DNA of 64,000 nucleotides, from positions 532-64,531 of the forward strand of contig CAYUSS010000004.1 in NCBI GenBank assembly GCA_964447515.1. The letters run 5' to 3'. Position 1 is the first letter of the stretch. Each line of letters starts with the position of its first letter. A model generated the notes under the pieces. It searched no databases, was not told where the DNA came from, and saw nothing but the letters and a program-made list of their open reading frames with translations. The DNA is from an uncultured Candidatus Saccharibacteria bacterium. GTDB taxonomy: Bacteria > Patescibacteriota > Minisyncoccia > Minisyncoccales > GWA2-38-27. Made by a program: the position numbers and the translations under genes. Below, piece after piece: positions 1 through 64,000 of this stretch.

Positions 1-302
1 TTGAAACTGTTTTCATTAAAGACGAAGTTTTATTACCTGAAAAAGTTGATTTGATTTTTTTAAGGAATGTTTATCATCATCTAAAAGTAAGAAATAGAAT
101 AGAATATTTTAGAGAGTTGAAAAAATATCTAAAGAAAAAAAATAAATTGGTAGTTGTAGAACGGGAAAAGACTAAAGTATTAAGCCATGGGACTCAAAAA
201 CAAACTATTTTAGATGAACTAGGAAGAGCGGGATATAAAATTGTTAAAGATTACGATATTTTACCAAAACAGAATTTTTTGATTTTTGAGAAAGCCGAGT
301 AG
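1..302 (+). CDS. class I SAM-dependent methyltransferase, C-terminal part (5' end outside window)
   Basis: Frame is open from base 3 to TAG 300-302. The segment VDLIFLRNVYHHL resembles the conserved D..F..N..HH motif region of Methyltransf_11/25-type enzymes. Confidence 0.45.
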   Translation, partial: ETVFIKDEVLLPEKVDLIFLRNVYHHLKVRNRIEYFRELKKYLKKKNKLVVVEREKTKVLSHGTQKQTILDELGRAGYKIVKDYDILPKQNFLIFEKAE

Positions 303-306
303 TAAA

Positions 307-449
307 AATAGGGGTCAGTTTTTACGGAAATAGGGGTCAGCTCTATTTCTTTGTTTTTAGGATATAATAGAATAATGCCAAGACCATTAAGAATTACTAC
401 TCCTAATACACATTTTCATATTCTTAATAAGAAAAAATAGAGCTGACCC
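307..449 (+). mobile_element. hairpin-flanked remnant of an IS200-like Y1 transposase (RAYT-like) gene
   Basis: A 21-codon ORF at 375-440 encodes MPRPLRITTPNTHFHILNKKK, which resembles the MPR..RI......YH(V/I).NRG N-terminus of Y1_Tnp proteins. It is enclosed by a perfect 14-bp inverted repeat, GGGTCAGCTCTATT 334-347 and AATAGAGCTGACCC 436-449. The direct repeat AAATAGGGGTCAG occurs at 307-318 and 328-340. Confidence 0.3.
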
Positions 450-491
450 AATTTTCCATTCTCAAAAAGCCCTGATTTTCCCTTTAAAATT

Positions 492-680
492 CAGGTTCGA
501 GACCGACTAAGGGAGCAAATTTAAAAATCCCCTTGAGGGACTTTTAAATTTGTTTTGAGGTTTTGTTGAGAACCAAGCCCCTGAATTGCGACGAGCGAAG
601 CGAGGAGGCAATGTCTTTCGGGCAACTCATTCGAATCCAAGCCCCGGAGCCAACAAAAATCGCCTTTTTGGCGATTTTTT
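492..680 (+). repeat. composite structured repeat, copy A, upstream of S51 peptidase 1
   Basis: Starts with CAGGTTCGAGACCGACTAAGGGAGC. Contains a 15-bp stem CAAATTTAAAAATCC / GGACTTTTAAATTTG and ends in the hairpin AATCGCC/GGCGATT plus a T-run. Near-identical to copy B at 1399-1666 apart from indels. Confidence 0.7.
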
Positions 681-694
681 GCTAAAGTAGAATA

Positions 695-1348
695 ATGAAA
701 CTTCTTTTAACATCAGCTGGTTGGTGGAAAAACCCTAAAATAGGGAAAGAGTTTTTGAAATTGGTAGACAGAAAACCTTCTGAGATTAGAATATTTTTGG
801 TTATAATTCCAGTTAAGTATTTTAAACGGAACAAATATATATTAAGGCAATTCAGACAGTTTAAGGGCATTAAAATACCAGAACAAAATATCACATTTTT
901 TCAATTGAACAGAAAAATTAAAAAAGATGATTTAAAAAACACAGATGTTATTTTTATTTTTGGAGGAAATACCTTTGATTATTTAGACAGAATTAGGAAA
1001 ACAGGTCTTGATAAAGCGATAAAGAGTTTTGTAAAAAAGGGAGGGATATATCTTGGGTTAAGCGCTGGCAGTTATGTCGTTTGCCCCACCATTGAGGCTG
1101 CTACTTGGAAAAATGCAAACAATAACACAGTAGGACTTAAAAACTTAAGGGGATTGAATCTCGTTCCTTTTTTAATAACAGCACACTTTGAAAATAAATA
1201 TCATAAAATCGTTAAACAAGCTGCCAAAACAACAAAATATCCTATCATTGCACTAACCGATAATCAGGCAGTTTTAGTTAGGGGGAAACAAGTAAGGATT
1301 ATTGGAATAGGTAAAAAGAATATTTTTAATACATCAAACAGGTTCTAA
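695..1348 (+). CDS. peptidase S51 (dipeptidase E-like) family protein
   Basis: 217 aa. IFIFGGNTFDYL and GGIYLGLSAGSYV match the S51 / type-1 glutamine-amidotransferase-like nucleophile region. The stop codon TAA lies inside the GGTTCTAAC repeat motif. Confidence 0.7.
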   Translation: MKLLLTSAGWWKNPKIGKEFLKLVDRKPSEIRIFLVIIPVKYFKRNKYILRQFRQFKGIKIPEQNITFFQLNRKIKKDDLKNTDVIFIFGGNTFDYLDRIRKTGLDKAIKSFVKKGGIYLGLSAGSYVVCPTIEAATWKNANNNTVGLKNLRGLNLVPFLITAHFENKYHKIVKQAAKTTKYPIIALTDNQAVLVRGKQVRIIGIGKKNIFNTSNRF

Positions 1349-1666
1349 CATCGTCTATTTAAATCAGGTATATAAATCCCTTCAGTCTCCCTGATTCTGG
1401 TTCTAACATCGTTCACGATGGGGAGCAAATTTAAAAATCCCTTTGAGGGACTTTTAAATTTGTTTTGAGGTTTTGTTGAGAACCAAGCTCCTGAATTGCG
1501 ACGAGCGAAGCGAGGAGGCAATGCCTCTCGCCTCGCTTTCGCTGAGGCGAAGCGGGTCGGGCAACTCATTCGAATCCAAGCCCCGGAGCACGCTAGTGCT
1601 CAGTTCGAGCGACCGAGCCGCCCAGCAAAATAAAGAATCGCCAGAATGGCGATTCTTTGATATAAT
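1339..1666 (+). repeat. composite structured repeat, copy B, upstream of S51 peptidase 2
   Basis: GGTTCTAACATCGT occurs twice (1341-1354, 1399-1412), followed by GGGGAGC and the same 15-bp stem as copy A. Extra GC-rich hairpin inserts are present, then hairpin AGAATCGCC/GGCGATTCT and TATAAT 1661-1666. Confidence 0.7.
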
Positions 1667-1706
1667 AAATAAGGTTTATACGTTTTTAATTGATTCTATT
1701 AATAAT

Positions 1707-2330
1707 ATGAAATTTTATTTATCTTCTTATAAATTAGGTGATGAAATTGCCAAATTAAAGGAATTAATACCTGCAGAAAATAAAAAGACTGCATATATTT
1801 CTAATGCGCTTGATTTTTCAGATGACCTAGAAAGAAGAAAGAAAAGCGAACAAGATGATATAGAACAACTTAAAGAATTGGGTGTAGAAATTGAATTGGT
1901 GGATTTACGCAACTATTTCAACAAACAAAGTGAGCTAGAAAAAAAGATTGCTGAATTTGGTGTAATTTGGGTAAGAGGAGGCAACATTTTTGTGCTTAGA
2001 CAAGCAATGAAAACAAGCGGTTTTGATACTATTTTGAAAAACCTTGTTAAAAAAGATGATGTTTTGTACGGAGGATATAGTGCAGGAATTTGTGTATTGG
2101 GGCCAACCTTGAAAGGTATGGATTTAATAGATAATGCGAGTATAAAACCCTATGGAGATCAATCCGAAATTATTTGGGATGGTCTCGGTATTATTAACTA
2201 TTCTATAATCCCTCACTATAAATCAGATCATCTCGAAACAGAAAAGGCAAAAGAGGCCGTTGAATACATGGTAGAAAATAAAATACTGTTTAAAGCGCTC
2301 AAAGATGGAGAAGTTATTATTATTGAATGA
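1707..2330 (+). CDS. peptidase S51 (dipeptidase E-like) family protein, second divergent paralog
   Basis: Start taken at ATG 1707 (MKFYLSS...), because the track extension back to 1473 only translates the repeat. VIWVRGGNIFVL and GGYSAGICVLGP are S51-like. Confidence 0.7.
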   Translation: MKFYLSSYKLGDEIAKLKELIPAENKKTAYISNALDFSDDLERRKKSEQDDIEQLKELGVEIELVDLRNYFNKQSELEKKIAEFGVIWVRGGNIFVLRQAMKTSGFDTILKNLVKKDDVLYGGYSAGICVLGPTLKGMDLIDNASIKPYGDQSEIIWDGLGIINYSIIPHYKSDHLETEKAKEAVEYMVENKILFKALKDGEVIIIE

Positions 2331-2392
2331 ATTAAAACTTTTTATAGAATTTGGGTTAGATAAGAATGAGATATTTAAAATACCATTAAGTA

Positions 2393-2528
2393 GTGTCTCA
2401 TTTGTCTTATTTTAGCTTAAAAACCAGAAAAAATGAGACACGGGTCTTATCCTCAAAGCGACCTATTCCCGTCAGGAAAGGTCTTCGGTTTCCCTCTCAA
2501 AAGATGGTTCTGAACCCGACCGGGGAGC
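2393..2528 (+). repeat. intergenic repeat family 'GTGTCTCATTT hairpin ... GGTTCTGAACCCG..GGGGAGC', copy 1
   Basis: 11-bp stem GTGTCTCATTT/AAATGAGACAC, then CAAAGCGACC..CCCGTCAG..TTTCCCTCTCAAAAGATGGTTCTGAACCCGACCGGGGAGC. Matches 3778-3961 except for an indel of about 45 nt. Confidence 0.75.
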
Positions 2529-2583
2529 TCACTTTGGCCGCTTTCTCAAGAATGCGGTTTTCTGGTAGAATTAAGAATATATA

Positions 2584-2865
2584 ATGCAAATCTCTCAAAT
2601 TTTATTTTATATTTTAATAGCTTTTATTGGATACGCTATTGGAAGAATAGGTCATATTTATGGTGGATATTTAAAAGCGCCTCATCATTGGATTTACGGG
2701 TTAATTTTAATAATTTTAGGCCTAATCTTTTATAAAAACCTCTTAGGATTATTGGTTTTCTTTTTTGGGATAGGCCATTTTATAAGCGACTTTAAGGATT
2801 TCTTACACTTAAAATTTTACGGAGTAGACGAAGAAGGAGAAAAGAAATTCTGGGGGATTGACTAA
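2584..2865 (+). CDS. small integral membrane protein (about 3 TM), function unknown
   Basis: 93-aa ORF with hydrophobic segments ILFYILIAFIGYAIG, WIYGLILIILGLIF and LLGLLVFFFGIGHF. Confidence 0.5.
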   Translation: MQISQILFYILIAFIGYAIGRIGHIYGGYLKAPHHWIYGLILIILGLIFYKNLLGLLVFFFGIGHFISDFKDFLHLKFYGVDEEGEKKFWGID

Positions 2866-2906
2866 AAACAGGTTCTAACATCGTCCAGGCGGGAGCCACG
2901 ATTTTT

Positions 2907-2932
2907 CAAGCCATCAAGGCTTGTTTTTTTTT
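2907..2932 (+). terminator. intrinsic terminator-like hairpin
   Basis: CAAGCC-ATCA-AGGCTTG followed by an 11-nt T-run. Confidence 0.5.
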
Positions 2933-3144
2933 CGGTGGATTGAACAAATTACTGCTATGGCGCAACAGGAATGCACATCACCCATTTATGGGGGCTAATT
3001 CAAGACTTCTATGAACTCTCTTAATCTCTGCTACTTTCTCTTTCATCATCGCCATATACTCCCTATTCTCCAGAACTAAGATGAGTTTTTTAAAAATTGT
3101 TGAACGGGGGAGCCAATTTCATAATGTCATTAGAGAATTCAGGT

Positions 3145-3175
3145 AATCGCCTTTTGGGCGGTTTTTTGGTAGAAT
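3145..3175 (+). promoter_or_regulatory. terminator hairpin fused to extended -10 (TGGTAGAAT)
   Basis: AATCGCC-TTTT-GGGCGG hairpin and T-run, then TGGTAGAAT ending at 3175. Same module as 658-693, 50167-50198 and 62231-62261. Confidence 0.45.
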
Positions 3176-3224
3176 AAATTAGGAATTAAAGGTCGAAGAA
3201 CTAAAAATTAAATAATGTAAATTT

Positions 3225-3506
3225 ATGTTGTCACAAATACCTATTAATCTTGAGAAAGTAAAAAAAGAGGATATTGATAAAGAAATTTTAAGAGTGGGAA
3301 TAATAGCCGAATTAGATGCTATAAATCTTTATGAACAAATGGCAGCTGTCACCGAAACCGAAAATATCAAGAAAACTCTTTTGGATATAGCCAAAGAAGA
3401 AAAAACCCATATGGGAGAATTTCAGGCACTACTGTTGAAGGAAGATTCAGAACAGAGGGAAGAATTAGAAGAGGGTAAAAAAGAAATAGAAGAATTAACT
3501 GAATAA
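3225..3506 (+). CDS. small ferritin-like (EncFtn / rubrerythrin-like) protein
   Basis: 93 aa. AELDAINLYEQ ... AKEEKTHMGEF follows the E-x-x-(D/E)A(V/I)xxY(D/E)Q ... EEKxH di-iron pattern of encapsulated-ferritin-like proteins. No encapsulin shell gene is present in the window. Confidence 0.55.
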   Translation: MLSQIPINLEKVKKEDIDKEILRVGIIAELDAINLYEQMAAVTETENIKKTLLDIAKEEKTHMGEFQALLLKEDSEQREELEEGKKEIEELTE

Positions 3507-3569
3507 TATTATTTTAATTCAGCAGAAATCACTTTCCTGCCGAGGCGGTTTTTTTGGTAGAATAAATTA

Positions 3570-3753
3570 ATGAAAAAGGTTTCCCCTGTATCTGTATGTA
3601 ATTGGCGTTATTATCGTCCTCGTGCTTATAAACTACATTGCGTGGTCCGTGGGAGGAGAGGCGAAGTTAAAAAGTTTTGAGCTACTCTCCAGCGGCTTTT
3701 TGTTAGGGATGCTGACAATGTATATAGCGGTGCATATCTATCGCTGGAAATGA
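3570..3753 (+). pseudogene. small 2-TM membrane protein interrupted by a 1-nt frameshift in an A5 run right after the ATG
   Basis: ATG 3570 sits 6 nt after TGGTAGAAT. The 2-TM ORF (..LYLYVIGVIIVLVLINYIAW...GFLLGMLTMYIAVHIYRWK, stop 3751-3753) is in the +1 frame and has no start of its own. Removing one A of ATGAAAAAGG joins the two. Confidence 0.4.
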
Positions 3754-3777
3754 GACAGTTCCAAACACCCTCTTTCT

Positions 3778-3961
3778 GTGTCTCATTTGTCTCATTTTAG
3801 CTTAAAAACCCTGAAAAATGAGACACGGCCCTTATTCACTTTAATACTATCTTTTCTATCATATTCTGGCCTTATTTTGCTTGCTTCAAAGCGACCCGTC
3901 CCCGTCAGAAGGAGCATCGGGTTTCCCTCTCAAAAGATGGTTCTGAACCCGAGTGGGGAGC
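3778..3961 (+). repeat. intergenic repeat family 'GTGTCTCATTT hairpin ... GGTTCTGAACCCG..GGGGAGC', copy 2
   Basis: Same ends as 2393-2528. The track ORF 3778..4017 only translates this repeat. Confidence 0.75.
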
Positions 3962-3971
3962 TTCGAAAATC

Positions 3972-3999
3972 AAAACACCCAATGATTTGGGTGTTTTTT
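3972..3999. terminator. bidirectional terminator-like hairpin between convergent genes
   Basis: AAACACCCA-ATGAT-TTGGGTGTTT flanked by an A-run and a T-run. Confidence 0.55.
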
Positions 4000-4029
4000 A
4001 AATTTGCCACCCGCTAAAATCGCTGCTTT

Positions 4030-5319
4030 TTATTTCCGTTTTAGTCTTTTGATTTTCAGTTTTTTTAATGAGAATTTTGCCGTTAAAACCCTGTCTGTAT
4101 TAAACAGCCATATTGCTACATACATTGTAACTGCAGCAAAAATAATCATATATGCTATTCCGCCAAGAACAATCGGATAGTTTTGAAATATGAGGGCTTT
4201 TGAAGCAATAATCGGATGAGCAAAAGGTATAGCATATAAAAATATTTTCATTGGCAGAGAAAGCATTTCTACATCTTGAAACATTAGTAAAACATAAGGA
4301 ATCATTGCTAATAAAACAATAGGCATATTCATAATGTGGGCATTTTTTGTGCTTTGGGCAAACATTCCCAATATCATAGATATTGATAGAGCAATAAGAA
4401 TTGCCAGGAATAAAGAGATTCCCAAGAGGGTATAAGACAAAGGAGTCATTGTTAATCCTAAATCCTCAAGAATCGCTTTGCCGCTAGGAATAGCTGGCGT
4501 TATAGATGACATATAATATCTAAAACCTCCTAAAAAAACACCCGCCATTAAAAGAGCAACTACTGTCGCCCCAGTCATTTTTCCAATAACAATTGATGTT
4601 CTCTTTACCGGTAAAGTTAACAAAGTTTCTAAAGTTTTATTTTCTTTCTCTGAAACCATTGAAGTTACTATTGTTCCCCCCGCATAAATTATTAACATCA
4701 TCAAAATAACCGGTATCATCACTGATTGAGACACAACCAAACCTTCAATTATTACTGGATTCCCAGAAACCATTTTATCTTTTACTACCACAAACTCTTT
4801 TATATTTAGAGGACTTATTATATCTCCTGGATTTTTATCAGGAAAAGCTTCTTGAATAAAATTTATTGATATTTCTCTGTTAATAGAACCTATTATTGCA
4901 TTAATTGTTGCATCCGAAATCATTCCTTTCATGCTTAGTCTCTTTATTATAGAGTAAAGTTCTAAATCTACCCTTTTCTTTATTTTGATATCTTCTCCAA
5001 AATTTTCCGGGACTACCAAAAGAACTTTTGCCTCTTTTTCTTTTGCTTGCTCAATTGCTTTTTCAATATCAATTTCTGTAATTTCTGCTATTTCTATAGT
5101 TTTTTGTTGCGATAATTTATCTAAAATGCCTTTTGAGTATTGGGATTTATCTAAATCTAAAACCGCTAAATTTATTAGTTCATTGTCTTTTTCCCTAATG
5201 CCTTTCATAAAATTAGCCATTATACCAAACATAGCTATCATAAAAACCAAACCAAATATCATTTGTTTAGTCATCAATTCCTTTATTTCTTTTTTGAGAA
5301 TATTGTAAAAGTTTTTCAT
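4030..5319 (-). CDS. ABC-2 type transporter permease
   Basis: 429 aa with an N-terminal TM, a large extracytoplasmic loop and a C-terminal cluster of about 5 TMs. Shares a 4-nt overlap with the upstream ATPase gene. Confidence 0.75.
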   Translation of the reverse strand: MKNFYNILKKEIKELMTKQMIFGLVFMIAMFGIMANFMKGIREKDNELINLAVLDLDKSQYSKGILDKLSQQKTIEIAEITEIDIEKAIEQAKEKEAKVLLVVPENFGEDIKIKKRVDLELYSIIKRLSMKGMISDATINAIIGSINREISINFIQEAFPDKNPGDIISPLNIKEFVVVKDKMVSGNPVIIEGLVVSQSVMIPVILMMLIIYAGGTIVTSMVSEKENKTLETLLTLPVKRTSIVIGKMTGATVVALLMAGVFLGGFRYYMSSITPAIPSGKAILEDLGLTMTPLSYTLLGISLFLAILIALSISMILGMFAQSTKNAHIMNMPIVLLAMIPYVLLMFQDVEMLSLPMKIFLYAIPFAHPIIASKALIFQNYPIVLGGIAYMIIFAAVTMYVAIWLFNTDRVLTAKFSLKKLKIKRLKRK

Positions 5320-6038
5320 CTTATTGCGTTGATAAACACTTCTTCGATATTTTTAGCATTATATTTGTCTTTTAATCCTTGAGGGGTGCCGGTTTCTAAT
5401 ATTAGCCCTTTATCTATCAAAGTAATTCTGTCGCATAAGAATTCCACTTCCAGCATATTATGAGAGGACAACAAAACCGTTGTTCCTTTTTTAACAAAGT
5501 CCTTTATTATTCCTCTTATTTCCTGGGAAATTATCACATCCAACCCCGATGTTGGTTCATCTAAAATAGCCAACTTAGGATTTATCATCAATGCCCTGGC
5601 GAGCAACAACCTTCTGCTCATTCCTTTGCTATAAGTACTTACTTTACCTTTTAGGCGTTTTCCAAGTTTAGCCAATTCTATTCCTCTCTCCATTATCTCT
5701 CTTTTTTCTTCATTGTCCTTTGAATAAAAACTAGCCATAAATTCCAAATAAGCTTTCCCTGACAGATTTTTATAAGCACCAGCTTCTTCCGGCAAATAAC
5801 TAATTCTCTCTCTAACTTTGTCTGCTTTTTTAATTACATCATAGCCGAAGACCTTCACTTCTCCAGAAGTAATTTGCAGCAGTGTTGAAATAATTCGTAA
5901 AGCAGTAGTTTTTCCGGCAGCATTCGGGCCAATCAAACCAAAAATCTCTCCCTGATTTACTTCAAAAGAAATACCTTTCAGAGCCCTAAAATTCCCATAG
6001 TCTTTTATTAAATCTTTAACTTCTGTTGCTTTATTCAT
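5316..6038 (-). CDS. ABC transporter ATP-binding protein
   Basis: Walker A GPNAAGKTT, signature YSKGMSRRL, Walker B LAILDEP. Start chosen at MNKATEVKDL (6038); the track start at 6080 is an alternative. Confidence 0.85.
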   Translation of the reverse strand: MNKATEVKDLIKDYGNFRALKGISFEVNQGEIFGLIGPNAAGKTTALRIISTLLQITSGEVKVFGYDVIKKADKVRERISYLPEEAGAYKNLSGKAYLEFMASFYSKDNEEKREIMERGIELAKLGKRLKGKVSTYSKGMSRRLLLARALMINPKLAILDEPTSGLDVIISQEIRGIIKDFVKKGTTVLLSSHNMLEVEFLCDRITLIDKGLILETGTPQGLKDKYNAKNIEEVFINAIR

Positions 6039-6171
6039 ATAAAGTTTTTTTATATTAGCATATTTAATAAAATCAGCCAAAATTCAAATTAAACAAATAA
6101 GTTCGAACGTTGTTCGTTCCCCAGAGCTATCTAATCTGGTCGCCGACCCGAATTTTTGGTATAATTTAGTT

Positions 6172-6357
6172 ATGAAAAAACAAACATGCATCATAGTAGC
6201 GATTATAGCGGTTATAGTTATTGTCCAATTAATTGGATTTTTAATGTCCGACACAGGTTACTTTTTTTCACCAACAATTGATGCCATCTTAGGTGGTATT
6301 GAGCTATTTGGTCTTGGTATCTGGTTAGGCGTTTCTATTGGCAAAAAGAGGAGTTGA
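6172..6357 (+). CDS. small 2-TM membrane protein
   Basis: 61-aa hydrophobic ORF. TGGTATAAT 6157-6165 lies 6 nt upstream of the ATG. Confidence 0.45.
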   Translation: MKKQTCIIVAIIAVIVIVQLIGFLMSDTGYFFSPTIDAILGGIELFGLGIWLGVSIGKKRS

Positions 6358-6366
6358 TAAAACCAG

Positions 6367-6471
6367 GTTCTAACATCGTTCAACCCCAGGCACCCTAATC
6401 CTGAAAATCTCCAATTCTTCCCTTATTTTTCTCCAATCAATGGTTCTGAATGCGTTCTGTATGGGGAGCAT
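6367..6471 (+). repeat. GGTTCTAAC...GGGGAGC junction repeat (copy G); contains candidate 33-aa ORF on the minus strand (6370..6471)
   Basis: GGTTCTAACATCGTTC 6367-6382 and GGTTCTGAATGCGTTC..GGGGAGC 6442-6469. The minus strand reads MLPIQNAFRTIDWRKIREELEIFRIRVPGVERC, with AAGGA 11 nt upstream of its ATG. Confidence 0.6.
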
Positions 6472-6495
6472 GATTTTTCAATCCTTATTTTTTAG

Positions 6496-6524
6496 TTGAC
6501 TAATTATTTTTTAGGTGTTAGTAT
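6496..6524 (+). promoter_or_regulatory. sigma70-like promoter of the cold-shock gene (TTGACT-17-TAGTAT), giving a 5' UTR of about 100 nt
   Basis: TTGACT 6496-6501, 17-nt spacer, TAGTAT 6519-6524. Long csp leaders are typical of the family. Confidence 0.5.
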
Positions 6525-6631
6525 TATTTACATAAGATAGTCACCTAATGAAAATTTAGTCGAGTTTATTTAGGAAACTAAACTTTAGGATAAAACCTTA
6601 AAACGTTAATTAATTAATTTATATCACAATT

Positions 6632-6829
6632 ATGGAAGGAACAATTAAAACTCTTACAGAAAAAGGATTTGGATTTATTACTGTTGATGGTGAAGACAAA
6701 GATTTATTCTTTCACAGTAACGAACTTAAGGGCGTAACCTACGAGGAGTTAAAAGTAGGAGATAGAGTGTCTTTTGAAAAAGCTGATTCTGAAAAAGGAC
6801 CCAACGCAACAAACGTAACCCGCATTTAA
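6632..6829 (+). CDS. cold-shock domain protein (CspA family)
   Basis: 65 aa with RNP-1-like KGFGFI and RNP-2-like LFFHS motifs. Confidence 0.9.
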   Translation: MEGTIKTLTEKGFGFITVDGEDKDLFFHSNELKGVTYEELKVGDRVSFEKADSEKGPNATNVTRI

Positions 6830-6862
6830 GAATTGATTCAATAAAATCAGATAGATGAGAAT

Positions 6863-6889
6863 CAAGCCCATTCTCGGGCTTGGTTTTTT
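6863..6889 (+). terminator. intrinsic terminator after csp
   Basis: CAAGCCC-ATTCTC-GGGCTTG followed by TTTTTT. Confidence 0.6.
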
Positions 6890-6897
6890 ATAAAACA

Positions 6898-7001
6898 GGG
6901 TTCTATCACTGTCCATCCTTTGTTAAATTGGGCATCCGAATTTCTAACTCTTTCCTAATTTCTATCCAATCCAAAGTTCTAAACATGTCCAATAGGGGGA
7001 G
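6898..7001 (+). repeat. GGTTCTAAC...GGGGAGC junction repeat (copy H, degenerate)
   Basis: GGGTTCTATCACTGTCC 6898-6914 and AGTTCTAAACATGTCC..GGGGGAG 6976-7001. The internal 50 nt align with copies G and I. Confidence 0.55.
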
Positions 7002-7055
7002 TTAGCTTCAGAAAATCGCTAAGAAGTCGGTTTTTTGATAGAATTAAATAGAATT

Positions 7056-7694
7056 ATGAAAATATCAAAAGCAGAATTTGCTAAAGGTGTTATCGGGGAC
7101 GATTACGGTTTGGAAGGCAATTTACCGCACATCGCTTTTTTTGGCCGCTCCAATGCAGGGAAATCAAGCGTGATTAACTCTTTAGTCGGGAAAAAAGACC
7201 TTGTAAAAACAAGCAAGATGCCGGGGAAAACACGTGAAGCGAATTTTTTCCGTATCAATGATTCTTTCTATTTTGCGGATTTTCCCGGATATGGATATGC
7301 CAAGCATTCAATATTGGAGCGCAACAAAATGATCAAAAGGATTTTTTGGTATGTGGAGTTTTCCAATGTGAGGCCCAAAGCAGTTTTCTTAATTATTGAC
7401 GCTGATGTTGGTTTGACTGTCCTTGATCGGGATATGATAAAAATTCTCAAGACAAATAAACATCAAATTGTCATTATTGCAAACAAAATTGATAAATTAA
7501 CTAAAGGCGCCGCGGGAAAACAGCTTTCCTCAATCCAAAAAGAAGCGCGAGATATACCTGTTTTGAGATATTCGGCTAAAACAAACGAAGGAAAAGACGA
7601 ATTAACTAAAAAAATTGCGAGTTTTGTACAAAAAAAGCCCGACCGAGACGGGTTGTGCCCGAGAGTCAAAATTCTGCGTCCGGATTTTCACTGA
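7056..7694 (+). CDS. engB: ribosome-biogenesis GTPase YihA/EngB
   Basis: G1 GRSNAGKSS, G3 DFPGYG, G4 NKIDK. Start taken at ATG 7056, because the track TTG 7035 lies in the promoter module. The C-terminal 20 aa are GC-rich repeat-like sequence. Confidence 0.85.
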   Translation: MKISKAEFAKGVIGDDYGLEGNLPHIAFFGRSNAGKSSVINSLVGKKDLVKTSKMPGKTREANFFRINDSFYFADFPGYGYAKHSILERNKMIKRIFWYVEFSNVRPKAVFLIIDADVGLTVLDRDMIKILKTNKHQIVIIANKIDKLTKGAAGKQLSSIQKEARDIPVLRYSAKTNEGKDELTKKIASFVQKKPDRDGLCPRVKILRPDFH

Positions 7695-7819
7695 AATACG
7701 TTCGGATTTTATCCAGGGTGCGGAGCAAATTTTTTGTTTAAAAAGCTAAGGTGTTATTGCTTTTTATTTGTTATAAGTATATACTCTAATTAGCTAAAAC
7801 TATAATTAAAATTAGAAAT

Positions 7820-8398
7820 ATGGAAAATTTTAAACGAAACAATAGATCCGGCGGGAGAGGAAATAGCGGAAGATTTGCCGGCCGGAATTCAGGAAGACCA
7901 GCAATGCATAGGGCTATTTGCAGCGAATGTGGAAAAGACTGTGAAGTACCCTTTAAGCCAACTGGGGATAAACCCGTTTTCTGTAGTGACTGTTTCAGGA
8001 GCAAGAGAAATGCGGAACCGAGAAGATTCAGCGGAAAAGATTCCGGAAGATTTAATTCCGGCAATAAAAGAATGTACAAAGTGGTTTGCGACAAGTGCGG
8101 AAAGGAATGCGAAGTCCCTTTCAGGCCCACGAGTGACAAACCGATTTATTGCAGCCAATGTTTTAGCAGGGGAGGCAAAGATAAAAGTTCCGACCAAGTA
8201 AGCAAGCAATTTGAGATAATAAACGCCAAACTTGATAAAATCTTAAAAGCGTTAAGTCCCTGTATCTCTGCGGAAGCGGATGAAAAGAAAAAAACAATCA
8301 AAAAAACGGAAATTTCTAAACCCAAAAAAATAAGCAAGAGCAAAGACAAGAAGGTCATTTCTCCTAAAAAAGCAAAAGAAAAAAAGAAAAGGTTATAA
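7820..8398 (+). CDS. tandem zinc-ribbon protein (2x CxxCG...VPF.P....KP(V/I)(F/Y)CxxCF) with RG-rich N-terminus and Lys-rich tail
   Basis: Two internal repeats: CSECGKDCEVPFKPTGDKPVFCSDCF and CDKCGKECEVPFRPTSDKPIYCSQCF. The basic flanks suggest nucleic-acid binding. Confidence 0.5.
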   Translation: MENFKRNNRSGGRGNSGRFAGRNSGRPAMHRAICSECGKDCEVPFKPTGDKPVFCSDCFRSKRNAEPRRFSGKDSGRFNSGNKRMYKVVCDKCGKECEVPFRPTSDKPIYCSQCFSRGGKDKSSDQVSKQFEIINAKLDKILKALSPCISAEADEKKKTIKKTEISKPKKISKSKDKKVISPKKAKEKKKRL

Positions 8399-8620
8399 TA
8401 TAACTAATAAAAAATAAAAGGTAAAAAAAATGGGCATAGGATGGCATAACAGAAAAAGGCTTAATAAAAAGTTAAAAAAAAGAAGAATAAAAAGAAACCA
8501 ATCAAAGAAAAAGTGAAAGATAAGAGAAAATTAAGAAAATTCTACTAAATAGACTTAACATTATTTATACAAAATAGATCCTAAATTTGCTAACCTTTCT
8601 TTGATTTTATTCCAATCTAT

Positions 8621-8720
8621 GGTTCTAAACGCGTCACGTAGAGGGAGCAGGATAGTGAGACCGTTTGGGAGACAGAGAGGCCTACTTTGAAGCTATTTTC
8701 ATGACGGGTTTAGAACGTCC
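8621..8720 (+). repeat. GGTTCTAAC...GGGAGC junction repeat (copy I) with an inverted partner
   Basis: GGTTCTAAACGCGTCA..GGGAGC at 8621-8649. The inverted near-copy TGACGGGTTTAGAACG lies at 8703-8718. Confidence 0.55.
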
Positions 8721-8797
8721 TAAGCCCGCATAGCACTAGGGCGACCGGAAAGATTTGACTTTAAAATTGTCCTTTGCACGGTTTTTGACAAAAATAC

Positions 8798-8826
8798 TTG
8801 ACTTTTTGTCAGCAGTAAGCTATTGT
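8798..8826 (+). promoter_or_regulatory. sigma70-like promoter (TTGACT-17-TATTGT) giving a 5' UTR of about 200 nt for the RRM protein gene
   Basis: TTGACT 8798-8803, 17-nt spacer, TATTGT 8821-8826. The leader contains hairpin ATTGCAAC-GCAA-GTTGCAAT at 8980-8999 (GNRA loop). Confidence 0.4.
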
Positions 8827-9032
8827 AGTAAGGTAAGTTTCTGTTAATTTTCCTTTCCTTGCATATTTATTAATTATGTAAGCTCTGAAAGAAAATAAAA
8901 ACAGTGGTCGGCTTACTCATAAATAAATAGCGTAAGGAACAATTATACTTCTAGGGATATTTTTTACTACAAAATTATAATTGCAACGCAAGTTGCAATA
9001 ATTCTAGAGATAATTTTCACTTTGCTCGCATT

Positions 9033-9353
9033 ATGGCAAAAAAATTGTTTGTTGGTGGATTATCTTACGAGACCACCGAAGCGACTTTAAAAGAGACTTT
9101 TTCTCAGGCTGGAACCGTTGAATCGGCAACTGTGATTACCGATAAAATGTCCGGCCGTTCAAAGGGATTTGGTTTTGTTGAAATGTCTTCTGAAGAAGAA
9201 GCTCAAAAAGCCATTGAGATGTTCAATGGTAAAGAGATTGACGGGAAAAACGTTACAGTAAACGAAGCTAAACCTTTAGAGTCTCGTCCTCGAAGAGGTG
9301 GATTTAATCGCGGAAATCGAGACTTCGGCGGAAACCGAAGAGATCGCTGGTAA
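9033..9353 (+). CDS. RRM-type RNA-binding protein with RG-rich tail
   Basis: RNP-2 LFVGGL and RNP-1 KGFGFVEM. C-terminal tail RRGGFNRGNRDFGGNRR. Confidence 0.9.
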   Translation: MAKKLFVGGLSYETTEATLKETFSQAGTVESATVITDKMSGRSKGFGFVEMSSEEEAQKAIEMFNGKEIDGKNVTVNEAKPLESRPRRGGFNRGNRDFGGNRRDRW

Positions 9354-9365
9354 GAAAGTTGAAAA

Positions 9366-9389
9366 AAATCCCCTTATGGGGATTTTTTT
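9366..9389 (+). terminator. intrinsic terminator after the RRM gene
   Basis: AAATCCCC-TTAT-GGGGATTT followed by a T-run. Confidence 0.65.
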
Positions 9390-9536
9390 CATTTCTGTTT
9401 GAAATTTATCGCCATTTTGGCGGTTTCAGGTGTTTCATTCAGCACAAAAGTAATCACTGTGTTCAACAGTGTTGGAAATAAAGAGGTTTTATTTGGCCCT
9501 AGGGGAGCCAAAATCAAAATTTTCTAAAAAAATATT

Positions 9537-9911
9537 ATGACCCAAGAAGAATTTCAGGAAATTGTTGAAGAGGGGATTAAAGCAATCCCTAAAAAGTTTT
9601 TGGAAAAACTTAATAATGTTGATATTTGTATTGAGGAAGAACCCTCTCCTTATCAATTAGAAAAATTGAGAACCAAAAAAGGTTTTTTAGTTTTTGGCCT
9701 ATACCAGGGAATTCCTCAGACAAAAAGGCGAGGTTACGGCCAGGTTTTACCCGATAAAATAACTATTTTTAAAAAACCCATTGAAAGGATTGCCAAATCC
9801 AGAGAGGAAATTAAAAAAGCCGTTAGAAATACGGTTTGGCACGAAATTGCTCATCATTTTGGAATGGATGAAAGAGAGGTTCGGAAAGCAGAAAAGAAGC
9901 GGAAACAATAA
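9537..9911 (+). CDS. zincin-like metallopeptidase family protein (DUF1025-like)
   Basis: 124 aa with WHEIAHHFG (HExxH) close to the C-terminus, the typical layout of this small family. Confidence 0.7.
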   Translation: MTQEEFQEIVEEGIKAIPKKFLEKLNNVDICIEEEPSPYQLEKLRTKKGFLVFGLYQGIPQTKRRGYGQVLPDKITIFKKPIERIAKSREEIKKAVRNTVWHEIAHHFGMDEREVRKAEKKRKQ

Positions 9912-9927
9912 ATGTTTAAACTGGAAG

Positions 9928-10503
9928 TTATCCTTTTTCTATTCTTCGGACATATTGGATCTTTTCAGTGTTGATTTCAATAATATCTCCTTCTTCGATA
10001 AACAGAGGAACATTTATTTCGGCTTCGGTTTCTAAAACAACGATTTTAGTGCCGGCTTCAGCCCTGTTACCCCTGACCCCTGGCGGGGCTTGTTTTACTT
10101 TTAACTGGATTTTTATCGGTAAAGAGATATTGATTACTTTTTCCTTAAAAATAATTCCTTCAACAATTTGGTTTGATTTTAGAAATTTATTAGCAGAGCC
10201 AATTTGTTCTTTGGTTAACTTAAATCTATTAGAGGAATCATTTTCTTTGCAAAAAACAAATTTTTCGCGGTGAGAATATAAAAATTTAGCTTTTATTCTT
10301 GAGATTTCCGCTGTTTCAAAAGTATCCGAAGGGTGAAAGGTTTTTGAAATTATATTGCCGCTAACTAAATTTTTCAGTTTTGCCTGCAATACTGAATGAC
10401 CTCTTGCTTTAAACATAGAAGAGGCCTCAATTATTTGATGAGGTTGATTATTAAGAATAATTTGTTTTCCTTTTTTTAATTCAGAGTAGGGGATTGAAGT
10501 CAT
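9928..10503 (-). CDS. efp: elongation factor P
   Basis: 191 aa with the three-domain EF-P pattern (N-terminal KOW-like region, ..VPLFIEEGDII..). Confidence 0.9.
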   Translation of the reverse strand: MTSIPYSELKKGKQIILNNQPHQIIEASSMFKARGHSVLQAKLKNLVSGNIISKTFHPSDTFETAEISRIKAKFLYSHREKFVFCKENDSSNRFKLTKEQIGSANKFLKSNQIVEGIIFKEKVINISLPIKIQLKVKQAPPGVRGNRAEAGTKIVVLETEAEINVPLFIEEGDIIEINTEKIQYVRRIEKG

Positions 10504-11395
10504 GATGTCCTCTTAAAAATTCATTTATCTCCATTGGTTTTTTACTCTCCATTTGGAGTTTTTCAATAATTAAATAGCCCTTTCCGCATTTAACTGCAAA
10601 TTTATCTTTAGGAAATTTTTCAACTGCCTCAGCTTCTATAATCTTTATTCTTTTTCCTTTCCAAAAAAAGAAGCTTCCGGGCCAAGGATAAAAAGCCCTA
10701 ATTTGTCTTTCAATTTCTTGGACTGGCTTTGACCGGTTAATTTTTCCATCCTCTTTTTTTATGATTTTTGTATAAGTTGCTTTGGATTCGTCTTGGGGTT
10801 GGGGCTTGATTTCGCTATTTATCCATTTGGGGATTGTTTTAACTAATAATTCAATACCTAATTCAGCTAATTTTTTACTTAATTTTTCGTAAGTAATTTT
10901 GGTTATTGGGATTTCCCATTCTCGCTGAGCGAGAATGGGTCCGTAGTCTATCTTCTCATCCATTAAAATTATTGTTAGACCTGTTTCTTTGTCGCCATTT
11001 AAAATAGTTGTTTGGATAGGAGAAGGGCCTCTATATTTTGGTAAAAGAGAAGGGTGAATGTTTAGGCAGCCAAATTTTGGGATTTCTAAAATTTCTTTTG
11101 GCAAGATTTGCCTGTAGGCAGCTAAAATTATTAAATCTGGTTTGATACTTGATACTTGATACTTGATATTTGATACTTTTATAGGTTGTAAGAAAGGAAT
11201 TTCATATTTTTCAGCAATAATCTTTACCGGCGGGGGAGATAAAACTTGCTTCCTGCCAGCCGGTTTATCGGGAGCGGTGATAACCAAAATAGGCCTATAA
11301 TTATTTTTAATAAGTCCTTCTAAAATAATCGCCCCGAATTTTGGGGTTCCTAAAAAGACAATTTTAGGTTTTGTTATTTTTTGTTCATTGTTCAT
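10481..11395 (-). CDS. fmt: methionyl-tRNA formyltransferase (carries an in-frame 35-nt heptamer array)
   Basis: IVFLGTP.FG, NIHPSLLPKYRGPSPIQ. Start chosen at the ATGA overlap with the upstream stop (11395). Heptamer array at 11144-11178 encodes IKYQVSSIK. Confidence 0.9.
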   Translation of the reverse strand: MNNEQKITKPKIVFLGTPKFGAIILEGLIKNNYRPILVITAPDKPAGRKQVLSPPPVKIIAEKYEIPFLQPIKVSNIKYQVSSIKPDLIILAAYRQILPKEILEIPKFGCLNIHPSLLPKYRGPSPIQTTILNGDKETGLTIILMDEKIDYGPILAQREWEIPITKITYEKLSKKLAELGIELLVKTIPKWINSEIKPQPQDESKATYTKIIKKEDGKINRSKPVQEIERQIRAFYPWPGSFFFWKGKRIKIIEAEAVEKFPKDKFAVKCGKGYLIIEKLQMESKKPMEINEFLRGHHDFNPLL

Positions 11396-12066
11396 TTGAC
11401 AATTCGCCATTCAACATCCGATTTTTTGCCGGCAAATTCTAACCATTGGCCGCTCTCATCAATAACATACCATTTCTTCTTGGTCTCTGACCAAACCATT
11501 GGGTTCCCTTGAAAAAAAGGTTTTTTCACAATTTCTTTGGGCTTTAATCTATCTAATTCCAGCCATTTTTTAAAAACAGTTTCAATAGCATAGTCCAAAT
11601 CTCTTGATTTCGCCCATTTGGCAACCTTATCAATTGCTTGTTTAGCTTTTTCTATATTGCCGGCCAATTCCAAAAGTTGTTTGGCGGGTTTGGTATAACG
11701 GGAATAGATTATTTTTCTTTTTCTAGCGTTTCGTTTGATTTCGTCTAAACTTAATCCTTTGGTTTTAAAATAATAGGTAACAATCTGGCGAATGGCTGTT
11801 TCCTCTTTTAATGCTTTGTAATATTTAATTTTCCCGGTTTTTAAGTATTCTTCAATTTTCTTAGCAATGCTTTTACCCACTCCTTGAATTTCCTCAAGGC
11901 CTTTAAGACCTTTCTTTTTATAAATCTCGGCAACATCTTTTCCTAAACCCTTTAAAGAATCAGCAGCTTTTTTATAAGCTTTTGGCTTGAAAGCCACCCC
12001 TTTTATATTCAAATATTCTTCTATCTCGTATAATAATTTAGCAATTTTTTTATTCATATTTTTCAA
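11392..12066 (-). CDS. helix-hairpin-helix protein with a Pol X-like N-terminal domain; C-terminal half unknown
   Basis: The N-terminus NKKIAKLLYEIEEYL...FKPKAYKKAADSL...IQGVGKSIAKKIEEYLKTGK resembles the 8-kDa/HhH region of family X polymerases. No polymerase catalytic domain is present. Confidence 0.5.
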   Translation of the reverse strand: MKNMNKKIAKLLYEIEEYLNIKGVAFKPKAYKKAADSLKGLGKDVAEIYKKKGLKGLEEIQGVGKSIAKKIEEYLKTGKIKYYKALKEETAIRQIVTYYFKTKGLSLDEIKRNARKRKIIYSRYTKPAKQLLELAGNIEKAKQAIDKVAKWAKSRDLDYAIETVFKKWLELDRLKPKEIVKKPFFQGNPMVWSETKKKWYVIDESGQWLEFAGKKSDVEWRIVK

Positions 12067-12101
12067 CGCTAAATTTAATTCAAGAATATATATTTTATAT
12101 A

Positions 12102-12138
12102 CCTTAGCGAATCAAGGTTCTGCCGAAGGCAGGTTCTT
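12102..12138 (-). repeat. AAGAACC-hairpin-GAACCTTGATTCGCYAAGG element (3' of the AMMECR1 gene)
   Basis: The minus strand reads AAGAACCTGCCTTCGGCAGAACCTTGATTCGCTAAGG. Family members at 16403, 52594 and 57581. Confidence 0.75.
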
Positions 12139-12163
12139 ATAAATTATTAATTTTTTCTATTCT

Positions 12164-12760
12164 TTATGTATATTTCTTTACTGTAAAACGATAAATTACT
12201 ATATTTTCTTTTTTTGGGTCAATTCCTCCTTTTTGACAGGCAATAGAAACCTGTTGCTCAACTGTATCTACTCCATCCAAATCTGGGAGCAAAAGCCCAG
12301 ATTTAGGCGAAGTATGTCCATTAAACACAACATCGGTTCCGCCAGGACTCCGACCCGTCCGCCGCCTTCCCTCATGGCTCCTAGAAATAGGCACTGTTTT
12401 TATTATTATACCGTATTTTTTAGGGTCAAGTTCTTTTATGTCTTTTACCAATTCTGGTTCATTTAAAATATAAACTGTATAAGAAAGATAGGGAAGTTCC
12501 TCTTTTTGAATTGGCCCAAAGCGATAATCTTCAATAGCGGCGGCAATAGCATTATAAATGATTTCCTGAGCGATATTCTCTTTAGTTGGTAAATAAGTGC
12601 CAATACAACCTCGAAGCTGTTCTTGTTTCTCAATTGTAACAAAAACACCGGATTTTTCCTTCAAAAATTCTTTTGGCAAGTTTTCAGGAGGCGAAATAAT
12701 CTTCTTTTTCCCAATATAATTTTCTACTGCTGATTTGACAAGTAAAATGTAGGAGTTCAT
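12164..12760 (-). CDS. AMMECR1 domain protein (AmmeMemoRadiSam protein A-like) with a GC-rich in-frame insert
   Basis: LRGCIGT motif and SGLLLPDL. About 24 extra residues (..SRSHEGRRRTGRSPGGTDVVFNGH..) lie between GIIIK and SGLLLP, encoded by GC-rich DNA at about 12302-12397. Confidence 0.8.
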   Translation of the reverse strand: MNSYILLVKSAVENYIGKKKIISPPENLPKEFLKEKSGVFVTIEKQEQLRGCIGTYLPTKENIAQEIIYNAIAAAIEDYRFGPIQKEELPYLSYTVYILNEPELVKDIKELDPKKYGIIIKTVPISRSHEGRRRTGRSPGGTDVVFNGHTSPKSGLLLPDLDGVDTVEQQVSIACQKGGIDPKKENIVIYRFTVKKYT

Positions 12761-12770
12761 ATTTACTGGG

Positions 12771-13070
12771 TTATCTCAATACTTGTTTTATTCTTTCAGC
12801 TTCGTTTTCTACTACTTTGCCGTCGTATTCTCCGGCGTGGTCATGAGCTGTTTTATACACAGGTCTTTTCTGGTCTAAATGAAGGTTAAAAATTATTTCG
12901 TCTTTTTCTATATCAATTTTCAAATAAAGATGAAATCTGGGATACCCGCTTCTTTCCAATGGTCGAATAAAAGATAGTTCAAATTCTTTTTGTTGTAGAA
13001 AATAATAACCGGCTCTTCTCATTAGGGTTACAGGATTTTCTTTTAAATGATTTTTAATAATAAATTGCAT
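12771..13070 (-). CDS. conserved-looking 99-aa protein of unknown function embedded in the AMMECR1/LigB/radical-SAM cluster
   Basis: Clean ORF tightly packed between cluster genes. I recognise no motif in it. Confidence 0.45.
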   Translation of the reverse strand: MQFIIKNHLKENPVTLMRRAGYYFLQQKEFELSFIRPLERSGYPRFHLYLKIDIEKDEIIFNLHLDQKRPVYKTAHDHAGEYDGKVVENEAERIKQVLR

Positions 13071-13078
13071 AAAACATT

Positions 13079-13729
13079 TTATAATAATTTAAAGTTTACA
13101 ACTAAATATCCAACCCCGAAAGGACCTTGGTAAGATAAAATTTCTGGCAGCCAATTTATTCCCGCTTCTTCTAAAATTCCTAAAAGAAAAGAAAAAGAGC
13201 GCAAGCCGCATTCTCCAGCTTCTGGATACATTTCATCTAATTTTAGAAAATTTTCAATATCTTTTTCTTTTAAAAACTTAATCAGAGCTTGGTCAAATTT
13301 AGGGCCTTGAGGATTAAAACCGTAAGGACCATCTTCTTTTAAACAGTGGGAGAGATCGCCAGAAGCAATTAAGGCGTAGTTTAATTTACGAGACCCGACC
13401 TCGTAACGAGGTCGGGTCTCGTTTTTAAGTTTTTTGTAAACTTTTTTGCCTTTTTCAAAATAAGATTTTGGAGATTCTAATCCAGTTAAATACGTTTTTA
13501 TTTCTCCTTTAAAATCTTTTGCTAAAAAATAAAGAGGAACATTAAACCCCCAATCAAGATGAGGAGAAGAGATAATTATTGCGTCGGGATTTAGTTTCAT
13601 TAATTTTTCTCCCAAAAATTCCAGGCTTTTAATAGTTTTTTCAAGTTCCTCTCTATCTTTTTCTGAGCCGACTGAAGGTAAGAGGAGAGGGGGGTGAGGG
13701 GATATAGCTGCGAAAACAATTTTTGTCAT
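13079..13729 (-). CDS. class III extradiol dioxygenase-like (LigB/Memo-like) protein with an in-frame 35-nt perfect palindrome
   Basis: N-terminal ISPHPPLLLP and SGDLSH, with EAGECG near the C-terminus. The palindrome ACGAGACCCGACCTCGT-A-ACGAGGTCGGGTCTCGT at 13388-13422 encodes ..ETRPRYEVGSR.. Confidence 0.65.
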   Translation of the reverse strand: MTKIVFAAISPHPPLLLPSVGSEKDREELEKTIKSLEFLGEKLMKLNPDAIIISSPHLDWGFNVPLYFLAKDFKGEIKTYLTGLESPKSYFEKGKKVYKKLKNETRPRYEVGSRKLNYALIASGDLSHCLKEDGPYGFNPQGPKFDQALIKFLKEKDIENFLKLDEMYPEAGECGLRSFSFLLGILEEAGINWLPEILSYQGPFGVGYLVVNFKLL

Positions 13730-13778
13730 AATATTCTAATATAATATTCTAGTATTCTTGAGAACTTGAGAATATAAT

Positions 13779-14798
13779 TTATTTTAAGATTAAATTTAAA
13801 TCTTCGCCGCACTTTGCACATTTCCCATTTTTGTCATAACGGGAAATTTGATATCCAATTCTGTTAATCATTTTTGTTTTGCATTTGGGGCAAAAAGTGT
13901 CTTCTGATTCTATTCCAGGGACATTGCCAGTATAAACATATTTCAAGCCGGCTTTTTCCCCGATATTAAATGCTTTTTTTAAGGTCTCTATTGGAGTATC
14001 AGCTAAATCTTGGAGTTTCCAGGAAATTGCTCCGCAAAATTGGCTAACATGCCAGGGAGTTTCTGAGCCAAGTTCATTTTTTATAAAGTTAGCAATATTT
14101 TTAAAAATTTCTTCTGAATCATTTAGAGTTGGAATAACCAAAGTTGTCACCTCAACCCAGATTTTTTTATTTTTTAACCGTTTTAGAATATTTAAAACTG
14201 GCTCTAGTTTTCCTCCACAATATTTCCGGTAAAATTCATCAGAAAAACTTTTTAAATCAATATTAGCAGCGTCTAAATAAGGAGAGATTAAACCAAATAA
14301 TTCTTTTGACCAAAATCCATTACTAACCCAATTATTTTTTAACCCCTCTTTTCTGGCTAATTTCATTGTATCTAAAGCATATTCTGAGAAAATCGCAGCT
14401 TCGGTGTAGGTATAGGAAATGCTTGGTAGATTTCTTTCTTTGGCAATTTGAACAATTTTTTCTGGAGAGATTTCTTCTCCCACAATTTTCCCGGTCAGCT
14501 GGGGCATTTGAGAAATATCATAATTCTGGCAGCTCCCGCATTTGAAATTACAACCAACCGTTGCTATAGACAATGATTGTGTTCCAGGCAAAAAATGGAA
14601 AAAAGGTTTCTTTTCAATTGGGTCAACATTTAAAGCACAGGCCTTTCCATAAACCAAAGAATAAAGTTTACCATTCTGGTTCTCCTTTACGCCACAAATT
14701 CCTCTTTTTCCTTCCTCAATAGCACAATAATGAGCGCAGTTCTGACATTGAACTTTTCTATTGGGTAGTTTTTTATAGAGATAAGCTTCCTTCATCAC
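13779..14798 (-). CDS. AmmeMemoRadiSam-type radical SAM enzyme (PFL-activase-like)
   Basis: CxxxCxxC cluster GCNFKCGSCQN, plus an N-terminal Cys cluster CQNCAHYC and a C-terminal zinc-ribbon CPKC...CAKC. Confidence 0.8.
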   Translation of the reverse strand: MMKEAYLYKKLPNRKVQCQNCAHYCAIEEGKRGICGVKENQNGKLYSLVYGKACALNVDPIEKKPFFHFLPGTQSLSIATVGCNFKCGSCQNYDISQMPQLTGKIVGEEISPEKIVQIAKERNLPSISYTYTEAAIFSEYALDTMKLARKEGLKNNWVSNGFWSKELFGLISPYLDAANIDLKSFSDEFYRKYCGGKLEPVLNILKRLKNKKIWVEVTTLVIPTLNDSEEIFKNIANFIKNELGSETPWHVSQFCGAISWKLQDLADTPIETLKKAFNIGEKAGLKYVYTGNVPGIESEDTFCPKCKTKMINRIGYQISRYDKNGKCAKCGEDLNLILK

Positions 14799-14841
14799 GC
14801 TTTAATTTTAACTTTTTTTATGATAAAATTCAATTGATATT

Positions 14842-15414
14842 ATGAAACAAAGACGTCGAGTTTTCATTGCTATAAATTTACCAGAAAACATAAAAAAGAA
14901 ACTGGCAGAATATCAGAGGAAATGGCCAGAATTACCTATCAGGTGGACCAAACCAGATAATATTCATATTACTTTAGTCTTCTTGGGATATATCAGAGAT
15001 GAAGAGCTTTTAGAGATTTCCAAAATTATCAAAGAAGTGGCCTCCCAACGTTCTTCATTTTCAGTTAATTTAAATAATATTTGCTATGGTCCGCCTAAAA
15101 AAATGCCGCCCAGAATGATTTGGGGAGTAGGGGCAAAGTCCGCTGAATTCGCCTCCTTAAGAGATGATTTAGATAAATTATTATTAGATTCAGAAAATAC
15201 CAATTTTTCTTCAGAGAAGAGAGAATTTTTTCCTCATATTACCTTGGGGAGAATTAGAAAATGGGAATGGCAGCGAATTGAGCCCGAAGAAAGGCCAGAA
15301 GTTAATGAAGAGATAAATTTAATTTTTTCAGTGGATTCAATAGAAATGATGGAAAGTGTATTAAAAAAAACAGGACCAGAATACACCATACTTGAATCAG
15401 TTCCATTGGGCTGA
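14842..15414 (+). CDS. thpR: RNA 2',3'-cyclic phosphodiesterase (2H family, LigT/ThpR)
   Basis: Two HxT motifs: NIHITLVFLG and FPHITLGRI. Confidence 0.85.
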   Translation: MKQRRRVFIAINLPENIKKKLAEYQRKWPELPIRWTKPDNIHITLVFLGYIRDEELLEISKIIKEVASQRSSFSVNLNNICYGPPKKMPPRMIWGVGAKSAEFASLRDDLDKLLLDSENTNFSSEKREFFPHITLGRIRKWEWQRIEPEERPEVNEEINLIFSVDSIEMMESVLKKTGPEYTILESVPLG

Positions 15415-15427
15415 TTTAGATACTAAT

Positions 15428-15464
15428 ATTCAAGGTCGGGTGTTCAAGGTTGGGTCTTGAACAT
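15428..15464 (-). repeat. GTTCAAsACCCGACsTTGAAC repeat (inverted copy)
   Basis: ATTCAAGGTCGGGTGTTCAAGGTTGGGTCTTGAACAT is the reverse complement of the element found at 27875 and 31912. Confidence 0.7.
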
Positions 15465-15481
15465 ATAATTTTATTTTATTT

Positions 15482-16939
15482 ATGAAAATACATTTTATTG
15501 GAATTGGGGGTATAGGTGTTTCGGCTCTTGCTCAATATTATTTGGCAAAAGGTCATAAAGTCAGTGGTTCTGATTTAGTTTCATCTGAAACTACTGATTT
15601 TTTAAAGAAAAAAGGAGCTAAGCTTTTTATTGGAAATCATCAGGGAAAAAATCTGCCAAAAGATGTTGATTTAGTAATTTATAGTCCGGCAATTTCAGAA
15701 AGTAACCCCGAACTTCTAAAAGTTCGCAAGTTACAGGTTTTGAGTTACCCCCAGGCATTAGGAAAGCTAACAAAAGAATATTTTACAATCGCTGTTTCCG
15801 GAACTCACGGAAAGAGTACCACTACTGCAATGATTTCTTTGATTTTAATAAAGGCAGGGCTTGATCCTACGGTAATTATTGGCACTAAATTGAAAGAATT
15901 TGGTCAAACTAATTTTAGAATAGGAAAGAGTAAGTATCTTGTTATTGAGGCAGATGAATGGCAGGCCTCTTTTTTGAATTATTGGCCTCAGATTATTATT
16001 TTAACCAATATTGAAAGAGAACATTTGGATTACTATAAAAATTTAAATCATATTCTGAGAACTTACCAGAAATTTATCGGTCATTTGTCTAAAGATGGAG
16101 TATTAGTAGTGAATGGAGAAGACAAAAATATCTCAAAACTCAAATCGAAGCCTACGGCTCGTCTACGACAGCAGAACTCAAAACCACAACTCAAAACTCA
16201 AAACTATAGTTTAAAGCAAAAAGAGGCGGAGAAATTAAGGAAAATTTTGAAAGTGCCAGGCGAACATAATGTTTACAATGCCTTAGCTGCTTTGAGCGCG
16301 GCTCGGGCTTTGAAAATTCCAGATAAAATTTCATTTAAAGTGCTCTCAGAATATAAAGGCGCCTGGCGACGTTTTGAAATAGAAAAAGCAGAAATTAGCA
16401 ATAAGAACCTCTCGCTTCGCTCGAGAACCTTGAATGTTTTCCTCGCTATGCTCGGAAAGCCATTGTCTAAAAAGATTACCATTATTTCTGATTATGCTCA
16501 TCATCCAACCGAGATAGAAGCTACTTTAAGAGCTGTCAGAGAGAAATTTCTTTACCCGCCCAAATTTTCTGGAAGAAAATTTAGGCGGTCAGGTAAAAAA
16601 ATTTGGTGCATTTTTCAGCCTCATCAATATCAAAGAACATTTTATCTTTTTCAGGATTTTGTTAAAGTTTTTAGAAAAAACCCAATTGACAAATTGATTA
16701 TCACTGATATTTATGATGTAGCCGGCAGAGAAAAAAAGAAAACAAAAAAGAAAGTGAGTTCAAAAAAAATGGTTGAAGCAATTGACAGACCTCAAACAAT
16801 TTTTTTATCAAAAGAAAAAATAATAAATTATTTAAAAAGAAATTTAAAAGGCAGGGAAGTGGTAATAATTATGGGAGCAGGGGATATATACAAGTTGAGC
16901 GAGCGACTAGCAAGCGAAACCGAGCGCCCAAAGCATTGA
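15482..16939 (+). CDS. murC: UDP-N-acetylmuramate--L-alanine ligase, carrying three different repeat-derived in-frame inserts
   Basis: IHFIGIGGIGVSALA, GTHGKSTTT, DYAHHPTEI. Inserts at about 16138-16208, 16403-16433 and 16564-16599. Confidence 0.9.
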   Translation: MKIHFIGIGGIGVSALAQYYLAKGHKVSGSDLVSSETTDFLKKKGAKLFIGNHQGKNLPKDVDLVIYSPAISESNPELLKVRKLQVLSYPQALGKLTKEYFTIAVSGTHGKSTTTAMISLILIKAGLDPTVIIGTKLKEFGQTNFRIGKSKYLVIEADEWQASFLNYWPQIIILTNIEREHLDYYKNLNHILRTYQKFIGHLSKDGVLVVNGEDKNISKLKSKPTARLRQQNSKPQLKTQNYSLKQKEAEKLRKILKVPGEHNVYNALAALSAARALKIPDKISFKVLSEYKGAWRRFEIEKAEISNKNLSLRSRTLNVFLAMLGKPLSKKITIISDYAHHPTEIEATLRAVREKFLYPPKFSGRKFRRSGKKIWCIFQPHQYQRTFYLFQDFVKVFRKNPIDKLIITDIYDVAGREKKKTKKKVSSKKMVEAIDRPQTIFLSKEKIINYLKRNLKGREVVIIMGAGDIYKLSERLASETERPKH

Positions 16940-17086
16940 ACGCTCGTTCCTCACTCGCTGCCGCTCGCTTGGAGTTTTCCACTTAATAACTTGACAAAAA
17001 TTAAACAAAAAAGCGATAATGAAATAAGCCCGACAGACCGGGCTAGGTCGAGAGAAATAAAATATTAATAAAATTTAAAAAAATCT

Positions 17087-17239
17087 ATGACAACAACAAT
17101 TATTTGGATAGTGGTAGCAGTTGTAGCAGTCGGAATAATAATTTATCTTCTATCCGGGAAAAAAGGCAAGAAAGGGGGTCCTACCGCGCCGCCAACACCG
17201 CCAACACCGCCAACACCGCCAGAGGGTCCAACGATGTAA
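17087..17239 (+). CDS. small membrane protein, 50 aa, TM plus (PPT)n tail
   Basis: MTTTIIWIVVAVVAVGIIIYLLSGKKGKKGGPTAPPTPPTPPTPPEGPTM, followed by a strong terminator. Preferred over track ORF 17104..17286 in another frame. Confidence 0.45.
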   Translation: MTTTIIWIVVAVVAVGIIIYLLSGKKGKKGGPTAPPTPPTPPTPPEGPTM

Positions 17240-17264
17240 CTTTTATTACAAAAGTAATTTGTTC

Positions 17265-17299
17265 TAAAAAAATGCTCGTCTTTTGACGAGCATTTTTTT
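17265..17299 (+). terminator. intrinsic terminator
   Basis: AAAAAATGCTCGTC-TTTT-GACGAGCATTTTTT. Confidence 0.7.
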
Positions 17300-17424
17300 A
17301 GATAACCTTCCTCGTAGGCTTTTACTCTGTTATCAAATACAAAAGTTTGCTATTATGAATAAAAAAGAAATTGGAAATTGGGAAATCCTAATTTCAAGTT
17401 TTAAATTTCTAATTTCAAAAACGT

Positions 17425-18552
17425 ATGACCAAAACATCAAAAACAATTATTTGGCTTATGACAGCCATTATCATCATCGGGGGAATTTGGTATGGCGTGG
17501 GTAGGAAGCCGGCGGAAAAAGAAGTGATTAAAATCGGAGCAATTTTGCCATTGAGTGGAGCCGCTACTTCTCAAGGAGAAAGCGAGAGAAAAGCCATAGA
17601 AATGGCAGTTAAGAAGAAAAACGCCCAAGGTGGAATTGATGGTAGAAAAATAGAAGTAATATTTGAGGATGACGCTACATCAAACAGTCCTTCTAATGCT
17701 ACAGGAATTATTAAGAAGCTTATTTATATTGATAAAGTACAGTTTATTATTGGACCTGGAATGAGTTCAGAAATAGAAGCTGTAGCTCCAATAGTTAATC
17801 AAAAAAATATCGTTATGATAGCTTTTGGCGCTGTAACTTCTCCATTTTCCAGGTTTGGTAGAAATGTTTTTACTTCTTCTGCCACATTTGCCTTAGAAAG
17901 TTATAAAATGGCTGAATTTATCGGGAAACAGAATTTTGGAAAGATAGCTTTCATTTCCGTAAATGCTGAAGCAGGATTAGAAATTAAGAAAGTTCTAGAG
18001 GAAGAATTACCTAAATATAATAGCGAATTGATAAGTACTGAATTAATAAATCTCGGGATGATAGATTTTAAAACTAATCTCTTGAAAATAAAAGAACAAA
18101 ATCCAGATGCCCTTTATGTCTTTCATATTCCAGCATTGCTCGGGATAATTACTAAACAGACAAAAGAATTAAGCATAGAAGTCCCTATTTTGACTTTCCA
18201 CAATATTGAGGACCCCTCAGCAAAGACTACTGGGGGAGATTCTTTAGAAGGGGTAATCTATACGTCATCCGTTAGAAGCGAAATTGGTAAAAAATTCTTC
18301 ACAGATTTTGAGCAAGAATATGGTTCTGAACCAAATATTTTTTCTGACTCAGCTTATGATGCAGTAAATCTTATTATTGAAGCAATTGAAGCTAAAGGAT
18401 TAGAGATAGATAAAATTCGAGAATATTTAGAAAATATTAAAGATTACCAAGGAGCTACCGGAATCATTAGCTTTGACGAAAATAGAGACGTTAAACAAGA
18501 TTATATAATCAAAACAGTTAAAAACGGCCAGTTTGTGCCGTATGGAGAGTAA
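17425..18552 (+). CDS. branched-chain amino acid ABC transporter substrate-binding protein (Peripla_BP_6-like)
   Basis: N-terminal anchor, then IKIGAILPLSGAATSQGE typical of LivJ/K-like binding proteins. Operon context with livHMGF. Confidence 0.8.
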   Translation: MTKTSKTIIWLMTAIIIIGGIWYGVGRKPAEKEVIKIGAILPLSGAATSQGESERKAIEMAVKKKNAQGGIDGRKIEVIFEDDATSNSPSNATGIIKKLIYIDKVQFIIGPGMSSEIEAVAPIVNQKNIVMIAFGAVTSPFSRFGRNVFTSSATFALESYKMAEFIGKQNFGKIAFISVNAEAGLEIKKVLEEELPKYNSELISTELINLGMIDFKTNLLKIKEQNPDALYVFHIPALLGIITKQTKELSIEVPILTFHNIEDPSAKTTGGDSLEGVIYTSSVRSEIGKKFFTDFEQEYGSEPNIFSDSAYDAVNLIIEAIEAKGLEIDKIREYLENIKDYQGATGIISFDENRDVKQDYIIKTVKNGQFVPYGE

Positions 18553-18601
18553 ACATTCGAATTATGATGTGAATTATATGCGAATTATAATGCGAATTTT
18601 G

Positions 18602-18627
18602 AAAAGCCCGCCTGCGGCGGGCTTTTT
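18602..18627 (+). terminator. intrinsic terminator / attenuator-like hairpin inside the liv cluster
   Basis: AAAAGCCCGCC-TGC-GGCGGGCTTTTT, preceded by four GAATTAT repeats at 18558-18598. Confidence 0.65.
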
Positions 18628-18667
18628 CGTTTGGAAGAAGGGCAAATTTATGATAATCTGAAACAAT

Positions 18668-19555
18668 ATGATAGTTACACAATTATTGATAAATGGAATT
18701 ATTGCTGGGTCAATTTATGCTTTGGTGGCAGTGGGTTTTTCGCTGATTTATGCCACAAATAGATTTGTTCATTTTGCTCATGGTGGTTTTGTTACTGTGA
18801 GCGCTTATTTAATTTATACTTTTTTTAGTCTTTGGGGATTAAACTTCTATGTTTCAGCCCTTTTAACTATCATCGTCGCTGGATTCTTAGGTTGGTTGGT
18901 TTATAAATTAGTTTACACGCCCTTAAAGAAAAGAAAGGCGTCAAATGCCGTTCTTTTGATTGCTTCAGTGGGACTTTTGATTTTATTAGAGAACTTAATG
19001 CTTTTGATTTTTGGCGCTGATGTTAAATCATTAGGATACATTAAAATCAAAAAGGGAATTGAGATTCTGGGAGGAATAATTACGCCTCTACAAATAGTAA
19101 TTGTTGTATTGGTAGTTGTTTTGCTTTTAATTCTCTGGTTTTTTATGAAAAAAACTCGTTTAGGCAAGACAATGAGAGCTGTGGCTGATAATCCTAACTT
19201 ATCTAATATTATTGGGATTAATGCTAAAAGAATCTGTTATTTAAGTTTTATTATTGGAACAGCCTTAGCTGGAATTGCTGGCATTTTAGTGGCTTTAGAA
19301 CAAAACATTGAGCCAATTATGGGAACAGGATTAATGATTAAAGGTTTTACCGGCGCAATTATTGGCGGTGTAACTTCTGTGCCAGGATCCGTTCTTGGTA
19401 GCTATCTCCTCGGATTAGTTGAAAACTTTGGCATCTGGTTTTTACCATCTGGCTACAAAGACGCTATTGCCTTTGTGCTATTGTTCATCTTTTTGCTTTT
19501 TAAACCAACCGGCATCTTAGGATTAAGAGGAAAATATAAAGAACAAAAAGTATGA
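18668..19555 (+). CDS. livH: branched-chain amino acid ABC transporter permease
   Basis: 295 aa, polytopic, LivH-like (..GKTMRAVADNP..). Confidence 0.85.
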   Translation: MIVTQLLINGIIAGSIYALVAVGFSLIYATNRFVHFAHGGFVTVSAYLIYTFFSLWGLNFYVSALLTIIVAGFLGWLVYKLVYTPLKKRKASNAVLLIASVGLLILLENLMLLIFGADVKSLGYIKIKKGIEILGGIITPLQIVIVVLVVVLLLILWFFMKKTRLGKTMRAVADNPNLSNIIGINAKRICYLSFIIGTALAGIAGILVALEQNIEPIMGTGLMIKGFTGAIIGGVTSVPGSVLGSYLLGLVENFGIWFLPSGYKDAIAFVLLFIFLLFKPTGILGLRGKYKEQKV

Positions 19556-20427
19556 TAGAAGCGTATTTCATCCATCTTTTAATAATCATTGGCATTTATA
19601 TCATCTTAGCCACCAGTTTGAATTTAGCTCTTGGTTATACTGGTTTGCTTAATTTGGGACATATTGCCTTTTTTGGCATTGGTGCTTATGTTTCAACCCT
19701 GCTGAGCGTAAATACTTCTTTGCCCTTTTTGCTGATATTTATTCTTGCCGGTTTTGTGGCTTCTATTTTTGGTTATCTTTTAATGCTGGCTACCAACAAG
19801 CTTAGGGGTGATTATTTGGCTTTGGCAACTTTGGGATTTAACTTTGTTATTTATTCTTTGTTTTTAAATTGGACATCATTGACCCGTGGTCCTTTGGGCA
19901 TTCCCGGAATTCCAAAACCATCTATCTTTGGTTTTGTATTTCAATCCAATTTGTCTTATTTAATCTTTGTAGCAGTGATTGCTTTTTTAGTGGTTGGTTT
20001 TCTTCATCTTTTACTTAAATCTTCTTATGGAAAATTATTAGAGGCAGTTAGAGATAATGAATTAGCTTGTAAAGTTTTGGGTAAGAATACTTTTAAGATG
20101 AAGTGGCAGGCAATGGCTGTTTCAGCTTTTTTCGCTGGCATTGCCGGGTCGCTCTACGCCCATTATATCACTTTTATTGACCCTTCCAGTTTTTCCCTTT
20201 ATGAAATAATTTTAATTTTAACCATTGTTTTAGTTGGCGGATTAGCAACTCTAAAGGGTTCTATTGCAGCTACTGTTATTATTTTACTTATTCCTGAAGT
20301 TCTAAGATTTTTCGCTCTGCCTTCTTCAATTCTCGGTCCTGCCCGCCAAATCATTTACGCTCTACTTTTAATCCTAATTTTAATGTATCGCCCAAGAGGA
20401 TTATTTGGTAAGGTTGACCTTGGGTGA
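19552..20427 (+). CDS. livM: branched-chain amino acid ABC transporter permease
   Basis: 291 aa, polytopic, LivM-like (..LNLGHIAFFGIGAY..). ATGA overlap with livH. Confidence 0.85.
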   Translation: MIEAYFIHLLIIIGIYIILATSLNLALGYTGLLNLGHIAFFGIGAYVSTLLSVNTSLPFLLIFILAGFVASIFGYLLMLATNKLRGDYLALATLGFNFVIYSLFLNWTSLTRGPLGIPGIPKPSIFGFVFQSNLSYLIFVAVIAFLVVGFLHLLLKSSYGKLLEAVRDNELACKVLGKNTFKMKWQAMAVSAFFAGIAGSLYAHYITFIDPSSFSLYEIILILTIVLVGGLATLKGSIAATVIILLIPEVLRFFALPSSILGPARQIIYALLLILILMYRPRGLFGKVDLG

Positions 20428-20441
20428 GGATTTTAAAAACC

Positions 20442-21518
20442 ATGAAAAAATCAATCATCATTTGGATTATTATCATAATTGTTATAATCGGAGTAATTGC
20501 TGTTGTGAATTATAAAAAACCGGTTCCGCGAGAAAAAGAAAAATTAGAAGTTGCCATTATTATTCCGCTTACCGGCCCCGCTTCTCCAACGGGTGAAGAT
20601 TTCTTAAATGGGCTGCTTTTAGCACAGGAAAAATTTAATCCCGATATAATTTTACATGTAGAGGATAGTAAATCTAATGCTAAAGATGGAATTACAGCCC
20701 TGAAAAAACTTCTAGATACAAAAGACATCGACGTGATTGTTTCTTTGCAAAGCGCGGTTGTTATCCCTCTTCTTAGTGTAGCGGAGCAATATGGGAAGCC
20801 TTTAGTCGCCACAGCAATTGCTCAGGACGAATTTGCTCAAAAAAGTAAAAATGCCTTTCGTTTATTCCCACCTGCGAGACAATACGCAGCTATGGCAGCA
20901 GAGTTTGCAGATAAGATGGGTTTCAAAAATGTTTCAATTTTGACTATTCATGATGAGTACGGAGAATCTATAAGAGAACATTTCAGGGAAAATTTTAAAG
21001 GAAACATCCCTCATGAAGAAAACTTTGAAATACCAGAACGGGATTTTAGAACTATTTTAATCAAAATTTCAGATTCTGAAGCGGTCTACTCTGTTGGTTA
21101 TAATATTCATTATGTTAGCTTATTCAGACAGCGCGAAGAATTAGGCAAAGACATTATTTTTATATCCAACCAAAACATGACGAGTAATTTTGTTAGGATA
21201 GAGGTTGGCAACTTATTAACGAATGCATATGCAACCGTGCCTGAATCAACATTAGTTAATGAAAAAACAAGAGAATTTGTGGAGGAATATAATAAAAAAT
21301 TTGTTCAGGAGCCCGACTGGGGCGCTCCCTTTGGATACGATATGTTGTTGGTGCTTGATGCTATACAAAAGAATGAAAAAAATCCCATTGATGCCCTTCA
21401 TGAAATTAAAATTGATGGTCTGAATGGGCACATCTTCTTTGATGAAGATGGTGAAGCCAATATCCCGCTTGTGATTGTTGAAGCCGAAAACGGAGTTATT
21501 AAAGAAGTCAAAGAATAA
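20442..21518 (+). CDS. second ABC substrate-binding protein (Peripla_BP_6-like)
   Basis: Anchor helix, then AIIIPLTGPASPTGE. Start at ATG 20442, with GTG 20424 as an alternative. Confidence 0.7.
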   Translation: MKKSIIIWIIIIIVIIGVIAVVNYKKPVPREKEKLEVAIIIPLTGPASPTGEDFLNGLLLAQEKFNPDIILHVEDSKSNAKDGITALKKLLDTKDIDVIVSLQSAVVIPLLSVAEQYGKPLVATAIAQDEFAQKSKNAFRLFPPARQYAAMAAEFADKMGFKNVSILTIHDEYGESIREHFRENFKGNIPHEENFEIPERDFRTILIKISDSEAVYSVGYNIHYVSLFRQREELGKDIIFISNQNMTSNFVRIEVGNLLTNAYATVPESTLVNEKTREFVEEYNKKFVQEPDWGAPFGYDMLLVLDAIQKNEKNPIDALHEIKIDGLNGHIFFDEDGEANIPLVIVEAENGVIKEVKE

Positions 21519-21519
21519 T

Positions 21520-22257
21520 ATGCTTAAAATTCAATCTATTTCTAAAAACTTTGATGGGACGCAGGCGTTGAAATCCTGTTCTTTTGAGATTCCGAAAAAC
21601 AAGATTACTGCTTTGATTGGGCCAAATGGGGCGGGGAAGACTACTCTGTTGGATATTATTTCTGGAATAGTTAAAGGGGATAATGGGAAGATAATTTTTC
21701 AGGGAAATAATCTCACTCATTTTCGGCCCTATAAGATTTCAAACCTTGGGATTAGTAGAACTTTCCAGCAGGTGGAATTGTTTAAAAACCTGACCATTCA
21801 GGACCATCTTTTAATGCCCCAGGACAATCAGGATACCAGAATGTTTTTCAATGTAGCTGGCCTAAACAGAATAGAAAAAGAAAAAATGGATAAGATTAAA
21901 AGTATTTTAGATAAATTAGAATTAGGCAAACCATTAGAAACAATTGCTACTGATTTGAGCTATGGCCAGAGGAAATTGCTGGATTTAGCCATTGCTCTGT
22001 TAAAACCCCATCAACTTTTACTGCTTGATGAACCAGTAGAAGGAGTTAGTCCTCAAATTAGAGAAAAGATTAAAGATATTTTAGAAGAATTAAAAGCCAA
22101 AGGCGAAACAATTTTAATCATTGAACATGATATCGATTTTGTTATTAAAATAGCTGATTGGATAGTAGTTTTGGACAATGGCGAAGTTCTGTGGCAAGGC
22201 CAACCAGAAGAAATAAGGCAGAGGCCTGAAATTATAGAGGCCTATTTAGGGGAATAA
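21520..22257 (+). CDS. livG: branched-chain amino acid ABC transporter ATP-binding protein
   Basis: Walker A GPNGAGKTT, signature LSYGQRKLL, Walker B LLLLDEP. Start at ATG 21520 (MLKIQSISKNF). Confidence 0.85.
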   Translation: MLKIQSISKNFDGTQALKSCSFEIPKNKITALIGPNGAGKTTLLDIISGIVKGDNGKIIFQGNNLTHFRPYKISNLGISRTFQQVELFKNLTIQDHLLMPQDNQDTRMFFNVAGLNRIEKEKMDKIKSILDKLELGKPLETIATDLSYGQRKLLDLAIALLKPHQLLLLDEPVEGVSPQIREKIKDILEELKAKGETILIIEHDIDFVIKIADWIVVLDNGEVLWQGQPEEIRQRPEIIEAYLGE

Positions 22258-22262
22258 ATACC

Positions 22263-22970
22263 ATGCTTCAAATTAAAAACCTAAATGCTGGTTACGAGGA
22301 TTTACCAGTGCTAAAAAATGTCAGCATAGAGATAAAGGCCGGAGAAATTGTGGCTTTAATGGGGCCCAACGGCGCCGGCAAATCAACTTTACTCAAATCA
22401 ATTTTTAACCTGACTAAGATTACTTCAGGAGAAATTTTATTTGAAGGCAAAAATGTTATTGGACTTAAACCCTATCAGCTTACTGGTATGGGCATTTATT
22501 ATCTTCCGCAAGGAAGAATAAATTTTACTGGCATGACAGTCCAAGAAAATTTACAAATGGGAATACTTCAGAAGGGCAGGGAAGTAATCAACAGGAATTT
22601 AAAACAGGTCTATCGGCAATTCCCTGTTTTAGAAGAAAAACAAAACAAATATGCTTATACCTTAAGCGGCGGCCAACAGCAAATGTTGGCTTTGGCCAGA
22701 GTTTTAATGCAAAACCCAGAGTTATTATTACTTGATGAACCATCTTTAGGATTAGCGCCAAAACTGGTAAAAGAAACTTTTGCCAGAATTAAAGAACTAA
22801 ATCAGAAATTCAATATCACTATTTTAGTTGTAGAACACAATATTAAAAGCGTTTTAGACATTTGCAATCGCGGTTATTTAATGAGAGGAGGCGAAATTAT
22901 TATTTCTAACACTGCTCAAAAACTAAAAAGTCCAGAAATTATGGACAAAGTATTTTTCGGCGAGGAATAA
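22263..22970 (+). CDS. livF: branched-chain amino acid ABC transporter ATP-binding protein
   Basis: GPNGAGKST, LSGGQQQML, LLLLDEPS. Confidence 0.85.
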   Translation: MLQIKNLNAGYEDLPVLKNVSIEIKAGEIVALMGPNGAGKSTLLKSIFNLTKITSGEILFEGKNVIGLKPYQLTGMGIYYLPQGRINFTGMTVQENLQMGILQKGREVINRNLKQVYRQFPVLEEKQNKYAYTLSGGQQQMLALARVLMQNPELLLLDEPSLGLAPKLVKETFARIKELNQKFNITILVVEHNIKSVLDICNRGYLMRGGEIIISNTAQKLKSPEIMDKVFFGEE

Positions 22971-23252
22971 TTATAAAAAAATAAAAAATGGAGCCCAAAA
23001 CAAAAAAACCAATAATCGCTGGGCTTTTTTGTTTTTAGTTTATATTAATAGTCGTACATTCTATTTGTAATAGTGAGTGCTATTTTTTGTTATTTTATCA
23101 AAAGATAAACTTTTGTCAAAAAACAGAAAAAATACCAGTTTTGCTATTTTCAAATTAAGAAAAGTTTTCTATAATTACAAGTGAGGGAGAAATGCAAAAA
23201 TTTATTTTTGGATTTCAACCGAACGTAGTAATTATGCAAATAATTTGCCATA

Positions 23253-24647
23253 ATGAAAACAATGAAAAGAGTTCTTAATATAGAAACAATTGAATATCTT
23301 AGCAAACAGATTAAAGTTTGTGGATGGGTCCATTCAATAAGGTCGCATGGGAAGATTATTTTTATTGACCTTCGGGACAGGAGCGGGATTGTTCAGCTGA
23401 TTTGTAGATCGGATATTGCTAAAGAAATTCGGCCAGAGTGGGTGCTTGAAGCGCTCGGAAAGGTTTCAAAACGGCCTTCCAAAATGATAAATCCAAAAAT
23501 CAAAACAGGCAAAATAGAGATAATGGTTGAGGAGATAAAAATATTATCTAAGGCAAAGACCTTACCTTTTTCTGTTGAGGATGATGGATACCGGATAAAT
23601 GAAGAAAAAAGAATGAAATACCGCTATTTGGATTTGAGAAGAGAAAGGATGAAAAAGAATTTAATGATGCGTCAAAGGGTTATTCAATTTATCAGGGACT
23701 TTCTTCAAAAAGAGGATTTTATTGAAGTAGAGACCCCAATTTTGACTAAATCAACTCCAGAAGGTGCCAGAGACTTTATAGTCCCTTCAAGATTAGAGCC
23801 GGGAAAATTCTATGCTTTGCCTCAATCGCCCCAACAATACAAACAACTTTTACAAGTAGCCGGTATTGAAAAATATTTTCAGATTGCTCGTTGCTTTAGA
23901 GACGAAGACCTTCGAGCTGATAGACAGGCCGAATTTACTCAATTGGACTTGGAAATGTCTTTTATGGGCCAAAAGGAAATTTTAGATTTGACGGAACGAC
24001 TTCATATAGCTCTGGTTAAGAAATTATTTCCTGAAAAGAAAATTCAAAAAATTCCTTTCCCCAGAATTTCCTATGCCAGAGCAATGGAAAAATATAAAAT
24101 TGATAAACCAGATTTAAGAAAAAGTAAAGATAATCCTGATGAATTAGCTTTTGCTTTTATTGTTGACTTTCCAATGTTTGAATGGAAGGGGGGGGAAAAG
24201 AGATGGGATGCTGTTCACCATCCATTTACTCGGCCCCAAGTTGACGACATAAATAAGATCAAAAAAAATCCCGAGAAAATTTTGGCTCACCAATATGATT
24301 TTGTTTTAAATGGCTCTGAAATTGGCGGAGGGAGTTTGAGGTCCTACAAACCAGAGATTTTGGAGGCGGTATTTGAGGTTATGGGTCATAAAAAAGCAGA
24401 AATTCACCAGAAATTTGGTCATTTATTAGAGGCGTTTGAATATGGTGTTCCGCCTCACGGCGGGATTGCTTCAGGACTTGATAGATTTTTAGCTATTTTA
24501 TTTAATGAGCCGAATGTCAGAGAGGTTATTGCTTTTCCCAAGACCGGGGACAGTAGGGATTTAATGATGGGAGCGCCGGCTGAAGTATCAGAAGAGCAGC
24601 TAAAAGAATTGAATATAAAAATAATAAAAAAGAAAAAATCAATATAA
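23253..24647 (+). CDS. aspS: aspartate--tRNA ligase, short form without the bacterial GAD insertion domain
   Basis: OB anticodon-binding N-terminus. Class II motifs FRDEDLRADRQ.EFTQLD, GGGSLR and GLDRF. DKPDLR is followed directly by the motif-2-distal core (464 aa total). Confidence 0.85.
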   Translation: MKTMKRVLNIETIEYLSKQIKVCGWVHSIRSHGKIIFIDLRDRSGIVQLICRSDIAKEIRPEWVLEALGKVSKRPSKMINPKIKTGKIEIMVEEIKILSKAKTLPFSVEDDGYRINEEKRMKYRYLDLRRERMKKNLMMRQRVIQFIRDFLQKEDFIEVETPILTKSTPEGARDFIVPSRLEPGKFYALPQSPQQYKQLLQVAGIEKYFQIARCFRDEDLRADRQAEFTQLDLEMSFMGQKEILDLTERLHIALVKKLFPEKKIQKIPFPRISYARAMEKYKIDKPDLRKSKDNPDELAFAFIVDFPMFEWKGGEKRWDAVHHPFTRPQVDDINKIKKNPEKILAHQYDFVLNGSEIGGGSLRSYKPEILEAVFEVMGHKKAEIHQKFGHLLEAFEYGVPPHGGIASGLDRFLAILFNEPNVREVIAFPKTGDSRDLMMGAPAEVSEEQLKELNIKIIKKKKSI

Positions 24648-24697
24648 TATCAACGAGTCTATCAACGAGGCCCGTCCTCGTTGATAAATAATGATAA

Positions 24698-26716
24698 ATG
24701 ATGATGAGAACAAAAATTTTCTTAATTTCTTTTATTTTAAGTTTAGCTTTCTGGTGGGGGATAAATAGTTTGGTAGAGAATTTAGAAGATTTTTTATTTT
24801 GGCAGGAAATATCTAAACAGCCGGGAATATTTACTGCCAAGGCAAGTCAACAAATTCCTAGAAACGAAGTAGAGAGATTAAGGTTTGAAAGACTACAAAC
24901 CGAATTAAAAAATTTAAAAATTGAGGCCAAAGCTGCAATTTCGGTTTTGATAAATGGTAATGGAGAGGAAAGAATTCTTTTTGGAAAAAATACTGACCAG
25001 AGATTATCAATTGCTAGTTTGACCAAATTAATGACCGCCCTTATTGTTCTGGAAAATTATGACCTTTCAAGAGAAATTACGATTTCTAAAGAAGCTATTA
25101 ACCAGCCGGGGGATTTTGGGAAATTAGAAGCAGGAAAGAATTTTCCGGTGAGATATTTACTTTATCCCTTATTAATAGAATCAAGCAATGATGCTGCTTT
25201 CTCTTTAGCCAATGATTACGAAGAGATGACAGAAGAAAAATTTGTTGAGTTGATGAATTTGGAAGCCCAAAAAATGAATCTGGAGAATACTTTTTTTGTT
25301 AATTCTACCGGTATTGACCCCAAGGAACCGGAAACCGAAATAAACAATGAGACGTTTAACGTCTCATGTGAGGGAAATTATTCAACTGCTGCTGATTTGG
25401 TTAAATTTACTAAAGAATTATTTAAAAAACCCTTAATTTGGGAAATTCTTTCTACCCCGGAATTTAATCTTTATGGACCAAAACTTATTAATACTAATGA
25501 GCTTTTAGAAGAATCTCTCGGTTGGTCGAACAGAATTATTGGAGGGAAAACCGGCGAAACCCCTCAAGCTAATGGTTGTTTTCTTTTAGTTCTTAAAACC
25601 CCTCAATCAGATTACTTAATAAATATAGTTTTGGGTTCAAACGACCGCTTTGGAGAAATGCGAAAATTATTAAATTGGCTGGAGAAAAAAGAAGAAGTAA
25701 ACCCCGTTAGAGATTCCGAGAGTAGAGAAGAAGCACAGAAAAAGGGTATCTCTAACGGGGCAAAAACTTTTGACCCGGCTTTATTGGAGTGGGAAGAGAT
25801 AACCTCTAATGCTCCCTGGTCTCCAAGAGACTCCCATGGTACTGTAGTTTTTCAAAATAAAATTTGGTTAATGGGAGGATTAAATGGAAATGGGTTTCAA
25901 GATAAAAATGGCAATGTTCCTTATTGGAGAGTACCTCATTATAGTGATGTTTGGTCTTCAAAAGACGGAAGAAATTGGCAGCTTGTTACTAAAAATGCTC
26001 CCTGGGGTAAAAAAAGGTCAATGCAAGCCATAGTTTTTAAAAATAAAATCTGGTTAATTGGGGGCTGGGGACCGGAAATTGGATATTCAAATGATATCTG
26101 GGTTACAGAAAATGGAATTGATTGGGAAAAGATAGAACCAAAAGGAGAATTACCGGCAGTGGAAGGAGACCAGTTAGTTGTTTTTGAAGACAAATTATGG
26201 TTAATTGGCGGAGTAAGATACGACGAAAGAAAGGAAAAAAATTATGTTTGGGTTTCTGAAGACGGCATTAATTGGACTGAAGCTACTGAAAGAGCGCCTT
26301 GGTCGCCGAGATGGGATCATACGGTAACCGTATTTAAAAATAAATTGTGGCTTATTGGCGGTATGAATTTAGAGGGAGAAATTTACCAGGATGTCTGGAG
26401 TTCTCAAGATGGGAAAAATTGGTTATTAGTTACCGATAATCCGCCTTGGCGGGGGAGACAAGGGCATGGCTCGGTAGTTTTTCAAAATAAAATTTGGATT
26501 ATTGGAAGACTTAATGGCAAAAGTACTGGTGGAGATAATGATGTTTGGTATTCAGAAGATGGTTATACTTGGGGAAAAACCCAAAAAAATGCTCCCTGGT
26601 TAGGCAGGGAAGATATTGGGGTTTTGGTCTTTAAAGATAAGATATGGGCATTAGGAGGAATGGATGGTAACTCGGAATGGAAAAATGATATTTGGTTTTC
26701 AATTTTCTCTCCTTAA
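24698..26716 (+). CDS. D-alanyl-D-alanine carboxypeptidase (S11) fused to a C-terminal Kelch-type beta-propeller
   Basis: SxxK SLTKLMT, SSND, and a KTG-like motif (GGKTGET). C-terminal half has about 6 repeats of W(S/G)PR..H..VVF.NK(I/L)WL(I/M)GG. The linker at 25701-25760 is a palindromic element. Confidence 0.75.
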   Translation: MMMRTKIFLISFILSLAFWWGINSLVENLEDFLFWQEISKQPGIFTAKASQQIPRNEVERLRFERLQTELKNLKIEAKAAISVLINGNGEERILFGKNTDQRLSIASLTKLMTALIVLENYDLSREITISKEAINQPGDFGKLEAGKNFPVRYLLYPLLIESSNDAAFSLANDYEEMTEEKFVELMNLEAQKMNLENTFFVNSTGIDPKEPETEINNETFNVSCEGNYSTAADLVKFTKELFKKPLIWEILSTPEFNLYGPKLINTNELLEESLGWSNRIIGGKTGETPQANGCFLLVLKTPQSDYLINIVLGSNDRFGEMRKLLNWLEKKEEVNPVRDSESREEAQKKGISNGAKTFDPALLEWEEITSNAPWSPRDSHGTVVFQNKIWLMGGLNGNGFQDKNGNVPYWRVPHYSDVWSSKDGRNWQLVTKNAPWGKKRSMQAIVFKNKIWLIGGWGPEIGYSNDIWVTENGIDWEKIEPKGELPAVEGDQLVVFEDKLWLIGGVRYDERKEKNYVWVSEDGINWTEATERAPWSPRWDHTVTVFKNKLWLIGGMNLEGEIYQDVWSSQDGKNWLLVTDNPPWRGRQGHGSVVFQNKIWIIGRLNGKSTGGDNDVWYSEDGYTWGKTQKNAPWLGREDIGVLVFKDKIWALGGMDGNSEWKNDIWFSIFSP

Positions 26717-26768
26717 TTTTTAAAATGGCAGTGTTTAAGTTGAGGATTTAAACATTATTCCTAAGGTT

Positions 26769-27866
26769 ATGCCGGAAATTACCATAAATGTTATTAAAAT
26801 TTTTTTTCTGGGAGCAGTTGCTTTTATTTTAGCTTTTTGGTTAACTCCGATTTTAACCCATTTTTTATATAAACATAAACTCTGGCGTAAAGAAGTTAGA
26901 ACTAAATCAATAGATGGAAAAGAACTTCCTTTTTTTCAAAAATTTCATGGCAAAGGAGAAACTAATATCCCAAGGTTTGGAGGACTACTTATTTGGGGGA
27001 CTACTTTGATTTTAGCTATTTCTTTCTTTTTGCTTTCAAAGACTAATATCTGGTGGTTTCAAAGATTAAATTTTTTAAGCAGGTCCCAGACCTGGCTGCC
27101 TCTTTTTGCTTTGGTTATAGCTTCTTTGGTTGGATTATTAGATGATATTTTGCAAGTTTTTGGCTCGCCCTTCCAAGTTTTTTTTCGAAAAATTTGGGAG
27201 GGTAAAGGAAAATATATTGGCGGCGGCTTAAAATTAAGATATCGCCTAATTTTGGTTGCTTTAATTGGATTAATTGGTGGCTGGTGGTTTTATTTTAAAT
27301 TGGGCTATACTGCTATTCATATTCCAGCCAACGGCGACTTTTTAATTGGGGCTTGGTACATCCCTTTCTTTGTTCTGGTAATGCTCGCAACTTATAGCGG
27401 AGGAGTGATTGACGGCTTGGACGGCTTGGCTGGAGGGGCTTTTGCTTCAATTTTCGCTGCCTTTGCTGGAATTGCTTTATTCAAAGGACAAATTGATATC
27501 GCTGCTTTTTGTGTTGTAATTGTGGGAGCGATTTTGGCTTTTTTATGGTTTAATATCCCTCCAGCCAGATTTTATATGGGAGAAACAGGAATATTGGGAC
27601 TTTGCTGCGCTTTAACCGTAATAGCTTTTTTAACTAATTCTGTTTTGGTTTTGCCGATAATTGGGTTTTTATTGGTTATTGAATCTGGTTCAGTGATTCT
27701 TCAACTTCTTTCAAGAAAGATTCGTCATAAGAAACTTTTTCTGGCCGCTCCTATCCATCATCATTTTGAAGCCAAAGGCTGGCCTCATTATAAAATCACA
27801 ATGAGGTTTTGGGTTATCGGCGTTGTGATGGCGATAATAGGCGTTGCCATAAGATTATTAGGCTAA
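26769..27866 (+). CDS. mraY: phospho-N-acetylmuramoyl-pentapeptide transferase (carries an in-frame palindromic insert)
   Basis: Polytopic, with GLLDDILQVF and NIPPARFYMGETG. Insert at 27168-27202 encodes PFQVFFRKIWEG. Confidence 0.9.
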   Translation: MPEITINVIKIFFLGAVAFILAFWLTPILTHFLYKHKLWRKEVRTKSIDGKELPFFQKFHGKGETNIPRFGGLLIWGTTLILAISFFLLSKTNIWWFQRLNFLSRSQTWLPLFALVIASLVGLLDDILQVFGSPFQVFFRKIWEGKGKYIGGGLKLRYRLILVALIGLIGGWWFYFKLGYTAIHIPANGDFLIGAWYIPFFVLVMLATYSGGVIDGLDGLAGGAFASIFAAFAGIALFKGQIDIAAFCVVIVGAILAFLWFNIPPARFYMGETGILGLCCALTVIAFLTNSVLVLPIIGFLLVIESGSVILQLLSRKIRHKKLFLAAPIHHHFEAKGWPHYKITMRFWVIGVVMAIIGVAIRLLG

Positions 27867-27874
27867 TAATAATT

Positions 27875-27948
27875 ATGTTCAACACCCGACGTTGAACACC
27901 CGACCTTAAACACTTAAAAACGGCTCACTGCGTAGCGAGCCGTTTTGT
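27875..27948 (+). repeat. GTTCAAsACCCGACsTTGAACACCCGACCTTAAACA repeat plus terminator hairpin module (after mraY)
   Basis: ATGTTCAACACCCGACGTTGAACACCCGACCTTAAACA, then AAAAACGGCTCACT-GCGT-AGCGAGCCGTTTTG. The same module lies at 31912-31982. Confidence 0.75.
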
Positions 27949-28011
27949 TTTGACCAAAAAGAGAAAATAAAGTAAAATTAAAGCAATGATAGGGATTTTT
28001 GATTAAACTCT

Positions 28012-29373
28012 ATGAAATTGTTCAAAGATAAAAAAGTAACCGTAATGGGACTGGGATTGCACGGCGGTGGAGCAGGAGTGGCTAAATTTTTCTCTAAGCA
28101 AGGGGCAAAAGTTTTAGTAACCGACCTTAAGACAAAAAAGCAATTAAGAGAATCTCTCCAGAAACTCAAAGACCTGCCTATAAAATTTGTCTTAGGCGGG
28201 CACCGAGAAGAGGATTTCATCAATACCGATTTAATTATTAAAAATCCGGCTGTTCCCAGCAACTCCCCTTATCTTAAAATTGCCAGAAAGCATGATATTC
28301 TTATAAAAACTGATGTCAGTATATTTTTTGACCTATGCCCAGCCCCAATTATCGGAGTTACCGGCACTAAAGGAAAATCAACTGTTGCCTTTCTTATCTA
28401 TCTTTTTTTAACAAGCAAATATCCAGATACAATTCTGGCCGGAAACATTGGCCTATCCCCCTTAGAAGTTTTTTCTAAAATTCAAAAATTTGGCAGCAGG
28501 GGCAAAGTGGTTTTAGAACTTTCCAGTTTTGAACTTGAAGATTTAAAAAAGAGTCCAAAAGTAGCTGTAATTACTACTATTTTTCCAGACCATTTAGACA
28601 GGTATAAGAATTTTAAAGATTATATCAGAGCAAAAAAATCAATTTTCAAATATCAGAACGAAAATGATATTTTGGTTTTAAATTATGGTAATCCTGAAGC
28701 ACGAAAGCTTGCCTCAGAGACTCGCTCCAAAGTTTATTTCTTTACCCCGTTAAATAGTTGCAAAGCAAATTTAACGGGGTTTAAGGATTCCAATGTTTCA
28801 GCTGCTCTTGCTGTTGCTAAAATTTTCAAAATTCCTAAAAAAAATATTGGAAAGGTTCTTTCTAATTTCAAAGGCCTTCCTCATAGGCAAGAACTAATTG
28901 CTACCAAGAAAGGAAAGAAATATATTAACGATGCCACCGCTACCACCCCTCAATCAGTGATATTAGCAATAAATACATTTAAAAAGAGGTTTCCTGGTTC
29001 TAAAATTATTCTTATTGCTGGCGGTTTGGATAAAAATTTAAAGTATAAAGGTCTAGCCGAAGAGATTCAAAAAAAAATAGATTGTCTTATTCTTTTGCCA
29101 GGTACTGCTTCTGATAAAATTAGAAAAGAGTTAAAGAGTTTTACCCCGTTAGAGATTACGGGAAAGGAAAGAAAACACAGATTACACAAATCTCTAACGG
29201 GGTTTAAAATATATCCTGTTAATTCAATGAATCAAGCAGTAAAAAAGGGTTCAAATTTAGCTAAAAAAGGTGACCTTGTTTTGCTTTCTCCTGGAGCCGC
29301 GAGTTTCAACTTATTTAAAAATGAATTTGATAGGGGAGAGCAATTTCTCAAAGCAGTAAAAAAACTCAAATAG
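28012..29373 (+). CDS. murD: UDP-N-acetylmuramoylalanine--D-glutamate ligase (two in-frame palindromic inserts)
   Basis: VMGLGLHGGG, GVTGTKGKST, GLPHRQE, NDATATTP. Inserts at 28744-28780 and 29153-29213. Confidence 0.9.
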   Translation: MKLFKDKKVTVMGLGLHGGGAGVAKFFSKQGAKVLVTDLKTKKQLRESLQKLKDLPIKFVLGGHREEDFINTDLIIKNPAVPSNSPYLKIARKHDILIKTDVSIFFDLCPAPIIGVTGTKGKSTVAFLIYLFLTSKYPDTILAGNIGLSPLEVFSKIQKFGSRGKVVLELSSFELEDLKKSPKVAVITTIFPDHLDRYKNFKDYIRAKKSIFKYQNENDILVLNYGNPEARKLASETRSKVYFFTPLNSCKANLTGFKDSNVSAALAVAKIFKIPKKNIGKVLSNFKGLPHRQELIATKKGKKYINDATATTPQSVILAINTFKKRFPGSKIILIAGGLDKNLKYKGLAEEIQKKIDCLILLPGTASDKIRKELKSFTPLEITGKERKHRLHKSLTGFKIYPVNSMNQAVKKGSNLAKKGDLVLLSPGAASFNLFKNEFDRGEQFLKAVKKLK

Positions 29374-29412
29374 CAATAATACGAGAACCGTTCTCGTACT
29401 ATTATTTAAAAA

Positions 29413-30528
29413 ATGAGAGATAAAAAAATTTGTCATTTCGATTATAGTTTAGCCATTGTAGTAGCCGTCTTGCTAATTTTGGGGATTTTAGTTTTGGCTA
29501 ACGTTTCGGCAGTTTTTTCTCAAGAAAAATTTGGAAAAACAACTTATTATCTTTCACATCAAATAATTTATGGATTATTTCTTGGAATTCTTTTAGGTTT
29601 TATTGCATTCAAAATTCCCTTATCCCGGTTTAAAAAGTGGGCCTGGCCCTTGGTTTTATTAAATTTAATCTTAATGCTCTTGGTCTTTATTCCAGGAATA
29701 GGCATTGTTTCGGGTGGAGCGCCGCGTTGGTTAAATTTGGGGTTTGTTTCCTTTCAACCGTCTGAGTTTTTAAAACTTGGTTTTATTCTTTATCTCTCTG
29801 CCTGGTTAACTAGTTGGACAAAAAAAAATTCCCACAAAAAAACTGGTGGGGTGTTTACCCTGATTCCTTTCCTTATAATAGCAGGGGTTATTATCTTTCT
29901 TTTAAGCTGCCAATCAGATATTAGCACTTTAGGGGTAATTATTTGTGTTGCTTTATTAATGTATTTTTCAGCAACTACCCCTTTATGGCATATTATTTTA
30001 ATGGCTTCAATTTTTAGCGGAGTGATGTTGGCTTTAATAACAGTTGCTTCTTATAGAATGGAGAGAATTTTAGTTTTTTTAGGGATGAAAAGCGACCCAA
30101 TAGGAATAGGTTATCAAATAGAGCAGGCTCTGATTACAGTAGGTTCAGGAGGAATTTTTGGATTGGGACTGGGCGCGTCTAAGCAAATTGATTTTCTCCC
30201 CCAGACAATGTCAGATTCAATTTTTGCTATCTATGCAGAAGAAACAGGGTTTATTGGTTCTCTGGTTTTAATTTTTCTTTTTTTATTTTTCCTTTGGAGA
30301 GCATTTAAAATTGTCAAAAAGAGCTCTGATAAATTTTCTCAGATTCTGGCAATTGGAATAAGTTCCTGGATTTGTATCCAGGCCTTTGTTAGTATCGGCG
30401 CTATGATTGGCATTTTGCCCCTAACCGGCATCCCTTTGCCTTTTATTAGTTATGGAGGTTCACATCTAATTGTTGAGCTTATTGGAGTGGGAATACTGCT
30501 TAATGTTGCCCGACAGGGTTCGAACTAG
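29413..30528 (+). CDS. ftsW: SEDS-family peptidoglycan polymerase FtsW/RodA
   Basis: 10-TM pattern, with QPSEFLKL and PLPFISYGGSH. The last codons and stop (CAGGGTTCGAACTAG) resemble the junction repeat. Confidence 0.88.
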   Translation: MRDKKICHFDYSLAIVVAVLLILGILVLANVSAVFSQEKFGKTTYYLSHQIIYGLFLGILLGFIAFKIPLSRFKKWAWPLVLLNLILMLLVFIPGIGIVSGGAPRWLNLGFVSFQPSEFLKLGFILYLSAWLTSWTKKNSHKKTGGVFTLIPFLIIAGVIIFLLSCQSDISTLGVIICVALLMYFSATTPLWHIILMASIFSGVMLALITVASYRMERILVFLGMKSDPIGIGYQIEQALITVGSGGIFGLGLGASKQIDFLPQTMSDSIFAIYAEETGFIGSLVLIFLFLFFLWRAFKIVKKSSDKFSQILAIGISSWICIQAFVSIGAMIGILPLTGIPLPFISYGGSHLIVELIGVGILLNVARQGSN

Positions 30529-30654
30529 CATCAATTTAGCGGAGCCAATTTGAGTTACCTTCTGCGTTACTCGTCGCTCGTGTGTAGATACTTACAAAGG
30601 CAAGCAAAAGATGATAGAATATGAAAAAGCAAAGCAAAATCTTTTCGGCGTTTT

Positions 30655-30749
30655 TTCAGCGTATAGTTCAGCGCAAATTCAGCGATAAAAGGTTGGTAAC
30701 GCTGAACAAACGCTGATATCTACGCTGAACTACGCTGAACTACGCTGAA
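30655..30749. repeat. phased heptamer array: 3x TTCAGCG then 5x CGCTGA(A/T), ending 22 nt before murG
   Basis: TTCAGCG at 30655, 30667 and 30678. CGCTGAA/T at 30700, 30711, 30723, 30733 and 30743. Spacing is 10-12 bp, and the last three form a perfect 10-bp tandem CTACGCTGAA. Confidence 0.8.
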
Positions 30750-30770
30750 TTATCTAACACCCTATACGGT

Positions 30771-31889
30771 ATGAAGATTCTTTTCACCGGTGGTGGAACT
30801 GCCGGACATATTTTTCCCATAATTGCTATTGCCAGAGAGATTAAAAGAAATTATCCTCAGGGAAAATTTCGATTTTTTTACCTTGGCCCAAAAGATAAAT
30901 TTTTTGGGAACCTTCTTTCTAAAGAAGGGATTGAAGTAAAAACAATTTTAGCTGGGAAAATTAGAAGATATTTTTCTTTGCGTAATATTGTTGATATTCT
31001 ATTTAAATTTCCAATAGGAATCGTTCAGGCATTTTCTCATGTTTTTGTAATTTCTCCTGACCTTATTTTCAGCAAAGGAGGGTATGGTTCGGTGTCCACG
31101 GTTATGGCTGGCTGGTTACTTCTTACGCCAATTTTTTTACACGAATCAGATACTGCTCCTGGATTGGCAAATAAAATAGCCGCTAAGCTTGCTTTAGAAA
31201 TTTTTATCTCGTTTCCCATAAAAGATACTGAATATTTTCCAGCTAAAAAAATGATTTCAATTGGCAACCCTATCAGGAGAGAAATTTTAGAAGGTTCTAA
31301 GGAAGAAGCTAAAAAAATATTTAAATTGACAGGAGAAAAACCAGTAATTTTTATTTTAGGCGGCTCTCAAGGAGCTCAGAGAATAAATGATAGAATATTG
31401 GTGATTTTGTCAGAGCTTTTGGAGAGTTTTGAGGTAATTCATCAAACCGGTAGAAATAATTTTGAGCAAGTAAAAGCCGAGGCAGAGGTGGTAATGAAAA
31501 AGAATTTAAAAAAATATTATCATCCCTTAGCTTTTTTAAACGAAGAAGAGCTATCTTATGCTTATCAAGCAACTGATTTCATTATTAGCAGAGCCGGAGC
31601 AGGAACTATTTTTGAAATTGCAGCTTTAGGGAAACCAAGCATTTTAGTGCCTTTGCCTAAGGCGGCCCAGAATCATCAAGTAAAAAATGCTTATGTTTTT
31701 GCAAAAAATGGCGGCGCTATAGTAATAGAGGAAAAGAATTTCACTCCCCACTTTGTTTTAGAAAAATTGAAATATTTATCTTCCCAACCTAAAAAATTAA
31801 AAGAAATGGCAGAAGGAACTAAAGACTTTTCCAAACCGGACGCAGCCAGAATAATCGGAGAATATATTACCAGTTATTTAATTCAGTAG
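30771..31889 (+). CDS. murG: undecaprenyldiphospho-muramoylpentapeptide beta-N-acetylglucosaminyltransferase
   Basis: GGGTAGHIFP, and ISRAGAGTIFE...QNHQ.KNA. Confidence 0.9.
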   Translation: MKILFTGGGTAGHIFPIIAIAREIKRNYPQGKFRFFYLGPKDKFFGNLLSKEGIEVKTILAGKIRRYFSLRNIVDILFKFPIGIVQAFSHVFVISPDLIFSKGGYGSVSTVMAGWLLLTPIFLHESDTAPGLANKIAAKLALEIFISFPIKDTEYFPAKKMISIGNPIRREILEGSKEEAKKIFKLTGEKPVIFILGGSQGAQRINDRILVILSELLESFEVIHQTGRNNFEQVKAEAEVVMKKNLKKYYHPLAFLNEEELSYAYQATDFIISRAGAGTIFEIAALGKPSILVPLPKAAQNHQVKNAYVFAKNGGAIVIEEKNFTPHFVLEKLKYLSSQPKKLKEMAEGTKDFSKPDAARIIGEYITSYLIQ

Positions 31890-31911
31890 CAGATAATGTT
31901 CTGTCCTCAAA

Positions 31912-32014
31912 ATGTTCAAGACCCGACCTTGAACACCCGACCTTAAACAGTAAAAACGGCTCGCTCTCGTGAGCCGTTTTGCCTGTCCCGCACCGAGCGA
32001 AGCTCGGTGCGGGG
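31912..32014 (+). repeat. GTTCAAsACCCGAC repeat plus two terminator-like hairpins (after murG)
   Basis: ATGTTCAAGACCCGACCTTGAACACCCGACCTTAAACA, then AAAAACGGCTCGCT-CTCG-TGAGCCGTTTTG, then CCCGCACCGAGC-GAA-GCTCGGTGCGGG. Confidence 0.75.
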
Positions 32015-32051
32015 TTTTGACTGGAAATATAGAATAGGTTAAAATGAACTA

Positions 32052-33512
32052 ATGGCTACAATAGATGAAATTAGGAAAAATCGGCTCAAGAAACTTAAAG
32101 CAATTGAAAATGCTGGTCTTTTAGCTTATCCCAGTCAGATGAAGAGGACTCATACTTGTAGAGAGGCGTTAGAAAATTTTGCTAAATTCTCCCGGGGAAA
32201 AAAGGAGATAGTTTTAGATGGTCGGATAAGGTCTTTGAGGCAGCACGGCGGTCTTGTTTTTGCCCATATTAAAGATGGTTCAGACAGAATTCAGGTTTCC
32301 TTAAAAAGAGATAAATTAGGAGAAAAGAGTTTTCAATTTTTCTTGGATAATTTTGACATCGGAGATTTTGTTGAAATTAGAGGAGTTTTATTCAAAACGA
32401 GGAGAGGAGAAAAAACAATTGAAGCGGCTGATTATAAAATTTTGGCTAAATCTCTTTTACCATTGCCGGAAAAATGGCACGGTCTAAAAGATGTTGAAGA
32501 AAGATATCGGAAAAGATATTTGGATTTGATTTTTAATCCTGAAGTTAAAAAGAAATTTGAACTTCGTTCAGAAATTATTAAACAAATAAGAGAATTTTTA
32601 GAAGAAGAAGGATTTTTAGAAGTGGAAACTCCAATTTTACAGCCCCTTTATGGAGGAGCCAAAGCAAGACCATTTAAAACCTATTTAAATGCCCTGGATA
32701 TTGATTTATACCTGAGAATTTCTCCTGAACTTTATTTAAAACGGCTTTTGATTGGCGGTTTTGAAAAGGTTTTTGAGATTGGGAAATGTTTTAGAAATGA
32801 AGGAATGGATAGAGCCCATAATCCGGATTTTACAAGTTTGGAATTTTACTGGGCCTATGCAGATTATAAAGATTTAATGAAACTTACGGAAAAACTTTTT
32901 TCATCTTTGGTTAAAAATATCTTTGGAAATTTTAAGATAAAATATGAAGGTAGGGAGATAAACTTTAAACCTCCCTGGCCAAGAATTGAATTTACTCAAC
33001 TTTTGAAAAAATATACAAAAATCAATTTAGATGAAATTCATATTCAAGCCCTAAAAAAGGAAGCAAAAAAATTAGGGATTGAATCAAAAGGAGGGAAAGC
33101 TGAAATGGCAGATGAGATTTACAAGAAATTATGCCGTCCAAAAATCTGGCAGCCAACTTTTATAATCCATCATCCTTTAGGAGCTTTTCCTTTAGCAAAA
33201 CAGCTTGAAAAAAATCCAGAGAAGACAGCAAATTTTCAATTAGTAATAGCTGGTTTTGAATTAATTAATGCTTTTTCTGAGCTTAATGACCCCATAGAGC
33301 AAAAGAAAAGATTTCAAGAACAGGAGAAAATATTTAAAGAGGGGTTTGAAGAGGCCCAGAGAATGGATAAAGATTTTATTGAGGCCTTAGAATACGGTAT
33401 GCCGCCGGCCGCCGGTTTCGGAATGGGAATTGATAGATTAGTGACTCTTTTAACCGATTCCCATAGCTTGAGGGAAGTAATTTTGTTTCCAATAATGCGA
33501 CCAAAGTCATAA
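32052..33512 (+). CDS. lysS: lysine--tRNA ligase, class II
   Basis: OB fold followed by the class II core (FRNEG, ..ELNDP.., GMGIDRL). Confidence 0.9.
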   Translation: MATIDEIRKNRLKKLKAIENAGLLAYPSQMKRTHTCREALENFAKFSRGKKEIVLDGRIRSLRQHGGLVFAHIKDGSDRIQVSLKRDKLGEKSFQFFLDNFDIGDFVEIRGVLFKTRRGEKTIEAADYKILAKSLLPLPEKWHGLKDVEERYRKRYLDLIFNPEVKKKFELRSEIIKQIREFLEEEGFLEVETPILQPLYGGAKARPFKTYLNALDIDLYLRISPELYLKRLLIGGFEKVFEIGKCFRNEGMDRAHNPDFTSLEFYWAYADYKDLMKLTEKLFSSLVKNIFGNFKIKYEGREINFKPPWPRIEFTQLLKKYTKINLDEIHIQALKKEAKKLGIESKGGKAEMADEIYKKLCRPKIWQPTFIIHHPLGAFPLAKQLEKNPEKTANFQLVIAGFELINAFSELNDPIEQKKRFQEQEKIFKEGFEEAQRMDKDFIEALEYGMPPAAGFGMGIDRLVTLLTDSHSLREVILFPIMRPKS

Positions 33513-33682
33513 GACATAACACCCGATGTTGAGGAATTGGCGGTGAAGCCGCCAAGGCAAACATCGGGTGTTGTACGGAGAACTGTTCTCCAAATATTGA
33601 TTTTTGTTTGACATTTGTTAAAAAATAAGTTATAACAAAAGAAGAAAACAAAGAATTTTGACAATAGAATAAGGAGTGAAAA

Positions 33683-33979
33683 ATGGGAGCAATTGAGGTT
33701 GTAGATGTTTTCAGGAAAGGGAAGGTGGCTTTATCAGTAGAGCTAAGTTCTGGAGGCATTGTTTTGAGGTTCTTGAAAAAAAATGGGGAATTGAAAGTAG
33801 TTTCAAGAATCCAAGATAAAACTGTGCTTGACAAAATTCCCTGGGTCTCTGATTCAGATTATAAGGAGATGTGTAGAATAGCAGGGGACATCTTAGATGG
33901 TGTTTCCAGAGAAAACTTGAGGCAGCCAGAGTTTTCTTTATCTAGACGGGAGCAAAAGCAGCTCAAACTTCCTTTCTAA
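33683..33979 (+). CDS. hypothetical 98-aa protein
   Basis: Clean ORF with a strong SD (AAGGAG 7 nt upstream) and a TTGACA-type promoter upstream. No recognisable motif. Confidence 0.5.
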   Translation: MGAIEVVDVFRKGKVALSVELSSGGIVLRFLKKNGELKVVSRIQDKTVLDKIPWVSDSDYKEMCRIAGDILDGVSRENLRQPEFSLSRREQKQLKLPF

Positions 33980-34034
33980 TAACAGGCACTTGAAAGGGCC
34001 CAGCCACTTTTTCAAAAGTCCCAACAGGGTCCCG

Positions 34035-34063
34035 GGCGCAACTCCTCGGTTGCGCCTTTTTTT
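34035..34063 (+). terminator. intrinsic terminator directly abutting the serS -10 box
   Basis: GGCGCAAC-TCCTCG-GTTGCGCC and a T-run, then TACTATAAT 9 nt before ATG 34088. Confidence 0.65.
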
Positions 34064-34087
34064 GTTTTTTACTATAATGAAAGCAGT

Positions 34088-35353
34088 ATGTTAGATATAA
34101 AATTCATCAGAGAAAATCCGGATAAAATTAAAAATGGCTGTGAAAAGAAACAGGTCAAAGTTGACATTGGCCAGCTTTTGAAAATAGATAAAGAAAAAGG
34201 AAAGATTCAAGCAGAGTTAGAGAAATTATTGGCTGAAAAGAATCAAGCCAGTAAAAAAATTGCAGCGGCAAAAAATAAAAAAGAAAAACAGAAAATTATT
34301 TCTAAAATGCAAGTGGTTGATAAAAAAAGCGACAAGTTAAAAGAAAAATTGAAAAAACTTTGTGAGGAATTTGAAAAATTAATATATCAAATTCCTAATT
34401 TACCTTTAGATAATGTACCTGTTGGTAAAGATGAAAGAGATAATGTCATTTTGAAAAAAGTAGGAAAGAGGCCGGAATTTGATTTTAAGCCCAAAGATTA
34501 TTTAGAAATTGCTGAGGAACTTGATTTAATTGATATAAAGAGAGCAGCCAAGGTTTCTGGGACAAGGTTTGGCTATTTAAAAAATGAGGCAGTTTTATTA
34601 GAATTTGCTTTAATAAATTTAGCTCTGGGAACATTGATAAAAGAAGGATTTGCGCCAGTGATTCCGCCAGTGATGTTAAAACCAGAAATGGCTCGGGGAA
34701 CAGGCTATTTTGAAGCAGTTGACTTAAAGGAAGCTTATTATCTTCCCAAAGATAAATTATTTTTAATCGGAACATCGGAACAATCCCTTTTAACTATGCA
34801 TGCTAATGAAATTTTTGAAGAAAAAGAGCTTCCCAAAAGATATTTAGGTTTTTCTTCTTGTTTCCGAAGAGAAGCCGGTTCTTATGGAAAAGATACCAGA
34901 GGAATTTTTAGAGTCCACCAATTTGATAAAGTGGAGATGTTTAGTTTTTCTAAACCAGATGATTCTAAAAAAGAACATCAATTTTTTCTAAAAATAGAAG
35001 AAGATTTAATGAAAAAATTAGCTCTTCCTTATCAAGTGGTTAATATTTGTACCGGGGATCTTGGATTTCCAGCAGCCGCTAAGTATGATATTGAAACTTG
35101 GCTGCCAGGACAAGGGAAATATCGAGAAACTCATTCCACAAGTAATTGCACTGATTTCCAGGCTAGAAGATTAAACATTCGTTACCGAGATAAAAATGGA
35201 AAATTGAATTTCGTTCATACTGTCAATGGTACTGCTTTTGCAATTCCTAGACCCTTAATCGCTATTATTGAAAACTATCAGCAAAAAGATGGCAGTGTGA
35301 AAATCCCCCAGGTACTTCAGAAGTATATGGCTGGAAAGAAAATTATTAAGTAA
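34088..35353 (+). CDS. serS: serine--tRNA ligase
   Basis: N-terminal coiled-coil arm. Class II motifs FRRE.G..GKDTRG..RVHQF and TSNCTDFQARR. Confidence 0.92.
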   Translation: MLDIKFIRENPDKIKNGCEKKQVKVDIGQLLKIDKEKGKIQAELEKLLAEKNQASKKIAAAKNKKEKQKIISKMQVVDKKSDKLKEKLKKLCEEFEKLIYQIPNLPLDNVPVGKDERDNVILKKVGKRPEFDFKPKDYLEIAEELDLIDIKRAAKVSGTRFGYLKNEAVLLEFALINLALGTLIKEGFAPVIPPVMLKPEMARGTGYFEAVDLKEAYYLPKDKLFLIGTSEQSLLTMHANEIFEEKELPKRYLGFSSCFRREAGSYGKDTRGIFRVHQFDKVEMFSFSKPDDSKKEHQFFLKIEEDLMKKLALPYQVVNICTGDLGFPAAAKYDIETWLPGQGKYRETHSTSNCTDFQARRLNIRYRDKNGKLNFVHTVNGTAFAIPRPLIAIIENYQQKDGSVKIPQVLQKYMAGKKIIK

Positions 35354-35361
35354 CTATTTTA

Positions 35362-36132
35362 ATGGAAGAAAAAGAAGTTTTTATCAATGGAATAAAAACA
35401 AGCTATAAAATTGCAGGCCTGGGTCCTGCCGTTTTAATATTACACGGTTGGGGAGCGTCTTCAGATTCCTGGCTGCAAATTCAAAAAATTTTAGTTGCTC
35501 AAGGGTATAAAGTGATTTGTCCTGACTTTCCTGGATTTGGAAAAAGTCAAACTCCCCCCAGACCCTGGAATCTTACTGATTACGGGAATTGGCTGAATGA
35601 TTTTTTAAGTTTTCTGAATTTTAAAAAAATTTCCATTATAGCCCATTCTTTTGGCGGAAGAGTAGCTATAAAATTTGTTGTTAATTATCCTAAAAAAACA
35701 GAGAAATTAATATTGTATGCCTCTGCCGGCCTTAAAATAGAACCGGATATTGAAACAAAGATAATTCTTTTCTTAGCTAAAATAGGAAATATTATTTTTG
35801 CTTTTAAACCCCTGAGAATATTAAAAAATAGCATTAGAAAACTATTCTATATTCTTATAGGCCATAGAGATTATTTAAAAGCTGATAACATTATGAGGGG
35901 GACAATGAAAAAAGTTTTGGGAGAGGATTTATTGCCCGAGCTCTCTAAAATTAAGGTAAAAACTTTAATTGTTTGGGGCAAAAAAGATAAAATAGTTCCA
36001 GTGAAATATGCTTACATTTTTAAAGAAAATATAAAAAACTCCCAATTAGAAATTTTGCCAAAAGTCGCTCATAGCCCCCATTTAGAGAACCCGGAGAAAT
36101 TATTAGAAATAATAACCAGGTTTTTACGATGA
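35362..36132 (+). CDS. alpha/beta hydrolase
   Basis: HGWG oxyanion region, nucleophile elbow AHSFGG, and a C-terminal His (AHSPHLE). Confidence 0.75.
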   Translation: MEEKEVFINGIKTSYKIAGLGPAVLILHGWGASSDSWLQIQKILVAQGYKVICPDFPGFGKSQTPPRPWNLTDYGNWLNDFLSFLNFKKISIIAHSFGGRVAIKFVVNYPKKTEKLILYASAGLKIEPDIETKIILFLAKIGNIIFAFKPLRILKNSIRKLFYILIGHRDYLKADNIMRGTMKKVLGEDLLPELSKIKVKTLIVWGKKDKIVPVKYAYIFKENIKNSQLEILPKVAHSPHLENPEKLLEIITRFLR

Positions 36133-37634
36133 AAATATTTATTGCTGTTTTTTGGTTTTTTATTTTCATAAAATTGCTCTTTTTTTGGGTCTGGCTTTGG
36201 CAATTAAAAGAATATCGTTTAGGAAGATTCAGGGCCCACTTTGGAACTCAAAAAATAAAAAAAATAATTTTTAGTTTACATGGTATTAGATATCCTAAAT
36301 TGACCCAAAAGACCTTTATTATTTTGGTCTCTGGCATATTGATTGGATTTTTAATTTTGTTTGAGCTTTTTTCTTTACCCTCCCAAGTTTTGTTTAGCAA
36401 AATTTGGGATGGTAAACCAGAATATTTGTTTTATCTTTTGCTTCTGATTTTAATTATTTTAGCTCCAATAATTTTTTCTCTTTTAGTTTTATTTTTTCAA
36501 ATCCCTGCCTCTATTTTAATAAAGAGAATTTTAGAAAAAGCAAAAGAAAAAAGAGAAGAATTTAAAGACCTTTTAGTTATTGGCATTACCGGGAGTTATG
36601 GTAAAACTTCAACTAAAGAATTTTTAGCCACTATTTTAGAAGAAAAGTTCAAAATTCTCAAAACCCCTGAACACCAGAATACTGATCCAGGAATTGCTCG
36701 ATGTGTTTTAGATAACTTAACTTCCGAGCATCAAATTTTTATAGTGGAAATGGCTGCCTATAAATTAGGGGAAATAAAGCCACCCTGCCGGATGGTTCAA
36801 CCTAAAATTGGCATTTTAACCGGTATAAATGAGCAACATCTGGCAACCTTTGGTTCCCGGGAAAATATTATTGATACGAAATTTGAGCTGATAGAGAGTT
36901 TGCCCGAAAACGGAATTGCGATTTTTAATGGCAATAATAAGTATTGTTTTGAACTTTACAAAAAAGCCAAAACAACCAGAAAGCCAGATAACATTTTTCT
37001 GACCACGACCGGAAAAATGTTATCAACAGATATATGGGCAGAAGATATTAAAGTTGAAAAAGAATTTATTTCCTTTAAAGTTAATTCTGAGGGCGGAGAT
37101 TCGGCCAATTTTAGAGTAAATTTATTAGGCAGGCAAAATATTGAAAATATTTTGTTAGCTGTTTGCTGCGCCAAAGAATTAGGAATGAGATTAGAAGAGA
37201 TTGCCGCAGCTTGCCGGAAAATCAGACCAAAACAAGGAACAGCCCAGCTTAAAAAATCTAAGCAGAATTTAAATATTATTGATGCTACTTATTCGGCAAA
37301 CCCTGATGGAGTGATTGCTGATTTGGAACATCTAAAAAATTGGGAAGGCAAAAAAGCAATTGTAATGCCCTGTTTAATTGAGTTGGGAAAAGCCGGTCCA
37401 GAGATTCACAAAAAAATCGGCAAAAAAATCGGCCAGGTTTGCGATTTAGCCCTAATCACTACTAGAGATTACTTTCAAGAAATAAAAAAAGGAGCAATTG
37501 AAACTGGACTAAAGGGAAAAAATATTTTGTTTATTAAAAACCCAAAAGAAATTATTGAAAAATTAAATATTTTTGGCGGAGAGAATGATATAGTGCTCTT
37601 AGAGAGTAGAGTGCCAAAACAATTAATAAAATGA
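36129..37634 (+). CDS. murF: MurF-like Mur ligase (UDP-MurNAc-tripeptide--D-Ala-D-Ala ligase) with an N-terminal membrane domain of about 130 aa
   Basis: GITGSYGKTSTKE P-loop and the general Mur ligase layout. The N-terminus has about 4 TM helices and contains the palindromic insert at 36377-36413. Confidence 0.7.
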   Translation: MKIFIAVFWFFIFIKLLFFWVWLWQLKEYRLGRFRAHFGTQKIKKIIFSLHGIRYPKLTQKTFIILVSGILIGFLILFELFSLPSQVLFSKIWDGKPEYLFYLLLLILIILAPIIFSLLVLFFQIPASILIKRILEKAKEKREEFKDLLVIGITGSYGKTSTKEFLATILEEKFKILKTPEHQNTDPGIARCVLDNLTSEHQIFIVEMAAYKLGEIKPPCRMVQPKIGILTGINEQHLATFGSRENIIDTKFELIESLPENGIAIFNGNNKYCFELYKKAKTTRKPDNIFLTTTGKMLSTDIWAEDIKVEKEFISFKVNSEGGDSANFRVNLLGRQNIENILLAVCCAKELGMRLEEIAAACRKIRPKQGTAQLKKSKQNLNIIDATYSANPDGVIADLEHLKNWEGKKAIVMPCLIELGKAGPEIHKKIGKKIGQVCDLALITTRDYFQEIKKGAIETGLKGKNILFIKNPKEIIEKLNIFGGENDIVLLESRVPKQLIK

Positions 37635-38872
37635 ATCCTTTTCGTCCTATTTCTATATCTCTTTCACCAAATACCGAAAAAGATGATATTCGGCTGGCTT
37701 TGAAATTGTTATTTCAGTGCTGGAAGTGGAGAAAAGGTACAGCGATTCAAGAATTAGAAAATGAGTTTAGAAAATATTTCGGGGTCAAATACGCTTTTGC
37801 TTTCAACAGCGGACGGTCAGGTTCTATGGCGACTTTGAATTCGCTGGAGTTGAGTAGGGGAGACGAGATTTTGCTTCAGGCATTTACTTGTAATGCAGCA
37901 GTAAACCCGATAATCTGGAAAGGATTGAAACCAGTTTTCGTTGATTGCGACGAACAGACATTTAATGTTGATGTAGAGGATTTGAAGCATAAAATCACTC
38001 CCCGGAGTAGGGTAGCGGTAGTCCAGCACACTTTCGGCTTACCAGCCAATATGGATGAAATTTCAAAAATCTGCCAAGAAAATAATCTAATTTTAATTGA
38101 GGACTGTGCTCATTCGCTCGGAGCTAGATATCAAGGAAAGAAAGTGGGCTTGTTTGGCAGAGCCGCTTTTTTCAGTTTTTCTCGGGATAAGATTATTTCC
38201 TCGGTTTACGGTGGGATGGTAATAACGAACGACGATGAATTGGCAAGAAAAATTAAAGAATTTCAGGAAAATTGCGGCTATCCATTTTGTTATTGGATAT
38301 TTCAACAACTTTTACATCCAGTTTTAATGAATTATTTAATTCTGCCAACTTATCGAATTTTTGGAAAATATTTTCTGATTCTGTGCCAAATATTTCGTGT
38401 TCTTTCCAAAGCAGTTCATTGGAAAGAGAAAAGAGGGGAAAAACCCAGTTATTTTCCCAAAAGAATGCCGAATGCCTTAGCAATTTTAGCCCTTAATCAA
38501 TTCAGGAAATTAGAAAGATTTAACAAACATCGCAAAAAAATCGCTGATTTCTATTTTCAAGCCCTAAAAAACTTTTCTTTTGAACTTCCTCAAATTCCCC
38601 AAGGACGAGAACACATATTTTTGCGATTTACTTTAAGACATTCCAAAGCCCATCAGATAATCAAAAAGGCCTGGCGAAAAAATCTTTTAATAGGGGATTG
38701 GTATACAGCTCCAATTGCTCCGGATGACACTCAATTAGACGAAGTCGGCTATCAACCCGGCACCTGCCCTAAAGCTGAGAAGTTATCTAGGGTTACTTTG
38801 AATTTACCCACTCATATTAATATTTCTAAAGTTGATGCCGAAAAAATCGTAATTTTTTTGAAAAAGATATGA
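37631..38872 (+). CDS. DegT/DnrJ/EryC1/StrS family aminotransferase
   Basis: FNSGRS...LQAFTCNA...DCAHSLGA...FSFSRDK (PLP lysine context). Confidence 0.75.
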   Translation: MNPFRPISISLSPNTEKDDIRLALKLLFQCWKWRKGTAIQELENEFRKYFGVKYAFAFNSGRSGSMATLNSLELSRGDEILLQAFTCNAAVNPIIWKGLKPVFVDCDEQTFNVDVEDLKHKITPRSRVAVVQHTFGLPANMDEISKICQENNLILIEDCAHSLGARYQGKKVGLFGRAAFFSFSRDKIISSVYGGMVITNDDELARKIKEFQENCGYPFCYWIFQQLLHPVLMNYLILPTYRIFGKYFLILCQIFRVLSKAVHWKEKRGEKPSYFPKRMPNALAILALNQFRKLERFNKHRKKIADFYFQALKNFSFELPQIPQGREHIFLRFTLRHSKAHQIIKKAWRKNLLIGDWYTAPIAPDDTQLDEVGYQPGTCPKAEKLSRVTLNLPTHINISKVDAEKIVIFLKKI

Positions 38873-38927
38873 AAATGCTTCCCCACCCTGCCCCGCCAGC
38901 GCGGCGGGACGGGATGGGAAGAGAGGT

Positions 38928-39977
38928 ATGGAAATAAAAGAAATAAATAATAAAGAGGTTTGGGAGAATTTTCTTTTGGAATCTCAAGAGAAAACTTTTT
39001 TAGATTCTTGGAATTGGGGTCAGTTTCAGAAAATGATGGGTAATAAAATTTGGCGATTCGGTGTGTTTGAGAGCGACCAACTGATTTCAGTAGCTTTAGT
39101 GATAAAAATCAGAGCCAAAAGAGGGACTTTTTTGTTTGTGCCTCACGGACCAGTAGTAAAGTATCAAGTATCAAGTATCAAGTATCAAGTATTGGAAACA
39201 TTATTAGGGGAAGTTAGAAAAACAGCTAAAAGCGAAAAAGCGGGTTTCCTAAGGATTGCACCGATTTGGAGAAGAAATAGAGAAGATATTATTTTTTTTA
39301 AAAAACTTGGTTTTAAAAATGCCCCTATTCATATCCATCCAGAAGTAACCTGGGAATTGAATATCACTCCCTCAGAAGAAGAGCTTTTAATGAATATGCG
39401 AAAAACCACTCGCTATTTAATAAGGCAGGGGCTTAAAAACAAAGCTCTTGAAATTGTCAAAAGCCAGAATATTGAGGACCTGAAAATTTTTAATGAAATT
39501 TATCAAGAGACAGCTGCTCGCCATAGTTTTGTTCCATTTTCTTTAGAATATTTAAGAAATCAATTTTCGGCCTTTAATCCTTCTCAACAAATATCTATTT
39601 TTTTGGCTAAGTATAAAGAGAAAGTTATTTCTGGGGCAATTATTGTTTTTTGGCAAAACATTGCTTTTTATCATCACAGTGCTTCATTATCAAAGTATGG
39701 GAAAATCCCGGTTTCTTATCTTTTACAATGGGAGATAATAAAAGAGGCAAAAAGACGGGGTTGTAGTCGCTATAATTTCTGGGGAATAGCTCCGGAGGTC
39801 AGAGATAAATCTCAACTATCAAAGTCAAAGCATCCCTGGGTAGGTTTAACCTTATTTAAAATGGGCTTTGGCGGCTGTAGGAAAGAATATATTAAGACCC
39901 AGGATTTGCCCTTTTCCTTATTTTACTGGCTGACTTACATTTTTGAAAAATTGAGAAAAATTAAAAGAGGATTGTGA
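38928..39977 (+). CDS. FemAB-family peptidoglycan bridge-forming peptidyltransferase (carries an in-frame 35-nt heptamer array)
   Basis: FLDSWNWGQFQ N-terminus and the two-GNAT-like length typical of FemX/MurM proteins. Array 39160-39194 encodes KYQVSSIKYQV. Confidence 0.7.
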   Translation: MEIKEINNKEVWENFLLESQEKTFLDSWNWGQFQKMMGNKIWRFGVFESDQLISVALVIKIRAKRGTFLFVPHGPVVKYQVSSIKYQVLETLLGEVRKTAKSEKAGFLRIAPIWRRNREDIIFFKKLGFKNAPIHIHPEVTWELNITPSEEELLMNMRKTTRYLIRQGLKNKALEIVKSQNIEDLKIFNEIYQETAARHSFVPFSLEYLRNQFSAFNPSQQISIFLAKYKEKVISGAIIVFWQNIAFYHHSASLSKYGKIPVSYLLQWEIIKEAKRRGCSRYNFWGIAPEVRDKSQLSKSKHPWVGLTLFKMGFGGCRKEYIKTQDLPFSLFYWLTYIFEKLRKIKRGL

Positions 39978-39992
39978 AAAAAATCATCGCTC

Positions 39993-40084
39993 GGCAAAAT
40001 GATTTTCTTGAACAACCCCCGCCCCGCTGCAGCGGGGCGGGGGACCACATCCACCCACCTCATGCTCAAGAAAATCATTTTGCC
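39993..40084. repeat. nested palindrome: AT-rich 19-bp arms enclosing a perfect 28-bp GC palindrome
   Basis: GGCAAAATGATTTTCTTGA at 39993-40011 pairs with TCAAGAAAATCATTTTGCC at 40066-40084. Inside is CCCCCGCCCCGC-TGCA-GCGGGGCGGGGG at 40016-40043. Confidence 0.8.
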
Positions 40085-40116
40085 TCGCTTAATAATTCTG
40101 TTATTTATATTAAATA

Positions 40117-41013
40117 ATGAAAAAATACAGGTATAAAAAATTTTACAGAGCTAAAAAAAGAAAATCAATAATCCGTTTAATACTTTATTCTCGGGTTTTT
40201 TGGTTAAGTTGTTTGGTTTTAATTATTTTAGGGGTTGTTTTCTATTTGGTTATTTTTTCTTCTTTTTTTCAAATAGAAGAAATTAGCATTAGAGGCAATA
40301 AAAAGGTTTCAACTGAAAACCTTAAAAGTATTATTAACAACCGGATTAATAAAAAGATATTTTTTTTAAACTCAAAAAGTATTTTTTTAGCTAATTTAGA
40401 AGAAATGAGTAAGGAGATTTTAGAAAAATTTCCCCAAATTAGCGATACTGATTTAAAGAGAGATTTTCCAGACATTGTAACGGTCAAGATAGAAGAAAGA
40501 AAAGCTATTGGAGTTTGGTGCCAGCCCCACACCCTTAATGCAGAGAGCATTGAATCTGTTGAAAACAATACAGAAAAGGTGCAGGGTCAGGATAGTAATT
40601 ATTTCTATGTTGATAAAGAAGGAATAATTTTTGAAAAAGAAAAAGGAGACCCGGTCTCCTCTCAAAATTTAAGGATTAGAAATTTAGTTTCATCAATTGA
40701 GGATATTCAATTAGGGAAAAAAGTTATTGAAAAAGAACAGTTAAATCAGATTTTAAAAATTGAGTCTAAATTAAAAAATGACTTGAAAATTCCCTTGAGA
40801 GAAATTTCTATAATATCTGAGAAGAGATTAAATGCTAAAACCGCCCAAGGTTGGGAGATTTATTTTAATCCCAAAAAAGACATAGACTGGCAGCTGAAAG
40901 AACTTGATTTTCTTTTAGAAGAAAAAATTCCTCCTGACAAAAGGAGGAATATTGAATATGTAGATTTAAGATTTGAAAAAATTTATGTATTTCCGGAAAA
41001 CTATGGTCAATGA
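40117..41013 (+). CDS. ftsQ: FtsQ/DivIB-type cell division protein (POTRA domain)
   Basis: N-terminal TM, then the POTRA-like FQIEEISIRGNKKVSTENL. Lies in the dcw neighbourhood. Confidence 0.65.
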   Translation: MKKYRYKKFYRAKKRKSIIRLILYSRVFWLSCLVLIILGVVFYLVIFSSFFQIEEISIRGNKKVSTENLKSIINNRINKKIFFLNSKSIFLANLEEMSKEILEKFPQISDTDLKRDFPDIVTVKIEERKAIGVWCQPHTLNAESIESVENNTEKVQGQDSNYFYVDKEGIIFEKEKGDPVSSQNLRIRNLVSSIEDIQLGKKVIEKEQLNQILKIESKLKNDLKIPLREISIISEKRLNAKTAQGWEIYFNPKKDIDWQLKELDFLLEEKIPPDKRRNIEYVDLRFEKIYVFPENYGQ

Positions 41014-41017
41014 AAAA

Positions 41018-41040
41018 ACACGGGTCGGACCCGTGTTTTT
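41018..41040. terminator. bidirectional terminator between convergent genes
   Basis: AAAAAACACGGGTC-GG-ACCCGTGTTTTTTT. Confidence 0.75.
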
Positions 41041-42804
41041 TTACTCAATATAATAGACAAAAATTGAGTAACCGATTTTTGCAACAGGTTGGTATTTATC
41101 AAGCCAACGATAAAAACCAGAAGGTTGGTTAAAATCAGGAGCCGGCTTTCCTCTTCCACTTTGGAGGAAAGTAGCCGAGACAGCGAGATAACTCCCTTTT
41201 GGCATTTCTTTAGGATCTCTTGAACCCCACCAAGGGATATATTTTTCTTTTAGATAATATCCGGCATCTGCTCCGCCAAAATAATCAAGATAAATTTTAT
41301 CAATTTTGTTTTCATTTGTCCACTTATTTAATCTCTTTAAATCCTGCCCCCAATCTAAATTGGAATCAACCGTGTAAATATAACCATCAGCCGGTTCGCC
41401 GATTAACTCGTTAAAGTAAGCAAGAAAGTAAGGATAAATGGCAATTAGACTAATTGCCTGCCAGGTTAAAAGTAAAGTTAAAGAAATCATTTTTAATTTT
41501 AAAACAGGTGGTTTTAACCAGAGCGTTGTGGCTTTGCTTACTAATAAAATAGTAAAAGGAAAGACAGGTAAAAGATGACGAACGCCGATATTAAGATTAC
41601 TGGATAAACTTGTGGCCCAGTAAATTCCGATAAAAACAAGCATTGCAAATTCAGCAAAATGGCTATTTATCCAACTCTGAGTTTTTTTTAAAGGTTTGTG
41701 CCAAAACGGCTTTTTAATTAACCAAGCCAAATATAAAAGAGCCATTATTAAGAGAATATGGAAAGCTAAGGGTTCTTTGATAACATAAACAATTGGAAAA
41801 TAAGTTTTCCAGCCACTAGCCGATACTTCACCTAAAAAATAAGTAGTATTTCCGCCGCTTGCTCTTTGTAATACCATAAAAACACCTAATAAGTATTGGG
41901 CGGCCGGTCTTAAAATTGGTTTATCTGCCATCCAGACGATTGAATTGGTTAAAGGTTTAATTTTAAAAGAAGTGAGTATATGTTGAGTATCTTCTACTTG
42001 TTTTTCTGGGGGATAATTCCAAGTGTGAAATTGATAAACTCCCCAAATTAAAATGTAAGCGATAATTATAATTAAAATAAAAAGCAAAAGATATTTGCCA
42101 AAAACTCTTAAAAAGTTTCTAAAACCGGAAGATTTTAATATCGCCCAGACAATAATCAGAATTCCGAAAAAAGGGAAAAGTAGAATTACAGAAAACTTTG
42201 CTAATTGAGCTAAACCTAAGACAATTCCAGCTATAATTAGATTTTTTCGGGAGGTATCTTTTAAAAATTTTAGAAAATAATAAATGGCAATAAATACACC
42301 GGCGGCTGCCCCCACATCAGTGGTAACTAATCTGCCGTGAGCAAGAAGAGTGGGGGAGAAAGAAAATAGAAATAAAGAAAGGAGAGCGGTTTTGTTTCCA
42401 AATAGTTCTTTTGCCCAACGGAAGACATAAAACCCAAGTAAAATCAAAATTAAAATCATTGGAATTCTTGCCCAAAAAATCATTTTATCAACTGGATTTC
42501 CGCTTTTGAATAAGAAATGAGAACCAAAATCCCATTGGCCGTTAACATCTTCCTGCCAGGATTTTATTTCGGAAGGAAATTTTATGTTTTTAATAAAAAG
42601 TAGAGGCAGGGCAGATAAATCTTTTATCAATGGCGGATGCTCGGGATTAAGCCGCATATCTTTTTGGGTCAAATAAGAATATCCGGCCGGCAGATGGGCG
42701 AGTTCGTCCATTGTCAAAGAGTCGTTTTTTATACTGAGAACAGATACAACAAAAACAAAAACTAAAAGACAGATTGCGATAATATTAGTTAGACGATTAG
42801 ACAT
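41041..42804 (-). CDS. GT39/ArnT-like (PMT_2) phospholipid-carrier-dependent glycosyltransferase
   Basis: 587 aa, polytopic, with N-terminal loop motif DELAHLPAGYSYL. Confidence 0.7.
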   Translation of the reverse strand: MSNRLTNIIAICLLVFVFVVSVLSIKNDSLTMDELAHLPAGYSYLTQKDMRLNPEHPPLIKDLSALPLLFIKNIKFPSEIKSWQEDVNGQWDFGSHFLFKSGNPVDKMIFWARIPMILILILLGFYVFRWAKELFGNKTALLSLFLFSFSPTLLAHGRLVTTDVGAAAGVFIAIYYFLKFLKDTSRKNLIIAGIVLGLAQLAKFSVILLFPFFGILIIVWAILKSSGFRNFLRVFGKYLLLFILIIIIAYILIWGVYQFHTWNYPPEKQVEDTQHILTSFKIKPLTNSIVWMADKPILRPAAQYLLGVFMVLQRASGGNTTYFLGEVSASGWKTYFPIVYVIKEPLAFHILLIMALLYLAWLIKKPFWHKPLKKTQSWINSHFAEFAMLVFIGIYWATSLSSNLNIGVRHLLPVFPFTILLVSKATTLWLKPPVLKLKMISLTLLLTWQAISLIAIYPYFLAYFNELIGEPADGYIYTVDSNLDWGQDLKRLNKWTNENKIDKIYLDYFGGADAGYYLKEKYIPWWGSRDPKEMPKGSYLAVSATFLQSGRGKPAPDFNQPSGFYRWLDKYQPVAKIGYSIFVYYIE

Positions 42805-42810
42805 ATTTTT

Positions 42811-44406
42811 TTATAATTTATTTATTTTATAGAAATGAATCCCATTTTTTTCCTGGACTTCCCCGGAAGAGAACTCCTGGAAGAGTTTAGAAAATAAATC
42901 CTTGTCGTATTGCAGAGGGACGATAACTGTCTCTTTATTTATTTTAATCTGGTTTATATTTTCTGGCAATAAATAAATAGCTTGTGGCTCTGGATATTTT
43001 GTTCTTTCAATGAACATTGTAGTTTGGGCCGGCATTGGAATGCCGTTCGGCCAGGGTACAGGGACTCCTGATTGATTTACAATTACATATTTTTGAACAT
43101 CGTCGGGCAAAGAATTTAGGTATTTTCCAATGGCGACATAGTTTTCAGCGAAGGCTCCTTTCAATTCCGGTCTTTTAGCCCATTGGAAAAAGTATTTATC
43201 AAATTGAGCGTAAGCGATAGATAAAAGAATAATTGATAGACACAAATAAAGCGCGATTGTCTGATATTTCGTTTTAAAAAATCTTTTTATTTTTTTATAT
43301 AGCCAGAAAGCCCCAAAAGCGGCAAAAATATAGACGGACGGGATTACCCCAATAACTCGCAGTGAATGAGGAATTCCCTCATAGCTTAAAACTCCAGGTA
43401 AAAGCATTATGAGAAACCATGAAATTAAAAACCCAAAGGGAAAAAATTCCGAAAGTATACTTCTATGTAATAGTATGCTTTTATAATTACGATAAAGAGA
43501 GTAGATAAAACCAATTAGAAAAAATATTCCGATTGGCCAAAGAAGTTGGGGAGAGCCGGAAAAATTATGACGCCAGTTTCCGTCGCCGTAAAAATTAAAC
43601 ATCCCTAAGTGGAGAATGAGCGATTTACCTAAATTATAAATTGGATTTCCTTGGGAAAGAATTGACACTCCGGCTGCCCGTCCAAAAAATTGGGCGGGGT
43701 TTTCAAGAAAATAAATTCCAATTGGAAGAGCGACAATAAAAATAGTAAGCAGTAAGTATAAAGTATAACATATAAAAGTTTTTTGCTGTTTTTGTTTTTT
43801 ATAAATTAGCCACCAGCTTATTAAAGCTATTATTAGTAATAAGACTACAAATCTATAAGCAATATAAGTATAAAATCCAAGCCCTAAAAATAATCCGGAA
43901 ATTAGTAAATTTAAATACTTCTTAAGACGAAATCCTTTAAATAAAAAATAAAAACCAAAAGTTAAGAGGAAAGGGACTAAAATTGCCCGAAATTCAATTC
44001 GTGAAAAATTTACATGCCAAAAAGAAACAGCCAAGAAAAAAGAAGAGAGTAGAGCGATGTATTTAGTATTTAGTATTTTGTATTTAGTATTTTGGAAGAT
44101 TTCCTGAGTTAATAGATATAACCCCAAAACCGTTAGAATTCCAATTATTGCTGGGACAATTCTTATTGAGAAAATACTTACCCCGAAAATAGAAAAAGAT
44201 AAAGCGATTAAGTTAATAAAAAGACCTTCTCGGCCATTGTTTTCAGGATAAAAAACCATGCCTGGACCAGAAATCGCTTCATTTCCATTAATTGCCTCAT
44301 CAGGATAAAGCCCCGGAGGAATATTATTCAATTGCCACAATCTAAAGAAACAAGCAATTCCCAAAACAATCAATAAGATTATTAAAATCTTATATTTTTT
44401 ATTCAT
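42811..44406 (-). CDS. GT39/ArnT-like glycosyltransferase (carries an in-frame 35-nt heptamer array)
   Basis: 531 aa, polytopic, with loop motif PDEAINGNEA. Array 44058-44092 encodes NTKYKILNTKY. Confidence 0.7.
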   Translation of the reverse strand: MNKKYKILIILLIVLGIACFFRLWQLNNIPPGLYPDEAINGNEAISGPGMVFYPENNGREGLFINLIALSFSIFGVSIFSIRIVPAIIGILTVLGLYLLTQEIFQNTKYKILNTKYIALLSSFFLAVSFWHVNFSRIEFRAILVPFLLTFGFYFLFKGFRLKKYLNLLISGLFLGLGFYTYIAYRFVVLLLIIALISWWLIYKKQKQQKTFICYTLYLLLTIFIVALPIGIYFLENPAQFFGRAAGVSILSQGNPIYNLGKSLILHLGMFNFYGDGNWRHNFSGSPQLLWPIGIFFLIGFIYSLYRNYKSILLHRSILSEFFPFGFLISWFLIMLLPGVLSYEGIPHSLRVIGVIPSVYIFAAFGAFWLYKKIKRFFKTKYQTIALYLCLSIILLSIAYAQFDKYFFQWAKRPELKGAFAENYVAIGKYLNSLPDDVQKYVIVNQSGVPVPWPNGIPMPAQTTMFIERTKYPEPQAIYLLPENINQIKINKETVIVPLQYDKDLFSKLFQEFSSGEVQEKNGIHFYKINKL

Positions 44407-44522
44407 TAAATAATTTTAACATATTTTAGAAAATAATACCCGACATTGAACATCAAAAATGTCGGGTATTGAACATTTTATTGACTTTTGGATATAATTT
44501 GATAAAATGGTAAGGTAGAATT

Positions 44523-45005
44523 ATGGAAAAGAAGAAAAGCGGAAAAAGTAAAATTAAAGAAGAATTAGAAGAATGTCAGAAAATAAAAGAGGAATATTTA
44601 GCTAATTGGAAAAGAGAACGGGCCGATTTTTTGAATTATAAAAAGGGGGAAACAGAAAGGATGGAGGAATTTTTGAAATATGTCAATGTAAATTTAATAT
44701 TGAAAATTTTACCGATTTTAGATAATATATACATTGCTGAGAAAAAAATTCCTGAGGAATTAAAAAACAATCAATGGATAGAAGGATTTTTAAAAATAAA
44801 GAATCAATTTGAGGATTTTTTGAAAGAACGGGGGATAGAAGAAATAAAATCTTTGGGGAAAAAATTTGACCCTAATTTTCACGAAGCTGTTGAGACAGCA
44901 GAGACAAAAGGAAAAGAATCTGGTATAATCGTTGATGAAATTAAAAAAGGTTATAAAATAAAGGATAAAGTTTTGAGGCCAGCCCGAGTGCGGGTTTCAA
45001 AATAA
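44523..45005 (+). CDS. grpE: nucleotide exchange factor GrpE
   Basis: Coiled-coil N-terminus with W.RE.ADF.NY.KR-like NWKRERADFLNYKK, and FDPNFHEAV. Confidence 0.88.
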   Translation: MEKKKSGKSKIKEELEECQKIKEEYLANWKRERADFLNYKKGETERMEEFLKYVNVNLILKILPILDNIYIAEKKIPEELKNNQWIEGFLKIKNQFEDFLKERGIEEIKSLGKKFDPNFHEAVETAETKGKESGIIVDEIKKGYKIKDKVLRPARVRVSK

Positions 45006-45011
45006 AAATTT

Positions 45012-46928
45012 ATGGCAAAAATTTTAGGAATAGACCTTGGGACAACTTTTTCGGCAATGGCTGTAATAGAAAACGGTGAGCCGAAGATTATTGAGAATAG
45101 AGAGGGAGCCAGAACAACTCCCTCGGTTGTGGCATTGACCAAAAAAGGCGAAAGATTAGTGGGAGTTTTAGCTCGGCGTCAACAAATTACCAATCCCCAA
45201 AATACTATTTTTTCTACTAAACGTTTGATTGGGAGGCGTTTTTCAGATGCTCAAATTCAGAAAGACAAAAAACTCTTGCCCTACGAAATTAGAGAATCAA
45301 AAGATGGGGGAGTAGAGGTTAAAATGGGAGATAAATGGCATAGACCAGCTGAGATTTCTGCAATGATTTTGCAAAAACTAAAACAAGATGCTGAACAAAA
45401 ATTGGGTGAGAAAATCACAGATGCTGTAATTACTTGCCCCGCATACTTTGATGATTCTCAAAGAAAAGCAACTAAGGTTGCCGGAGAAATTGCCGGGTTT
45501 AATGTAAAAAGAGTAATAAACGAACCTACTGCTGCAGCTTTAGCTTATAGTTTGACCAAAGCAAAAAGTCGGCAAATTGTGGTTTATGATTTTGGCGGAG
45601 GAACTTTTGATATTTCTATTCTGGATGTTTCAAAAGAGACAGTAAAAGTTATAGGTACCGGAGGAGATACTCATCTTGGTGGAGACGATTTCGACCAAAA
45701 GGTGATGAATTGGATAATCTCAGAATATAAAAAAGAACAGGGAATTGATTTGTCAAAAGACCAGTTAGCTTTGCAGAGAATCAAAGAAGCAGCTGAAAAA
45801 GCAAAAATTGAGCTTTCCACGACCCTGGAAACAGAAATTAATCTTCCTTTTGTTACCTCAGATTCTTCTGGACCAAAACATCTTTATTTGAAATTGACCC
45901 GGGCTCAATTCGAAAACTTGGTGAAAGAATATATTGACAAATCAATTGAGTTAGTTAAAAAAACCCTAAAAGAAACAAAATTAGAACCTAAAGATATTGA
46001 AGAGGTAATTTTGGTTGGAGGGCAAACAAGAACCCCAGCTATTCAAGAAGCAGTAAAGAATTTTCTCGGTAAAGAGCCCAATAAGTCAATTAACCCGGAT
46101 GAAGTAGTAGCAATTGGAGCCGCTATTCAAGCAGGAATTATGGGTGGAGAAGCGAAAGAAGTTCTTTTGCTGGATGTAACTCCTCTTTCTTTAGGAATTG
46201 AAACATTGGGAGGAGTAAATACTATTTTAATTCCTAAGAATACTACTGTCCCTACTTCCAAAAAACAGATTTTCTCTACTGCTACCGATAACCAACCTTC
46301 GGTAGAAATTCATGTTCTTCAAGGAGAGAGACCAATGGTTGCAGATAATAAAACCCTGGGAAGGTTTATGTTGGATGGAATTCCTCCTGCTCCGAGAGGG
46401 ATTCCTCAAATTGAAGTTGCCTTTGATATTGACACTAATGGAATTTTGAACGTTTCAGCCCTGGATAAAGCTACTAACAAAAGTCAATCAATCAGAATTG
46501 AAGCGTCTTGTGAAATTTCCAAGGAGGAAGCAGAGAAAATGAAGAAAGAAGCTGAAGCTCATACCCAAGAGGATAAAAAGAAAAAAGAGCTAATTGAGGC
46601 GAGAAATATTGCAGATAACCTTATTTATACTTCTGAAAAGACCCTGAGGGAGGCAGGAGATAAAATAGACCAAAACACTAAAAAGGAGGTTGAAGGGAAA
46701 GTAGAAGAATTGAAAAAAGTGAAAGATGGTGATAATATAGAAGAAATAAAAAGTAAAACCTCGGATCTTTCTCAGGTAATTCAGAAAGCTGGAGCCGAAC
46801 TTTACAAAACAACCCAAGGAGCACAGAAGAAAGAGGAACCATCCTCCTCTGCTGAAGCTTCGGAGGACAAGAAGAAAGAGGATAAGGGGAAAGATGCTGA
46901 GGAAGGAAAATACCACGACAAATCCTAA
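45012..46928 (+). CDS. dnaK: molecular chaperone DnaK
   Basis: [25 protein letters not shown]. Acidic/Lys-rich C-terminus. Confidence 0.97.
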
Positions 46929-46936
46929 ATCCGAAA

Positions 46937-47123
46937 ATGGAAATTAGACGTATAGAAAATAGAAATTGGTAATGGAAAACAAAGGAGGGCATCTGGATAT
47001 CGGGAGATCCGGGACTAGGAAATCAGGTTATCAGGAGATCCGGAGAAAATTAGTTCCTGATATCCGGATTCCCGGATATCCTTTTCCATTTTCCAATTTC
47101 CATTACCAATTTCTAATTTCCAT
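46937..47123. repeat. long imperfect inverted repeat of about 190 nt filling the dnaK-dnaJ spacer
   Basis: The left arm ATGGAAATTAG...AAATTGGTAATGGAAA...GGATATCGGGAGATCCGG pairs with the right arm CCGGATTCCCGGATATCC...TTTCCATTACCAATTTCTAATTTCCAT. Confidence 0.7.
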
Positions 47124-47141
47124 ATAACTAATTTCTAAAAC

Positions 47142-48242
47142 ATGATGGATTACTACAAAACATTAGGCATTTCCCATAACGCTTCGTCAGCAGAAATCAA
47201 AAAGGCCTATTACGAATTAGCTCACAAATATCATCCTGATAAAGGAGGAGACGAAAAGAAAATGAAAGAAATAAACGAGGCCTATCAAGTTCTTTCTGAT
47301 AAAGAAAAAAAATCTCAGTATGATAAATTTGGAAGGGTTTTTGAGGGGGGTGGTTCAGGTCCTGGAACAGCGCCCGGATTTGATTTTAATTGGTTTTGGG
47401 GAAAATCTCCTAGAAAAGGTCCAGATTTGGAATTTGATTTTGAAGATTTAGGTGATATGTTTGAAGATTTTTTTGGTTTTGGAGGAAGAGAAAAACAAAA
47501 AAGAGATATTAAAAAAGGCAGGAATATTAAAATTGATATAGAAATTCCCTTAGAAGAAACCCTAAAAAGTATAACCAAGGAAGTTTCTATGTATAAGGCA
47601 ATTCAATGTCCTCGCTGTGGAGGCAAAGGAGCCGAACCGGGTACCCCTTTAAATGAATGTTTTTCCTGTCGCGGCACCGGCCAGGTTCAGCAGGTAAAAA
47701 GAACTTTTTTGGGTTCATTTACCCGTTGGGCTGTTTGTCCTGAATGTAAAGGCGAGGGCTCTAAGCCTGAGAAGCCCTGTAATGTTTGTAAGGGAGAGGG
47801 GAGAATTAAAGCAGAGGAAGATATCAAAATTTTTATTCCAGCCGGAGTTGATTCAAACCAGGTAATTAAAATTAGCGGCAAAGGAGAAGCCGGCAAAAAA
47901 GGAGGAAAGCCAGGAGATTTATATGTCAGAATTTTGGTAAAAGAACATTCCACTTTTGTTAGAAGAGGTGACGATTTATATATTTCCGTTCCTTTAACTT
48001 TTTCCCAGGTCTCTTTAGGAGATGAAATTGAGGTAGCAACATTAGAAGGAAGCAAATTTTCACTCAAAATTTCTTCAGGGACTGAGTCGGGGAAAGTGTT
48101 GCGAATTTCAGGAAAAGGTATTCCTCATTTCTCAAGCTATGGAAAAGGGAATCTCTATGTTGAATTGGTTGTCAAGACCCCAAAACGGTTGACCAAAAAA
48201 CAAAAAGAATTATTGAAGAAATTGAAAGAGGAGGGTCTCTAA
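47142..48242 (+). CDS. dnaJ: molecular chaperone DnaJ
   Basis: J domain with HPD (YHPDKGG), G/F region, and four CxxCxGxG zinc motifs. Confidence 0.95.
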
Positions 48243-48264
48243 AATTCTGAATTCTTGATAATTT

Positions 48265-48304
48265 AAAACCCGATGTTACATAGAATTGTGGAACATCGGG
48301 TTTT
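48265..48304 (+). terminator. terminator-like hairpin after dnaJ
   Basis: AAAACCCGATGTT-(14 nt)-AACATCGGGTTTT. Confidence 0.6.
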
Positions 48305-48355
48305 GATTTAAGTTGCTTTTGTTCTAAAATATGATAGAATATAATAATGTTTAAT

Positions 48356-48429
48356 GCCCCCATAGCTCAACTAGGTAGAGCAGGATCCTTTTAAGATCAA
48401 GGTTCTCCGTTCGATTCGGAGTGGGGGCA
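48356..48429 (+). tRNA. tRNA-Lys (anticodon UUU)
   Basis: Manual cloverleaf: acceptor GCCCCCA/TGGGGGC, D arm GCTC..GAGC, anticodon arm GGATC-CTTTTAA-GATCA, T arm CTCCG-TTCGATT-CGGAG. No encoded CCA. Confidence 0.9.
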
Positions 48430-48437
48430 CTATTAAT

Positions 48438-49265
48438 ATGACAGATCCATTATTAGTAGAAAAATGCAGGAAATTGAGAAAAAAAGGATTTACTCTTGGA
48501 AAAATTATTAAAGCTACTGGTCTTCCAAAAACTACAGTTTATGAGCATATTTGTGATATTCCACTTTCTAAAGAAATGAGGGAAAGAATAAGAAAAGAGG
48601 CAAGAGAAAAAATCAATGAATTTATTAAAAAATATAGAAAAGGAAAATGTATTCCTGGAAGAATAGTGCCCAAGCCAAAAGGATGAACAAATGAATTAAT
48701 ATTTCTTACAGCTCATTTTATGTTTGATGGAGAAATTAGATATGGTAGTTGCGTTTATCAAAATAGAAATATTGCTCTGGTTAATAAAGTAAAGGATTTG
48801 ATGCAAAAGATTTTTAATTTAAAACCTTATAATAAATTTTACGAAGAAACTGGAGTTCACCGAATTTCTTTTCACTATGTTGAGCTTGCCGATTATTTTA
48901 GAGAAAAAGTTAAAGAACTTAAAAAATATATCACGAATAGTTCTTTGTTAGAAAAGAAAATATTTCTTCAAGTGTTTTTTGATGATGAGGGATGTGCCTA
49001 TATCTATATTCGTGGCAATAATAGAAAGATAAGGGGATACCAACACAATTTGGAAACTTTAAGACTAATTCAAGCAATATTACAGGATTTTGATATAAAA
49101 AGCAGGATTGAAGAAAAAGGGCAAGAAGTTGTTATAAGTGGTAAACCAAACCTCATAAAATTTCGTGATAAAATTAATTTTTCAAAAGGCATTTTCATAA
49201 ATCCTGAACGTAAGAACAGTATCTGGAAGAAAAAATTAGAAAAAGAGAAATTCTTCAAAAAATAA
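48438..49265 (+). pseudogene. HTH plus LAGLIDADG homing endonuclease, single reading frame interrupted by one in-frame TGA (48684-48686)
   Basis: Track ORFs 48438..48686 and 48720..49265 share a frame with no other stop between them. Motifs are LTAHFMFDGEI and LQVFFDDEGCA (two LAGLIDADG-like helices), with an N-terminal HTH FTLGKIIKATGLPKTTVYEHI. Starts 8 nt after tRNA-Lys. Confidence 0.65.
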
Positions 49266-49328
49266 TTAATTCATATAGAACTTAAACAAAAAAATTTTGT
49301 TCTTTGAAAACTAAAAAAGGAGAGAGAA

Positions 49329-50051
49329 ATGCAAAAAGTAATCAAATCGATGGTCTTTTTAGGGATGACATATGGATATGGTTTTTTCGGCGGAGCTCTT
49401 TTCCATTTGTTGAGGTTTTTAAATATAATCAGAGTTTTTCACTATGAACGTTTTCCCCGCTATCAAGAGAATTTGGTCTTAGTTGCCAACCATCCTTCTT
49501 TACTTGAGCCCCTCTTGTTGCCAGCTTTGTTTTTCCCGGAATATATCTTTTATCCTCGGAAACTTGTTCCCTGGAGCACGCCAGATAAAAGGAATTACTG
49601 GGATCGCTGGTATTTTTTTTGGATAAAGCCTCGAGCAATTCCTGTTGATAGAGGAAATAGGTTAGCAGAGATGAAATCTTTGCTGCAGATGAAAAAAGTT
49701 CTTAATTCGGGAGGAAGAATTATTCTATTTCCCGAGGGCGGAAGAACATTCAGGGGAAGAAAATTTTTGTATAGCAAGACAAGGAGAAAGATTAGAGAGT
49801 TAAAAGAGGGGATTGGCTGGTTAGTTTTAAAGACTAAAGCTCTAATTGTCCCAATCTGGGTTGAAGGGACTGATAAAGTTCTACCGAACAGCAGATTTTA
49901 CAGTAGATATCCTTTCTTGAGATTTTGGAAAAGAATAACAATAAAAATTGGTAAACCTCAAAGATTCCAAAGCCAAAGATTCCAAAAAATCAAACAAGTT
50001 ACCGAAAGAATTACCCAGGCTCTTTTAGAATTAGCCGATGAAGAGGAGTAG
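49329..50051 (+). CDS. plsC: 1-acyl-sn-glycerol-3-phosphate acyltransferase family protein
   Basis: Acyltransferase block I as NHPSLLEP (an HX4E variant of HX4D) and block III FPEGGRT. Confidence 0.75.
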   Translation: MQKVIKSMVFLGMTYGYGFFGGALFHLLRFLNIIRVFHYERFPRYQENLVLVANHPSLLEPLLLPALFFPEYIFYPRKLVPWSTPDKRNYWDRWYFFWIKPRAIPVDRGNRLAEMKSLLQMKKVLNSGGRIILFPEGGRTFRGRKFLYSKTRRKIRELKEGIGWLVLKTKALIVPIWVEGTDKVLPNSRFYSRYPFLRFWKRITIKIGKPQRFQSQRFQKIKQVTERITQALLELADEEE

Positions 50052-50090
50052 TAAGCTGTATTGGGAAAAAGATACTACTCTTCATCTTTT

Positions 50091-50161
50091 GGGCCCATAG
50101 TATAGTGGTAAAACACCTCTATGGCATAGAGGAATCGCGAGTTCGACTCTCGCTGGGTCCA
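50091..50161 (+). tRNA. tRNA-Ala (anticodon GGC)
   Basis: Acceptor GGGCCCA/TGGGTCC with a G3:U70 pair. Anticodon arm CCTCT-ATGGCAT-AGAGG, T arm GCGAG-TTCGACT-CTCGC. Confidence 0.88.
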
Positions 50162-50166
50162 CAAAA

Positions 50167-50198
50167 GAATCGCCAAAACGGCGATTTTTTGGTAGAAT
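50167..50198 (+). promoter_or_regulatory. terminator hairpin fused to extended -10 (TGGTAGAAT), 6 nt before the maf ATG
   Basis: GAATCGCC-AAAAC-GGCGATT plus a T-run, TGGTAGAAT at 50190-50198, ATG at 50205. Confidence 0.55.
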
Positions 50199-50204
50199 GA
50201 ATAT

Positions 50205-50786
50205 ATGGCAAAAATTATTTTAGCTACAACTTCTCCATACCGCAAGGAAACATTTGGTTATTTAGGTATTGATTTTGAAACAGAGGGAAGCAATGTAGAT
50301 GAAACCAAATTAGAAAGGAATAACCCAGAAGAATTAGTAAGAAACCTTTCAAAATTAAAAGCTGAAGCAGTAGCAAAAAATCATTCAGATGCTATTGTGA
50401 TTGGAATGGATTCGATTACTTATTTTAACGGACAGATTCTTGAAAAGCCCAAGTCAAGAGAAGAAGATTTTCAAAGGTTGAAAGCTCTTTCTGGTGGCAA
50501 CCATCAATTCTATACAGGAATCAATATGATTAACACTGGCTCTACTAAGATGCTATCAAGGATTGTTAAGACAAATGTCTTTATGAGAGAGCTTTCCGAG
50601 GAAGAGATCAACAAATACCTTGACGAAGACCCCAATTTTAATACTTATGCTTTAGGTTACGACCCCGTAAAACATTACAGTGCTTCATTTGTTAAAAGAA
50701 TAGAAGGGAGTTATTATAATCTTTTAGGAGGTATTCCTTTAGAAACAATAGTTGAAATGTTAAGAGAGATGGGTTATAAAGTATGA
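50205..50786 (+). CDS. maf: Maf-like nucleoside triphosphate pyrophosphatase
   Basis: ILATTSPYRKE N-terminus and the Maf family layout (..VIGMDS.., ..GGIPLE..). Confidence 0.8.
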   Translation: MAKIILATTSPYRKETFGYLGIDFETEGSNVDETKLERNNPEELVRNLSKLKAEAVAKNHSDAIVIGMDSITYFNGQILEKPKSREEDFQRLKALSGGNHQFYTGINMINTGSTKMLSRIVKTNVFMRELSEEEINKYLDEDPNFNTYALGYDPVKHYSASFVKRIEGSYYNLLGGIPLETIVEMLREMGYKV

Positions 50787-50824
50787 TTTGATTTATTTAT
50801 TAATTTTTGCTATAAAATAATAAT

Positions 50825-52024
50825 ATGTCTTCTGTCAAAAATAAATTTTTCTTAGTTATTATTTTTTTAATTATCTTTGGGGTTGGTTTTTGGGTTGGAG
50901 AAACCTCGGTGGTCTGTGATGTTTGTCCCCCCGAAGATATTAATTTTTCTCTTTTCTGGGAGGCCTGGGACAAGCTTCAAGAAAGATATGTAAACCCTGA
51001 AGATTTTGACGTTCAAGGGATGATTTATGGAGCAATTTCCGGAATGGTGAAATCCATGGAAGACCCTTATACTGTATTTTTTAATCCCCAGAACACTAAA
51101 AAATTTTTGGAAGATGTAAGCGGAAAATTTGAAGGAGTGGGAATGGAAATTGGCATAAGGAAAGGCCAACTTCAGGTTATTGCTCCTTTAGAGGGTACGC
51201 CAGCCCAGAGAGCCGGTTTGCGGCCTGGTGATAAAATTCTAAAAATAGACGATGTCTTGACTGCGGATATTGCTATTGAAGAAGCAGTAACTCTTATCCG
51301 GGGTTCCAAGGGAACAGAAGTAACCTTAACTATTTTTCGAGATGAGTGGAAAAATACAAGAGAATTTAAAATCAAAAGAGCGGTTATTAAAGTTCCTTCT
51401 TTAAAATGGGAATTACTTGACTCGACCGGTCAAGCCGATGAGAAAGGCAATATCGCTTATATAAAAATTTATCAGTTTGCCGAGAAACTAAATTCTGATT
51501 TTACAAAAGCGGCAATTGAAATTTTAAACAGCCCAGCTAAAAAAATAATTTTAGATTTAAGAAATAATCCCGGAGGTTATTTAATAAGAGCCCAAGACAT
51601 TGCCGGTTGGTTTTTAGAAAGAGGGAAAGTTGTGGTTATTGAGGATTTTGGTTCCGAAAGGGAGCAAGAGGTTTACAAAACTAAGGGTAATGCTGAATTT
51701 TCAGGTTATCCAATGGTAATTCTGATTAATCAAGGGTCAGCATCAGCTTCTGAAATTTTAGCCAGCGCTCTCCGTGATAATCGCGGTATAAAAATAATCG
51801 GAGAGACCTCTTTTGGAAAGGGCTCTGTCCAAGAATTAGAAAATTTAACTGACGGCTCCAGTTTAAAAATTACCATAGCAAAGTGGTTAACCCCTAATGA
51901 AGAATTTATTACTGGACTAGGATTAAAGCCAGATATTGAAATAAAAACGACAGAAGAGGATTATCAGGAGGAGAGAGATCCTCAACTGGATAAAGCTATT
52001 GAGATAATTCGGGAAATGGAGTAA
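50825..52024 (+). CDS. S41 carboxy-terminal processing peptidase with PDZ domain
   Basis: N-terminal anchor, PDZ (GLRPGDKILKIDD), catalytic region GSASASEI...FGKGSVQ. Confidence 0.85.
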   Translation: MSSVKNKFFLVIIFLIIFGVGFWVGETSVVCDVCPPEDINFSLFWEAWDKLQERYVNPEDFDVQGMIYGAISGMVKSMEDPYTVFFNPQNTKKFLEDVSGKFEGVGMEIGIRKGQLQVIAPLEGTPAQRAGLRPGDKILKIDDVLTADIAIEEAVTLIRGSKGTEVTLTIFRDEWKNTREFKIKRAVIKVPSLKWELLDSTGQADEKGNIAYIKIYQFAEKLNSDFTKAAIEILNSPAKKIILDLRNNPGGYLIRAQDIAGWFLERGKVVVIEDFGSEREQEVYKTKGNAEFSGYPMVILINQGSASASEILASALRDNRGIKIIGETSFGKGSVQELENLTDGSSLKITIAKWLTPNEEFITGLGLKPDIEIKTTEEDYQEERDPQLDKAIEIIREME

Positions 52025-52145
52025 AATAAAGTAATATCAAAAATCAAAATACAAAAATTTTGAAATTTGTTAATTCTAATTTTTAATATGTAATTTTGCT
52101 GTCGTAGACGACCCGTAGGGTCCTATTTGATATTTGATTTTTATT

Positions 52146-52595
52146 ATGAGAGTTATTCTTCTTCAGGATATAGAAAATATAGGAAAGAAATATGAAATTA
52201 AGGAGGTCAAAGACGGCTATGCCCAGAATTTTTTGATTCCTAAAAGATTAGTTAAACCGGCAACGAAAGAAGCTTTAAAATGGTTAGAAACCCAAAAAGA
52301 AATTAGAGAAAAGAAAGCCGAAAAAGAGCTGAAAGAAGCTCAGAAAATAGTTTCAGAGATTGATGGAGTAGAAATAGTGATTCCAGTTAAAATTGGCGAA
52401 AAAGAACAGTTCTTTGAAAAAATAAATTCCCAAAAAATTTCTGAGAAATTAAAAGAAAAAGGATTTGAAATTAAAAAAAGCCAAATTGGTTTGGAGCAAC
52501 CCATTGAGGAACTCGGTGAGTTTCCGATAAAGGTCAAATTTGAACATAATTTAGAAGCGGAAATAAGAGTAATAGTTACAGAAGAAAAAAAGTAA
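52146..52595 (+). CDS. rplI: 50S ribosomal protein L9
   Basis: MRVILLQDIENIGKKYEIKEVKDGYAQNFLIP is the canonical L9 N-domain. Start at ATG 52146. Confidence 0.9.
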   Translation: MRVILLQDIENIGKKYEIKEVKDGYAQNFLIPKRLVKPATKEALKWLETQKEIREKKAEKELKEAQKIVSEIDGVEIVIPVKIGEKEQFFEKINSQKISEKLKEKGFEIKKSQIGLEQPIEELGEFPIKVKFEHNLEAEIRVIVTEEKK

Positions 52596-52632
52596 GAACC
52601 TCGCCTTCGGCGAGAACCTTGATTCGCCAAGG
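52594..52632 (+). repeat. AAGAACC-hairpin-GAACCTTGATTCGCYAAGG element (3' of rplI)
   Basis: AAGAACCTCGCCTTCGGCGAGAACCTTGATTCGCCAAGG begins at the rplI stop codon. Confidence 0.75.
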
Positions 52633-52661
52633 TATAAATAAACATATTGCGGCTTCGCCGC

Positions 52662-52725
52662 ATAATTGCTTCGCTCGGTTGAAAAAGAAAAATAAACTTT
52701 TCTTTTTCTCTCTCGTTTGCAATTA
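52662..52725 (+). promoter_or_regulatory. conserved 64-nt leader motif (outer stem AATTGC/GCAATT, inner 11-bp purine/pyrimidine hairpin) upstream of pyrG
   Basis: GAAAAAGAAAA 52681-52691 pairs with TTTTCTTTTTC 52698-52708. About 80 percent identical to 60952-61015, upstream of the nuclease gene. Confidence 0.6.
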
Positions 52726-52738
52726 TAATCTTGAATTA

Positions 52739-54385
52739 ATGCCTAAGTATATTTTTGTTGCCGGCGGGGTAATGTCCGGTATTGGCAAGGGAGTGGCAGT
52801 AGCTTCAATTGGAAGAATTTTAAAGAGTAAAGGATTTAAGGCAACAGCAATTAAAATTGACCCTTATATTAATATTGATGCTGGCACCATGAACCCTATT
52901 GAGCATGGAGAAGTTTTTGTGACCGATGACGGGATTGAATGCGACCAAGATGTAGGGAATTATGAAAGATTTTTAGATGAGGATATTTATAGTGATAATT
53001 ATATAACCACTGGCAAGGTTTATCAGACGGTAATTAAACGCGAAAGAAATTTGGAATATAAAGGTAAATGCGTAGAAGTTGTTCCGGATATTCCAAATGA
53101 GGTAATTTCAAGAATTAAGAGAGTGTCTAGAAAGACAAAAGCAGATTTTGTCTTAATTGAAATCGGAGGAACAGTAGGAGAATATCAAAATATGCTTTTT
53201 TTGGAAGCCGCTAGAATGATGAAACTTAGCCATTCAAAAGATGTGCTTTTTATTTTAGTTAGTTATTTGCCAATTCCTAAGAAGATTGGCGAGATGAAAA
53301 CCAAACCAACTCAGTATGCTGCTAGAACTTTAAATTCAGCAGGTATTCAGCCGGATATAATTCTTGCTCGTTCAACAGTTTCCTTAGATGACCTTCGGAA
53401 AAGAAAAATTTCAGTTTTTTGTAATGTAGCTCCTCAAGATGTTATTTCTGCTCCGGATGTTGAATCAATTTATGAAATTCCGGTTAATTTTGAAAAAGAA
53501 AATTTAGGCAATCGAATTTTAAAAAGATTTGATTTGAAACCAACAAAAAGTGATTTAAGAAAATGGAAAAATTTAGTAAAGACAATCAGAAATGCCAAAA
53601 AGCCAGTTAAGATTGGTATCGTTGGGAAATATTTTGAGACCGGCAAGTTTACTTTAACGGATTCTTATATCTCCATAATTGAGGCGGTAAAACACGCTTC
53701 TTATTTTTTTAAAAGAAAACCAGAAATTTCTTGGTTATCAGCAGGAAAGTATGAAAAAGATCCTAGTTCAGTTGAAGATTTAAAAAATTATGACGGCATA
53801 ATTATTCCTGGAGGGTTTGGGACCAGAGGAATAGAAGGAAAAATAAAGGCAATTGAATTTTGTCGAAAAAATAAAATTCCCTTTTTAGGGCTTTGTCTGG
53901 GAATGCAACTGGCCGTAATTGAATTTGCTCGCAATGTTTGCAAAATTAAAAAAGCTTCCTCAACTGAATTTTCAAAGAGTAAAGAACCAGTGATTGATGT
54001 TATGCCAAAACAAAAAGTTCTTTTAAAAGAAAAAAAATATGGAGGAACAATGAGATTGGGAGCTTATAACTGTAAAATAAAGCCCCAAACCATTAGTTTT
54101 AGGGCATACAAGGATAAAGGAAAAAGCGATATCATGGTATCTGAGCGTCATCGCCATCGCTACGAGCTAAATAATAACTACAGAAAGGTTTTAGAAAAAT
54201 ATGGATTAGTGATAGCAGGTGTTAATCCTGAAAAGGATTTAGTAGAAATTATTGAAATTAAAAACCATCCCTTTTTTGTGGCTTCTCAATTTCATCCGGA
54301 ATTTAAATCAAGACCATTAGACCCTCATCCTCTTTTTAGAGAATTTATTAGAGCCTCTATCGAGGTTCGACATTTACAACCTTAG
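52739..54385 (+). CDS. pyrG: CTP synthase
   Basis: [18 protein letters not shown], glutaminase region GLCLGMQ and ..FHPEF... Start at ATG 52739. The 3' end overlaps convergent rpmA by 29 nt. Confidence 0.93.
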
Positions 54386-54635
54386 CTATCCGTTGAGATT
54401 TATCAAAACATTTTTTCCGGGATGTTCTAAATTTAACCAGGCCTCCTTTTACTGCATAAAGAGTATCATCGTTTCCTCGTTTAACGTTTTTACCTGGTAA
54501 AAATTTTGTTCCTCTTTGACGAATAATTATCATTCCCGGTTTAACTTTTTGACCCTCAAAAAGTTTAACGCCAAGATATTTCGGCAAAGAATCCCTTCCT
54601 AATTTTGTTGTTCCTGATGATTTTGTCTTAGCCAT
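54357..54635 (-). CDS. rpmA: 50S ribosomal protein L27
   Basis: GRDS.PKYLGVK...[21 protein letters not shown]. No rplU is visible immediately upstream. Confidence 0.9.
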
Positions 54636-54643
54636 ATTTTATT

Positions 54644-54898
54644 ATGTTAACAAAACTTATCAAATTTGTCCACCCTGTTAAATTTGCTTCGCAACTATTT
54701 AACAGGGTAAAAAAATATCAAACAGATATAATATTGGTTACTGGGGTTATTTTAATTTCTTTACTTTCCTTTGCCCTTGGATATATAACAGCTAATTATC
54801 AAGAAAAGATACCTTTAAAATTTGAATATGAAGAAACAAAAAGTAGCAATAATTGGAGCGGGAATATGTGGTCTTTATTTAGCTTGGAAACTTTCTGA
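54644..54898 (+). CDS. questionable small TM ORF
   Basis: 84-aa ORF with one TM helix. Its 5' part is a palindromic repeat (54672-54708), its 3' end overlaps the next gene by 77 nt, and the rpmA promoter must also lie here. Confidence 0.3.
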   Translation: MLTKLIKFVHPVKFASQLFNRVKKYQTDIILVTGVILISLLSFALGYITANYQEKIPLKFEYEETKSSNNWSGNMWSLFSLETF

Positions 54899-55841
54899 GA
54901 AAGGACATAAAGCTTGGATTTTTGAAAAAAAGAAAAAAATTGGGCAGGAGGTTTGTTCTGGACTTATTTCTCAAAGAATTTTAGAGTTTATCCCGCACCT
55001 TTCTTGCGCTACTTTCAGTAATTTTGACGCCGAAGGCGTCAAGCATAAGAAAGGTACGGGATTTATTCCAGAAAGCCCTAAATTAATTAAAAACCAAATA
55101 AATTTTGCCTTTTTACATTTTCCCCAAAAAACTATAAAACTAAGGTTTTCTAAAGATTTTTTTGTAATAAGTCATTTTGAATTGGATAGATTGACAGCTA
55201 ATTTAGCCATAAAAGCCGGGGCTAAAATTATTTTAAATCATGATATGTCTTCCATACCTGAAGGGTTTGATAAAGTGATTGGCTGCGATGGGGCTGGTTC
55301 TTTTGTCAGAAGGAATTTAGGTCTTCCAGATCCGGGTTTCCGAATGGGAATTCAGGGTTTTGTTGAACAAAAAACTTTTGAGAATTATGTAGAAACTTGG
55401 CCCTGTGAAAAAGGAGGGTTTATCTGGAAAATCCCCCGGGGAAATGAAATAGAATATGGTATAATTACAAAACCCCAAGAAGCGAAAAAACTTTTTGATA
55501 GTTTTTTAGAGAAAAATAAAATTTCTTTAAAAGAAAAAAAATCAAGAATAATTCCCCAGGGTTTTCTAATTCCAGCAAATCCTTTGGTTACTCTTTGCGG
55601 AGACGCCGCTGGATTGACTAAACCCTGGTCAGGAGGCGGAATAATTTGGGGATTAACAGCAGCTGAAATGCTTCTAAACGCTTTCCCTGATTTTTTATCT
55701 TATCGTAAATTAATGAAAAGATTTTTCCTTCCTAAAATTATTTTATCAAAAAACATTTCTAAATTAATTTATTTTTTAGGATATAAAATGCCCTGGTTAT
55801 TACCTTCAAAAAATAAAATAGAATCTGATTTTTTAATTTAA
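54822..55841 (+). CDS. FAD-dependent oxidoreductase (geranylgeranyl reductase-like) with an in-frame nested-hairpin insert
   Basis: VAIIGAGICGLYLA dinucleotide fold and GDAAGL. Insert 54997-55055: outer stem ACCTTTCTT/AAGAAAGGT, inner TTGACGCC-GAA-GGCGTCAA. Confidence 0.7.
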   Translation: MNMKKQKVAIIGAGICGLYLAWKLSEKGHKAWIFEKKKKIGQEVCSGLISQRILEFIPHLSCATFSNFDAEGVKHKKGTGFIPESPKLIKNQINFAFLHFPQKTIKLRFSKDFFVISHFELDRLTANLAIKAGAKIILNHDMSSIPEGFDKVIGCDGAGSFVRRNLGLPDPGFRMGIQGFVEQKTFENYVETWPCEKGGFIWKIPRGNEIEYGIITKPQEAKKLFDSFLEKNKISLKEKKSRIIPQGFLIPANPLVTLCGDAAGLTKPWSGGGIIWGLTAAEMLLNAFPDFLSYRKLMKRFFLPKIILSKNISKLIYFLGYKMPWLLPSKNKIESDFLI

Positions 55842-55842
55842 T

Positions 55843-56544
55843 ATGACAAGAGAAACCAAAAAAATTCCATTTCATTTAGGAATTATTATGGATGGAAATC
55901 GGAGATGGGCAAGAAAAAAAGGACTGCCTAACCTTGAAGGACATCGTAAAGGGTCAGAAATATTTACCAAAATAGGGGAGTGGGTTTTAAAAAGAGGAGT
56001 TAAAATTTTAACTGTTTATGCTTTTTCTATTGAAAATTGGAAGAGAAGCAAAATAGAAGTGAATTATTTAATGCGGCTTTTTAATCAATCTTTGAGTAGA
56101 AAAAATCTTAAAAAACTTCATCAAAAAGGAATAAAATTACAGATAATTGGCCAAAAAGAAAGATTATCTAAAAAACTTCAAAAGAAAATAAAAGAAGCCG
56201 AACAAATGACCAAAAATAATAAAAAAGGAATTTTAAATTTAGCAATTTCTTACGGCGGAAGACCGGAAATTATTCAGGCAGTTAAAAATATTATTAAAAA
56301 GAAAACTCCTCCCAATAAAATTACTGAAGATTTAATTAATCAAAATCTTTGGACAGCCGGCTTGCCTTACCCCGATTTAATTATCCGTACCGCGGGGGTC
56401 CAACGTCTTTCTAATTTTTTAACTTGGCAGTCAGCTTATTCTGAATTTTATTTTACCAAAACATATTGGCCAGATTTTACAGAAAAAGACTTAGATAAGG
56501 CCTTAGCAGATTTCGCTCTCCGCCAAAGAAGATTCGGAAGATAA
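55843..56544 (+). CDS. uppS: undecaprenyl diphosphate synthase
   Basis: HLGIIMDGNRRWA, and RTAGVQRLSNFL.WQ..YSEF. Confidence 0.92.
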   Translation: MTRETKKIPFHLGIIMDGNRRWARKKGLPNLEGHRKGSEIFTKIGEWVLKRGVKILTVYAFSIENWKRSKIEVNYLMRLFNQSLSRKNLKKLHQKGIKLQIIGQKERLSKKLQKKIKEAEQMTKNNKKGILNLAISYGGRPEIIQAVKNIIKKKTPPNKITEDLINQNLWTAGLPYPDLIIRTAGVQRLSNFLTWQSAYSEFYFTKTYWPDFTEKDLDKALADFALRQRRFGR

Positions 56545-56548
56545 TAAT

Positions 56549-57247
56549 ATGATAAAAATTGAGATTTTAGGAACAGCTGCTAATTGGTCAAAGCCGTTTA
56601 AAACCAGAAAGATAAAAAAGTTTACTTCATGCTTTTTTAAAACAGATTTCAAATTTCAGATAGATAGCGGCAATTCCTGGGATAAAAGAAAAATAGATTA
56701 TTTACTGATTTCTCATTTACATATAGACCATATTGGAAAGATTAAGACCTATCCCAGAAATATTACAATTTGTCTACCGTCTAAAACCTTTTTAAATTCT
56801 TTGGACTCTCAAAGAAATTTTTTGTTTTTAAAGAAAAAAATAAGAATTGGCAAGACAAGAATAGAGCCATTTTTAGTTCATCATTCAAAGAAAACTTTAA
56901 CTTTTGGTTACAAAATTAGTTTTCAAAATTCTTCTTTTTTATGGCTTCCGGATTATTTTTCGCCCTTTAATTACTCTTCTTTCAAAAATTGTGATATCTG
57001 GTTTTTGGGTGCTTCCTCTTTTAAAAGAGATGTTAAACATCAGGGGTATCTTTTGGGCCATAAGTCAATTTTTAATTCCCTTTTAGAATTCAGAGAAAGA
57101 AAAATTTTCCCCAAATCAAAAAAGATTTATCTTATCCATTTCGGCCTTTCAATGTTTCCTTTAAATAAAAAGGTCAGTTTTCTTCAAAATCAATTTCCCG
57201 AATACAAAATGATTTCCACTTTTGACGAAATGAAAATTAATTTGTAG
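56549..57247 (+). CDS. MBL-fold metallo-hydrolase
   Basis: The HxHxDH motif occurs as SHLHIDHIG. Short 232-aa form. Confidence 0.6.
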   Translation: MIKIEILGTAANWSKPFKTRKIKKFTSCFFKTDFKFQIDSGNSWDKRKIDYLLISHLHIDHIGKIKTYPRNITICLPSKTFLNSLDSQRNFLFLKKKIRIGKTRIEPFLVHHSKKTLTFGYKISFQNSSFLWLPDYFSPFNYSSFKNCDIWFLGASSFKRDVKHQGYLLGHKSIFNSLLEFRERKIFPKSKKIYLIHFGLSMFPLNKKVSFLQNQFPEYKMISTFDEMKINL

Positions 57248-57418
57248 TTTTTTTATAGTAAGAATCAGGGCTGTGAATTTCTCCCCTTGACAGGATTTTT
57301 GGATAATATAATATTATTTTTAACAGCCAACGGAGCTCGTCGACCCGTAACTGTTCTTAAAAGGGCTTAAAAAAGCTGAAGGAAAATTTTTAAATTTTCC
57401 TTGAAGCCAGGTCCTAAA

Positions 57419-57559
57419 ATGACTAAAGAAAAATTTTATTCGGCCTTAGATGAAGAAGAAGAATTTACCGGAGATGAAAGCGATTTAGAAAAGAAAGAAG
57501 AAGATGATGATGATGAAGAAGAAGCTGGCTTTTTAGACGAAGACGAGGAAGATATCTAA
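57419..57559 (+). CDS. 46-aa highly acidic small protein
   Basis: MTKEKFYSALDEEEEFTGDESDLEKKEEDDDDEEEAGFLDEDEEDI. Preceded by a structured leader of about 100 nt and followed by the AAGAACC element. Too short for the ORF track. Confidence 0.4.
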   Translation: MTKEKFYSALDEEEEFTGDESDLEKKEEDDDDEEEAGFLDEDEEDI

Positions 57560-57580
57560 GAACTGAAGAAAGATTGAAAT

Positions 57581-57621
57581 AAGAACCTCTCGCTTCGCTC
57601 GAGAACCTTGATTCGCTAAGG
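57581..57621 (+). repeat. AAGAACC-hairpin-GAACCTTGATTCGCYAAGG element
   Basis: AAGAACCTCTCGCTTCGCTCGAGAACCTTGATTCGCTAAGG. Its first 31 nt are identical to the copy inside murC (16403-16433). Confidence 0.8.
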
Positions 57622-57746
57622 AATAATCATATAATCTTGAATTAAGATTAAAAATCAGCCCTTATAGGGCTGATTTTTACTTCCAAAATTTGTCAAAATT
57701 GGAAAACTACCCAAAGTAAGTTAAAATAGAAACAGTTAACAAAAAA

Positions 57747-58352
57747 ATGAGAAAATTTTTTGAAAAGAATAAGATATTTATCACCATAATAATAGCCGGC
57801 TTGATAGTTGGAGGGGTATTTTGGTTTTTTTGGCCCCAAACTCCAAAAGATTTTGAAGAATTAACTGGCAAAACCCAGGCGTGTATAGATTCAGGAGGAG
57901 TTGTTGGCACTGGATTGTGCTGTGAATCAACAGGTGATTTTCCAGACACTTGCGCAATTGGCGCCTGCGGTTGCGCTCCGGAGTATAGTCATTCAGTAAA
58001 AATCTGTGATTGTGGGAAAGACAAATGTTTTAATGGGAAGCAATGTGTTTATTTTAAAGAAACGCAGGAGAAAGAAATTATTTCCCCCGCTTCATATCAT
58101 ATAGAAAATCCTCCTTATTATAGAGAGGATGGTTTTTGCTGGGGAGCTAGCGCAATAATGTTGATGATGGATCATAGTTTGCCAGAAAATGAAGTTCAGA
58201 ACATTAGAACCGTTCTTAAAAGCGGTCCCGGGGGAACGCCCGATATGTTTATGGGATTCCATGCTTTCGGGGTGATTGATAAGGTCAGGATTGCTTATTC
58301 AAATTTCTCCCTCATTTATAATTATTGTCTTGAATCAAATATCTGTGGATAA
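57747..58352 (+). CDS. membrane-anchored Cys-rich protein with a truncated papain/C39-like segment
   Basis: Signal anchor MRKFFEKNKIFITIIIAGLIVGG, Cys-rich module C..SGG....CC....FP..C.IGACGC.......CDCG..KCF.G..C, then FCWGASAIMLMM. Confidence 0.45.
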   Translation: MRKFFEKNKIFITIIIAGLIVGGVFWFFWPQTPKDFEELTGKTQACIDSGGVVGTGLCCESTGDFPDTCAIGACGCAPEYSHSVKICDCGKDKCFNGKQCVYFKETQEKEIISPASYHIENPPYYREDGFCWGASAIMLMMDHSLPENEVQNIRTVLKSGPGGTPDMFMGFHAFGVIDKVRIAYSNFSLIYNYCLESNICG

Positions 58353-58395
58353 CTTATTTTCAAAAAATTGCTTATAGAGTTAAAATAAAATAATT

Positions 58396-60045
58396 ATGGG
58401 ATTATTTAAGAAAATTAAACATTTCCTTAAAAAAAGAAGACGTTTGGTGATGGGTTTTTTTATAGCGGTATCTGTTGTTTGTTTATTCGTATATTTCGCA
58501 GCCACTCCTAACATTCAATTTGAAGTTTTAACTCCCAAACACCTAATAAGTTCTGTCTATAAGGTATACGGGAATCCCGATATTGGTTTTTGGTGCGGTA
58601 AAACCGTAATAACAAATACAGGGGATGGCCCGGCATATGATTTAAAAGTATCTTATAAAGTTGAAGGATATACCGACTGGAATGAATCTGTGACTTATCC
58701 AATATTATTGTCCGGCAGTACTGTTGTAGATTTATATTATCCAATATTGCCAAAAGAAATAACAGATTTAAAAACTCCTACTCCTTCCAATATTAAAATT
58801 AAAATTACTTATGCCGAATCGCCCGGGGGCTCGCAGAAAGAAATTACTCAAAATAAATCTATAATGATTCTTGGAAGCCGCGATTTTGTATTTAGCAGTA
58901 TCCTTCCGGAAGAGAGTACCGGAAGTTTTCTTGATAATTTCAGTAATTATCCTCTTTTAGCGGCTCGGGTTACTCCGGCCGATCCGGTTCTTATGAGTTT
59001 TGCCGATATGGGGAATAAACTTGCCGGCGGTCCGGGGGCAAGCCTTTCAGATGACGAAGCTATAAGATCCCTTTCGGGAATATGGCGGGTAGCGGTAAAT
59101 AACAGAATACAATACAAAACAGAACCTTTGGCGTTTTGGACTGGAGAATTTGCTCAATTTATAAAATATCCCAGAGACGTAATAAAAGACAAAGCAGGCA
59201 CTTGTATTGATACGGCGTTATTTTTTGCTTCCGCTGCCGCATCTCAGGGCTTAAAACCTTTTATAATTCTTATGCCGGGACACGCTTTTACTGTCATTCA
59301 ACTGCCCAGCGGAACAAACATAGCTGTAGAAACAACTGCTTTGAATGACAGGGCATCCTTTGGGCAAGCAGTAGATCTTGGAAGTAGAGTTTATAATGAC
59401 GCAATACAGGGACCTTATATTATTGTAGATGTTATAACCCTCCAATCATTAGGAATAACTCCTCCGGAGCTTGAAGAGTTGCCTTCTGACGCTCTTGAAA
59501 AATGGGGAATCAGTATGGCAGGAAGCGGATCTTCAGCGCAACCTCAACCCCAACCTCAACCTCAGCCCCAACCTCAACCCGAACCTCAACCTCAACCCGG
59601 ACCCCAGCCCCAACCCGGAGAAGAAGATTATGTTAACTATGCCAATCCTTATTATCCGGAATGGAATATTTCTTATCCAAATAGTTGGTCAATTCTCCAG
59701 TGGGTGAATGAGATTGATTTATATTCTCCTTCCAAGCAAGTGAGATTTGTTATAGCTTGGGGTTATGGAATGAGCGCCGACCAAGCCAGAAGCACTATGG
59801 AAAATTTTGTGCTGAAGCCGATGGGTGTCCAGACAACAAACGAAAACCCGGATAATGTTTGCGGCATTTCAGCTACTGAAGTGGAATATCAAGGCACGAC
59901 TAACGGTGTAACTTATCTTTTTTACGCTAGATATTTTCAGGCAAAAAATCACGGATTTGCTATTATATATAATTTTCCCAACGACGCGAACTCTAAAAGT
60001 AATTCAGAAACTTGTGAAACCGTTTTGAGAAATTTTGCTCTATAA
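58396..60045 (+). CDS. membrane-anchored transglutaminase-like protein with a (PQ)n linker
   Basis: TM anchor. Cys-His core GTCIDTALFFASAA...LMPGHAFTV. Low-complexity tract QPQPQPQPQPQPQPEPQPQPGPQPQPG encoded at 59536-59615. Confidence 0.55.
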   Translation: MGLFKKIKHFLKKRRRLVMGFFIAVSVVCLFVYFAATPNIQFEVLTPKHLISSVYKVYGNPDIGFWCGKTVITNTGDGPAYDLKVSYKVEGYTDWNESVTYPILLSGSTVVDLYYPILPKEITDLKTPTPSNIKIKITYAESPGGSQKEITQNKSIMILGSRDFVFSSILPEESTGSFLDNFSNYPLLAARVTPADPVLMSFADMGNKLAGGPGASLSDDEAIRSLSGIWRVAVNNRIQYKTEPLAFWTGEFAQFIKYPRDVIKDKAGTCIDTALFFASAAASQGLKPFIILMPGHAFTVIQLPSGTNIAVETTALNDRASFGQAVDLGSRVYNDAIQGPYIIVDVITLQSLGITPPELEELPSDALEKWGISMAGSGSSAQPQPQPQPQPQPQPEPQPQPGPQPQPGEEDYVNYANPYYPEWNISYPNSWSILQWVNEIDLYSPSKQVRFVIAWGYGMSADQARSTMENFVLKPMGVQTTNENPDNVCGISATEVEYQGTTNGVTYLFYARYFQAKNHGFAIIYNFPNDANSKSNSETCETVLRNFAL

Positions 60046-60057
60046 TTTTTTAGAACC

Positions 60058-60813
60058 ATGAAAGAAATTAAAATTCTATTTTTATTATCACTGTGTATAA
60101 GTTTGTTTGTTTTTATTGCGCCAGTACCGGTTTCCGCCCAACTTCAGCCCGCTTCTGTTTTAGAAATGACAGACCAGACCGAAATCTCAATTTTAAAAAA
60201 TGGAGATGCAGAAATAAAAGAAACATTAAGTATGTCGCCCAGCGCTTTTATCAACTTTAAACAGAGATTCCCGGTCTTCAGCACCTTTACCCGATTGTTT
60301 AAACCGGCAAATACCCCTCTCCAGATAGAAAATTTAGAGATAAATGTAGATGAAGCAAAAAATCAAATAAATGCGGAATATATAATGAAAGGGGTTTCCA
60401 TAAATAACGGAGATTATTGGGCAACCCAGGCTCTTTCACCCGACCCTAAGCAAAAACCAAATTTAGTTTCCCAAAATGGAAATATCTTGGTTTTTAGTTC
60501 TGTTACCGAAACAGCCCTGGGTATTAAACTAACATCAACTACCACAATCAAACTTCCGGAAGGGGCAAAGAACATTAACTTTGACGCTGAAACAAACGCT
60601 ATAGGTTATGCGTTAGCCGGCCAGGGCACAGGGGGCAATTCTGTCTTTCTCACATTAGCTTTAATTTTTATGGCCTTAGCTGTTTTTAGCTATTTTTTCC
60701 TGAAAGAAAAAAAAGAGGAAAAATCTATTCCAGAAACCCAGATTAAACCCCAAAATCTGCCAATTGAAGAAGAAAAAAACATTTCAGATTCTTCAGAAAG
60801 TAAATGGAGCTAG
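60058..60813 (+). CDS. secreted protein with a C-terminal TM anchor, function unknown
   Basis: Signal peptide ending VSAQ, and C-terminal helix VFLTLALIFMALAVFSYFF followed by an acidic tail. Confidence 0.5.
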   Translation: MKEIKILFLLSLCISLFVFIAPVPVSAQLQPASVLEMTDQTEISILKNGDAEIKETLSMSPSAFINFKQRFPVFSTFTRLFKPANTPLQIENLEINVDEAKNQINAEYIMKGVSINNGDYWATQALSPDPKQKPNLVSQNGNILVFSSVTETALGIKLTSTTTIKLPEGAKNINFDAETNAIGYALAGQGTGGNSVFLTLALIFMALAVFSYFFLKEKKEEKSIPETQIKPQNLPIEEEKNISDSSESKWS

Positions 60814-60951
60814 TAATTGCTTAACTTGATTAAGCAATTATAGTTAAACAGCAGAGACTTGCTCTCTGTTTTTTTTAATCAAAAACCCATCTTGAAAAAC
60901 TCCAATTTTTAACCTAAAATGAAATAAAATTATAGAAGGCTGACACCTTAT

Positions 60952-61015
60952 ATAATTGCGGCACTCGGTCGAAAAAGAAAAATGAATTTTTCTTTTCCTC
61001 CCTCACTTGCAATTA
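60952..61015 (+). promoter_or_regulatory. second copy of the 64-nt leader motif; its 3' stem abuts the nuclease start codon
   Basis: ATAATTGCGGCACTCGGTCGAAAAAGAAAAATGAATTTTTCTTTTCCTCCCTCACTTGCAATTA, with ATG at 61015-61017. Confidence 0.6.
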
Positions 61016-61899
61016 TGAAAAAGTTTTTTGAAAAAAATAAAATATTTATTGCCGTAATAATAGCCGGTTTGATAGTTGGAGGAGCTGTTTATTTTAGTTT
61101 AACTGAATTTGGGAAAGAAAGCCGAGATAGTGGGGGAGAGAATACTGAATGTTTAGCCCCATCTGAAGCAATGGTCACTAAAATTATTGATGGAGATACA
61201 GTAATAGTTGAAGGCGGCGAGCATATCCGGCTTTTAGGCATTGATGCTGATGAATCGGGCTATCCTTGCTATGGACCCGCTAAAACTCGTTTAGAAGAAT
61301 TAGTTTTAAGCAAAAAAGTAAGATTGGAGAAAGATAAAACTGATGTTGACCAATATGGAAGATGTTTAAGATATATTTTTTTAGACGACCAAAATATTGG
61401 CCTTCAATTAGTAAAAGAAGGATTAGCAGTAGCCCGATTTTATGAGCCGGATGTGAAATACAGAGATGAAATTGTTGAAGCGGAAAAACAAGCAATTGAG
61501 AATGAAATCGGCTGTAAATGGAGCAGTACTCCAAAAACACCTTTATTGCCAGCATCTTCAAAAGAATTTGAAGAACTTACTGCTGAAAAAACCAGCTTGG
61601 AAGTAGTTTTCGCCTGCAATGCCGGAAACTATATTGGTCAAGAAATAATAGTTGAAGGCAAGGTTGTTGATACTTATTATGATTCAAAAAGCAACACCGT
61701 ATTCTTAAATTTTGAAAAGCCATATCCCAATCATTGTTTTGTGGGTGTGCTTTTCAGTTCCGACCAATACAAATTCGTCCAAAGCCCGGAAGATTATTAT
61801 TCAAACAAAACCGTGAGAATCAAAGGCGAAATCAAAGAATATGAAGGCAAACCCGAAATTATTTTAGAAACACCAAACCAAATTGAGATAGGGAAGTAA
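61015..61899 (+). CDS. membrane-anchored thermonuclease (SNase-like) with a C-terminal OB-fold-like domain
   Basis: Anchor MKKFFEKNKIFIAVIIAGLIVGG. SNase motifs DGDTV...IRLLGIDA.E and GRCLRYIF..D...LVKEGLA. Start at ATG 61015, not the track start at 60982. Confidence 0.75.
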   Translation: MKKFFEKNKIFIAVIIAGLIVGGAVYFSLTEFGKESRDSGGENTECLAPSEAMVTKIIDGDTVIVEGGEHIRLLGIDADESGYPCYGPAKTRLEELVLSKKVRLEKDKTDVDQYGRCLRYIFLDDQNIGLQLVKEGLAVARFYEPDVKYRDEIVEAEKQAIENEIGCKWSSTPKTPLLPASSKEFEELTAEKTSLEVVFACNAGNYIGQEIIVEGKVVDTYYDSKSNTVFLNFEKPYPNHCFVGVLFSSDQYKFVQSPEDYYSNKTVRIKGEIKEYEGKPEIILETPNQIEIGK

Positions 61900-62230
61900 A
61901 ATCTGAGTCTTTTTTATATTGACAATATGTTTTAATTTGCTAAAATTAAACATAGAAGATAAATAATTATGCAAATATCTTTTAGTATTCAATCCGTTGT
62001 TTTAGTTCTCGTCAGCCTTCTTGAAAGGATTGGAAAAAGGTGTCAGGAACCTTTTTTAGTGGAAAAAATGGTGTCAGGTCTGGTTTTAAGAAAATAGTGA
62101 ATAGCAGGGTAGGGTGAATTTGATATAATGATTTTAAGCTTGTGGGACTTAAGTTTGGGATGTAAATATACTCATCTGATTACCGGATAATAGTTCTAAC
62201 GTTGTCCACGATGCGGAGCCGGGCTCAAAA

Positions 62231-62261
62231 AATCGCCAAGGGGGCGATTTTTTGGTAGAAT
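62231..62261 (+). promoter_or_regulatory. terminator hairpin fused to extended -10 (TGGTAGAAT)
   Basis: AATCGCC-AAGGG-GGCGATT and a T-run, then TGGTAGAAT, 7 nt before ATG 62269. Confidence 0.5.
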
Positions 62262-62268
62262 GGAATAT

Positions 62269-62355
62269 ATGAATATTGAAGTGGAGATAAAAGTTAAAAT
62301 AGATAGTCTTGGTCAGAAAAAGGGGTCAGGAACCTTTTTTGCAATAAGAAAATAG
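62269..62355 (+). pseudogene. truncated CYTH-domain gene start (28 codons)
   Basis: MNIEVEIKVKIDSL resembles the E.E.K beta-1 strand start of CYTH/CyaB-like proteins. The ORF runs into the hairpin AAAAAGGGGTCAGGAACCTTTTTT and stops. Confidence 0.35.
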
Positions 62356-62417
62356 TGTCAACTCTGAATTTTTAACAGGAAACAAAAAGTCGAAAAATTA
62401 ATTGAAAAATAAAATTT

Positions 62418-62783
62418 ATGGAAAAAAATTTAACTATAAAAGAAATTCAACATATTATTGATAAATGGATTAAAACATTTGGGGTTCGGTATTTTTCTGA
62501 ACTTACGATTTTAGCTCTATTAGTTGAAGAAGTAGGAGAGGTTGCTAGGGTTGTATCAAGAGTTTATGGTGACCAAAGCTTTAAAAAATCAGAAGAAGAT
62601 AAAAATTTAGCTGATGAATTGGCAGATGTACTTTTCGTATTAATTTGCCTTGCCAACAAAACAGGGATTGATTTAACAAAAGCACTTCAGAAAAATCTTG
62701 ATAAAAAAACAAGTAGAGATAAAGATAGACAAAGAAATAATTTGAAGTTAACGAAGAAGGGTAACTCGAAAAGGAAGGATTAG
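62418..62783 (+). CDS. MazG-like nucleotide pyrophosphohydrolase
   Basis: EEVGEVARVV ... LADELADVLFVLICLAN is the EExxE...D all-alpha NTP-PPase pattern. Confidence 0.75.
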   Translation: MEKNLTIKEIQHIIDKWIKTFGVRYFSELTILALLVEEVGEVARVVSRVYGDQSFKKSEEDKNLADELADVLFVLICLANKTGIDLTKALQKNLDKKTSRDKDRQRNNLKLTKKGNSKRKD

Positions 62784-62939
62784 TAAAATATGTTATTCTT
62801 ATGTTCTCAAGAACATAAGAATAAGGAATCCGAGCAAAAGCCTGTTGAAGTCAGACTTCAACAGACGACTTTGGTAAAAAAGTAAAAAAATTAAACCAAG
62901 TCAAACAAGGATTGAAGAATTAATTGAGAAATAAAATTT

Positions 62940-63200
62940 ATGGCAATAATCAAGAAGAAAATTTGGCCAAAATATTTTGAGTTGGTAAAATCTGGTAAAA
63001 AGAAATTTGAGTTGAGATTGGCTGATTTTAGAGTGAAAGAAGGAGATGTTTTAATTTTAGAGGAATGGAATCAGAAAACGAAAAAATACACCGGCAGGGA
63101 AATAAAAAAGAAAGTAAAATATATTGCAAAATTCAAACTTGATAAATTTGGGCAGAAGAAAGAAATTGAGAAAAAGGGATTATATGTAATTCAATTTTAA
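62940..63200 (+). CDS. ASCH/DUF3850-like small protein
   Basis: 86 aa. ..FELVKSGKKKFELRLADF.VKEGDVLILEEW matches the PUA-like ASCH beta-barrel start. Confidence 0.5.
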   Translation: MAIIKKKIWPKYFELVKSGKKKFELRLADFRVKEGDVLILEEWNQKTKKYTGREIKKKVKYIAKFKLDKFGQKKEIEKKGLYVIQF

Positions 63201-63213
63201 ATAGTTAAAATTT

Positions 63214-63657
63214 ATGAAAATAACAATTTGTGGGAGTATTGCATTTTTTGACGAAATGCTTGATATCAAAAAACAATTGGAGGAGTTGGGGCATGAAGTA
63301 AAAATGCCTCCTGTTAAAGTTGAAGACGGCAGCGGTAATTTAATATCAGCTGCGGATTATTATAAAATTAGAAAACAATCTACAGTTGATAAAGGTTGGA
63401 TTTGGGACAGGAAAGAATGGGCAATGAAAAAACATTTTAATAAAGTTGCTTGGTCAGACGCAATATTGGTTTTAAATTACGAAAAGAATGATATTAAGAA
63501 TTATGTCGGAGCAAATACTTTTTTAGAAATGGGATTGGCTTTTCATTTAAATAAGAAAATTTATTTAATGAATTCTATCCCGGAAGTATCGTATAAAGAA
63601 GAGCTGTTAGGGATGAAACCAATTATTATAGATAGAAATTTAAATAAAATTTTATAA
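63214..63657 (+). CDS. nucleoside 2-deoxyribosyltransferase-like protein
   Basis: MKITICGSIAFFDEM...LG.EV..P is a Rossmann-like start typical of NDT/DNPH1-like proteins. Assignment is tentative. Confidence 0.4.
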   Translation: MKITICGSIAFFDEMLDIKKQLEELGHEVKMPPVKVEDGSGNLISAADYYKIRKQSTVDKGWIWDRKEWAMKKHFNKVAWSDAILVLNYEKNDIKNYVGANTFLEMGLAFHLNKKIYLMNSIPEVSYKEELLGMKPIIIDRNLNKIL

Positions 63658-63748
63658 AAATAAAAACAGGGACGTTTCTATTTTTAGAAAATAAGCCAAT
63701 CAATTTTAGGCAAAGGATTTTAGAAATCAAAAAAACTAATTAAATTAT

Positions 63749-63913
63749 ATGAACATAGAATACGAAGCAACATTTTTGAAAATAGATAGAGATGAAATAA
63801 GGAAAAGATTAAGAAATGCAGGAGCGAAATTGATAAAACCCGAATTTTTACAAAAACGTGTTGTTTTTAATTTACCAAAAAGCTTTGATGGATATAGCTG
63901 GTTGAAGTTATAG
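63749..63913 (+). pseudogene. truncated CYTH-domain gene (54 codons)
   Basis: MNIEYEATFLKIDRDEIRKRLRNAGAKLIKPEFLQKRVVF is a CYTH N-terminus, with a premature TAG at 63911-63913. Full-length CYTH proteins are about 170 aa. Confidence 0.45.
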
Positions 63914-64000
63914 ATAATAAAATTTCAGAAATAACTTTTAATAGTGAAAATCCATTTCTGAAATTTAAAAATAGTAAATAATATGAAGGTTTATTTTGTA

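Follow-up and report, generated by a model that had tools for sequence, protein, structure and literature searches.

Related repeat systems

Among the closest described systems are the promoter-early stem-loop (PeSL) cassettes of T4-type phages, for which both promoter and terminator activities have been measured; they are located in phage hyperplastic regions, flanking ORFans, and their stems are typically GGGG...CCCC (PMC2839356, PMC4122927). The sequences described here resemble PeSLs in the combination of a small repeated intergenic stem-loop with a sigma-70-consensus promoter, in the many copies per genome and in the indels and reshuffling between relatives (PMC2839356, PMC4122927). This correspondence (intergenic stem-loop, sigma-70 consensus and indels) is an analogy of architecture only, with no sequence relationship. 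The present family differs in that it is found in the chromosome of cellular Patescibacteria beside housekeeping genes, forms tandem arrays, enters coding sequence in frame and has a variable hairpin next to a putative promoter. A hyperplastic-region location was not found, as the window (the whole 64,000-nt stretch of DNA analyzed) is bacterial chromosome with murC, rplI, pyrG and tRNAs. Putative mobile promoters are also comparable, being outward-facing promoter sequences copied before unrelated genes; the survey that described them is older than the genomes of the Candidate Phyla Radiation, to which Patescibacteria belong (PMC3488235).

The REP/BIME/REPIN sequences of proteobacteria are likewise short GC-rich imperfect palindromes situated after genes in high copy number, with a proposed role in mRNA 3'-end stabilisation and no target duplication. 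However, REP stems keep their sequence within a genome and are arranged in inverted pairs associated with a RAYT transposase, whereas here the stem is variable, the flanks are conserved and tandem copies are direct; neither a conserved palindrome nor inverted pairs were found among the 72 hairpin sequences and the direct tandem arrays. Rickettsia palindromic elements (RPE), attributed to Ogata and co-workers in 2000, are reportedly about 100-150 bp long and are said to lie in frame in conserved protein genes, adding a peptide and leaving the gene intact, as well as between genes. RPEs are not known to carry a promoter or to lie flush between stop and start codons. The likeness lies in a short palindrome-containing repeat of a reduced genome with in-frame peptide insertion and additional intergenic copies; the phylum is another one, and a sequence relationship is not expected. 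BOX elements of Streptococcus pneumoniae have a modular build, which is paralleled here by the alternative boxes that make up types A, B and C, and they are not known to supply stop and start codons. Correia elements of Neisseria are promoter-bearing; the terminal inverted repeats and the TA duplication that characterise them were not seen in the present family.

The sequences analyzed here are best explained, with a probability of roughly 60%, as copies of a mobile intergenic cassette made of a hairpin and a promoter, in which the activity of the promoter, the function of the hairpin and the way the unit moves are inferred.

The four copies in the window

An initial annotation had reported four copies of a hairpin element bracketed by GAACC, and the four sequences were found exactly at the positions it gave. 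All of them are confirmed as real, far beyond chance: GAACCTTGATTCGCYAAGG occurs 3 times in the window (0.05 expected) and AAGAACC-N(8-24)-GAACCTTGA 4 times (0.00 expected), and a profile search of the window revealed zero copies beyond these four. The three hairpins described pair as proposed, and the blocks flanking the hairpin are indeed direct repeats (GAACC...GAACC). The element had been delimited only in its 5' two-thirds; the A/T spacer, TATAAT and CTTGAATTA, which form a promoter-like 3' half, were missed. The three extragenic copies had been placed just after stop codons, which is correct for the rplI copy, since it overlaps the stop, and less so for the other two, which start 24 nt and 20 nt downstream. 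The features are the following:

12075-12139, minus strand: full type A unit with AMMECR1 (stop 12164-12166) on one side and the HHH_8 gene (ATG 12055-12057) on the other, nhmmer E=3.6e-17
12132-12139, minus strand: TAAGAACC
12121-12131, minus strand: hairpin TGCCTTCGGCA
12116-12120, minus strand: GAACC
12110-12115, minus strand: -35-like TTGATT
12102-12109, minus strand: CGCTAAGG
12085-12090, minus strand: -10-like TATATT (-35/-10 spacer of 19 nt)
12076-12084, minus strand: CTTGAATTA
16403-16468, plus strand: complete type B unit of 66 nt, in frame in murC (codons K308-S329, KNLSLRSRTLNVFLAMLGKPLS), without -10 or -35 half; begins with AAGAACC
16410-16424, plus strand: hairpin TCTCGCTTCGCTCGA
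16425-16436, plus strand: GAACCTTGAATG
about 16437-16458, plus strand: second hairpin
16459-16468, plus strand: GCCATTGTCT
52593-52738, plus strand: type A unit filling the rplI-pyrG spacer
52593-52595, plus strand: TAA, the rplI stop
52601-52613, plus strand: hairpin TCGCCTTCGGCGA
52614-52632, plus strand: GAACC-TTGATT-CGCCAAGG
about 52643-52721, plus strand: nested insertions, ~80 nt, with hairpin TGCGGCTTCGCCGCA at 52648-52662
52724-52729, plus strand: TATAAT
52730-52738, plus strand: CTTGAATTA
52739-52741, plus strand: pyrG ATG
57580-57644, plus strand: full type A unit at the 3' side of an acidic micro-ORF of 46 codons (57419-57559), profile search E=4.3e-19
57580-57587, plus strand: TAAGAACC
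57588-57602, plus strand: hairpin TCTCGCTTCGCTCGA
57603-57607, plus strand: GAACC
57608-57613, plus strand: TTGATT, followed by a 16-nt spacer
57630-57635, plus strand: TATAAT
57636-57644, plus strand: CTTGAATTA
57649-57679: separate intrinsic terminator called by the terminator scan, directly 3' of the 57.6-kb unit

The nested hairpin of the 52.6-kb unit recurs at the same position in L043. At the gathering threshold, Rfam revealed two tRNAs and no other family in the whole window, and all matches around the 57.6-kb unit were far under the gathering score (best 24.9 bits, against 70).

A modular repeat family

The four window sequences are members of a family of interspersed repeats, modular and mobile, in Nealsonbacteria-type Patescibacteria, a group for which literature searches returned no promoters, repeats or mobile DNA like this family. 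A scan of public genomes with a 19-mer revealed at least 103 loci; the matches listed come from about 40 assemblies, nearly all of Nealsonbacteria, Minisyncoccales or other Patescibacteria, with up to 8-9 loci per assembly and copies that are frequently in tandem and frequently at contig ends or N gaps. Abundance across lineages is patchy and lineage-specific. The full type A unit (57-70 nt) consists, from 5' to 3', of TAAGAACC, a variable GC hairpin, GAACC-TTGATT-CGCTAAGG, an A/T spacer, TATAAT and CTTGAATTA. Conservation, estimated on 36 copies not picked by the search word, was 97-100% in TAAGAACC, 92-100% in CTTGATTCG and 78-100% in CTTGAA, and lower in the CTAAG spacer (67-92%). An imperfect palindrome, CCTTG-N6-TAAGG, adjoins the promoter-like boxes and is missing from common variants. 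The family has three modular types (A, B and C); types B and C are without the promoter half, yet propagate, type B being found also in L009, L039, L083 and L102.

TIGR guide-RNA arrays consist of two alternating 8-12-nt repeats with about 9-nt spacers, in 36-nt units, and adjoin a Tas (Nop-domain) gene (PMC12045711). This class was ruled out for the present family: its units measure 57-70 nt, usually stand alone, show strong sequence conservation and contain no variable spacers of 9 nt.

Gain and loss at orthologous sites

L110 shares the window's synteny, with a MurC identity of 66%. It contains arrays in two spacers that in the window are element-free and only 50 nt and 44 nt long, and its orthologous AMMECR1/HHH_8 spacer is without the window's copy. 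The element is mobile, because a spacer that contains it in one genome can be without it in the orthologous position of another. The filled/empty junction reads caattgata/ttATG in the window and caattgata-TAAGAACC...CTTGAA-ttATG in L110; no target-site duplication was found at this one pair, a weak comparison given the diverged species, with an ambiguity of at most 1 nt. The terminal inverted repeats of MITEs were not found either, the ends TAAGAACC and CTTGAATTA having only TAA/TTA in common. One L110 array separates the ligT ATG from the native promoter region, and therefore a promoter must be supplied or read-through tolerated at this site.

These filled and empty sites largely refute a fixed regulon signal, that is, a conserved promoter plus operator for one transcription factor, vertically inherited at each site. 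The promoter-like boxes beside the imperfect palindrome and the strong conservation of the consensus across species would agree with such a signal; nevertheless, sites are non-orthologous between related genomes, tandem arrays and broken assemblies occur, whole units lie within coding sequences, the palindrome is missing in common variants and the genes that follow the units are housekeeping genes with no function in common (FtsA, PGK, RF, L35, L21, EF-Ts, RNase III, GAPDH and PilC), which makes this explanation scarcely credible.

Hairpin covariation and strand

The stem variation covaries, as the initial annotation had expected: 76% of the outer 4 pairs were Watson-Crick, against 49% in column-preserving permutations in which the 3' halves were dealt among sequences, and 0 of 1000 permutations reached the observed value. 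When the partner was slid, pairing was 19-22% Watson-Crick. All four Watson-Crick pair types are present at hairpin position 2, and 72 different hairpin sequences lie between the conserved flanks among the matches listed. Perfect palindromes could also come from a palindrome-generating mutational process, and not from selection for structure.

Covariation is among the points that speak for the interpretation first given to these copies, an RNA element on the sense strand, in the 3' UTR of the upstream gene, acting as terminator or mRNA 3'-end stabiliser, together with the location of most co-oriented cases, which begin at the upstream stop or no more than a few tens of nt away from it, and with the good folding of the 5' half of the 52.6-kb copy (z = -4.1). 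However, the sense-strand hairpin tail is GAACCTTGATTC, with 4 T in 12 and no U tract, and sense-strand G.U wobble shows no excess (10 vs 16). Canonical hairpin plus T-run terminators exist separately from the units, one of them directly after the 57.6-kb unit. Among the matches listed, 12 arrays lie between divergent genes, without a co-oriented upstream gene, and 8 contexts are anti-oriented. In addition, the second hairpin is gone in common variants, CTAATG and CTATTG among them, the 57.6-kb and murC copies have weak folding z-scores as whole units, and the complementary strand folds better in 39 of the 72 unique hairpins and worse in 3 (p = 6e-9 in a sign test that overstates independence, because the hairpins are related by descent). 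A sense-strand intrinsic terminator was rejected, since the tail is GAACCTTGATTC and the terminator scan called no unit on the element strand. The sense-strand 3'-UTR reading is thus very improbable; the dispersed repeat family ("REP-like unit"), the covariation and the murC insertion that accompanied it have stood.

The same scan marked the hairpin together with GGTTCTTAtt in 4 of 4 window copies, each time on the opposite strand from the element, and on the complementary strand the 12 nt that follow the hairpin contain 6.7 T on average. The hairpin may accordingly be imagined as acting on that strand, either as an antisense terminator or insulator (hairpin, then GGUUCUUAUUU) or as a single-stranded DNA hairpin for an HUH-type mobilising enzyme. 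The greater stability of the complement and the lack of target duplication at the single filled/empty pair point the same way, as do the complement-strand loops, CGAAG or GCGAAGC with tandem G.A mismatches; GCGAAGC is an unusually stable DNA minihairpin. Set against this, shared descent of the hairpins inflates the sign test, and most of the arrays among the matches listed have no antisense gene to terminate, so that an opposite-strand action is considered rather unlikely. It concerns the role of the hairpin only and is compatible with the mobile cassette.

Promoter-like half and gene context

The TTGATT-16 nt-TATAAT arrangement is a candidate sigma-70 promoter, with TTGACA-like and TATAAT-like hexamers within the 16-18 nt separation of this type. 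Of 102 copies among the matches listed, 67 had a -35/-10 spacer of 16 nt, 13 one of 15 nt and 10 one of 17 nt. The -10 profile was T91 A90 T93 A94 (A69) T100 in the 102 copies among the matches listed and T97 A92 T97 A94 (A44) T94 in the 36 word-independent copies. A consensus promoter scan flagged this arrangement in the 57.6-kb unit with 10/12 matches, on a high background (34-37 hits vs ~22 expected per 6.5 kb). The three type A units of the window are poor promoter test cases: one faces a terminator, another has a 19-nt spacer and in the third -35 and -10 are ~80 nt apart.

Gene context was analyzed with crude longest-ORF calls. Among the matches listed, 54 arrays were co-oriented with both neighbours vs 8 anti-oriented to both, and 13 faced a convergent gene. 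In 24 of 91 copies, the element TAA closed, in frame, an ORF of 60 codons or more, and in 29 copies an ORF of that size opened with an ATG 0-9 nt downstream of CTTGAA, the distances peaking at 2 and 5 nt (all among the matches listed). Native -10 boxes in the window are located 6-12 nt 5' of the ATG and a Shine-Dalgarno-like motif precedes only about 6 of 60 window genes; an ATG 2-9 nt after CTTGAA, as is often seen, fits such a Shine-Dalgarno-poor genome. These start codons and the short native leaders are the indirect signs of transcription that would begin about 7 nt 3' of the -10 box.

These data also bear on a purely selfish hairpin repeat, which would spread under mere tolerance in intergenic DNA, from which no transcription would start and in which TTGATT/TATAAT would be incidental to A/T-rich DNA or serve mobilisation. 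The -10 box is equally intact with or without a following gene (5.36 of 6 matches in start-adjacent copies, 5.10 in internal tandem copies and 5.45 in all others), and therefore its conservation is not creditable to selection at gene-proximal sites. The non-promoter blocks TAAGAACC and CTTGAATTA are conserved equally; a promoter alone does not account for how well TAAGAACC, GAACC and CTTGAATTA are conserved. A selfish repeat would also agree with the copies that face terminators or convergent genes or lie within coding sequence, with the spread of types B and C without the promoter half and with the patchy, lineage-specific abundance. It accounts poorly for the classic weak fifth position of the -10 profile, the spacer peak at 16 nt, the orientation bias (54 vs 8 among the matches listed), the start codons at a fixed distance matching the host's native -10-to-ATG geometry and the L110 array that splits the native promoter region from the ligT ATG. 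This explanation is doubtful, though it deserves serious consideration.

In-frame insertions

The murC copy is in frame from K308 onward, as first described, and identical to the 57.6-kb copy over AAGAACCTCTCGCTTCGCTCGAGAACCTTGA. This 31-nt identity holds; the true insertion is a variant unit of 66 nt (22 codons), and it is missing from every homologue (gap in 22, and gap against PDB MurC). Recent movement, which had been deduced from the identity, does not follow, because across genomes, among the matches listed, TCTCGCTTCGCTCGA ranks with the three most frequent hairpin variants. Elsewhere, whole units are in frame in LepA (21-aa gap vs PDB 5imq), in a MurF-like ligase and in the TopA N-terminus. 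The RPE-like behaviour, an in-frame repeat in conserved protein genes with the ORF kept open, was thus found in MurC, LepA, MurF-like and TopA.

Proposed model and significance

The mobile hairpin-plus-promoter cassette is proposed on the observed family membership, hairpin covariation, orthologous gain and loss, tandem arrays, in-frame insertions, orientation bias and stop/start geometry. The cassette would be copied into A-rich intergenic spots without target-site duplication, would amplify locally into tandem arrays and would be tolerated mainly if co-oriented with the neighbouring genes. The TAA of TAAGAACC can act as stop codon of the upstream gene, and CTTGAATTA abuts or overlaps the next start codon; the hairpin sequence drifts with pairing retained, and the hairpin would serve as insulator, RNA-end structure or structure recognised during mobilisation. 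From the promoter, the downstream gene may be transcribed into an mRNA with a very short leader or none, the normal arrangement in this genome. Intragenic units would survive only if the frame stays open, the promoter-less type B unit of murC presumably having added 22 residues to a variable loop. A bolder and quite tentative version takes the cassette as self-propagating gene punctuation (stop, hairpin, promoter and leaderless start) that might seed new transcription units all over the ultra-small genomes of Nealsonbacteria-type Patescibacteria and write new peptide segments into essential proteins, with a hairpin read in antisense or as single-stranded DNA and mobilised by an enzyme. The mobiliser in this version would be a putative structure-specific enzyme, which may need no target duplication.

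The family accounts for recurrent contig breaks and N gaps in Nealsonbacteria-type MAGs and generates false TTG-start ORFs (for example, 52619-54385), and the extra peptide loops in MurC, LepA, MurF and TopA matter for annotation and structure-based inference. If the promoter reading is true, the family would provide a portable, phylum-native promoter and a view of gene starts in Shine-Dalgarno-poor organisms, and a mobile cassette could rewire transcription in genomes with almost no regulators.

The repeat unit and its copies in the window

The four copies of an AAGAACC-hairpin element described in the initial annotation were found where it had placed them, with the hairpins pairing as reported and the murC copy reading in frame. 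The element as first delimited was real but too short, because the full unit (type A) spans 57-70 nt. In 126 copies lined up among the matches listed, the order is (A/T)TAAGAACC, a variable hairpin, GAACC-TTGATT-CGCTAAGG, an A/T spacer, TATAAT and CTTGAA(T/A)TA, with TTGATT and TATAAT resembling -35 and -10 boxes. In the window (35% GC), GAACCTTGATTCGCYAAGG occurs three times against 0.05 expected from shuffles, and AAGAACC-N(8-24)-GAACCTTGA four times against 0.00 expected. When the 64 kb were searched with a profile HMM of 94 units, no copy beyond these four was detected. MurC homology and source records place the window in a Nealsonbacteria-type Patescibacteria genome obtained from JGI metagenomes (samples 3300031553, 3300031554 and 3300031864).

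Repeat units in the window
12075-12139 (-): type A unit
16403-16468 (+): promoter-less variant (type B unit) inside murC
52593-52738 (+): type A unit whose -35 and -10 parts are separated by nested hairpin insertions of about 80 nt
57580-57644 (+): type A unit

The nested insertions of the 52.6-kb unit (52643-52721) include the hairpin TGCGGCTTCGCCGCA (52648-52662), which separates the spacer from the -10 box; a CTTCGCTCGG motif and an A-run/T-run palindrome come after it. This hairpin occurs at the identical position in the public-genome locus L043; nested insertions were also recorded in L043 and L097, and in L110, a relative with the same synteny as the window, the third unit of an array (~8090-8170) carries a long insertion in place of the hairpin-to--35 stretch. 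GC hairpins seem to have inserted repeatedly into one another in these genomes. The 57.6-kb unit is part of a self-contained mini-gene (57287-57679) with a predicted strong promoter (TTGACA-16-TAATAT, 57287-57314), an extremely acidic ORF of 46 codons (57419-57559, MTKEKFYSALDEEEEF...DEDEEDI), the repeat unit and a predicted 14-bp bidirectional terminator (57649-57679).

Other repeats were observed in the window. Two copies of a ~35-nt direct repeat (gggcaactcattcgaatccaagccccggag), at ~612-650 and ~1551-1590, flank the ORF 695-1348, each beside a GC hairpin, and could delimit an inserted segment; the repeat contains a T-loop-like string (TTCGAATCC), although no tRNA was called. Short tandem or iterated motifs precede genes at ~30710-30770 (ctacgctgaa three times, before the gene at 30771), ~47080-47140 and ~17360-17424 (aatttcc/aatttct-type iterations, before the genes at 47142 and 17425), and may be binding-site arrays.

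Distribution in public genomes

A scan of public genomes, one per species, with a 19-mer search word has revealed at least 103 matching loci, distributed over at least about 40 assemblies; a single assembly has up to 8-9 of the matches listed. All but four of the listed loci are in metagenome-assembled genomes of Patescibacteria (labelled Nealsonbacteria, Minisyncoccales, Paceibacterota or generically Saccharibacteria), a group included in the Candidate Phyla Radiation; one listed locus on the Patescibacteria side is in a contig binned as Gammaproteobacteria. The four matches in other phyla lack every flanking feature, which is consistent with chance. Head-to-tail arrays are frequent (four units in L035, three in L097, several in L063), and units often lie at contig ends or beside N runs, as expected of an assembly-breaking repeat. 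CSMAG_2648 and CSMAG_2698 have an identical copy in common (L062 and L080). The loci around murC in relatives (53-66% identity), 200 kb in total, gave a single partial match, so that abundance is patchy and lineage-specific. Literature searches did not find such an element described in Patescibacteria. At the gathering threshold, Rfam returned two tRNAs only for the whole window, excluding membership of an Rfam family, and at the E-value threshold only noise was obtained around the 57.6-kb unit.

Conserved blocks and promoter likeness

Since the search word itself fixes 19 positions, block conservation was measured in 36 near-full copies not matching the 19-mer.

Conservation of blocks in the 36 non-matching copies (unless indicated)
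TAAGAACC: 97-100%
CTTGATTCG: 92-100%
CTAAG, between the TAAGAACC/CTTGATTCG blocks and the spacer: 67-92%
-10 box: T97 A92 T97 A94 A44 T94 (%)
CTTGAA: 78-100%
TTA, unit end: 83-98% (non-tandem copies)

Among the matches listed, TTGATT and TATAAT are 16 nt apart in 67 of 102 units, the other main distances being 15 nt (13 units) and 17 nt (10 units). This spacing and the block conservation are, by sequence, the geometry and information profile of a putative sigma-70 promoter, an architecture reported to be broadly conserved in bacteria, including one Candidate Phyla Radiation representative (PMC12641261). The best-supported reading of the family, with a probability of about 0.6, is that of a mobile, modular intergenic cassette composed of a hairpin and a putative promoter. 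Three points limit it to this level: the -10 box is equally intact with or without a following gene, the units of the window are poor test promoters and the promoter is predicted from sequence. No difference in -10 integrity was found between copy classes, so that its conservation is not attributable to selection on this box specifically at gene-proximal copies. Of the three type A units of the window, one points towards a terminator and the others are poor in promoter geometry. A purely selfish repeat that resembles a promoter only incidentally is the main rival and is considered rather unlikely.

The variable hairpin

Among the matches listed, 72 distinct sequences were found between the GAACC repeats. 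As the hairpin register was inconsistent in the MAFFT alignment, pairs were counted by script from the hairpin ends. The outer four positions were 76% Watson-Crick, compared to 49% when the 3' halves were dealt among sequences (0 of 1000 permutations reached the observed value) and 19-22% when the partner was slid by 1-3 nt; at position 2, GC, CG, TA and AT are all used. Pairing is thus kept, and not sequence, in line with the initial annotation, which had noted that the stems differ between copies but always pair.

The sense strand shows neither a U tract after the hairpin nor an excess of wobble pairs (G.T 10 versus A.C 16), and the terminator or 3'-UTR RNA originally proposed for that strand is not sustained. 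The complementary strand is more stable in 39 hairpins and less stable in 3; TC/CT mismatches of the sense strand become tandem G.A on it, its loops are CGAAG or GCGAAGC, and its hairpin is followed by GGTTCTTAtt, being flagged by a terminator scan in all four window copies. In the variants GAATC...GATTC (L041) and GAGCC...GGCTC (L048) the direct GAACC repeats become a longer stem. A second hairpin, CCTTG...TAAGG, forms a perfect UUCG hairpin in L110; it was rejected as a defining structure because it is destroyed in the common CTAATG, CTATTG and TTAATG variants. Folding z-scores of whole units were unremarkable, save for the 5' half of the 52.6-kb copy. The hairpin could be an antisense insulator, an RNA-end protector or a structure recognised in mobilisation.

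Mobility and insertions in coding sequences

The gene order of L110 is that of the window, with 66% MurC identity. Arrays of three to four units in its radical-SAM/LigB spacer and of three units in its radical-SAM/LigT spacer correspond to element-free spacers of 50 and 44 nt in the window, and the AMMECR1/HHH_8 copy of the window is absent from L110. The flanks of the LigT site align base for base (caattgata/ttATG in the window versus caattgata, TAAGAACC...CTTGAA, ttATG in L110), and no target duplication longer than 1 nt was found in this one filled/empty comparison. Solitary copies show only an A-rich preference upstream (RAWA before TAAGAACC); a target-site motif beyond it was discarded. 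Whole type A units are also present in frame in LepA (antisense, a 21-residue gap versus Thermus EF4, 5imq), a MurF-like ligase (sense) and the TopA N-terminus of L104 (antisense).

The MurC protein contains a 22-residue insertion (KNLSLRSRTLNVFLAMLGKPLS) flanked by RRFE and DYAHHP, a point at which the PDB alignment is interrupted too. It is a gap in 22 homologues. The corresponding 66 nt (16403-16468) are a complete type B unit, formed by AAGAACC, a hairpin, GAACCTTGAATG, TTT, a second hairpin, AA and GCCATTGTCT, in which the -35 and -10 half is absent; L009, L039, L083 and L102 have such units in tandem arrays together with type A units. A metagenome scan found no murC relative above 70% identity by which to date the insertion, which was carried only by identical population contigs (L001-L003). 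The 31-nt identity between the murC and 57.6-kb copies is real, but it does not date the event because this hairpin variant is among the three commonest of the family.

A DNA hairpin encodes a second in-frame insertion in murC (16550-16594, LYPPKFSGRKFRRSG), a gap versus PDB MurC; CCGCC (16556-16560) and GGCGG (16584-16588) pair to enclose AAATTTTCTggaAGAAAATTT. An almost identical peptide (LYPPKFSKGKLRRA) is found at that site in the homologues P0002, P0003, P0014, P0020, P0062 and P0068, and not in others; it may be another hairpin family invading coding sequences or an old insertion with losses. A small conserved ORF of 45-50 codons with no Pfam match directly follows murC in the population of the window (window 17087-17239; L001 11606-11758) and in the three relatives examined (L107, L109 and L110).

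Among known systems, the promoter/stem-loop (PeSL) cassettes of T4-type phages are closest in architecture (PMC2839356, PMC4122927), and the family fits the concept of "mobile promoters" (PMC3488235). BOX-like and REP-like traits are also present; the "REP-like unit" first suggested is supported in that this is a dispersed repeat family, and the defining tests of REP/REPIN failed. Rickettsia palindromic elements, which insert in frame into genes, are closest in behaviour because of the in-frame insertions. A MITE was rejected (terminal inverted repeats and target duplication are both absent), as was a TIGR or CRISPR-like array (wrong unit size, no variable spacers, solitary copies).

Genomic context and coding ends

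According to crude longest-ORF gene calls, both neighbouring genes run in the direction of the array in 54 cases among the matches listed and against it in 8; a further 13 arrays face a convergent gene, and 12 are located between divergent genes. An element or array forms the whole stop-to-start spacer in at least 12 loci. Genes downstream of units encode FtsA, phosphoglycerate kinase, a release factor, L35, L21, EF-Ts, RNase III, GAPDH and PilC, unrelated housekeeping functions that rule out a regulon; a regulon operator is likewise excluded by non-orthologous sites, tandem arrays and coding-sequence copies. A split release-factor gene in L027 was discarded, the upstream ORF being ribosomal protein L31.

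In 29 copies among the matches listed, an ORF of at least 60 codons opens with an ATG placed 0-9 nt past CTTGAA, the preferred distances being 2 nt (CTTGAATTATG) and 5 nt. A Shine-Dalgarno-like motif precedes only about 6 of 60 window genes, and the -10 boxes native to the window, in many cases TGnTAGAAT, are found 6-12 nt upstream of the ATG, commonly right after a canonical terminator. The element spacing thus copies the normal leaderless or short-leader arrangement of the host, and this layout implies that window mRNAs would be mostly leaderless or very short-leader.

In 24 of 91 first copies among the matches listed, an ORF of at least 60 codons ends in frame at the TAA of the unit. Some other ORFs enter the unit and terminate within it, as does the radical-SAM ORF of L110, whose stop is a TGA within the hairpin (8279-8290). 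In L104, TopA gains a 26-residue N-terminal extension from the antisense strand of the unit, its new ATG lying immediately outside the unit. The TopA and radical-SAM cases illustrate that the repeat can donate coding ends. In the window, the ORF called from TTG 52619 (52619-54385) begins within the repeat unit and is an artefact; the CTP synthase domain occupies it only from residue 43 on, and pyrG truly starts at the ATG at 52739. In genomes of this kind, automated annotation may take over N-terminal extensions from the repeat.

Follow-up and report, generated by a model that had tools for sequence, protein, structure and literature searches.

Palindromic inserts in murC, mraY and murF

The window analysed here (the whole 64-kb stretch of DNA, part of a Nealsonbacteria (CPR) contig) carries three copies of the palindrome CCCKCCCAARTTTT-N7-AAAATTTRGGMGG, one in murC, one in mraY and one in the part of a murF-type ligase gene that encodes its N-terminal membrane domain. 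Each copy is an exact 39-nt, 13-codon, in-frame and stop-free block of one hairpin-forming repeat. The list below gives the host genes and inserts, and also a related murD element that belongs to a different sequence family.

15482..16939, + strand: murC host gene, 485 aa, Pfam Mur_ligase, Mur_ligase_M and Mur_ligase_C
16551..16589, + strand: murC insert TTTACCCGCCCAAATTTTCTGGAAGAAAATTTAGGCGGT, encoding LYPPKFSGRKFRR
16556-16570 and 16574-16588: hairpin arms of the murC insert
26769..27866, + strand: mraY host gene, 365 aa, Pfam Glycos_transf_4
27165..27203, + strand: mraY insert TCGCCCTTCCAAGTTTTTTTTCGAAAAATTTGGGAGGGT, adding SPFQVFFRKIWEG in the loop directly past the DD motif
28741..28779, + strand: murD element TTTACCCCGTTAAAT...ATTTAACGGGG, an exact 39-nt in-frame insertion relative to the murD of L085
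36129..37634, + strand: murF-type ligase host gene with N-terminal membrane extension, 501 aa, Pfam Mur_ligase_M and Mur_ligase_C
36377..36415, + strand: murF insert ACCCTCCCAAGTTTTGTTTAGCAAAATTTGGGATGGTAA, adding approximately PSQVLFSKIWDGK between two hydrophobic helices of the N-terminal membrane domain

Homologues of the mraY product are annotated as phospho-N-acetylmuramoyl-pentapeptide-transferase and those of the murF-type ligase as UDP-MurNAc-tripeptide--D-Ala-D-Ala ligase. The inserted peptide is PFQVFFRKIWEGK in MraY (aa 134-146) and PSQVLFSKIWDGK in MurF (aa 84-96), two near-identical peptides that arise because copies of one repeat are translated in one phase; the MurC copy is read in another phase and gives the unrelated peptide PPKFSGRKFRRSG. 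All three sites tolerate extra residues, namely the loop following the DD motif in MraY, the helix-to-strand loop with which domain 3 of MurC begins and the inter-helix loop of the membrane extension in MurF.

The three copies had been described in an earlier note, and their sequences, phases and peptides were all found as quoted there. Its coordinates were right for mraY (27168-27202) and murF (36377-36413), and the murC copy, which it placed at 16564-16599, lies at 16555-16590, a slip of 9 nt. The similarity among the copies also reaches a few bases past the limits it gave, up to TTTA...TAAA.

Statistical support for the repeat

The strict pattern gave 2 matches in the window against 0.00 expected from 100 shuffles. 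Run on the window, a covariance model derived largely from copies of other genomes recovered the three copies at 53-61 bits (murC 52.8, mraY 58.5 and murF 60.9; E 4e-14 to 6e-12), with the next best hit at 19.7 bits, and the nucleotide similarity noted earlier persists both under this model and under proper alignment. The predicted hairpins of the three copies range from -16 to -23 kcal/mol (z = -3.9 to -7.9 versus shuffles).

Chance convergence of low-complexity sequence in an AT-rich genome could be presumed from the A/T-rich inner stem and from the 10-mer CCCAARTTTT, which with one mismatch allowed occurs at chance rate (44 observed versus 42 expected). However, the full pattern was never produced by shuffling, the covariance-model E-values are of the order of 1e-12, and homologous copies are held by dozens of other genomes. 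Equally, the identical MraY protein, insert included, is encoded on contigs of the independent samples SRR9706179 and SRR9707468, and the mraY insert is therefore not an artefact of assembly. Chance and artefact are thereby refuted, and the probability left to them is practically nil.

Empty sites, orthologues and solved structures

Searching relatives for empty sites yielded exact 39-nt filled/empty pairs at murC, mraY and murF. In the DNA alignment with the syntenic relative L085, the 39 nt of the murC insert separate GAAATTTC from CAAAT; relative to the empty mraY sites of L003 and L085, 39 nt separate TTTTTGGC from AAAGG; and relative to the empty murF site of L083, 39 nt separate TTTTTTCTTT from ACCGGG, the boundary being ambiguous by the 3-nt ACC. 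A second filled/empty pair at the murC site was found in another lineage (L204 versus L205). The mraY and murC junctions show no target-site duplication, and at murF the ambiguous ACC alone could be read as one.

The insert is present in 8 of 120 MurC orthologues and absent from 112, present in 15 of 120 MraY orthologues, most of the close ones being insert-free proteins of 352 aa, and present in 1 of 79 MurF homologues, with none of the 78 others aligned containing it, including those of 74% and 73% identity. MurC and MraY orthologues with the insert are interspersed with others that lack it. The nearest neighbours of each insert-bearing MurC are insert-free (P0254 versus P0341, for example, at 86% identity), and for MraY a neighbour-joining tree requires 18 Fitch changes. 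The segments match no conserved residues; they fall on gaps in close orthologues, and likewise in the solved structures of MraY (9zno_A) and MurC (9ir5). The suggestion in the earlier note of a mobile or recombining element is supported by this presence and absence among close orthologues together with the exact 39-nt pairs.

Coding copies also decay. Twelve metagenomic loci have an insert at this site of MraY, and of these the covariance model still scores L010 only. The homologous insert of L210 is degenerate. A three-taxon comparison of MraY (82 versus 63 and 59 shared sites) favours a precise loss in L003. Where the element recurs at the identical nucleotide (murC and uvrB), repeated insertion and an ancient insertion with repeated precise loss cannot be separated.

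Distribution across Patescibacteria

A pattern scan of 185,579 species genomes returned at least 117 matches. Among the matches listed, 57 have extended outer arms, which the query did not contain, and 48 of these 57 belong to named Patescibacteria of at least 10 candidate groups. The unit is about 43 nt long, with the consensus TTTA-CCCKCCCAAGTTTT-N7-AAAATTTRGGMGGG-TAAA, and among the matches listed it occurs almost only in Patescibacteria, in many of their classes. The element is Patescibacteria-wide and not peculiar to the source genome. Its arm sequence is near-constant from Saccharibacteria to Paceibacteria, and copies are about as alike within genomes (0.738) as between them (0.721; p = 0.13), with no genome-specific subfamilies. 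Copies are sparse and unevenly spread, with 3 in the 64 kb here versus 2 in approximately 800 kb of related mraY neighbourhoods. Hardly any stop codons occur in the consensus, whichever of the six frames is read.

The stem covaries. Pair 8-36 is UA in 16 copies and GC in 11, pair 19-25 occurs in four Watson-Crick types, and the covariation score of 0.194 was reached by 0 of 500 shuffles (0.111 in shuffles), slid controls staying at or below 0.068. A G.T pair and a C.A mismatch stand at set positions as a fixed asymmetry.

Of 54 copies classified, 18 were scored as coding, a few of them doubtfully, and roughly two thirds are intergenic. Confirmed coding hosts elsewhere include UvrB, DnaG, LepA, a class II aminoacyl-tRNA synthetase and ScpA; the focus of the earlier note on cell-wall genes was accordingly too narrow, the element being also in such proteins and mostly intergenic. 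The UvrB insert occupies an identical site in one genome of Saccharibacteria and one of Nealsonbacteria, a site that falls on a gap in solved UvrB. The coding copies examined use all three phases and both orientations.

These observations bear on whether the peptide itself could be the object of selection, for instance as an amphipathic membrane-interface or partner-binding motif of Mur-pathway enzymes, with the palindrome incidental. MraY and MurF do share a phase, both of their inserts adjoin membrane helices, and the Trp (KIW/LW) is kept even in decayed MraY copies. However, MurC reads the same DNA as an unrelated peptide, copies elsewhere stand in every phase and orientation or are untranslated, most orthologues work without the insert, and conservation tracks base pairing rather than codons. 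A protein-level module is largely refuted and very improbable. As the earlier note had argued, the repeat is a DNA element and not a case of protein homology; the reasons found here are that the phases differ, intergenic copies are untranslated and the stem covaries.

A hairpin that functions for its host deserves more weight. It could primarily be a conserved cis signal, for example an RNA-processing or stabilising stem by tRNA, rRNA and ribosomal-protein transcripts or a site bound by a conserved DNA- or RNA-binding protein, and coding copies would have spilled over by accident and spread through recombination. In L099 the tRNA-Leu|tRNA-Val and tRNA-Phe|tRNA-Gly spacers are each filled exactly by a copy; other copies flank tRNA-Arg in L160, occupy part of the rRNA operon spacer in L097 and precede rplJ by 100-200 nt in L125, L129 and L135. 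Such positions are recurrent, maybe orthologous, and compatible with function. Arm conservation across classes, the lack of genome-specific subfamilies, the covarying stem and its fixed G.T pair and C.A mismatch agree with such a role. Against it, orientation is unbiased relative to the host gene (approximately 7 sense versus 7 antisense) and to tRNA direction, no T-run follows the stem and Rfam gives no match. Moreover, the element is not universally required, since it is missing from most related genomes sampled and its coding copies decay, and exact 39-nt insertions in many unrelated genes are left unexplained. We regard host function as possible but on balance unlikely.

A second sequence family and the insertion junctions

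The murD element matches the family covariance model weakly over its full length (19.3 bits), and its left junction, TTTC^TTTACCC, is that of the first family. The 10-mer TTTCTTTACC is common to positions 16547, 28737 and 36370. Several sequence families have the termini TTTACCC...GGG(G)T in common, along with a fixed 39-nt geometry, T-rich TTTC-type sites and no duplication.

At murC, murD, uvrB and possibly murF the insert is preceded by TTTC or TTYC, which recalls a fixed 4-nt target and could indicate a REP/REPIN-like or IS200/IS605-type hairpin moved as ssDNA by a Y1 (HUH) transposase whose gene lies elsewhere in the genome. This would be a specific mechanism for the dispersed repeat preferred below, and the REP-sized imperfect palindrome, the junctions without target-site duplication and the one apparently seamless loss are in keeping with it. 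Yet the junction at mraY departs from TTTC^, 21 occurrences of TTTCCAAR in the window have no insert, and orientation is uncorrelated with local GC skew (concordant in 24 of 42, p = 0.44). The conserved GTAG-type head is absent as well, and REPs are extragenic. This mechanism is improbable in our estimation.

A probable dispersed palindromic DNA element

The inserts are insertions relative to their orthologues, lack target-site duplication and belong to a phylum-wide family with stem covariation. They are probably best explained as a short dispersed palindromic DNA repeat with repeated gain and loss, the peptides being by-products of it. By analogy with Rickettsia palindromic elements and REP-like hairpins, we infer a mobile or selfish element. 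A 39-nt block would enter a gene, the target flank supplying the remaining 4 nt or so of the approximately 43-nt unit; gain would recur, sometimes at an identical site, loss would occur too, and selection would keep only in-frame copies in permissive loops. Insertion may proceed by cut-and-paste without duplication or by microhomology-assisted capture of the hairpin unit, and the junctions fit either. In the sequence covered, which for the source genome is the 64-kb window, no transposase, recombinase or autonomous parent element was found, and no arm pairs enclose a gene in approximately 1.5 Mb.

A putative conserved trans-acting factor may recognise the arms, given that their sequence is strictly conserved across classes. 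A purely selfish repeat would not usually be conserved in this way, and constraint at the level of the host is indicated. More speculatively, a hairpin-directed system conserved across Patescibacteria might use the unit as its substrate, whether as a new site-preferring mobile hairpin or through hairpin capture at breaks, and continually remodel the loops of essential proteins; we consider this conceivable rather than likely. At tRNA genes, processing would free a spacer-filling unit as a discrete hairpin.

The Patescibacteria (CPR) have tiny, gene-dense genomes and proteins with many unexplained lineage-specific insertions. The element provides a concrete DNA-level source for some of these, a translatable hairpin adding 13 residues to loops of essential enzymes, and the enzymes so extended include MurC, MraY, MurF, MurD, UvrB, DnaG, LepA and others. 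For annotation and phylogenomics, such inserts yield false "shared motifs" in unrelated proteins and homoplasious indels. The putative hairpin-recognising factor, which the near-identity of the arms implies, is directly testable in cultured Saccharibacteria systems.

Comparison with known systems

Several known classes of repeat were considered and are not supported. On either strand, TAAA, CAAG or TGAA comes after the stem, and as no T-run lies past it, it is not an intrinsic terminator. A CRISPR repeat would form a regularly spaced array, which is lacking; the window copies are 10-11 kb apart and spacing in other genomes is irregular. Integron attC sites have R''/R' boxes RYYYAAC...GTTRRRY, measure 57-141 nt and mark cassette 3' ends near intI. 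By inspection, the arms here are KCCCAAG...TTTRGGM, with G.T where attC has C-G, in a 43-nt unit inside genes. DNA uptake sequences (DUS/USS), at about 1 per kb, are far denser than the 3 per 64 kb of the window and the 2 per approximately 800 kb of relatives. Rfam held no family at the curated gathering score, its E-value mode giving spurious miRNA-hairpin matches far below threshold.

Closer likeness is found with the REP/REPIN-RAYT systems of Proteobacteria, which are likewise multicopy, imperfect hairpin palindromes of 20-40 nt without target-site duplication and may likewise be under constraint from a trans-acting protein. By definition REPs are extragenic; they are also species-specific and present in hundreds of copies, with a conserved GTAG-type head. 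In contrast, all three window copies and about a third of those elsewhere lie inside ORFs, the consensus has no GTAG, and the Patescibacteria element is phylum-wide at low, patchy density.

MITEs making in-frame fusions comprise ERIC, BOX, Correia/NEMIS and cyanobacterial MITEs (review PMC10969869). They too are small non-autonomous inverted-repeat elements occasionally found inside ORFs, but they are 50-500 bp long, create target-site duplications and take their terminal repeats from an identifiable insertion sequence. The Patescibacteria element shows neither that length nor such duplications, and the approximately 1.5 Mb covered contain no arm pairs around a gene. Mobile hairpins of organelles, such as fungal mitochondrial double-hairpin elements and GC clusters, are very short and have spread in compact genomes. 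They can sit in frame in protein genes and also occur in rRNA genes; the likeness is one of analogy only, as they are organellar, taxon-specific and of other sequence and structure.

The nearest parallel in behaviour is with the Rickettsia palindromic elements (RPEs), which are approximately 100-150 bp long, are confined to Rickettsia and fall into ten families (Ogata et al. 2000, summarised in PMC10969869). Both are dispersed palindromes, intergenic and unusually often in frame in unrelated housekeeping genes, which add a fold-compatible peptide, have no known transposase and reside in bacteria with reduced genomes. The Patescibacteria unit differs in being 39-43 nt long and near-unchanged across the classes of the phylum, in comprising several families that share termini and 39-nt geometry, and in having no sequence relation to RPEs, of which it is an analogue and not a member. 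If it is mobile, no in-frame palindromic element described so far would be shorter or more widely distributed, and it would be a second, independent case of a phenomenon so far tied mainly to Rickettsia.

The element in the cell-wall genes of the window

The contig of the window has a G+C content of ~35%, and the window carries a dcw-type cell-wall cluster; the closest named relatives of its MraY, MurC and MurF are Candidatus Nealsonbacteria and other Patescibacteria. The following genes were assigned by Pfam:

15482-16939: MurC
26769-27866: MraY
28012-29373: MurD
36129-37634: MurF-type ligase with an extra N-terminal hydrophobic domain

The hydrophobic extension of the MurF-type ligase (36129-36560, ~140 aa, several predicted helices) replaces the usual N-terminal Mur-ligase domain and is common to all 79 homologues aligned, with variable length.

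An earlier note had reported related in-frame palindromes in murC, mraY and murF. All three sequences are present in the window, with the reading phases and peptides that it gave; its positions for the mraY and murF copies are right, while the murC copy lies at 16555-16590 and not at 16564-16599. The copies are predicted to form hairpins of -16 to -23 kcal/mol (z = -3.9 to -7.9). An isolated 10-mer of the element, with one mismatch allowed, occurs at chance level and the strict element pattern has zero occurrences in shuffled sequence; the significance thus lies in the pairing. A covariance model was made from 35 copies, of which 32 belong to other genomes; when the whole window was searched exhaustively with it, filters off, these three copies scored 53-61 bits and no other match exceeded 20 bits. 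The window MraY protein, insert included, recurs on contigs assembled from independent runs.

Insertions against relatives and solved structures

The assembly GCA_964391095.1 (loci L083 and L085) is syntenic with the window, with identical gene set and order, and gene-by-gene DNA alignment of the two shows one gap per copy, clean and 39 nt long. The junctions are as follows:

murC: GAAATTTC / 39 / CAAAT
mraY: TTTTTGGC / 39 / AAAGG
murF: TTTTTTCTTT / 39 / ACCGGG

No target-site duplication is present at these junctions, and only murF has a 3-nt ambiguity (ACC). A DDE-type MITE with duplication was therefore rejected, as junctions without direct repeats exclude classical DDE transposition.

At the protein level, most of the best 120 MraY homologues are of 352 aa and read LQVF-GKGKYIGGG at the insert point, while 15 of the 120 carry an xFFxKIWxxK-type insert of 11-13 residues exactly at the window point. 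In MurC, LYPPKFSxGKxRR stands between EKF and PxKKIW in 8 of 120 homologues; the MurF insert is found in the window protein alone among the 79 homologues aligned. The MraY insert aligns to a gap in the solved structure 9zno_A, immediately following the DD motif, and the MurC insert to a gap in 9ir5_A. The view of the earlier note that the similarity does not reflect protein homology is thus borne out, since the in-frame segments correspond to gaps, and not to conserved residues, in orthologues and in solved MraY and MurC. The MraY aspartate pair is taken, from known MraY structures, to lie at the cytoplasmic end of TM3, so that the insert lengthens the TM3-TM4 cytoplasmic loop; the AlphaFold model of MraY is poor (pLDDT 57) and serves only to place the insert between two predicted helices.

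Insertion geometry and target

The conserved unit measures 43 nt against a net gain of 39 nt, and ~4 nt of the terminal TTTA/TAAA-type tetranucleotides come from the target (0+4 in murC, 1+3 in mraY, 3+1 in murF). A frame filter alone could select 43 - 4 = 39. Microhomology-assisted capture of a 43-nt hairpin agrees with this junction arithmetic and is a speculative route; a TA-target (IS630-like) model was rejected, its arithmetic being unfit for the murF and mraY sites.

The left junction TTTC^TTTACCC is found in murC, in a murD insertion of a different family and, in one alignment, in murF, and the target TTTC^CAAR is common to the murC and uvrB sites. A fixed TTTC^CAAR target was nevertheless rejected in favour of at most a preference, because the mraY junction differs and 21 TTTCCAAR sites in the window are unoccupied. 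Several families thus seem, from the shared left junction and the 39-nt size, to use one insertion route; the termini that they have in common would define it, and any target preference would be for T-rich sequence at most.

Gain, loss and decay

MurC orthologues with the insert are scattered, and the nearest neighbours of each are insert-free. The insert-bearing MurC P0254 is 86% identical to the insert-free P0341, whereas insert-bearing MurC proteins are at most 77% identical among themselves; the P0254/P0341 DNA junction (...TC / 39 nt / C.AG..) is the same as that of the window murC. The MraY insert needs 18 state changes on a neighbour-joining tree.

The closest mraY relative of the window, L003 (87% DNA identity), has an empty site without scar, and the more distant L210 carries, at the identical mraY junction, a 39-nt insert that has degenerated yet is clearly homologous. 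Shared-site counts (82 vs 63 and 59) group the window sequence with L003, which, from these alignments, suggests precise loss of the mraY insert in L003. Older MraY copies have decayed: among 12 metagenomic loci with a MraY insert at the site, L010 holds the sole copy detected by the model, and with the other 11 below detection the DNA hairpin is evidently not kept once within the gene.

In one MurC the insertion site is occupied by a palindrome of another family. The MraY loop in other lineages likewise holds different short inserts, some of them palindromic (proteins P0014, P0017, P0023, P0026 and P0040), and this position looks like a hotspot or a site of in-situ replacement. Loci with such inserts are:

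L027 10364-10435: includes the palindrome AAGGC-CAT-GCCTT
L049 1233-1316: MraY-loop insert
L053 2896-3033: 78-nt element with termini TCGCCCCCACA...TGTGGGGGT, which are also those of the element copy in L010

Distribution across Patescibacteria

An exact-pattern scan of one genome per species (185,579 species) matched at least 117 loci. The outer arms CCNKCC...GGNGG, which lie outside the query pattern, are also present in 57 of the matches listed, comprising 48 named Patescibacteria, 5 unclassified "bacterium" bins and 4 labelled otherwise. These 48 named Patescibacteria include Saccharibacteria, Nealson-, Lipton-, Vogel-, Wolfe-, Kaiser- and Yonathbacteria, Parcubacteria/Paceibacteria and others. 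Phage carriage was rejected, IMG/VR giving 3 pattern matches only.

The aligned copies have the consensus TTTA-CCCKCCCAAGTTTT-N7-AAAATTTRGGMGGG-TAAA with a variable loop. The stem covaries, with pair 8-36 being U-A in 16 copies and G-C in 11 and pairs 19-25 and 20-24 of several types (covariation score 0.194 vs 0.111 in shuffles and at most 0.068 in slid controls). The half-sites are non-equivalent, as the stem has a recurring G.T pair and a recurring C.A mismatch, each at a fixed position. An anti-SD reading (GGGAGGG/CCCTCCC pairing with the Shine-Dalgarno) was rejected, as about half of the copies have GGGCGGG/CCCGCCC; a possible promoter reading (TTKMCC-N17/18-CAAAAT) was set aside as weak.

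The neighbourhood of the seeds holds further copies (L099 and L138 have three each; L114, L109 and L160 have two each), and only two occur in ~800 kb of mraY neighbourhoods on related metagenomic contigs, so the distribution is patchy. Neither genome-specific subfamilies nor recent bursts were found, within-genome copies being no more alike than between-genome copies.

Genomic contexts of the copies

Coding sequence holds 18 of the 54 classified copies, a few of these calls being doubtful; the others lie between genes, with all arrangements of the flanking genes represented. As these genomes are ~90% coding, the copies are depleted from coding DNA, which is what lethality of most insertions into genes would lead one to expect. 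Translated copies are read in each of the three phases and in either orientation, yielding PPKFSxGKFGR, PSQILxxKIWEGK or LPNFxxQNLGG. Their hosts include UvrB, DnaG, LepA, a class II aminoacyl-tRNA synthetase, ScpA, a PEP-utilising enzyme, a radical-SAM protein, an FtsQ-like protein and a RimK-like ligase, so the element is not restricted to cell-wall genes. The UvrB insert (DYF/LYPPKFS..GR./RD) is found at the same point, just ahead of the DESH motif, in one Saccharibacteria and one Nealsonbacteria genome; at this point solved UvrB aligns with a gap. Stop codons are nearly absent from the consensus in all six frames; the TTTAGG variant would give TAG in the mraY/murF phase, and the mraY and murF copies both have the TTTGGG variant.

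About one tenth of the copies adjoin tRNA genes, and in three genomes one copy stands 100-200 nt upstream of rplJ. Copies beside stable-RNA genes include:

L099 1858-2479: tRNA-Leu/tRNA-Val and tRNA-Phe/tRNA-Gly spacers, exactly filled by copies
L160 5254-5505: a copy on each side of tRNA-Arg
L097 1352-1395: a copy in an rRNA operon spacer

A spacer copy would be freed by tRNA processing as a discrete ~43-nt hairpin RNA. The main rival to a mobile hairpin is suggested here, namely a host cis-element bound by a putative conserved factor; it agrees with these recurrent positions beside stable-RNA and ribosomal-protein genes, with a sequence constant at class level and with the absence of subfamilies peculiar to one genome. 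The two readings are compatible, as they are for REPs.

A conserved ~110-aa protein (WTxHSxxKMRFYxLSExRVKRI...) without Pfam domain is encoded within a few kb of copies in six of the 54 loci (L103, L111, L125, L144, L152 and L164; five labelled Saccharibacteria), and in two of the six it contains the element in frame. It was considered as a candidate trans factor and rejected, its recurrence being probably more simply explained by Saccharibacteria synteny near rplJL.

Other palindromes in the window

Family A (ACCCCGTTAGAGATT...AATCTCTAACGGGGT), the first family of the earlier note, and a shorter relative (ACCCYGTTAAAT...ATTTAACRGGGT) share TTTACCC...GGGG(T) termini and the TTTC^ left junction with the element. 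Against the murD of the relative, both are in-frame insertions, of exactly 39 nt for the short palindrome and of 54 nt for the long one. The family-A palindrome at 25702-25760 encodes the linker (EVNPVRDSESREEAQKKGISNGAK) of a 672-aa ORF; in the syntenic relative Peptidase_S11 and Kelch are two genes, the Kelch protein having its own N-terminal membrane anchor, and the ORF looks like a gene fusion across the palindrome. The longer of two further murC inserts holds CTCGCTTCGCTCGAG-type hairpins, and a similar GCTCGCTTCGCTCG string is intergenic in L099, a Saccharibacteria locus, which may point to a further family of repeats. Copies of a third hairpin family, (A)ACCCGAYGTT...AACRTCGGGT(T), lie directly after ORFs or between them, one of them ~50 nt upstream of the tRNA at 48356-48429.

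28741-28779 and 29143-29203: family A or shorter relative, murD
25702-25760 and 54672-54708: family A or shorter relative
24698-26716: 672-aa ORF, Peptidase_S11 (D-Ala-D-Ala carboxypeptidase) and Kelch beta-propeller
16148-16171 and 16403-16468: further lineage-specific in-frame murC inserts, 8 aa and 22 aa
13388-13422: perfect palindrome with 17-nt arms, ACGAGACCCGACCTCGT A ACGAGGTCGGGTCTCGT, inside a minus-strand LigB-like gene (13079-13729)
33516-33574, 44435-44470 and 48263-48306: third hairpin family
40016-40043: G+C-rich perfect palindrome with 14-nt arms, CCCCCGCCCCGCTG/CAGCGGGGCGGGGG, in the gap between ORFs 38928-39977 and 40117-41013 of this 35% G+C genome

Mechanism and relation to known repeats

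Overall, the copies are insertions of a dispersed, structurally constrained palindrome that is polymorphic among relatives, and these insertions are frame-neutral, tolerated in loops and subject to later decay. We infer selfish or mobile behaviour for this hairpin element. Single-strand mobilisation by a Y1 transposase, of the REP or IS200/IS605 type, would be consistent with the absent duplication and the seamless loss; it gains no support from replication-strand bias of the copies, which was not seen, or from a GTAG-type head, which they lack. No autonomous parent bounded by element arms was found in ~1.5 Mb of sequence.

Rfam has no family matching the element, and nothing relevant on palindromic or in-frame repeats of CPR/Patescibacteria was found in the searchable literature, nor any description of the element. 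As far as we can tell, there is novelty in the element as such, in its size of 39-43 nt, in its conservation throughout the phylum and in the geometry common to the families. A palindromic repeat translated within genes is a phenomenon already known from Rickettsia, whose palindromic elements are ~150-bp repeats lying in frame in many unrelated genes at fold-compatible positions (PMC10969869), and it is in its inferred selfish or mobile behaviour that the present element resembles them.

Follow-up and report, generated by a model that had tools for sequence, protein, structure and literature searches.

The 64-kb window (the whole stretch of 64,000 nucleotides analysed here) carries murC, whose coding sequence contains three segments with counterparts elsewhere in the same DNA. 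The features on which the analysis bears are the following, with coordinates, strand and nature:

15482 to 16939, plus strand: murC, UDP-N-acetylmuramate--L-alanine ligase, 485 aa, a single intact open reading frame (ORF) in the ORF list
16134 to 16205, plus strand: variable loop A of murC, built of 7-nt repeats (TRF) and hosting insert 1
16151 to 16174, plus strand: insert 1, a GC-rich 24-nt core, CCTACGGCTCGTCTACGACAGCAG, aa 224-231, PTARLRQQ (8 aa)
16406 to 16471, plus strand: insert 2, 66 nt, two related units of ~33 nt, aa 309-330, NLSLRSRTLNVFLAMLGKPLSK (22 aa)
16550 to 16588, plus strand: insert 3, 39 nt, aa 357-369, LYPPKFSGRKFRR (13 aa), within a 47-nt hairpin at 16551-16597
16895 to 16972, plus strand: imperfect GC-rich hairpin over the murC stop codon (16937-16939), -33.3 kcal/mol, z -2.5
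27154 to 27210, minus strand: copy of the insert-3 family within mraY, peptide VFGSPFQVFFRKIWEGKGKY
36367 to 36425, plus strand: copy of the insert-3 family within murF, peptide SLPSQVLFSKIWDGKPEY in a frame different from that in murC; hairpin of -23.4 kcal/mol, z -5.75
52098 to 52119, minus strand: copy of the insert-1 core in intergenic DNA, with a Peptidase_S41 gene (50825-52024) on one side and rplI (52134-52595) on the other
57578 to 57611, plus strand: intergenic copy of the first insert-2 unit, identical over 34 nt, 3' of a small acidic ORF

The murC product matches the Pfam domains Mur_ligase, Mur_ligase_M and Mur_ligase_C (PF01225, PF08245 and PF02875), the three-domain architecture of Mur ligases, and a PDB search places MurC chains on top with E-values down to 2.6e-71. 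Every invariant column of an 83-sequence alignment is kept, including G107-H109-G110-K111-S112-T113, D337-Y338-H340-H341-P342 and Q379-P380-H381 of the P-loop, DxxHHP and QPHxYxRT motifs. The AF2 model has a pLDDT of 85.3 and a TM score of 0.80-0.84 against Haemophilus influenzae MurC. Its low-pLDDT stretches are the inserts and the C-terminal tail, with only mild dips in confidence elsewhere, so that in this model all three inserts lie in low-confidence loops and the rest of the protein is predicted with confidence. Since the ORF is intact, the invariant residues are kept and the inserts fall in loops, MurC activity is probably retained; this would then be a working gene whose enzyme tolerates its inserts. 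We infer from sequence and model that the inserts are translated and harmless, with predicted junction peptides ...EKFLYPPKFSGR, NLSLR and ...PTAR.

The inserts might instead reflect faulty assembly or sequencing, or a pseudogene in decay, given that the source is metagenome-assembled sequence and that repeats can lead to chimeric joins. The population is represented in JGI samples 3300031553, 3300031554 and 3300031864. The murC DNA is, however, identical in three separate JGI metagenome assemblies over stretches of 2.7-5.7 kb, and the inserts are therefore not an assembly artefact. Independent genomes also carry related inserts, and the open frame, conserved residues and confident fold likewise count against this explanation, which is extremely improbable.

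The original prediction held that three unrelated repeat-derived segments are inserted in murC. All the repeat sequences it quoted lie at the positions given for them, in a frame open over 15482-16939, and alignment with ~200 MurC orthologues confirms that the three segments are extra. The canonical spacing that it gave, about 20 residues between RRF and DDY, is roughly right, the distance being 16 residues in Acinetobacter baumannii MurC and 36 here. The segments come from three different dispersed-repeat families, each with a second copy in the window where none is expected by chance, and among the ~200 orthologues no distant MurC conserves them without the nucleotide repeats. The extent of each insert differs from that first marked.

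For segment 1, marked at 16138-16208 with its flanking AACTCAA heptamers, it is the 24-nt core that is extra, both relative to orthologues of the 48-aa type (L087, L085, L011 and L004) and in the 120-protein alignment; the heptamers are not. An AACTCAA array of 4.6 copies occupies 16175-16205 (TRF), and loop A of relatives is made of other heptamer arrays, for example AAGTCAA in L085 and AACAAAA in L024. Of 43 loop-A segments, 6 have period-7 runs of at least 10, a level that no other period reaches, and a control region gives 0. Such heptamers are the usual loop construction of the clade and no insertion relative to orthologues. The core itself recurs as CCTACGGNTCGTCTACGACAGC at 16151-16172 (plus) and 52098-52119 (minus), with 0.00 occurrences expected from shuffles, and the intergenic twin is also flanked by 7-nt arrays (52036-52058, 52064-52097 and 52124-52142). 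A longer match of segment 1 to 52067-52137 (71 nt, 72% complementarity) was rejected as a repeat because it is mostly AT-rich heptamer flank; the secure repeat is the 22-24-nt core alone. Related CCCTACGGGG cores occupy the same MurC loop in L003 and L009. The core contains CTAC twice (GTAG on the opposite strand), neither copy marking the base of a clear stem, and folds no better than shuffles (z -0.07); pLDDT is below 50 at residues 225-234.

Segment 2, marked at 16403-16433, is indeed extra and is in truth 66 nt long, double the marked extent. The stretch from GxWRRF to DYAHHP is 50 aa long, whereas its modal length over 86 loci is 28 aa, and L001 shows the empty site, AGCAATAAG/AAAATT. Both ~33-nt units contain CTCGCTNNGCTCG, a core found 5 times against 0.13 expected. 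The 29-nt AAGAACC element lies at 16403-16431 and 57581-57609 (0.00 expected from shuffles), and on direct reading the identity reaches 34 nt (16400-16433 and 57578-57611, 100%); the intergenic copy precedes a terminator-like hairpin at 57647-57681. Part 2b of the insert (TTTTCCTCGCTATGCTCGGAAAG) gave no second copy in ~2 Mb. Among the 120 aligned orthologues insert 2 is found in this genome only, and neither it nor the insert-1 core occurs in any of the ~200 orthologues, L021 holding a similar, diverged unit. Inserts 1 and 2 have two copies each in 64 kb and, that diverged unit apart, no further ones in ~2 Mb of related loci; their status as families is based on few copies. The folding of insert 2 is not significant (z -0.56). 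As neither insert is a significant hairpin, they are not strictly palindromic elements.

The third segment, marked as a palindrome at 16564-16599, is an extra palindrome with insert bounds at 16550-16588. The interval from DYAHHP to FQPH is 45 aa here against 31-33 aa (nearly always 32) in ~75 of 80 relatives. Pairs of filled and empty murC genes, 85% and 82% identical at the nucleotide level, differ by clean indels of 39 and 36 nt, with no target-site duplication and an indel ambiguity of at most 1 nt. The hairpin has a predicted stability of -17.6 kcal/mol (z -3.4), and pLDDT is below 50 at residues 361-368. The sequence CTTTACCCKCCCAARTTTT occurs at 16550, 27189 (minus) and 36373, again with 0.00 expected from shuffles. 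The empty insert-3 site, AAATTTCCAAGGAAAAAAAT, is similar to the centre of the murC-type palindrome. We also considered that native murC sequence forms the hairpin loop and that only arms were added, and rejected this because the same loop (TTTTCCAAAGGAAAA) is found in the copies of other genes.

Insert 3 is present only in relatives that also retain the nucleotide palindrome. Carriers share 70.2% identity with one another and 70.1% with non-carriers and are not monophyletic in a neighbour-joining tree; the lack of any closer kinship among carriers implies repeated gain or loss. A single ancestral insertion was rejected as the sole explanation on the same grounds and because one non-carrier is 86% identical to a carrier. 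As the MurC tree is star-like, support for independent gains comes mainly from the two close filled/empty pairs. At least four different palindromes are found at this site across orthologues. More generally, 49 of the 120 closest MurC orthologues have 1-4 inserts, the three found here placing this gene in the upper tail; these inserts are often at the same three loops and come from different elements (L009 and L035, for instance, carry inserts at the same loops, L035 at two of the three). MurC of this clade thus has a few permissive loops that are repeatedly hit in different lineages by different elements.

This distribution bears on the idea that the extra loops are adaptive, lineage-specific and conserved as peptides, for example by providing a surface where other Mur enzymes or the divisome of CPR cells could dock. 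Twelve distinct murC sequences share the conserved peptide LYPPKFS(K/G)xK(L/F)RR, and the inserts are basic and predicted to be surface-exposed. Yet insert 2 and the insert-1 core are restricted to this genome, and one site hosts different elements. The same DNA is non-coding or lies in unrelated genes, where other frames give other peptides; the patchy phylogenetic distribution of insert-3 carriers, with the 86% identical non-carrier, largely refutes the idea, and we regard it as highly unlikely.

The insert-3 family reaches well beyond murC, and the view that murC is a special hotspot of the genome does not survive this observation. Within the window, murD has two of the same or similar palindromes in frame, and mraY, murF, one LigB-family gene and one PBP/Kelch gene also carry them; further hairpins within ORFs are present there too. 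The MraY of L084 has the element of the window's mraY at the same place. In metagenomes the family lies in frame in at least 10 other housekeeping gene families, its hosts including RecJ, FolD, UvrB, GatB, AspRS, an RF-1/2-type release factor, MnmA, a radical-SAM protein (two copies) and a ParA-like protein; the inserts in 49 of 120 orthologues further undercut any special status. Of the 98 unique contexts of the family, 54 hold a full palindrome, 33-40 nt long with one exception of 50 nt, and the 45-nt consensus, conserved in dozens of unrelated genes and organisms, begins with CTTTACCC... and ends with ...GGGCGAGC (CTTTACCC...GGGCGAG). Among 47 unique solo palindromes, 25 are in ORFs of at least 200 aa, and at least five reading frames are used. 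Neither the arm of insert 3 nor the unit of insert 2 was matched in scans of viral contigs.

A purely local origin would have the segments arise within murC by 7-nt replication slippage and quasi-palindrome template switching, the twins being copies of murC or convergent. Loops A and B of many orthologues are visibly tandem 7-nt repeats, period 7 alone exceeds a single long run (one period-8 run occurs in loop B), and the resemblance of the empty insert-3 site to the palindrome centre points the same way. Against this, the consensus of the insert-3 family recurs in its many unrelated hosts, the insert-2 twin is an exact 34-nt match amid unrelated intergenic sequence, and CCCTACGGG cores recur with different flanks. 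Local processes probably account for the heptamer part of segment 1 only, and as an explanation of the whole they are improbable.

The hairpins could instead be kept for a role as nucleic acid, as signals for RNA processing, stability or translation pausing at domain boundaries or as DNA sites bound or cut by a protein of the host or of the element itself, with coding being incidental. Insert 3 is a strong hairpin, and its counterparts in murF, murD and the LigB-family gene surpass it (z -4.8 to -8.5). Across 10 different copies in murC, pairing is kept in 91% of cells and both sides have changed in two of the pairs (CCCGCC/GGCGGG to CCCTCC/GGAGGG), giving a score reached by only 2 of 500 shuffles; these two compensatory pairs could reflect selection on structure instead of neutrality. 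A conserved, structured intergenic element also contains a covarying stem made of the arms of this hairpin. The "compensatory" pairs may, however, be separate insertions of variants that were palindromic beforehand, as G and T subfamilies of the palindrome are both present elsewhere. Inserts 1 and 2 fold no better than shuffles, the majority of orthologues are without any insert, position, orientation and frame are free to vary among host genes, and the U-tract of a terminator is absent. A nucleic-acid role appears unlikely, if the least improbable of these alternatives.

The explanation that we favour, with a probability of roughly 0.7, is that the segments are in-frame repeat passengers in a working murC of an ultra-small bacterium of the CPR/Patescibacteria (Paceibacteria/Nealsonbacteria-like), best read as selfish repeats resembling RPEs or intragenic REPs and tolerated in permissive loops. 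What the analysis demonstrates is the extra segments, their twins in non-coding DNA or other genes, their loop positions, their recurrence at identical sites of further lineages and the breadth of host genes. On the favoured reading, murC would have gained three in-frame inserts (24, 66 and 39 nt) and the stop-codon hairpin, all from separate families of short dispersed repeats whose members are found in intergenic DNA as well. Being free of stops in the frame used, the inserts are most likely translated, as surface loops of 8, 22 and 13 residues at three permissive points of the fold: the first in a peripheral loop of the middle domain, the other two in domain 3, at its initial beta-hairpin and in a loop joining a helix to a strand, respectively. 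They would be selfish or neutral passengers, selection in an essential gene sparing only copies with a length that is a multiple of three, no stops and a location in a loop. The process would be clade-wide, with short palindromes and 7-nt tandem arrays colonising coding sequences. Because the indels are clean and lack target-site duplications, and because short identities mark the left junctions, classical cut-and-paste transposition seems a less likely means of spread than copy-paste, whether by template switching or by a recombinase or nuclease specific for hairpins.

Short in-frame repeats that colonise essential genes have been viewed as almost peculiar to Rickettsia, apart from a few REP cases elsewhere. 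On the favoured reading, murC would be one example of a lineage-wide tolerance of small repeats in essential genes, comparable to that of Rickettsia. A pervasive feature of this kind in a second reduced-genome, host-dependent lineage would suggest that weak selection and small genomes let selfish DNA reshape protein loops. It would also provide a natural map of permissive insertion sites in a group of antibiotic targets, the Mur ligases. Where CPR proteins vary in length or have odd low-complexity loops, the cause would often be repeats and not function, and gene calling, alignment and assembly can be confused by palindromes.

A close likeness is with the Rickettsia palindromic elements (RPEs), in-frame repeats of Rickettsia (Ogata et al. 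2000 Science 290:347; 2002 Genome Res 12:808, as described in PMC10969869). In both cases dispersed repeat families without an associated transposase lie in a reduced genome, in frame in many unrelated housekeeping genes as well as in intergenic DNA, and are predicted to be compatible with the host fold. The elements described here are shorter (24-66 nt against ~100-150 bp), are associated with 7-nt tandem arrays and belong to another phylum, the Patescibacteria; a sequence relation to RPE-1 to RPE-10 is not expected. RPEs use one conserved peptide frame, whereas the insert-3 family uses several; two of the three murC inserts have no significant palindrome, insert 3 being the palindromic one.

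Intragenic REPs, palindromes tagged with GTAG or CGTC (Di Nocera et al. 2013, PMC3733652), are 20-40-nt stem-loops, single or dimeric, that add up to ~20-30 residues and lie in genes such as uvrA, uvrB and recB, at times occupying one and the same site across related species; otherwise REPs are mostly intergenic. The insert-3 family likewise comprises many copies of an imperfect palindrome in this size range. Unlike REPs, it carries no GTAG or CGTC tag at the stem foot, its share within ORFs (25/47) is far above that usual for REPs, and no RAYT (Y1/HUH transposase) gene is found among 30 ORFs of the window scanned with Pfam (64 kb of genome). MITEs that make in-frame fusions, such as ERIC, RU-1/2/3 and BOX (PMC2759123, PMC10969869), are also small non-autonomous repeats that occasionally lie in ORFs and leave the frame open, with inverted-repeat arms, but the elements here are much shorter, have no known parent IS and show no target-site duplication. 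Finally, CPR bacteria, of the same phylum, tolerate intervening sequences in essential rRNA and tRNA genes, some with homing-endonuclease genes (PMC11270868; PMC13011429). Those are long introns or IVSs cut out of the transcript, whereas the murC inserts are tiny, protein-coding and in frame, which points to translation. No earlier report of RPE- or intragenic-REP-like repeats within genes of this phylum was found in the literature searched.

The arms of the insert-3 palindrome also form the covarying stem of an undescribed, conserved and structured intergenic element that at times bears a GIY-YIG gene; its hairpin reads CTTTACCCGCC...GGCGGG. A tentative and rather doubtful idea is that the ~45-nt palindromes in murC, mraY, murF and other CPR genes are solo stems of a structured cassette of ~160-430 nt. 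The cassette would fill exactly the gap from the stop codon of one gene to the start codon of its successor, frequently within ribosomal-protein operons, with both codons paired into helices and some copies having a gene for a GIY-YIG nuclease of ~85 aa in the loop of this stem. If so, it would be a new kind of mobile element, its nuclease or hairpin seeding mini-copies into coding sequences; the element with its GIY-YIG gene would, if confirmed, represent a new class of RNA or mobile element. The long intergenic form is absent from the window and from 1.2 Mb of MurC-relative loci, so that its link to this genome is by similarity of the stem sequence only. Rfam matches in the window at the gathering score are limited to two tRNAs, and those in element-bearing loci (gathering and E-value thresholds) to tRNAs and one tmRNA fragment, leaving the element unmatched. 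No transposase, RAYT or GIY-YIG gene was detected in the window (regular expressions; Pfam on 30 ORFs), where a LAGLIDADG ORF is the sole candidate nuclease.

At the 3' end of murC, the left arm of the stop-codon hairpin holds the last ~14 codons of the gene; the corresponding C-terminal tail of MurC varies among orthologues and has a pLDDT below 50 at residues 481-485.

murC, proposed in the original prediction as a hotspot for three repeat-derived inserts, is a single ORF of 485 aa (15482-16939, + strand; window G+C about 34%) whose product includes three Mur-ligase domains (Pfam). Among solved structures it matches MurC enzymes best (E as low as 2.6e-71), and the nearest database proteins are Patescibacteria MurC sequences (under names such as Nealsonbacteria, Staskawiczbacteria and Paceibacter), with a maximum identity of about 68%. 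The best 120 MurC matches were aligned, and the three regions were also compared across 80 genome loci plus 10 other contigs. Each predicted segment proved to hold an insert relative to orthologues, with corrected boundaries:

16151-16174, + strand: insert 1, 24 nt (PTARLRQQ)
16406-16471, + strand: insert 2, 66 nt
16550-16588, + strand: insert 3, 39 nt, LYPPKFSGRKFRR

The size of insert 3 follows from the DYAHHP-to-FQPH span, which is 45 aa in the window MurC, whereas about 75 of 80 relatives have 31-33 aa there, nearly always 32; a 47-nt hairpin (16551-16597; -17.6 kcal/mol, z -3.4) encloses the insert. That of insert 2, twice the predicted extent, follows from the GxWRRF-to-DYAHHP span (50 aa, where the most frequent length class has 28 aa) and from the uninterrupted site, AGCAATAAG followed directly by AAAATT, in L001 (L numbers denote loci of other genomes or metagenomes). 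Insert 2 comprises two related units of about 33 nt with CTCGCTNNGCTCG in common (five matches versus 0.13 expected) and was found in no other orthologue examined. In segment 1 only the 24-nt core is extra: the AACTCAA array (16175-16205), originally included, fills a loop, here loop A, which is equally built of 7-nt arrays in relatives of the same length class (AAGTCAA in L085, AACAAAA in L024). Long runs occur in loop A at period 7 and at no other, and in the segment-2 loop at period 7 save for one period-8 run; a control stretch of murC contains no long short-period runs. In relatives, 7-nt arrays also stand in for MurC loops with length unchanged (for example GGAAATT x4, L018 and L019).

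The inserts are not an assembly accident, since 2.7-5.7 kb including them is identical in DNA sequence on contigs of three separate JGI metagenomes. An AlphaFold2 model of the window MurC, computed from an alignment of 83 sequences, is confident (mean pLDDT 85.3, pTM 0.85) and superposes on MurC of H. influenzae, Yersinia pestis and E. coli with TM 0.80-0.84. pLDDT falls below 50 solely at residues 225-234, 361-363, 366-368 and the last five, and block means descend to 58-68 at residues 311-330 or so, inside insert 2 (aa 309-330). The inserts fall between well-predicted secondary-structure elements, and all family-invariant residues of the 83-sequence alignment are kept. These features favour a functional MurC that carries three additional surface loops, without proving it. 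On the 3' side of murC lies a small membrane-anchored ORF (17099-17239, + strand) carrying CCGCCAACA x3.7 (PTPPTPPTPP); the relatives whose contigs were examined there also have an ORF of 37-54 aa in this position.

Among the closest 120 MurC orthologues, counting internal inserts of at least 6 aa, 71 have none, 29 one, 10 two, six three (the window MurC included) and four have four. These concentrate at a handful of sites, the window's three among them. Inserts occupy all three loops in L009 and two in L035, a CCCTACGGGG core related to insert 1 sits in loop A of L003 and L009, and the insert-3 site holds at least four different palindromes across lineages: the PPKF type, the ACCCCGTTAGAAATC type of L091, a GC-rich palindrome in L057 and another in L009. 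Recurrence at the same sites, with different elements in several lineages, argues that MurC has recurrent permissive insertion sites.

The core of each insert has a second copy in the window, as predicted, and dinucleotide shuffles give none. Further palindromes lie within other genes:

52098-52119, - strand: insert-1 core twin, intergenic between the Peptidase_S41 gene and rplI, flanked by 7-nt arrays
57578-57611: insert-2 first-unit twin, intergenic, 34 nt identical to 16400-16433
27154-27210, - strand: insert-3 arm copy in mraY, in a frame different from murC
36367-36425: insert-3 arm copy in murF, in a frame different from murC
36987-37024: further murF palindrome, 15-bp stem inside the ORF
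28735-28785 and 29134-29202: two TTTACCCCGTTA-type palindromes inside the murD ORF
54672-54717: third copy of this type, in an ORF
25692-25760: strong hairpin inside the PBP/Kelch ORF
13388-13422, - strand: hairpin in a LigB-family ORF (13079-13729), -31.4 kcal/mol, z -8.5

The LigB-family hairpin is perfect, 15-16 bp and GC-rich (ACGAGACCCGACCTCG...), with a CCCGACCT motif in common with intergenic repeats, and the TTTACCCCGTTA-type palindromes inside ORFs encode peptides such as FTPLNSCKANLTGFK. murD carries as many palindromes (two) as murC has clear ones. Given the palindromes and hairpins in mraY, murF, murD and the LigB-family and PBP/Kelch genes, the phenomenon is genome-wide and murC is not its sole site. 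The three inserts are real, but in place of a special hotspot in one gene the better reading is that of permissive MurC loops in a lineage whose coding genes routinely acquire short repeats.

Insert 3 is present in 12 distinct murC sequences. Its carriers are not monophyletic (NJ tree), and core identity is 70.2% between carriers versus 70.1% between carriers and non-carriers. The MurC proteins P0014 (carrier) and P0101 (non-carrier) are 86% identical (85% in DNA) and differ by a clean 39-nt gap; in a second filled/empty pair, of 82% nt identity, the gap is 36 nt, and neither pair has a target-site duplication. Such a distribution requires that the insert was either gained at this site more than once or lost precisely on several occasions. 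The murC-borne stem is 91% paired, with two pairs altered on both sides; G and T subfamilies of the palindrome both exist outside murC, and the double-sided changes are compatible with either hairpin selection or separate insertions of the two subfamilies.

A metagenome scan for CTTTACCCKCCMAAATTTT gave at least 118 loci. Among the matches listed, 98 unique contexts had enough flank, and 54 of these hold full palindromes, all 33-40 nt long except one of 50 nt, whose consensus is CTTTACCC-K-CC-M-AAATTTT / loop / AAAAYTTRGG-M-GGGCGAGC. Solo (free-standing) elements number 47 among these matches, 25 of them inside ORFs of 200 aa or more and in at least five of six frames; beyond MurC and MraY, hosts include RecJ, FolD, an RF-1/2-type release factor, UvrB, GatB, AspRS, MnmA, a ParA-like ATPase and a radical-SAM gene that carries two copies. 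Many copies are surrounded by 7-nt arrays. Several insertion points adjoin native sequence resembling the element end (FolD LPLP, CCTTTACCC; AspRS HHPFT), and inserts 1 and 2 have a few bases of left-flank identity in common with their window twins, which is weak evidence that the elements may spread by homology-assisted copying. No transposase, RAYT (REP-associated transposase) or GIY-YIG gene lies within the 64-kb window.

About a quarter of the matches listed are not solo: in these, the insert-3 palindrome supplies the two arms of one stem in a larger conserved element, about 160-430 nt long, which occupies precisely the gap separating a stop codon from the ATG that follows, often in ribosomal-protein operons (L104, L108, L111, L112, L131, L135, L149, L154, L164, L170, L177, L184, L199, L202 and L205; for example L199, minus strand, start about 1175, and L135:460-960). 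Its order is TAA-AGGGCTTTGTC / hairpin / ...AAAAC-CTTTACCCGCCAAAATTTT / variable loop / AAAAYTTAGGCGGGTGCTCA-ATGTTGT / hairpin / ACAACATTGGC-ATG. RNAalifold predicted 48 pairs from 11 copies, 27 with compensatory double changes; the upstream stop codon is predicted to lie in the 5' helix, and the 3' helix to extend to the downstream start codon. An ORF of at least 70 aa starts at the 3' ATG in 16 of 25 unique copies among the matches listed, including rpsH, rplF, rpsC, rpoA, efp, mreB and a secY-like gene; a further copy, at rplT, is missing from the 16 only because the automatic scan took an ATG farther upstream as its anchor. In at least three distinct loci an ORF of about 85 aa encoding GIY-YIG (PF01541, E about 1e-16) occupies the loop of the palindrome stem. 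Rfam gave no match for the element. As neither the window nor the MurC-relative loci contain the element, its relationship to the solo palindromes is proposed as a hypothesis; the finding on the murC inserts is of moderate interest, and of higher interest if this link to a GIY-YIG-bearing element holds.

The closest analogues of the murC inserts are Rickettsia palindromic elements (RPE), with intragenic GTAG/CGTC REPs also close; the inserts resemble both in how they work but belong to neither. RPE comprise ten families of roughly 150 bp; nearly half are found in frame within unrelated genes, and the host structure is predicted to tolerate them (PMC10969869). GTAG/CGTC REPs occur, for example, in uvrA, uvrB and recB (PMC3733652). 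The present elements are shorter than RPE (24-66 nt), they lack the GTAG/CGTC tag and a RAYT in the window, and two of the three murC inserts are not significant hairpins. The full-text literature searched gave no description of short in-frame repeats in coding genes of CPR, Patescibacteria or Parcubacteria; the rRNA and tRNA genes of Patescibacteria are known to harbour insertions (PMC11270868; PMC13011429).

Other repeats were observed in the window. Tandem 7-nt arrays, which often flank GC-rich hairpins, occur in genes (11142-11178, fmt; 39159-39192, femAB-like; 44059-44092, PMT-like) and between them (17367-17419, 47083-47122, 52036-52142); those of fmt and the femAB-like gene use one heptamer (GATACTT) in opposite orientations and are 97% complementary over 35 nt. 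Two copies (511-650 and 1421-1589) of a repeat of about 110-170 nt have at their ends sequence resembling the T-arm and acceptor 3' half of a tRNA (..TTCGAATCCAAGCCCCGGAGCCA), for which ARAGORN and Rfam made no tRNA call; they might be tRNA genes that contain an intron or are unusual in some other way, as recently reported in Patescibacteria (PMC13011429). A free-standing LAGLIDADG-like ORF (48720-49262, + strand, 181 aa, PF14528) lies directly 3' of tRNA-Lys (48356-48430) and a small ORF. The intergenic module ATGTTCAA(G/C)ACCCGAC(C/G)TTGAACACCCGACCTTAAACA has three copies, 89-91% identical (15424-15465, - strand, immediately upstream of murC; 27874-27919; 31912-31956), and at two of the three sites terminator-like hairpins AAAACGGCTC...GAGCCGTTTT come after it. 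Finally, a six-copy family (654-693, 1632-1671, 3141-3180, 7010-7049, 50164-50203 and 62227-62266), composed of the hairpin AATCGCC-NNNN-GGCGATT followed by TTTTTG(A/G)TA(T/G)AAT, resembles a terminator joined to a -10-like box.
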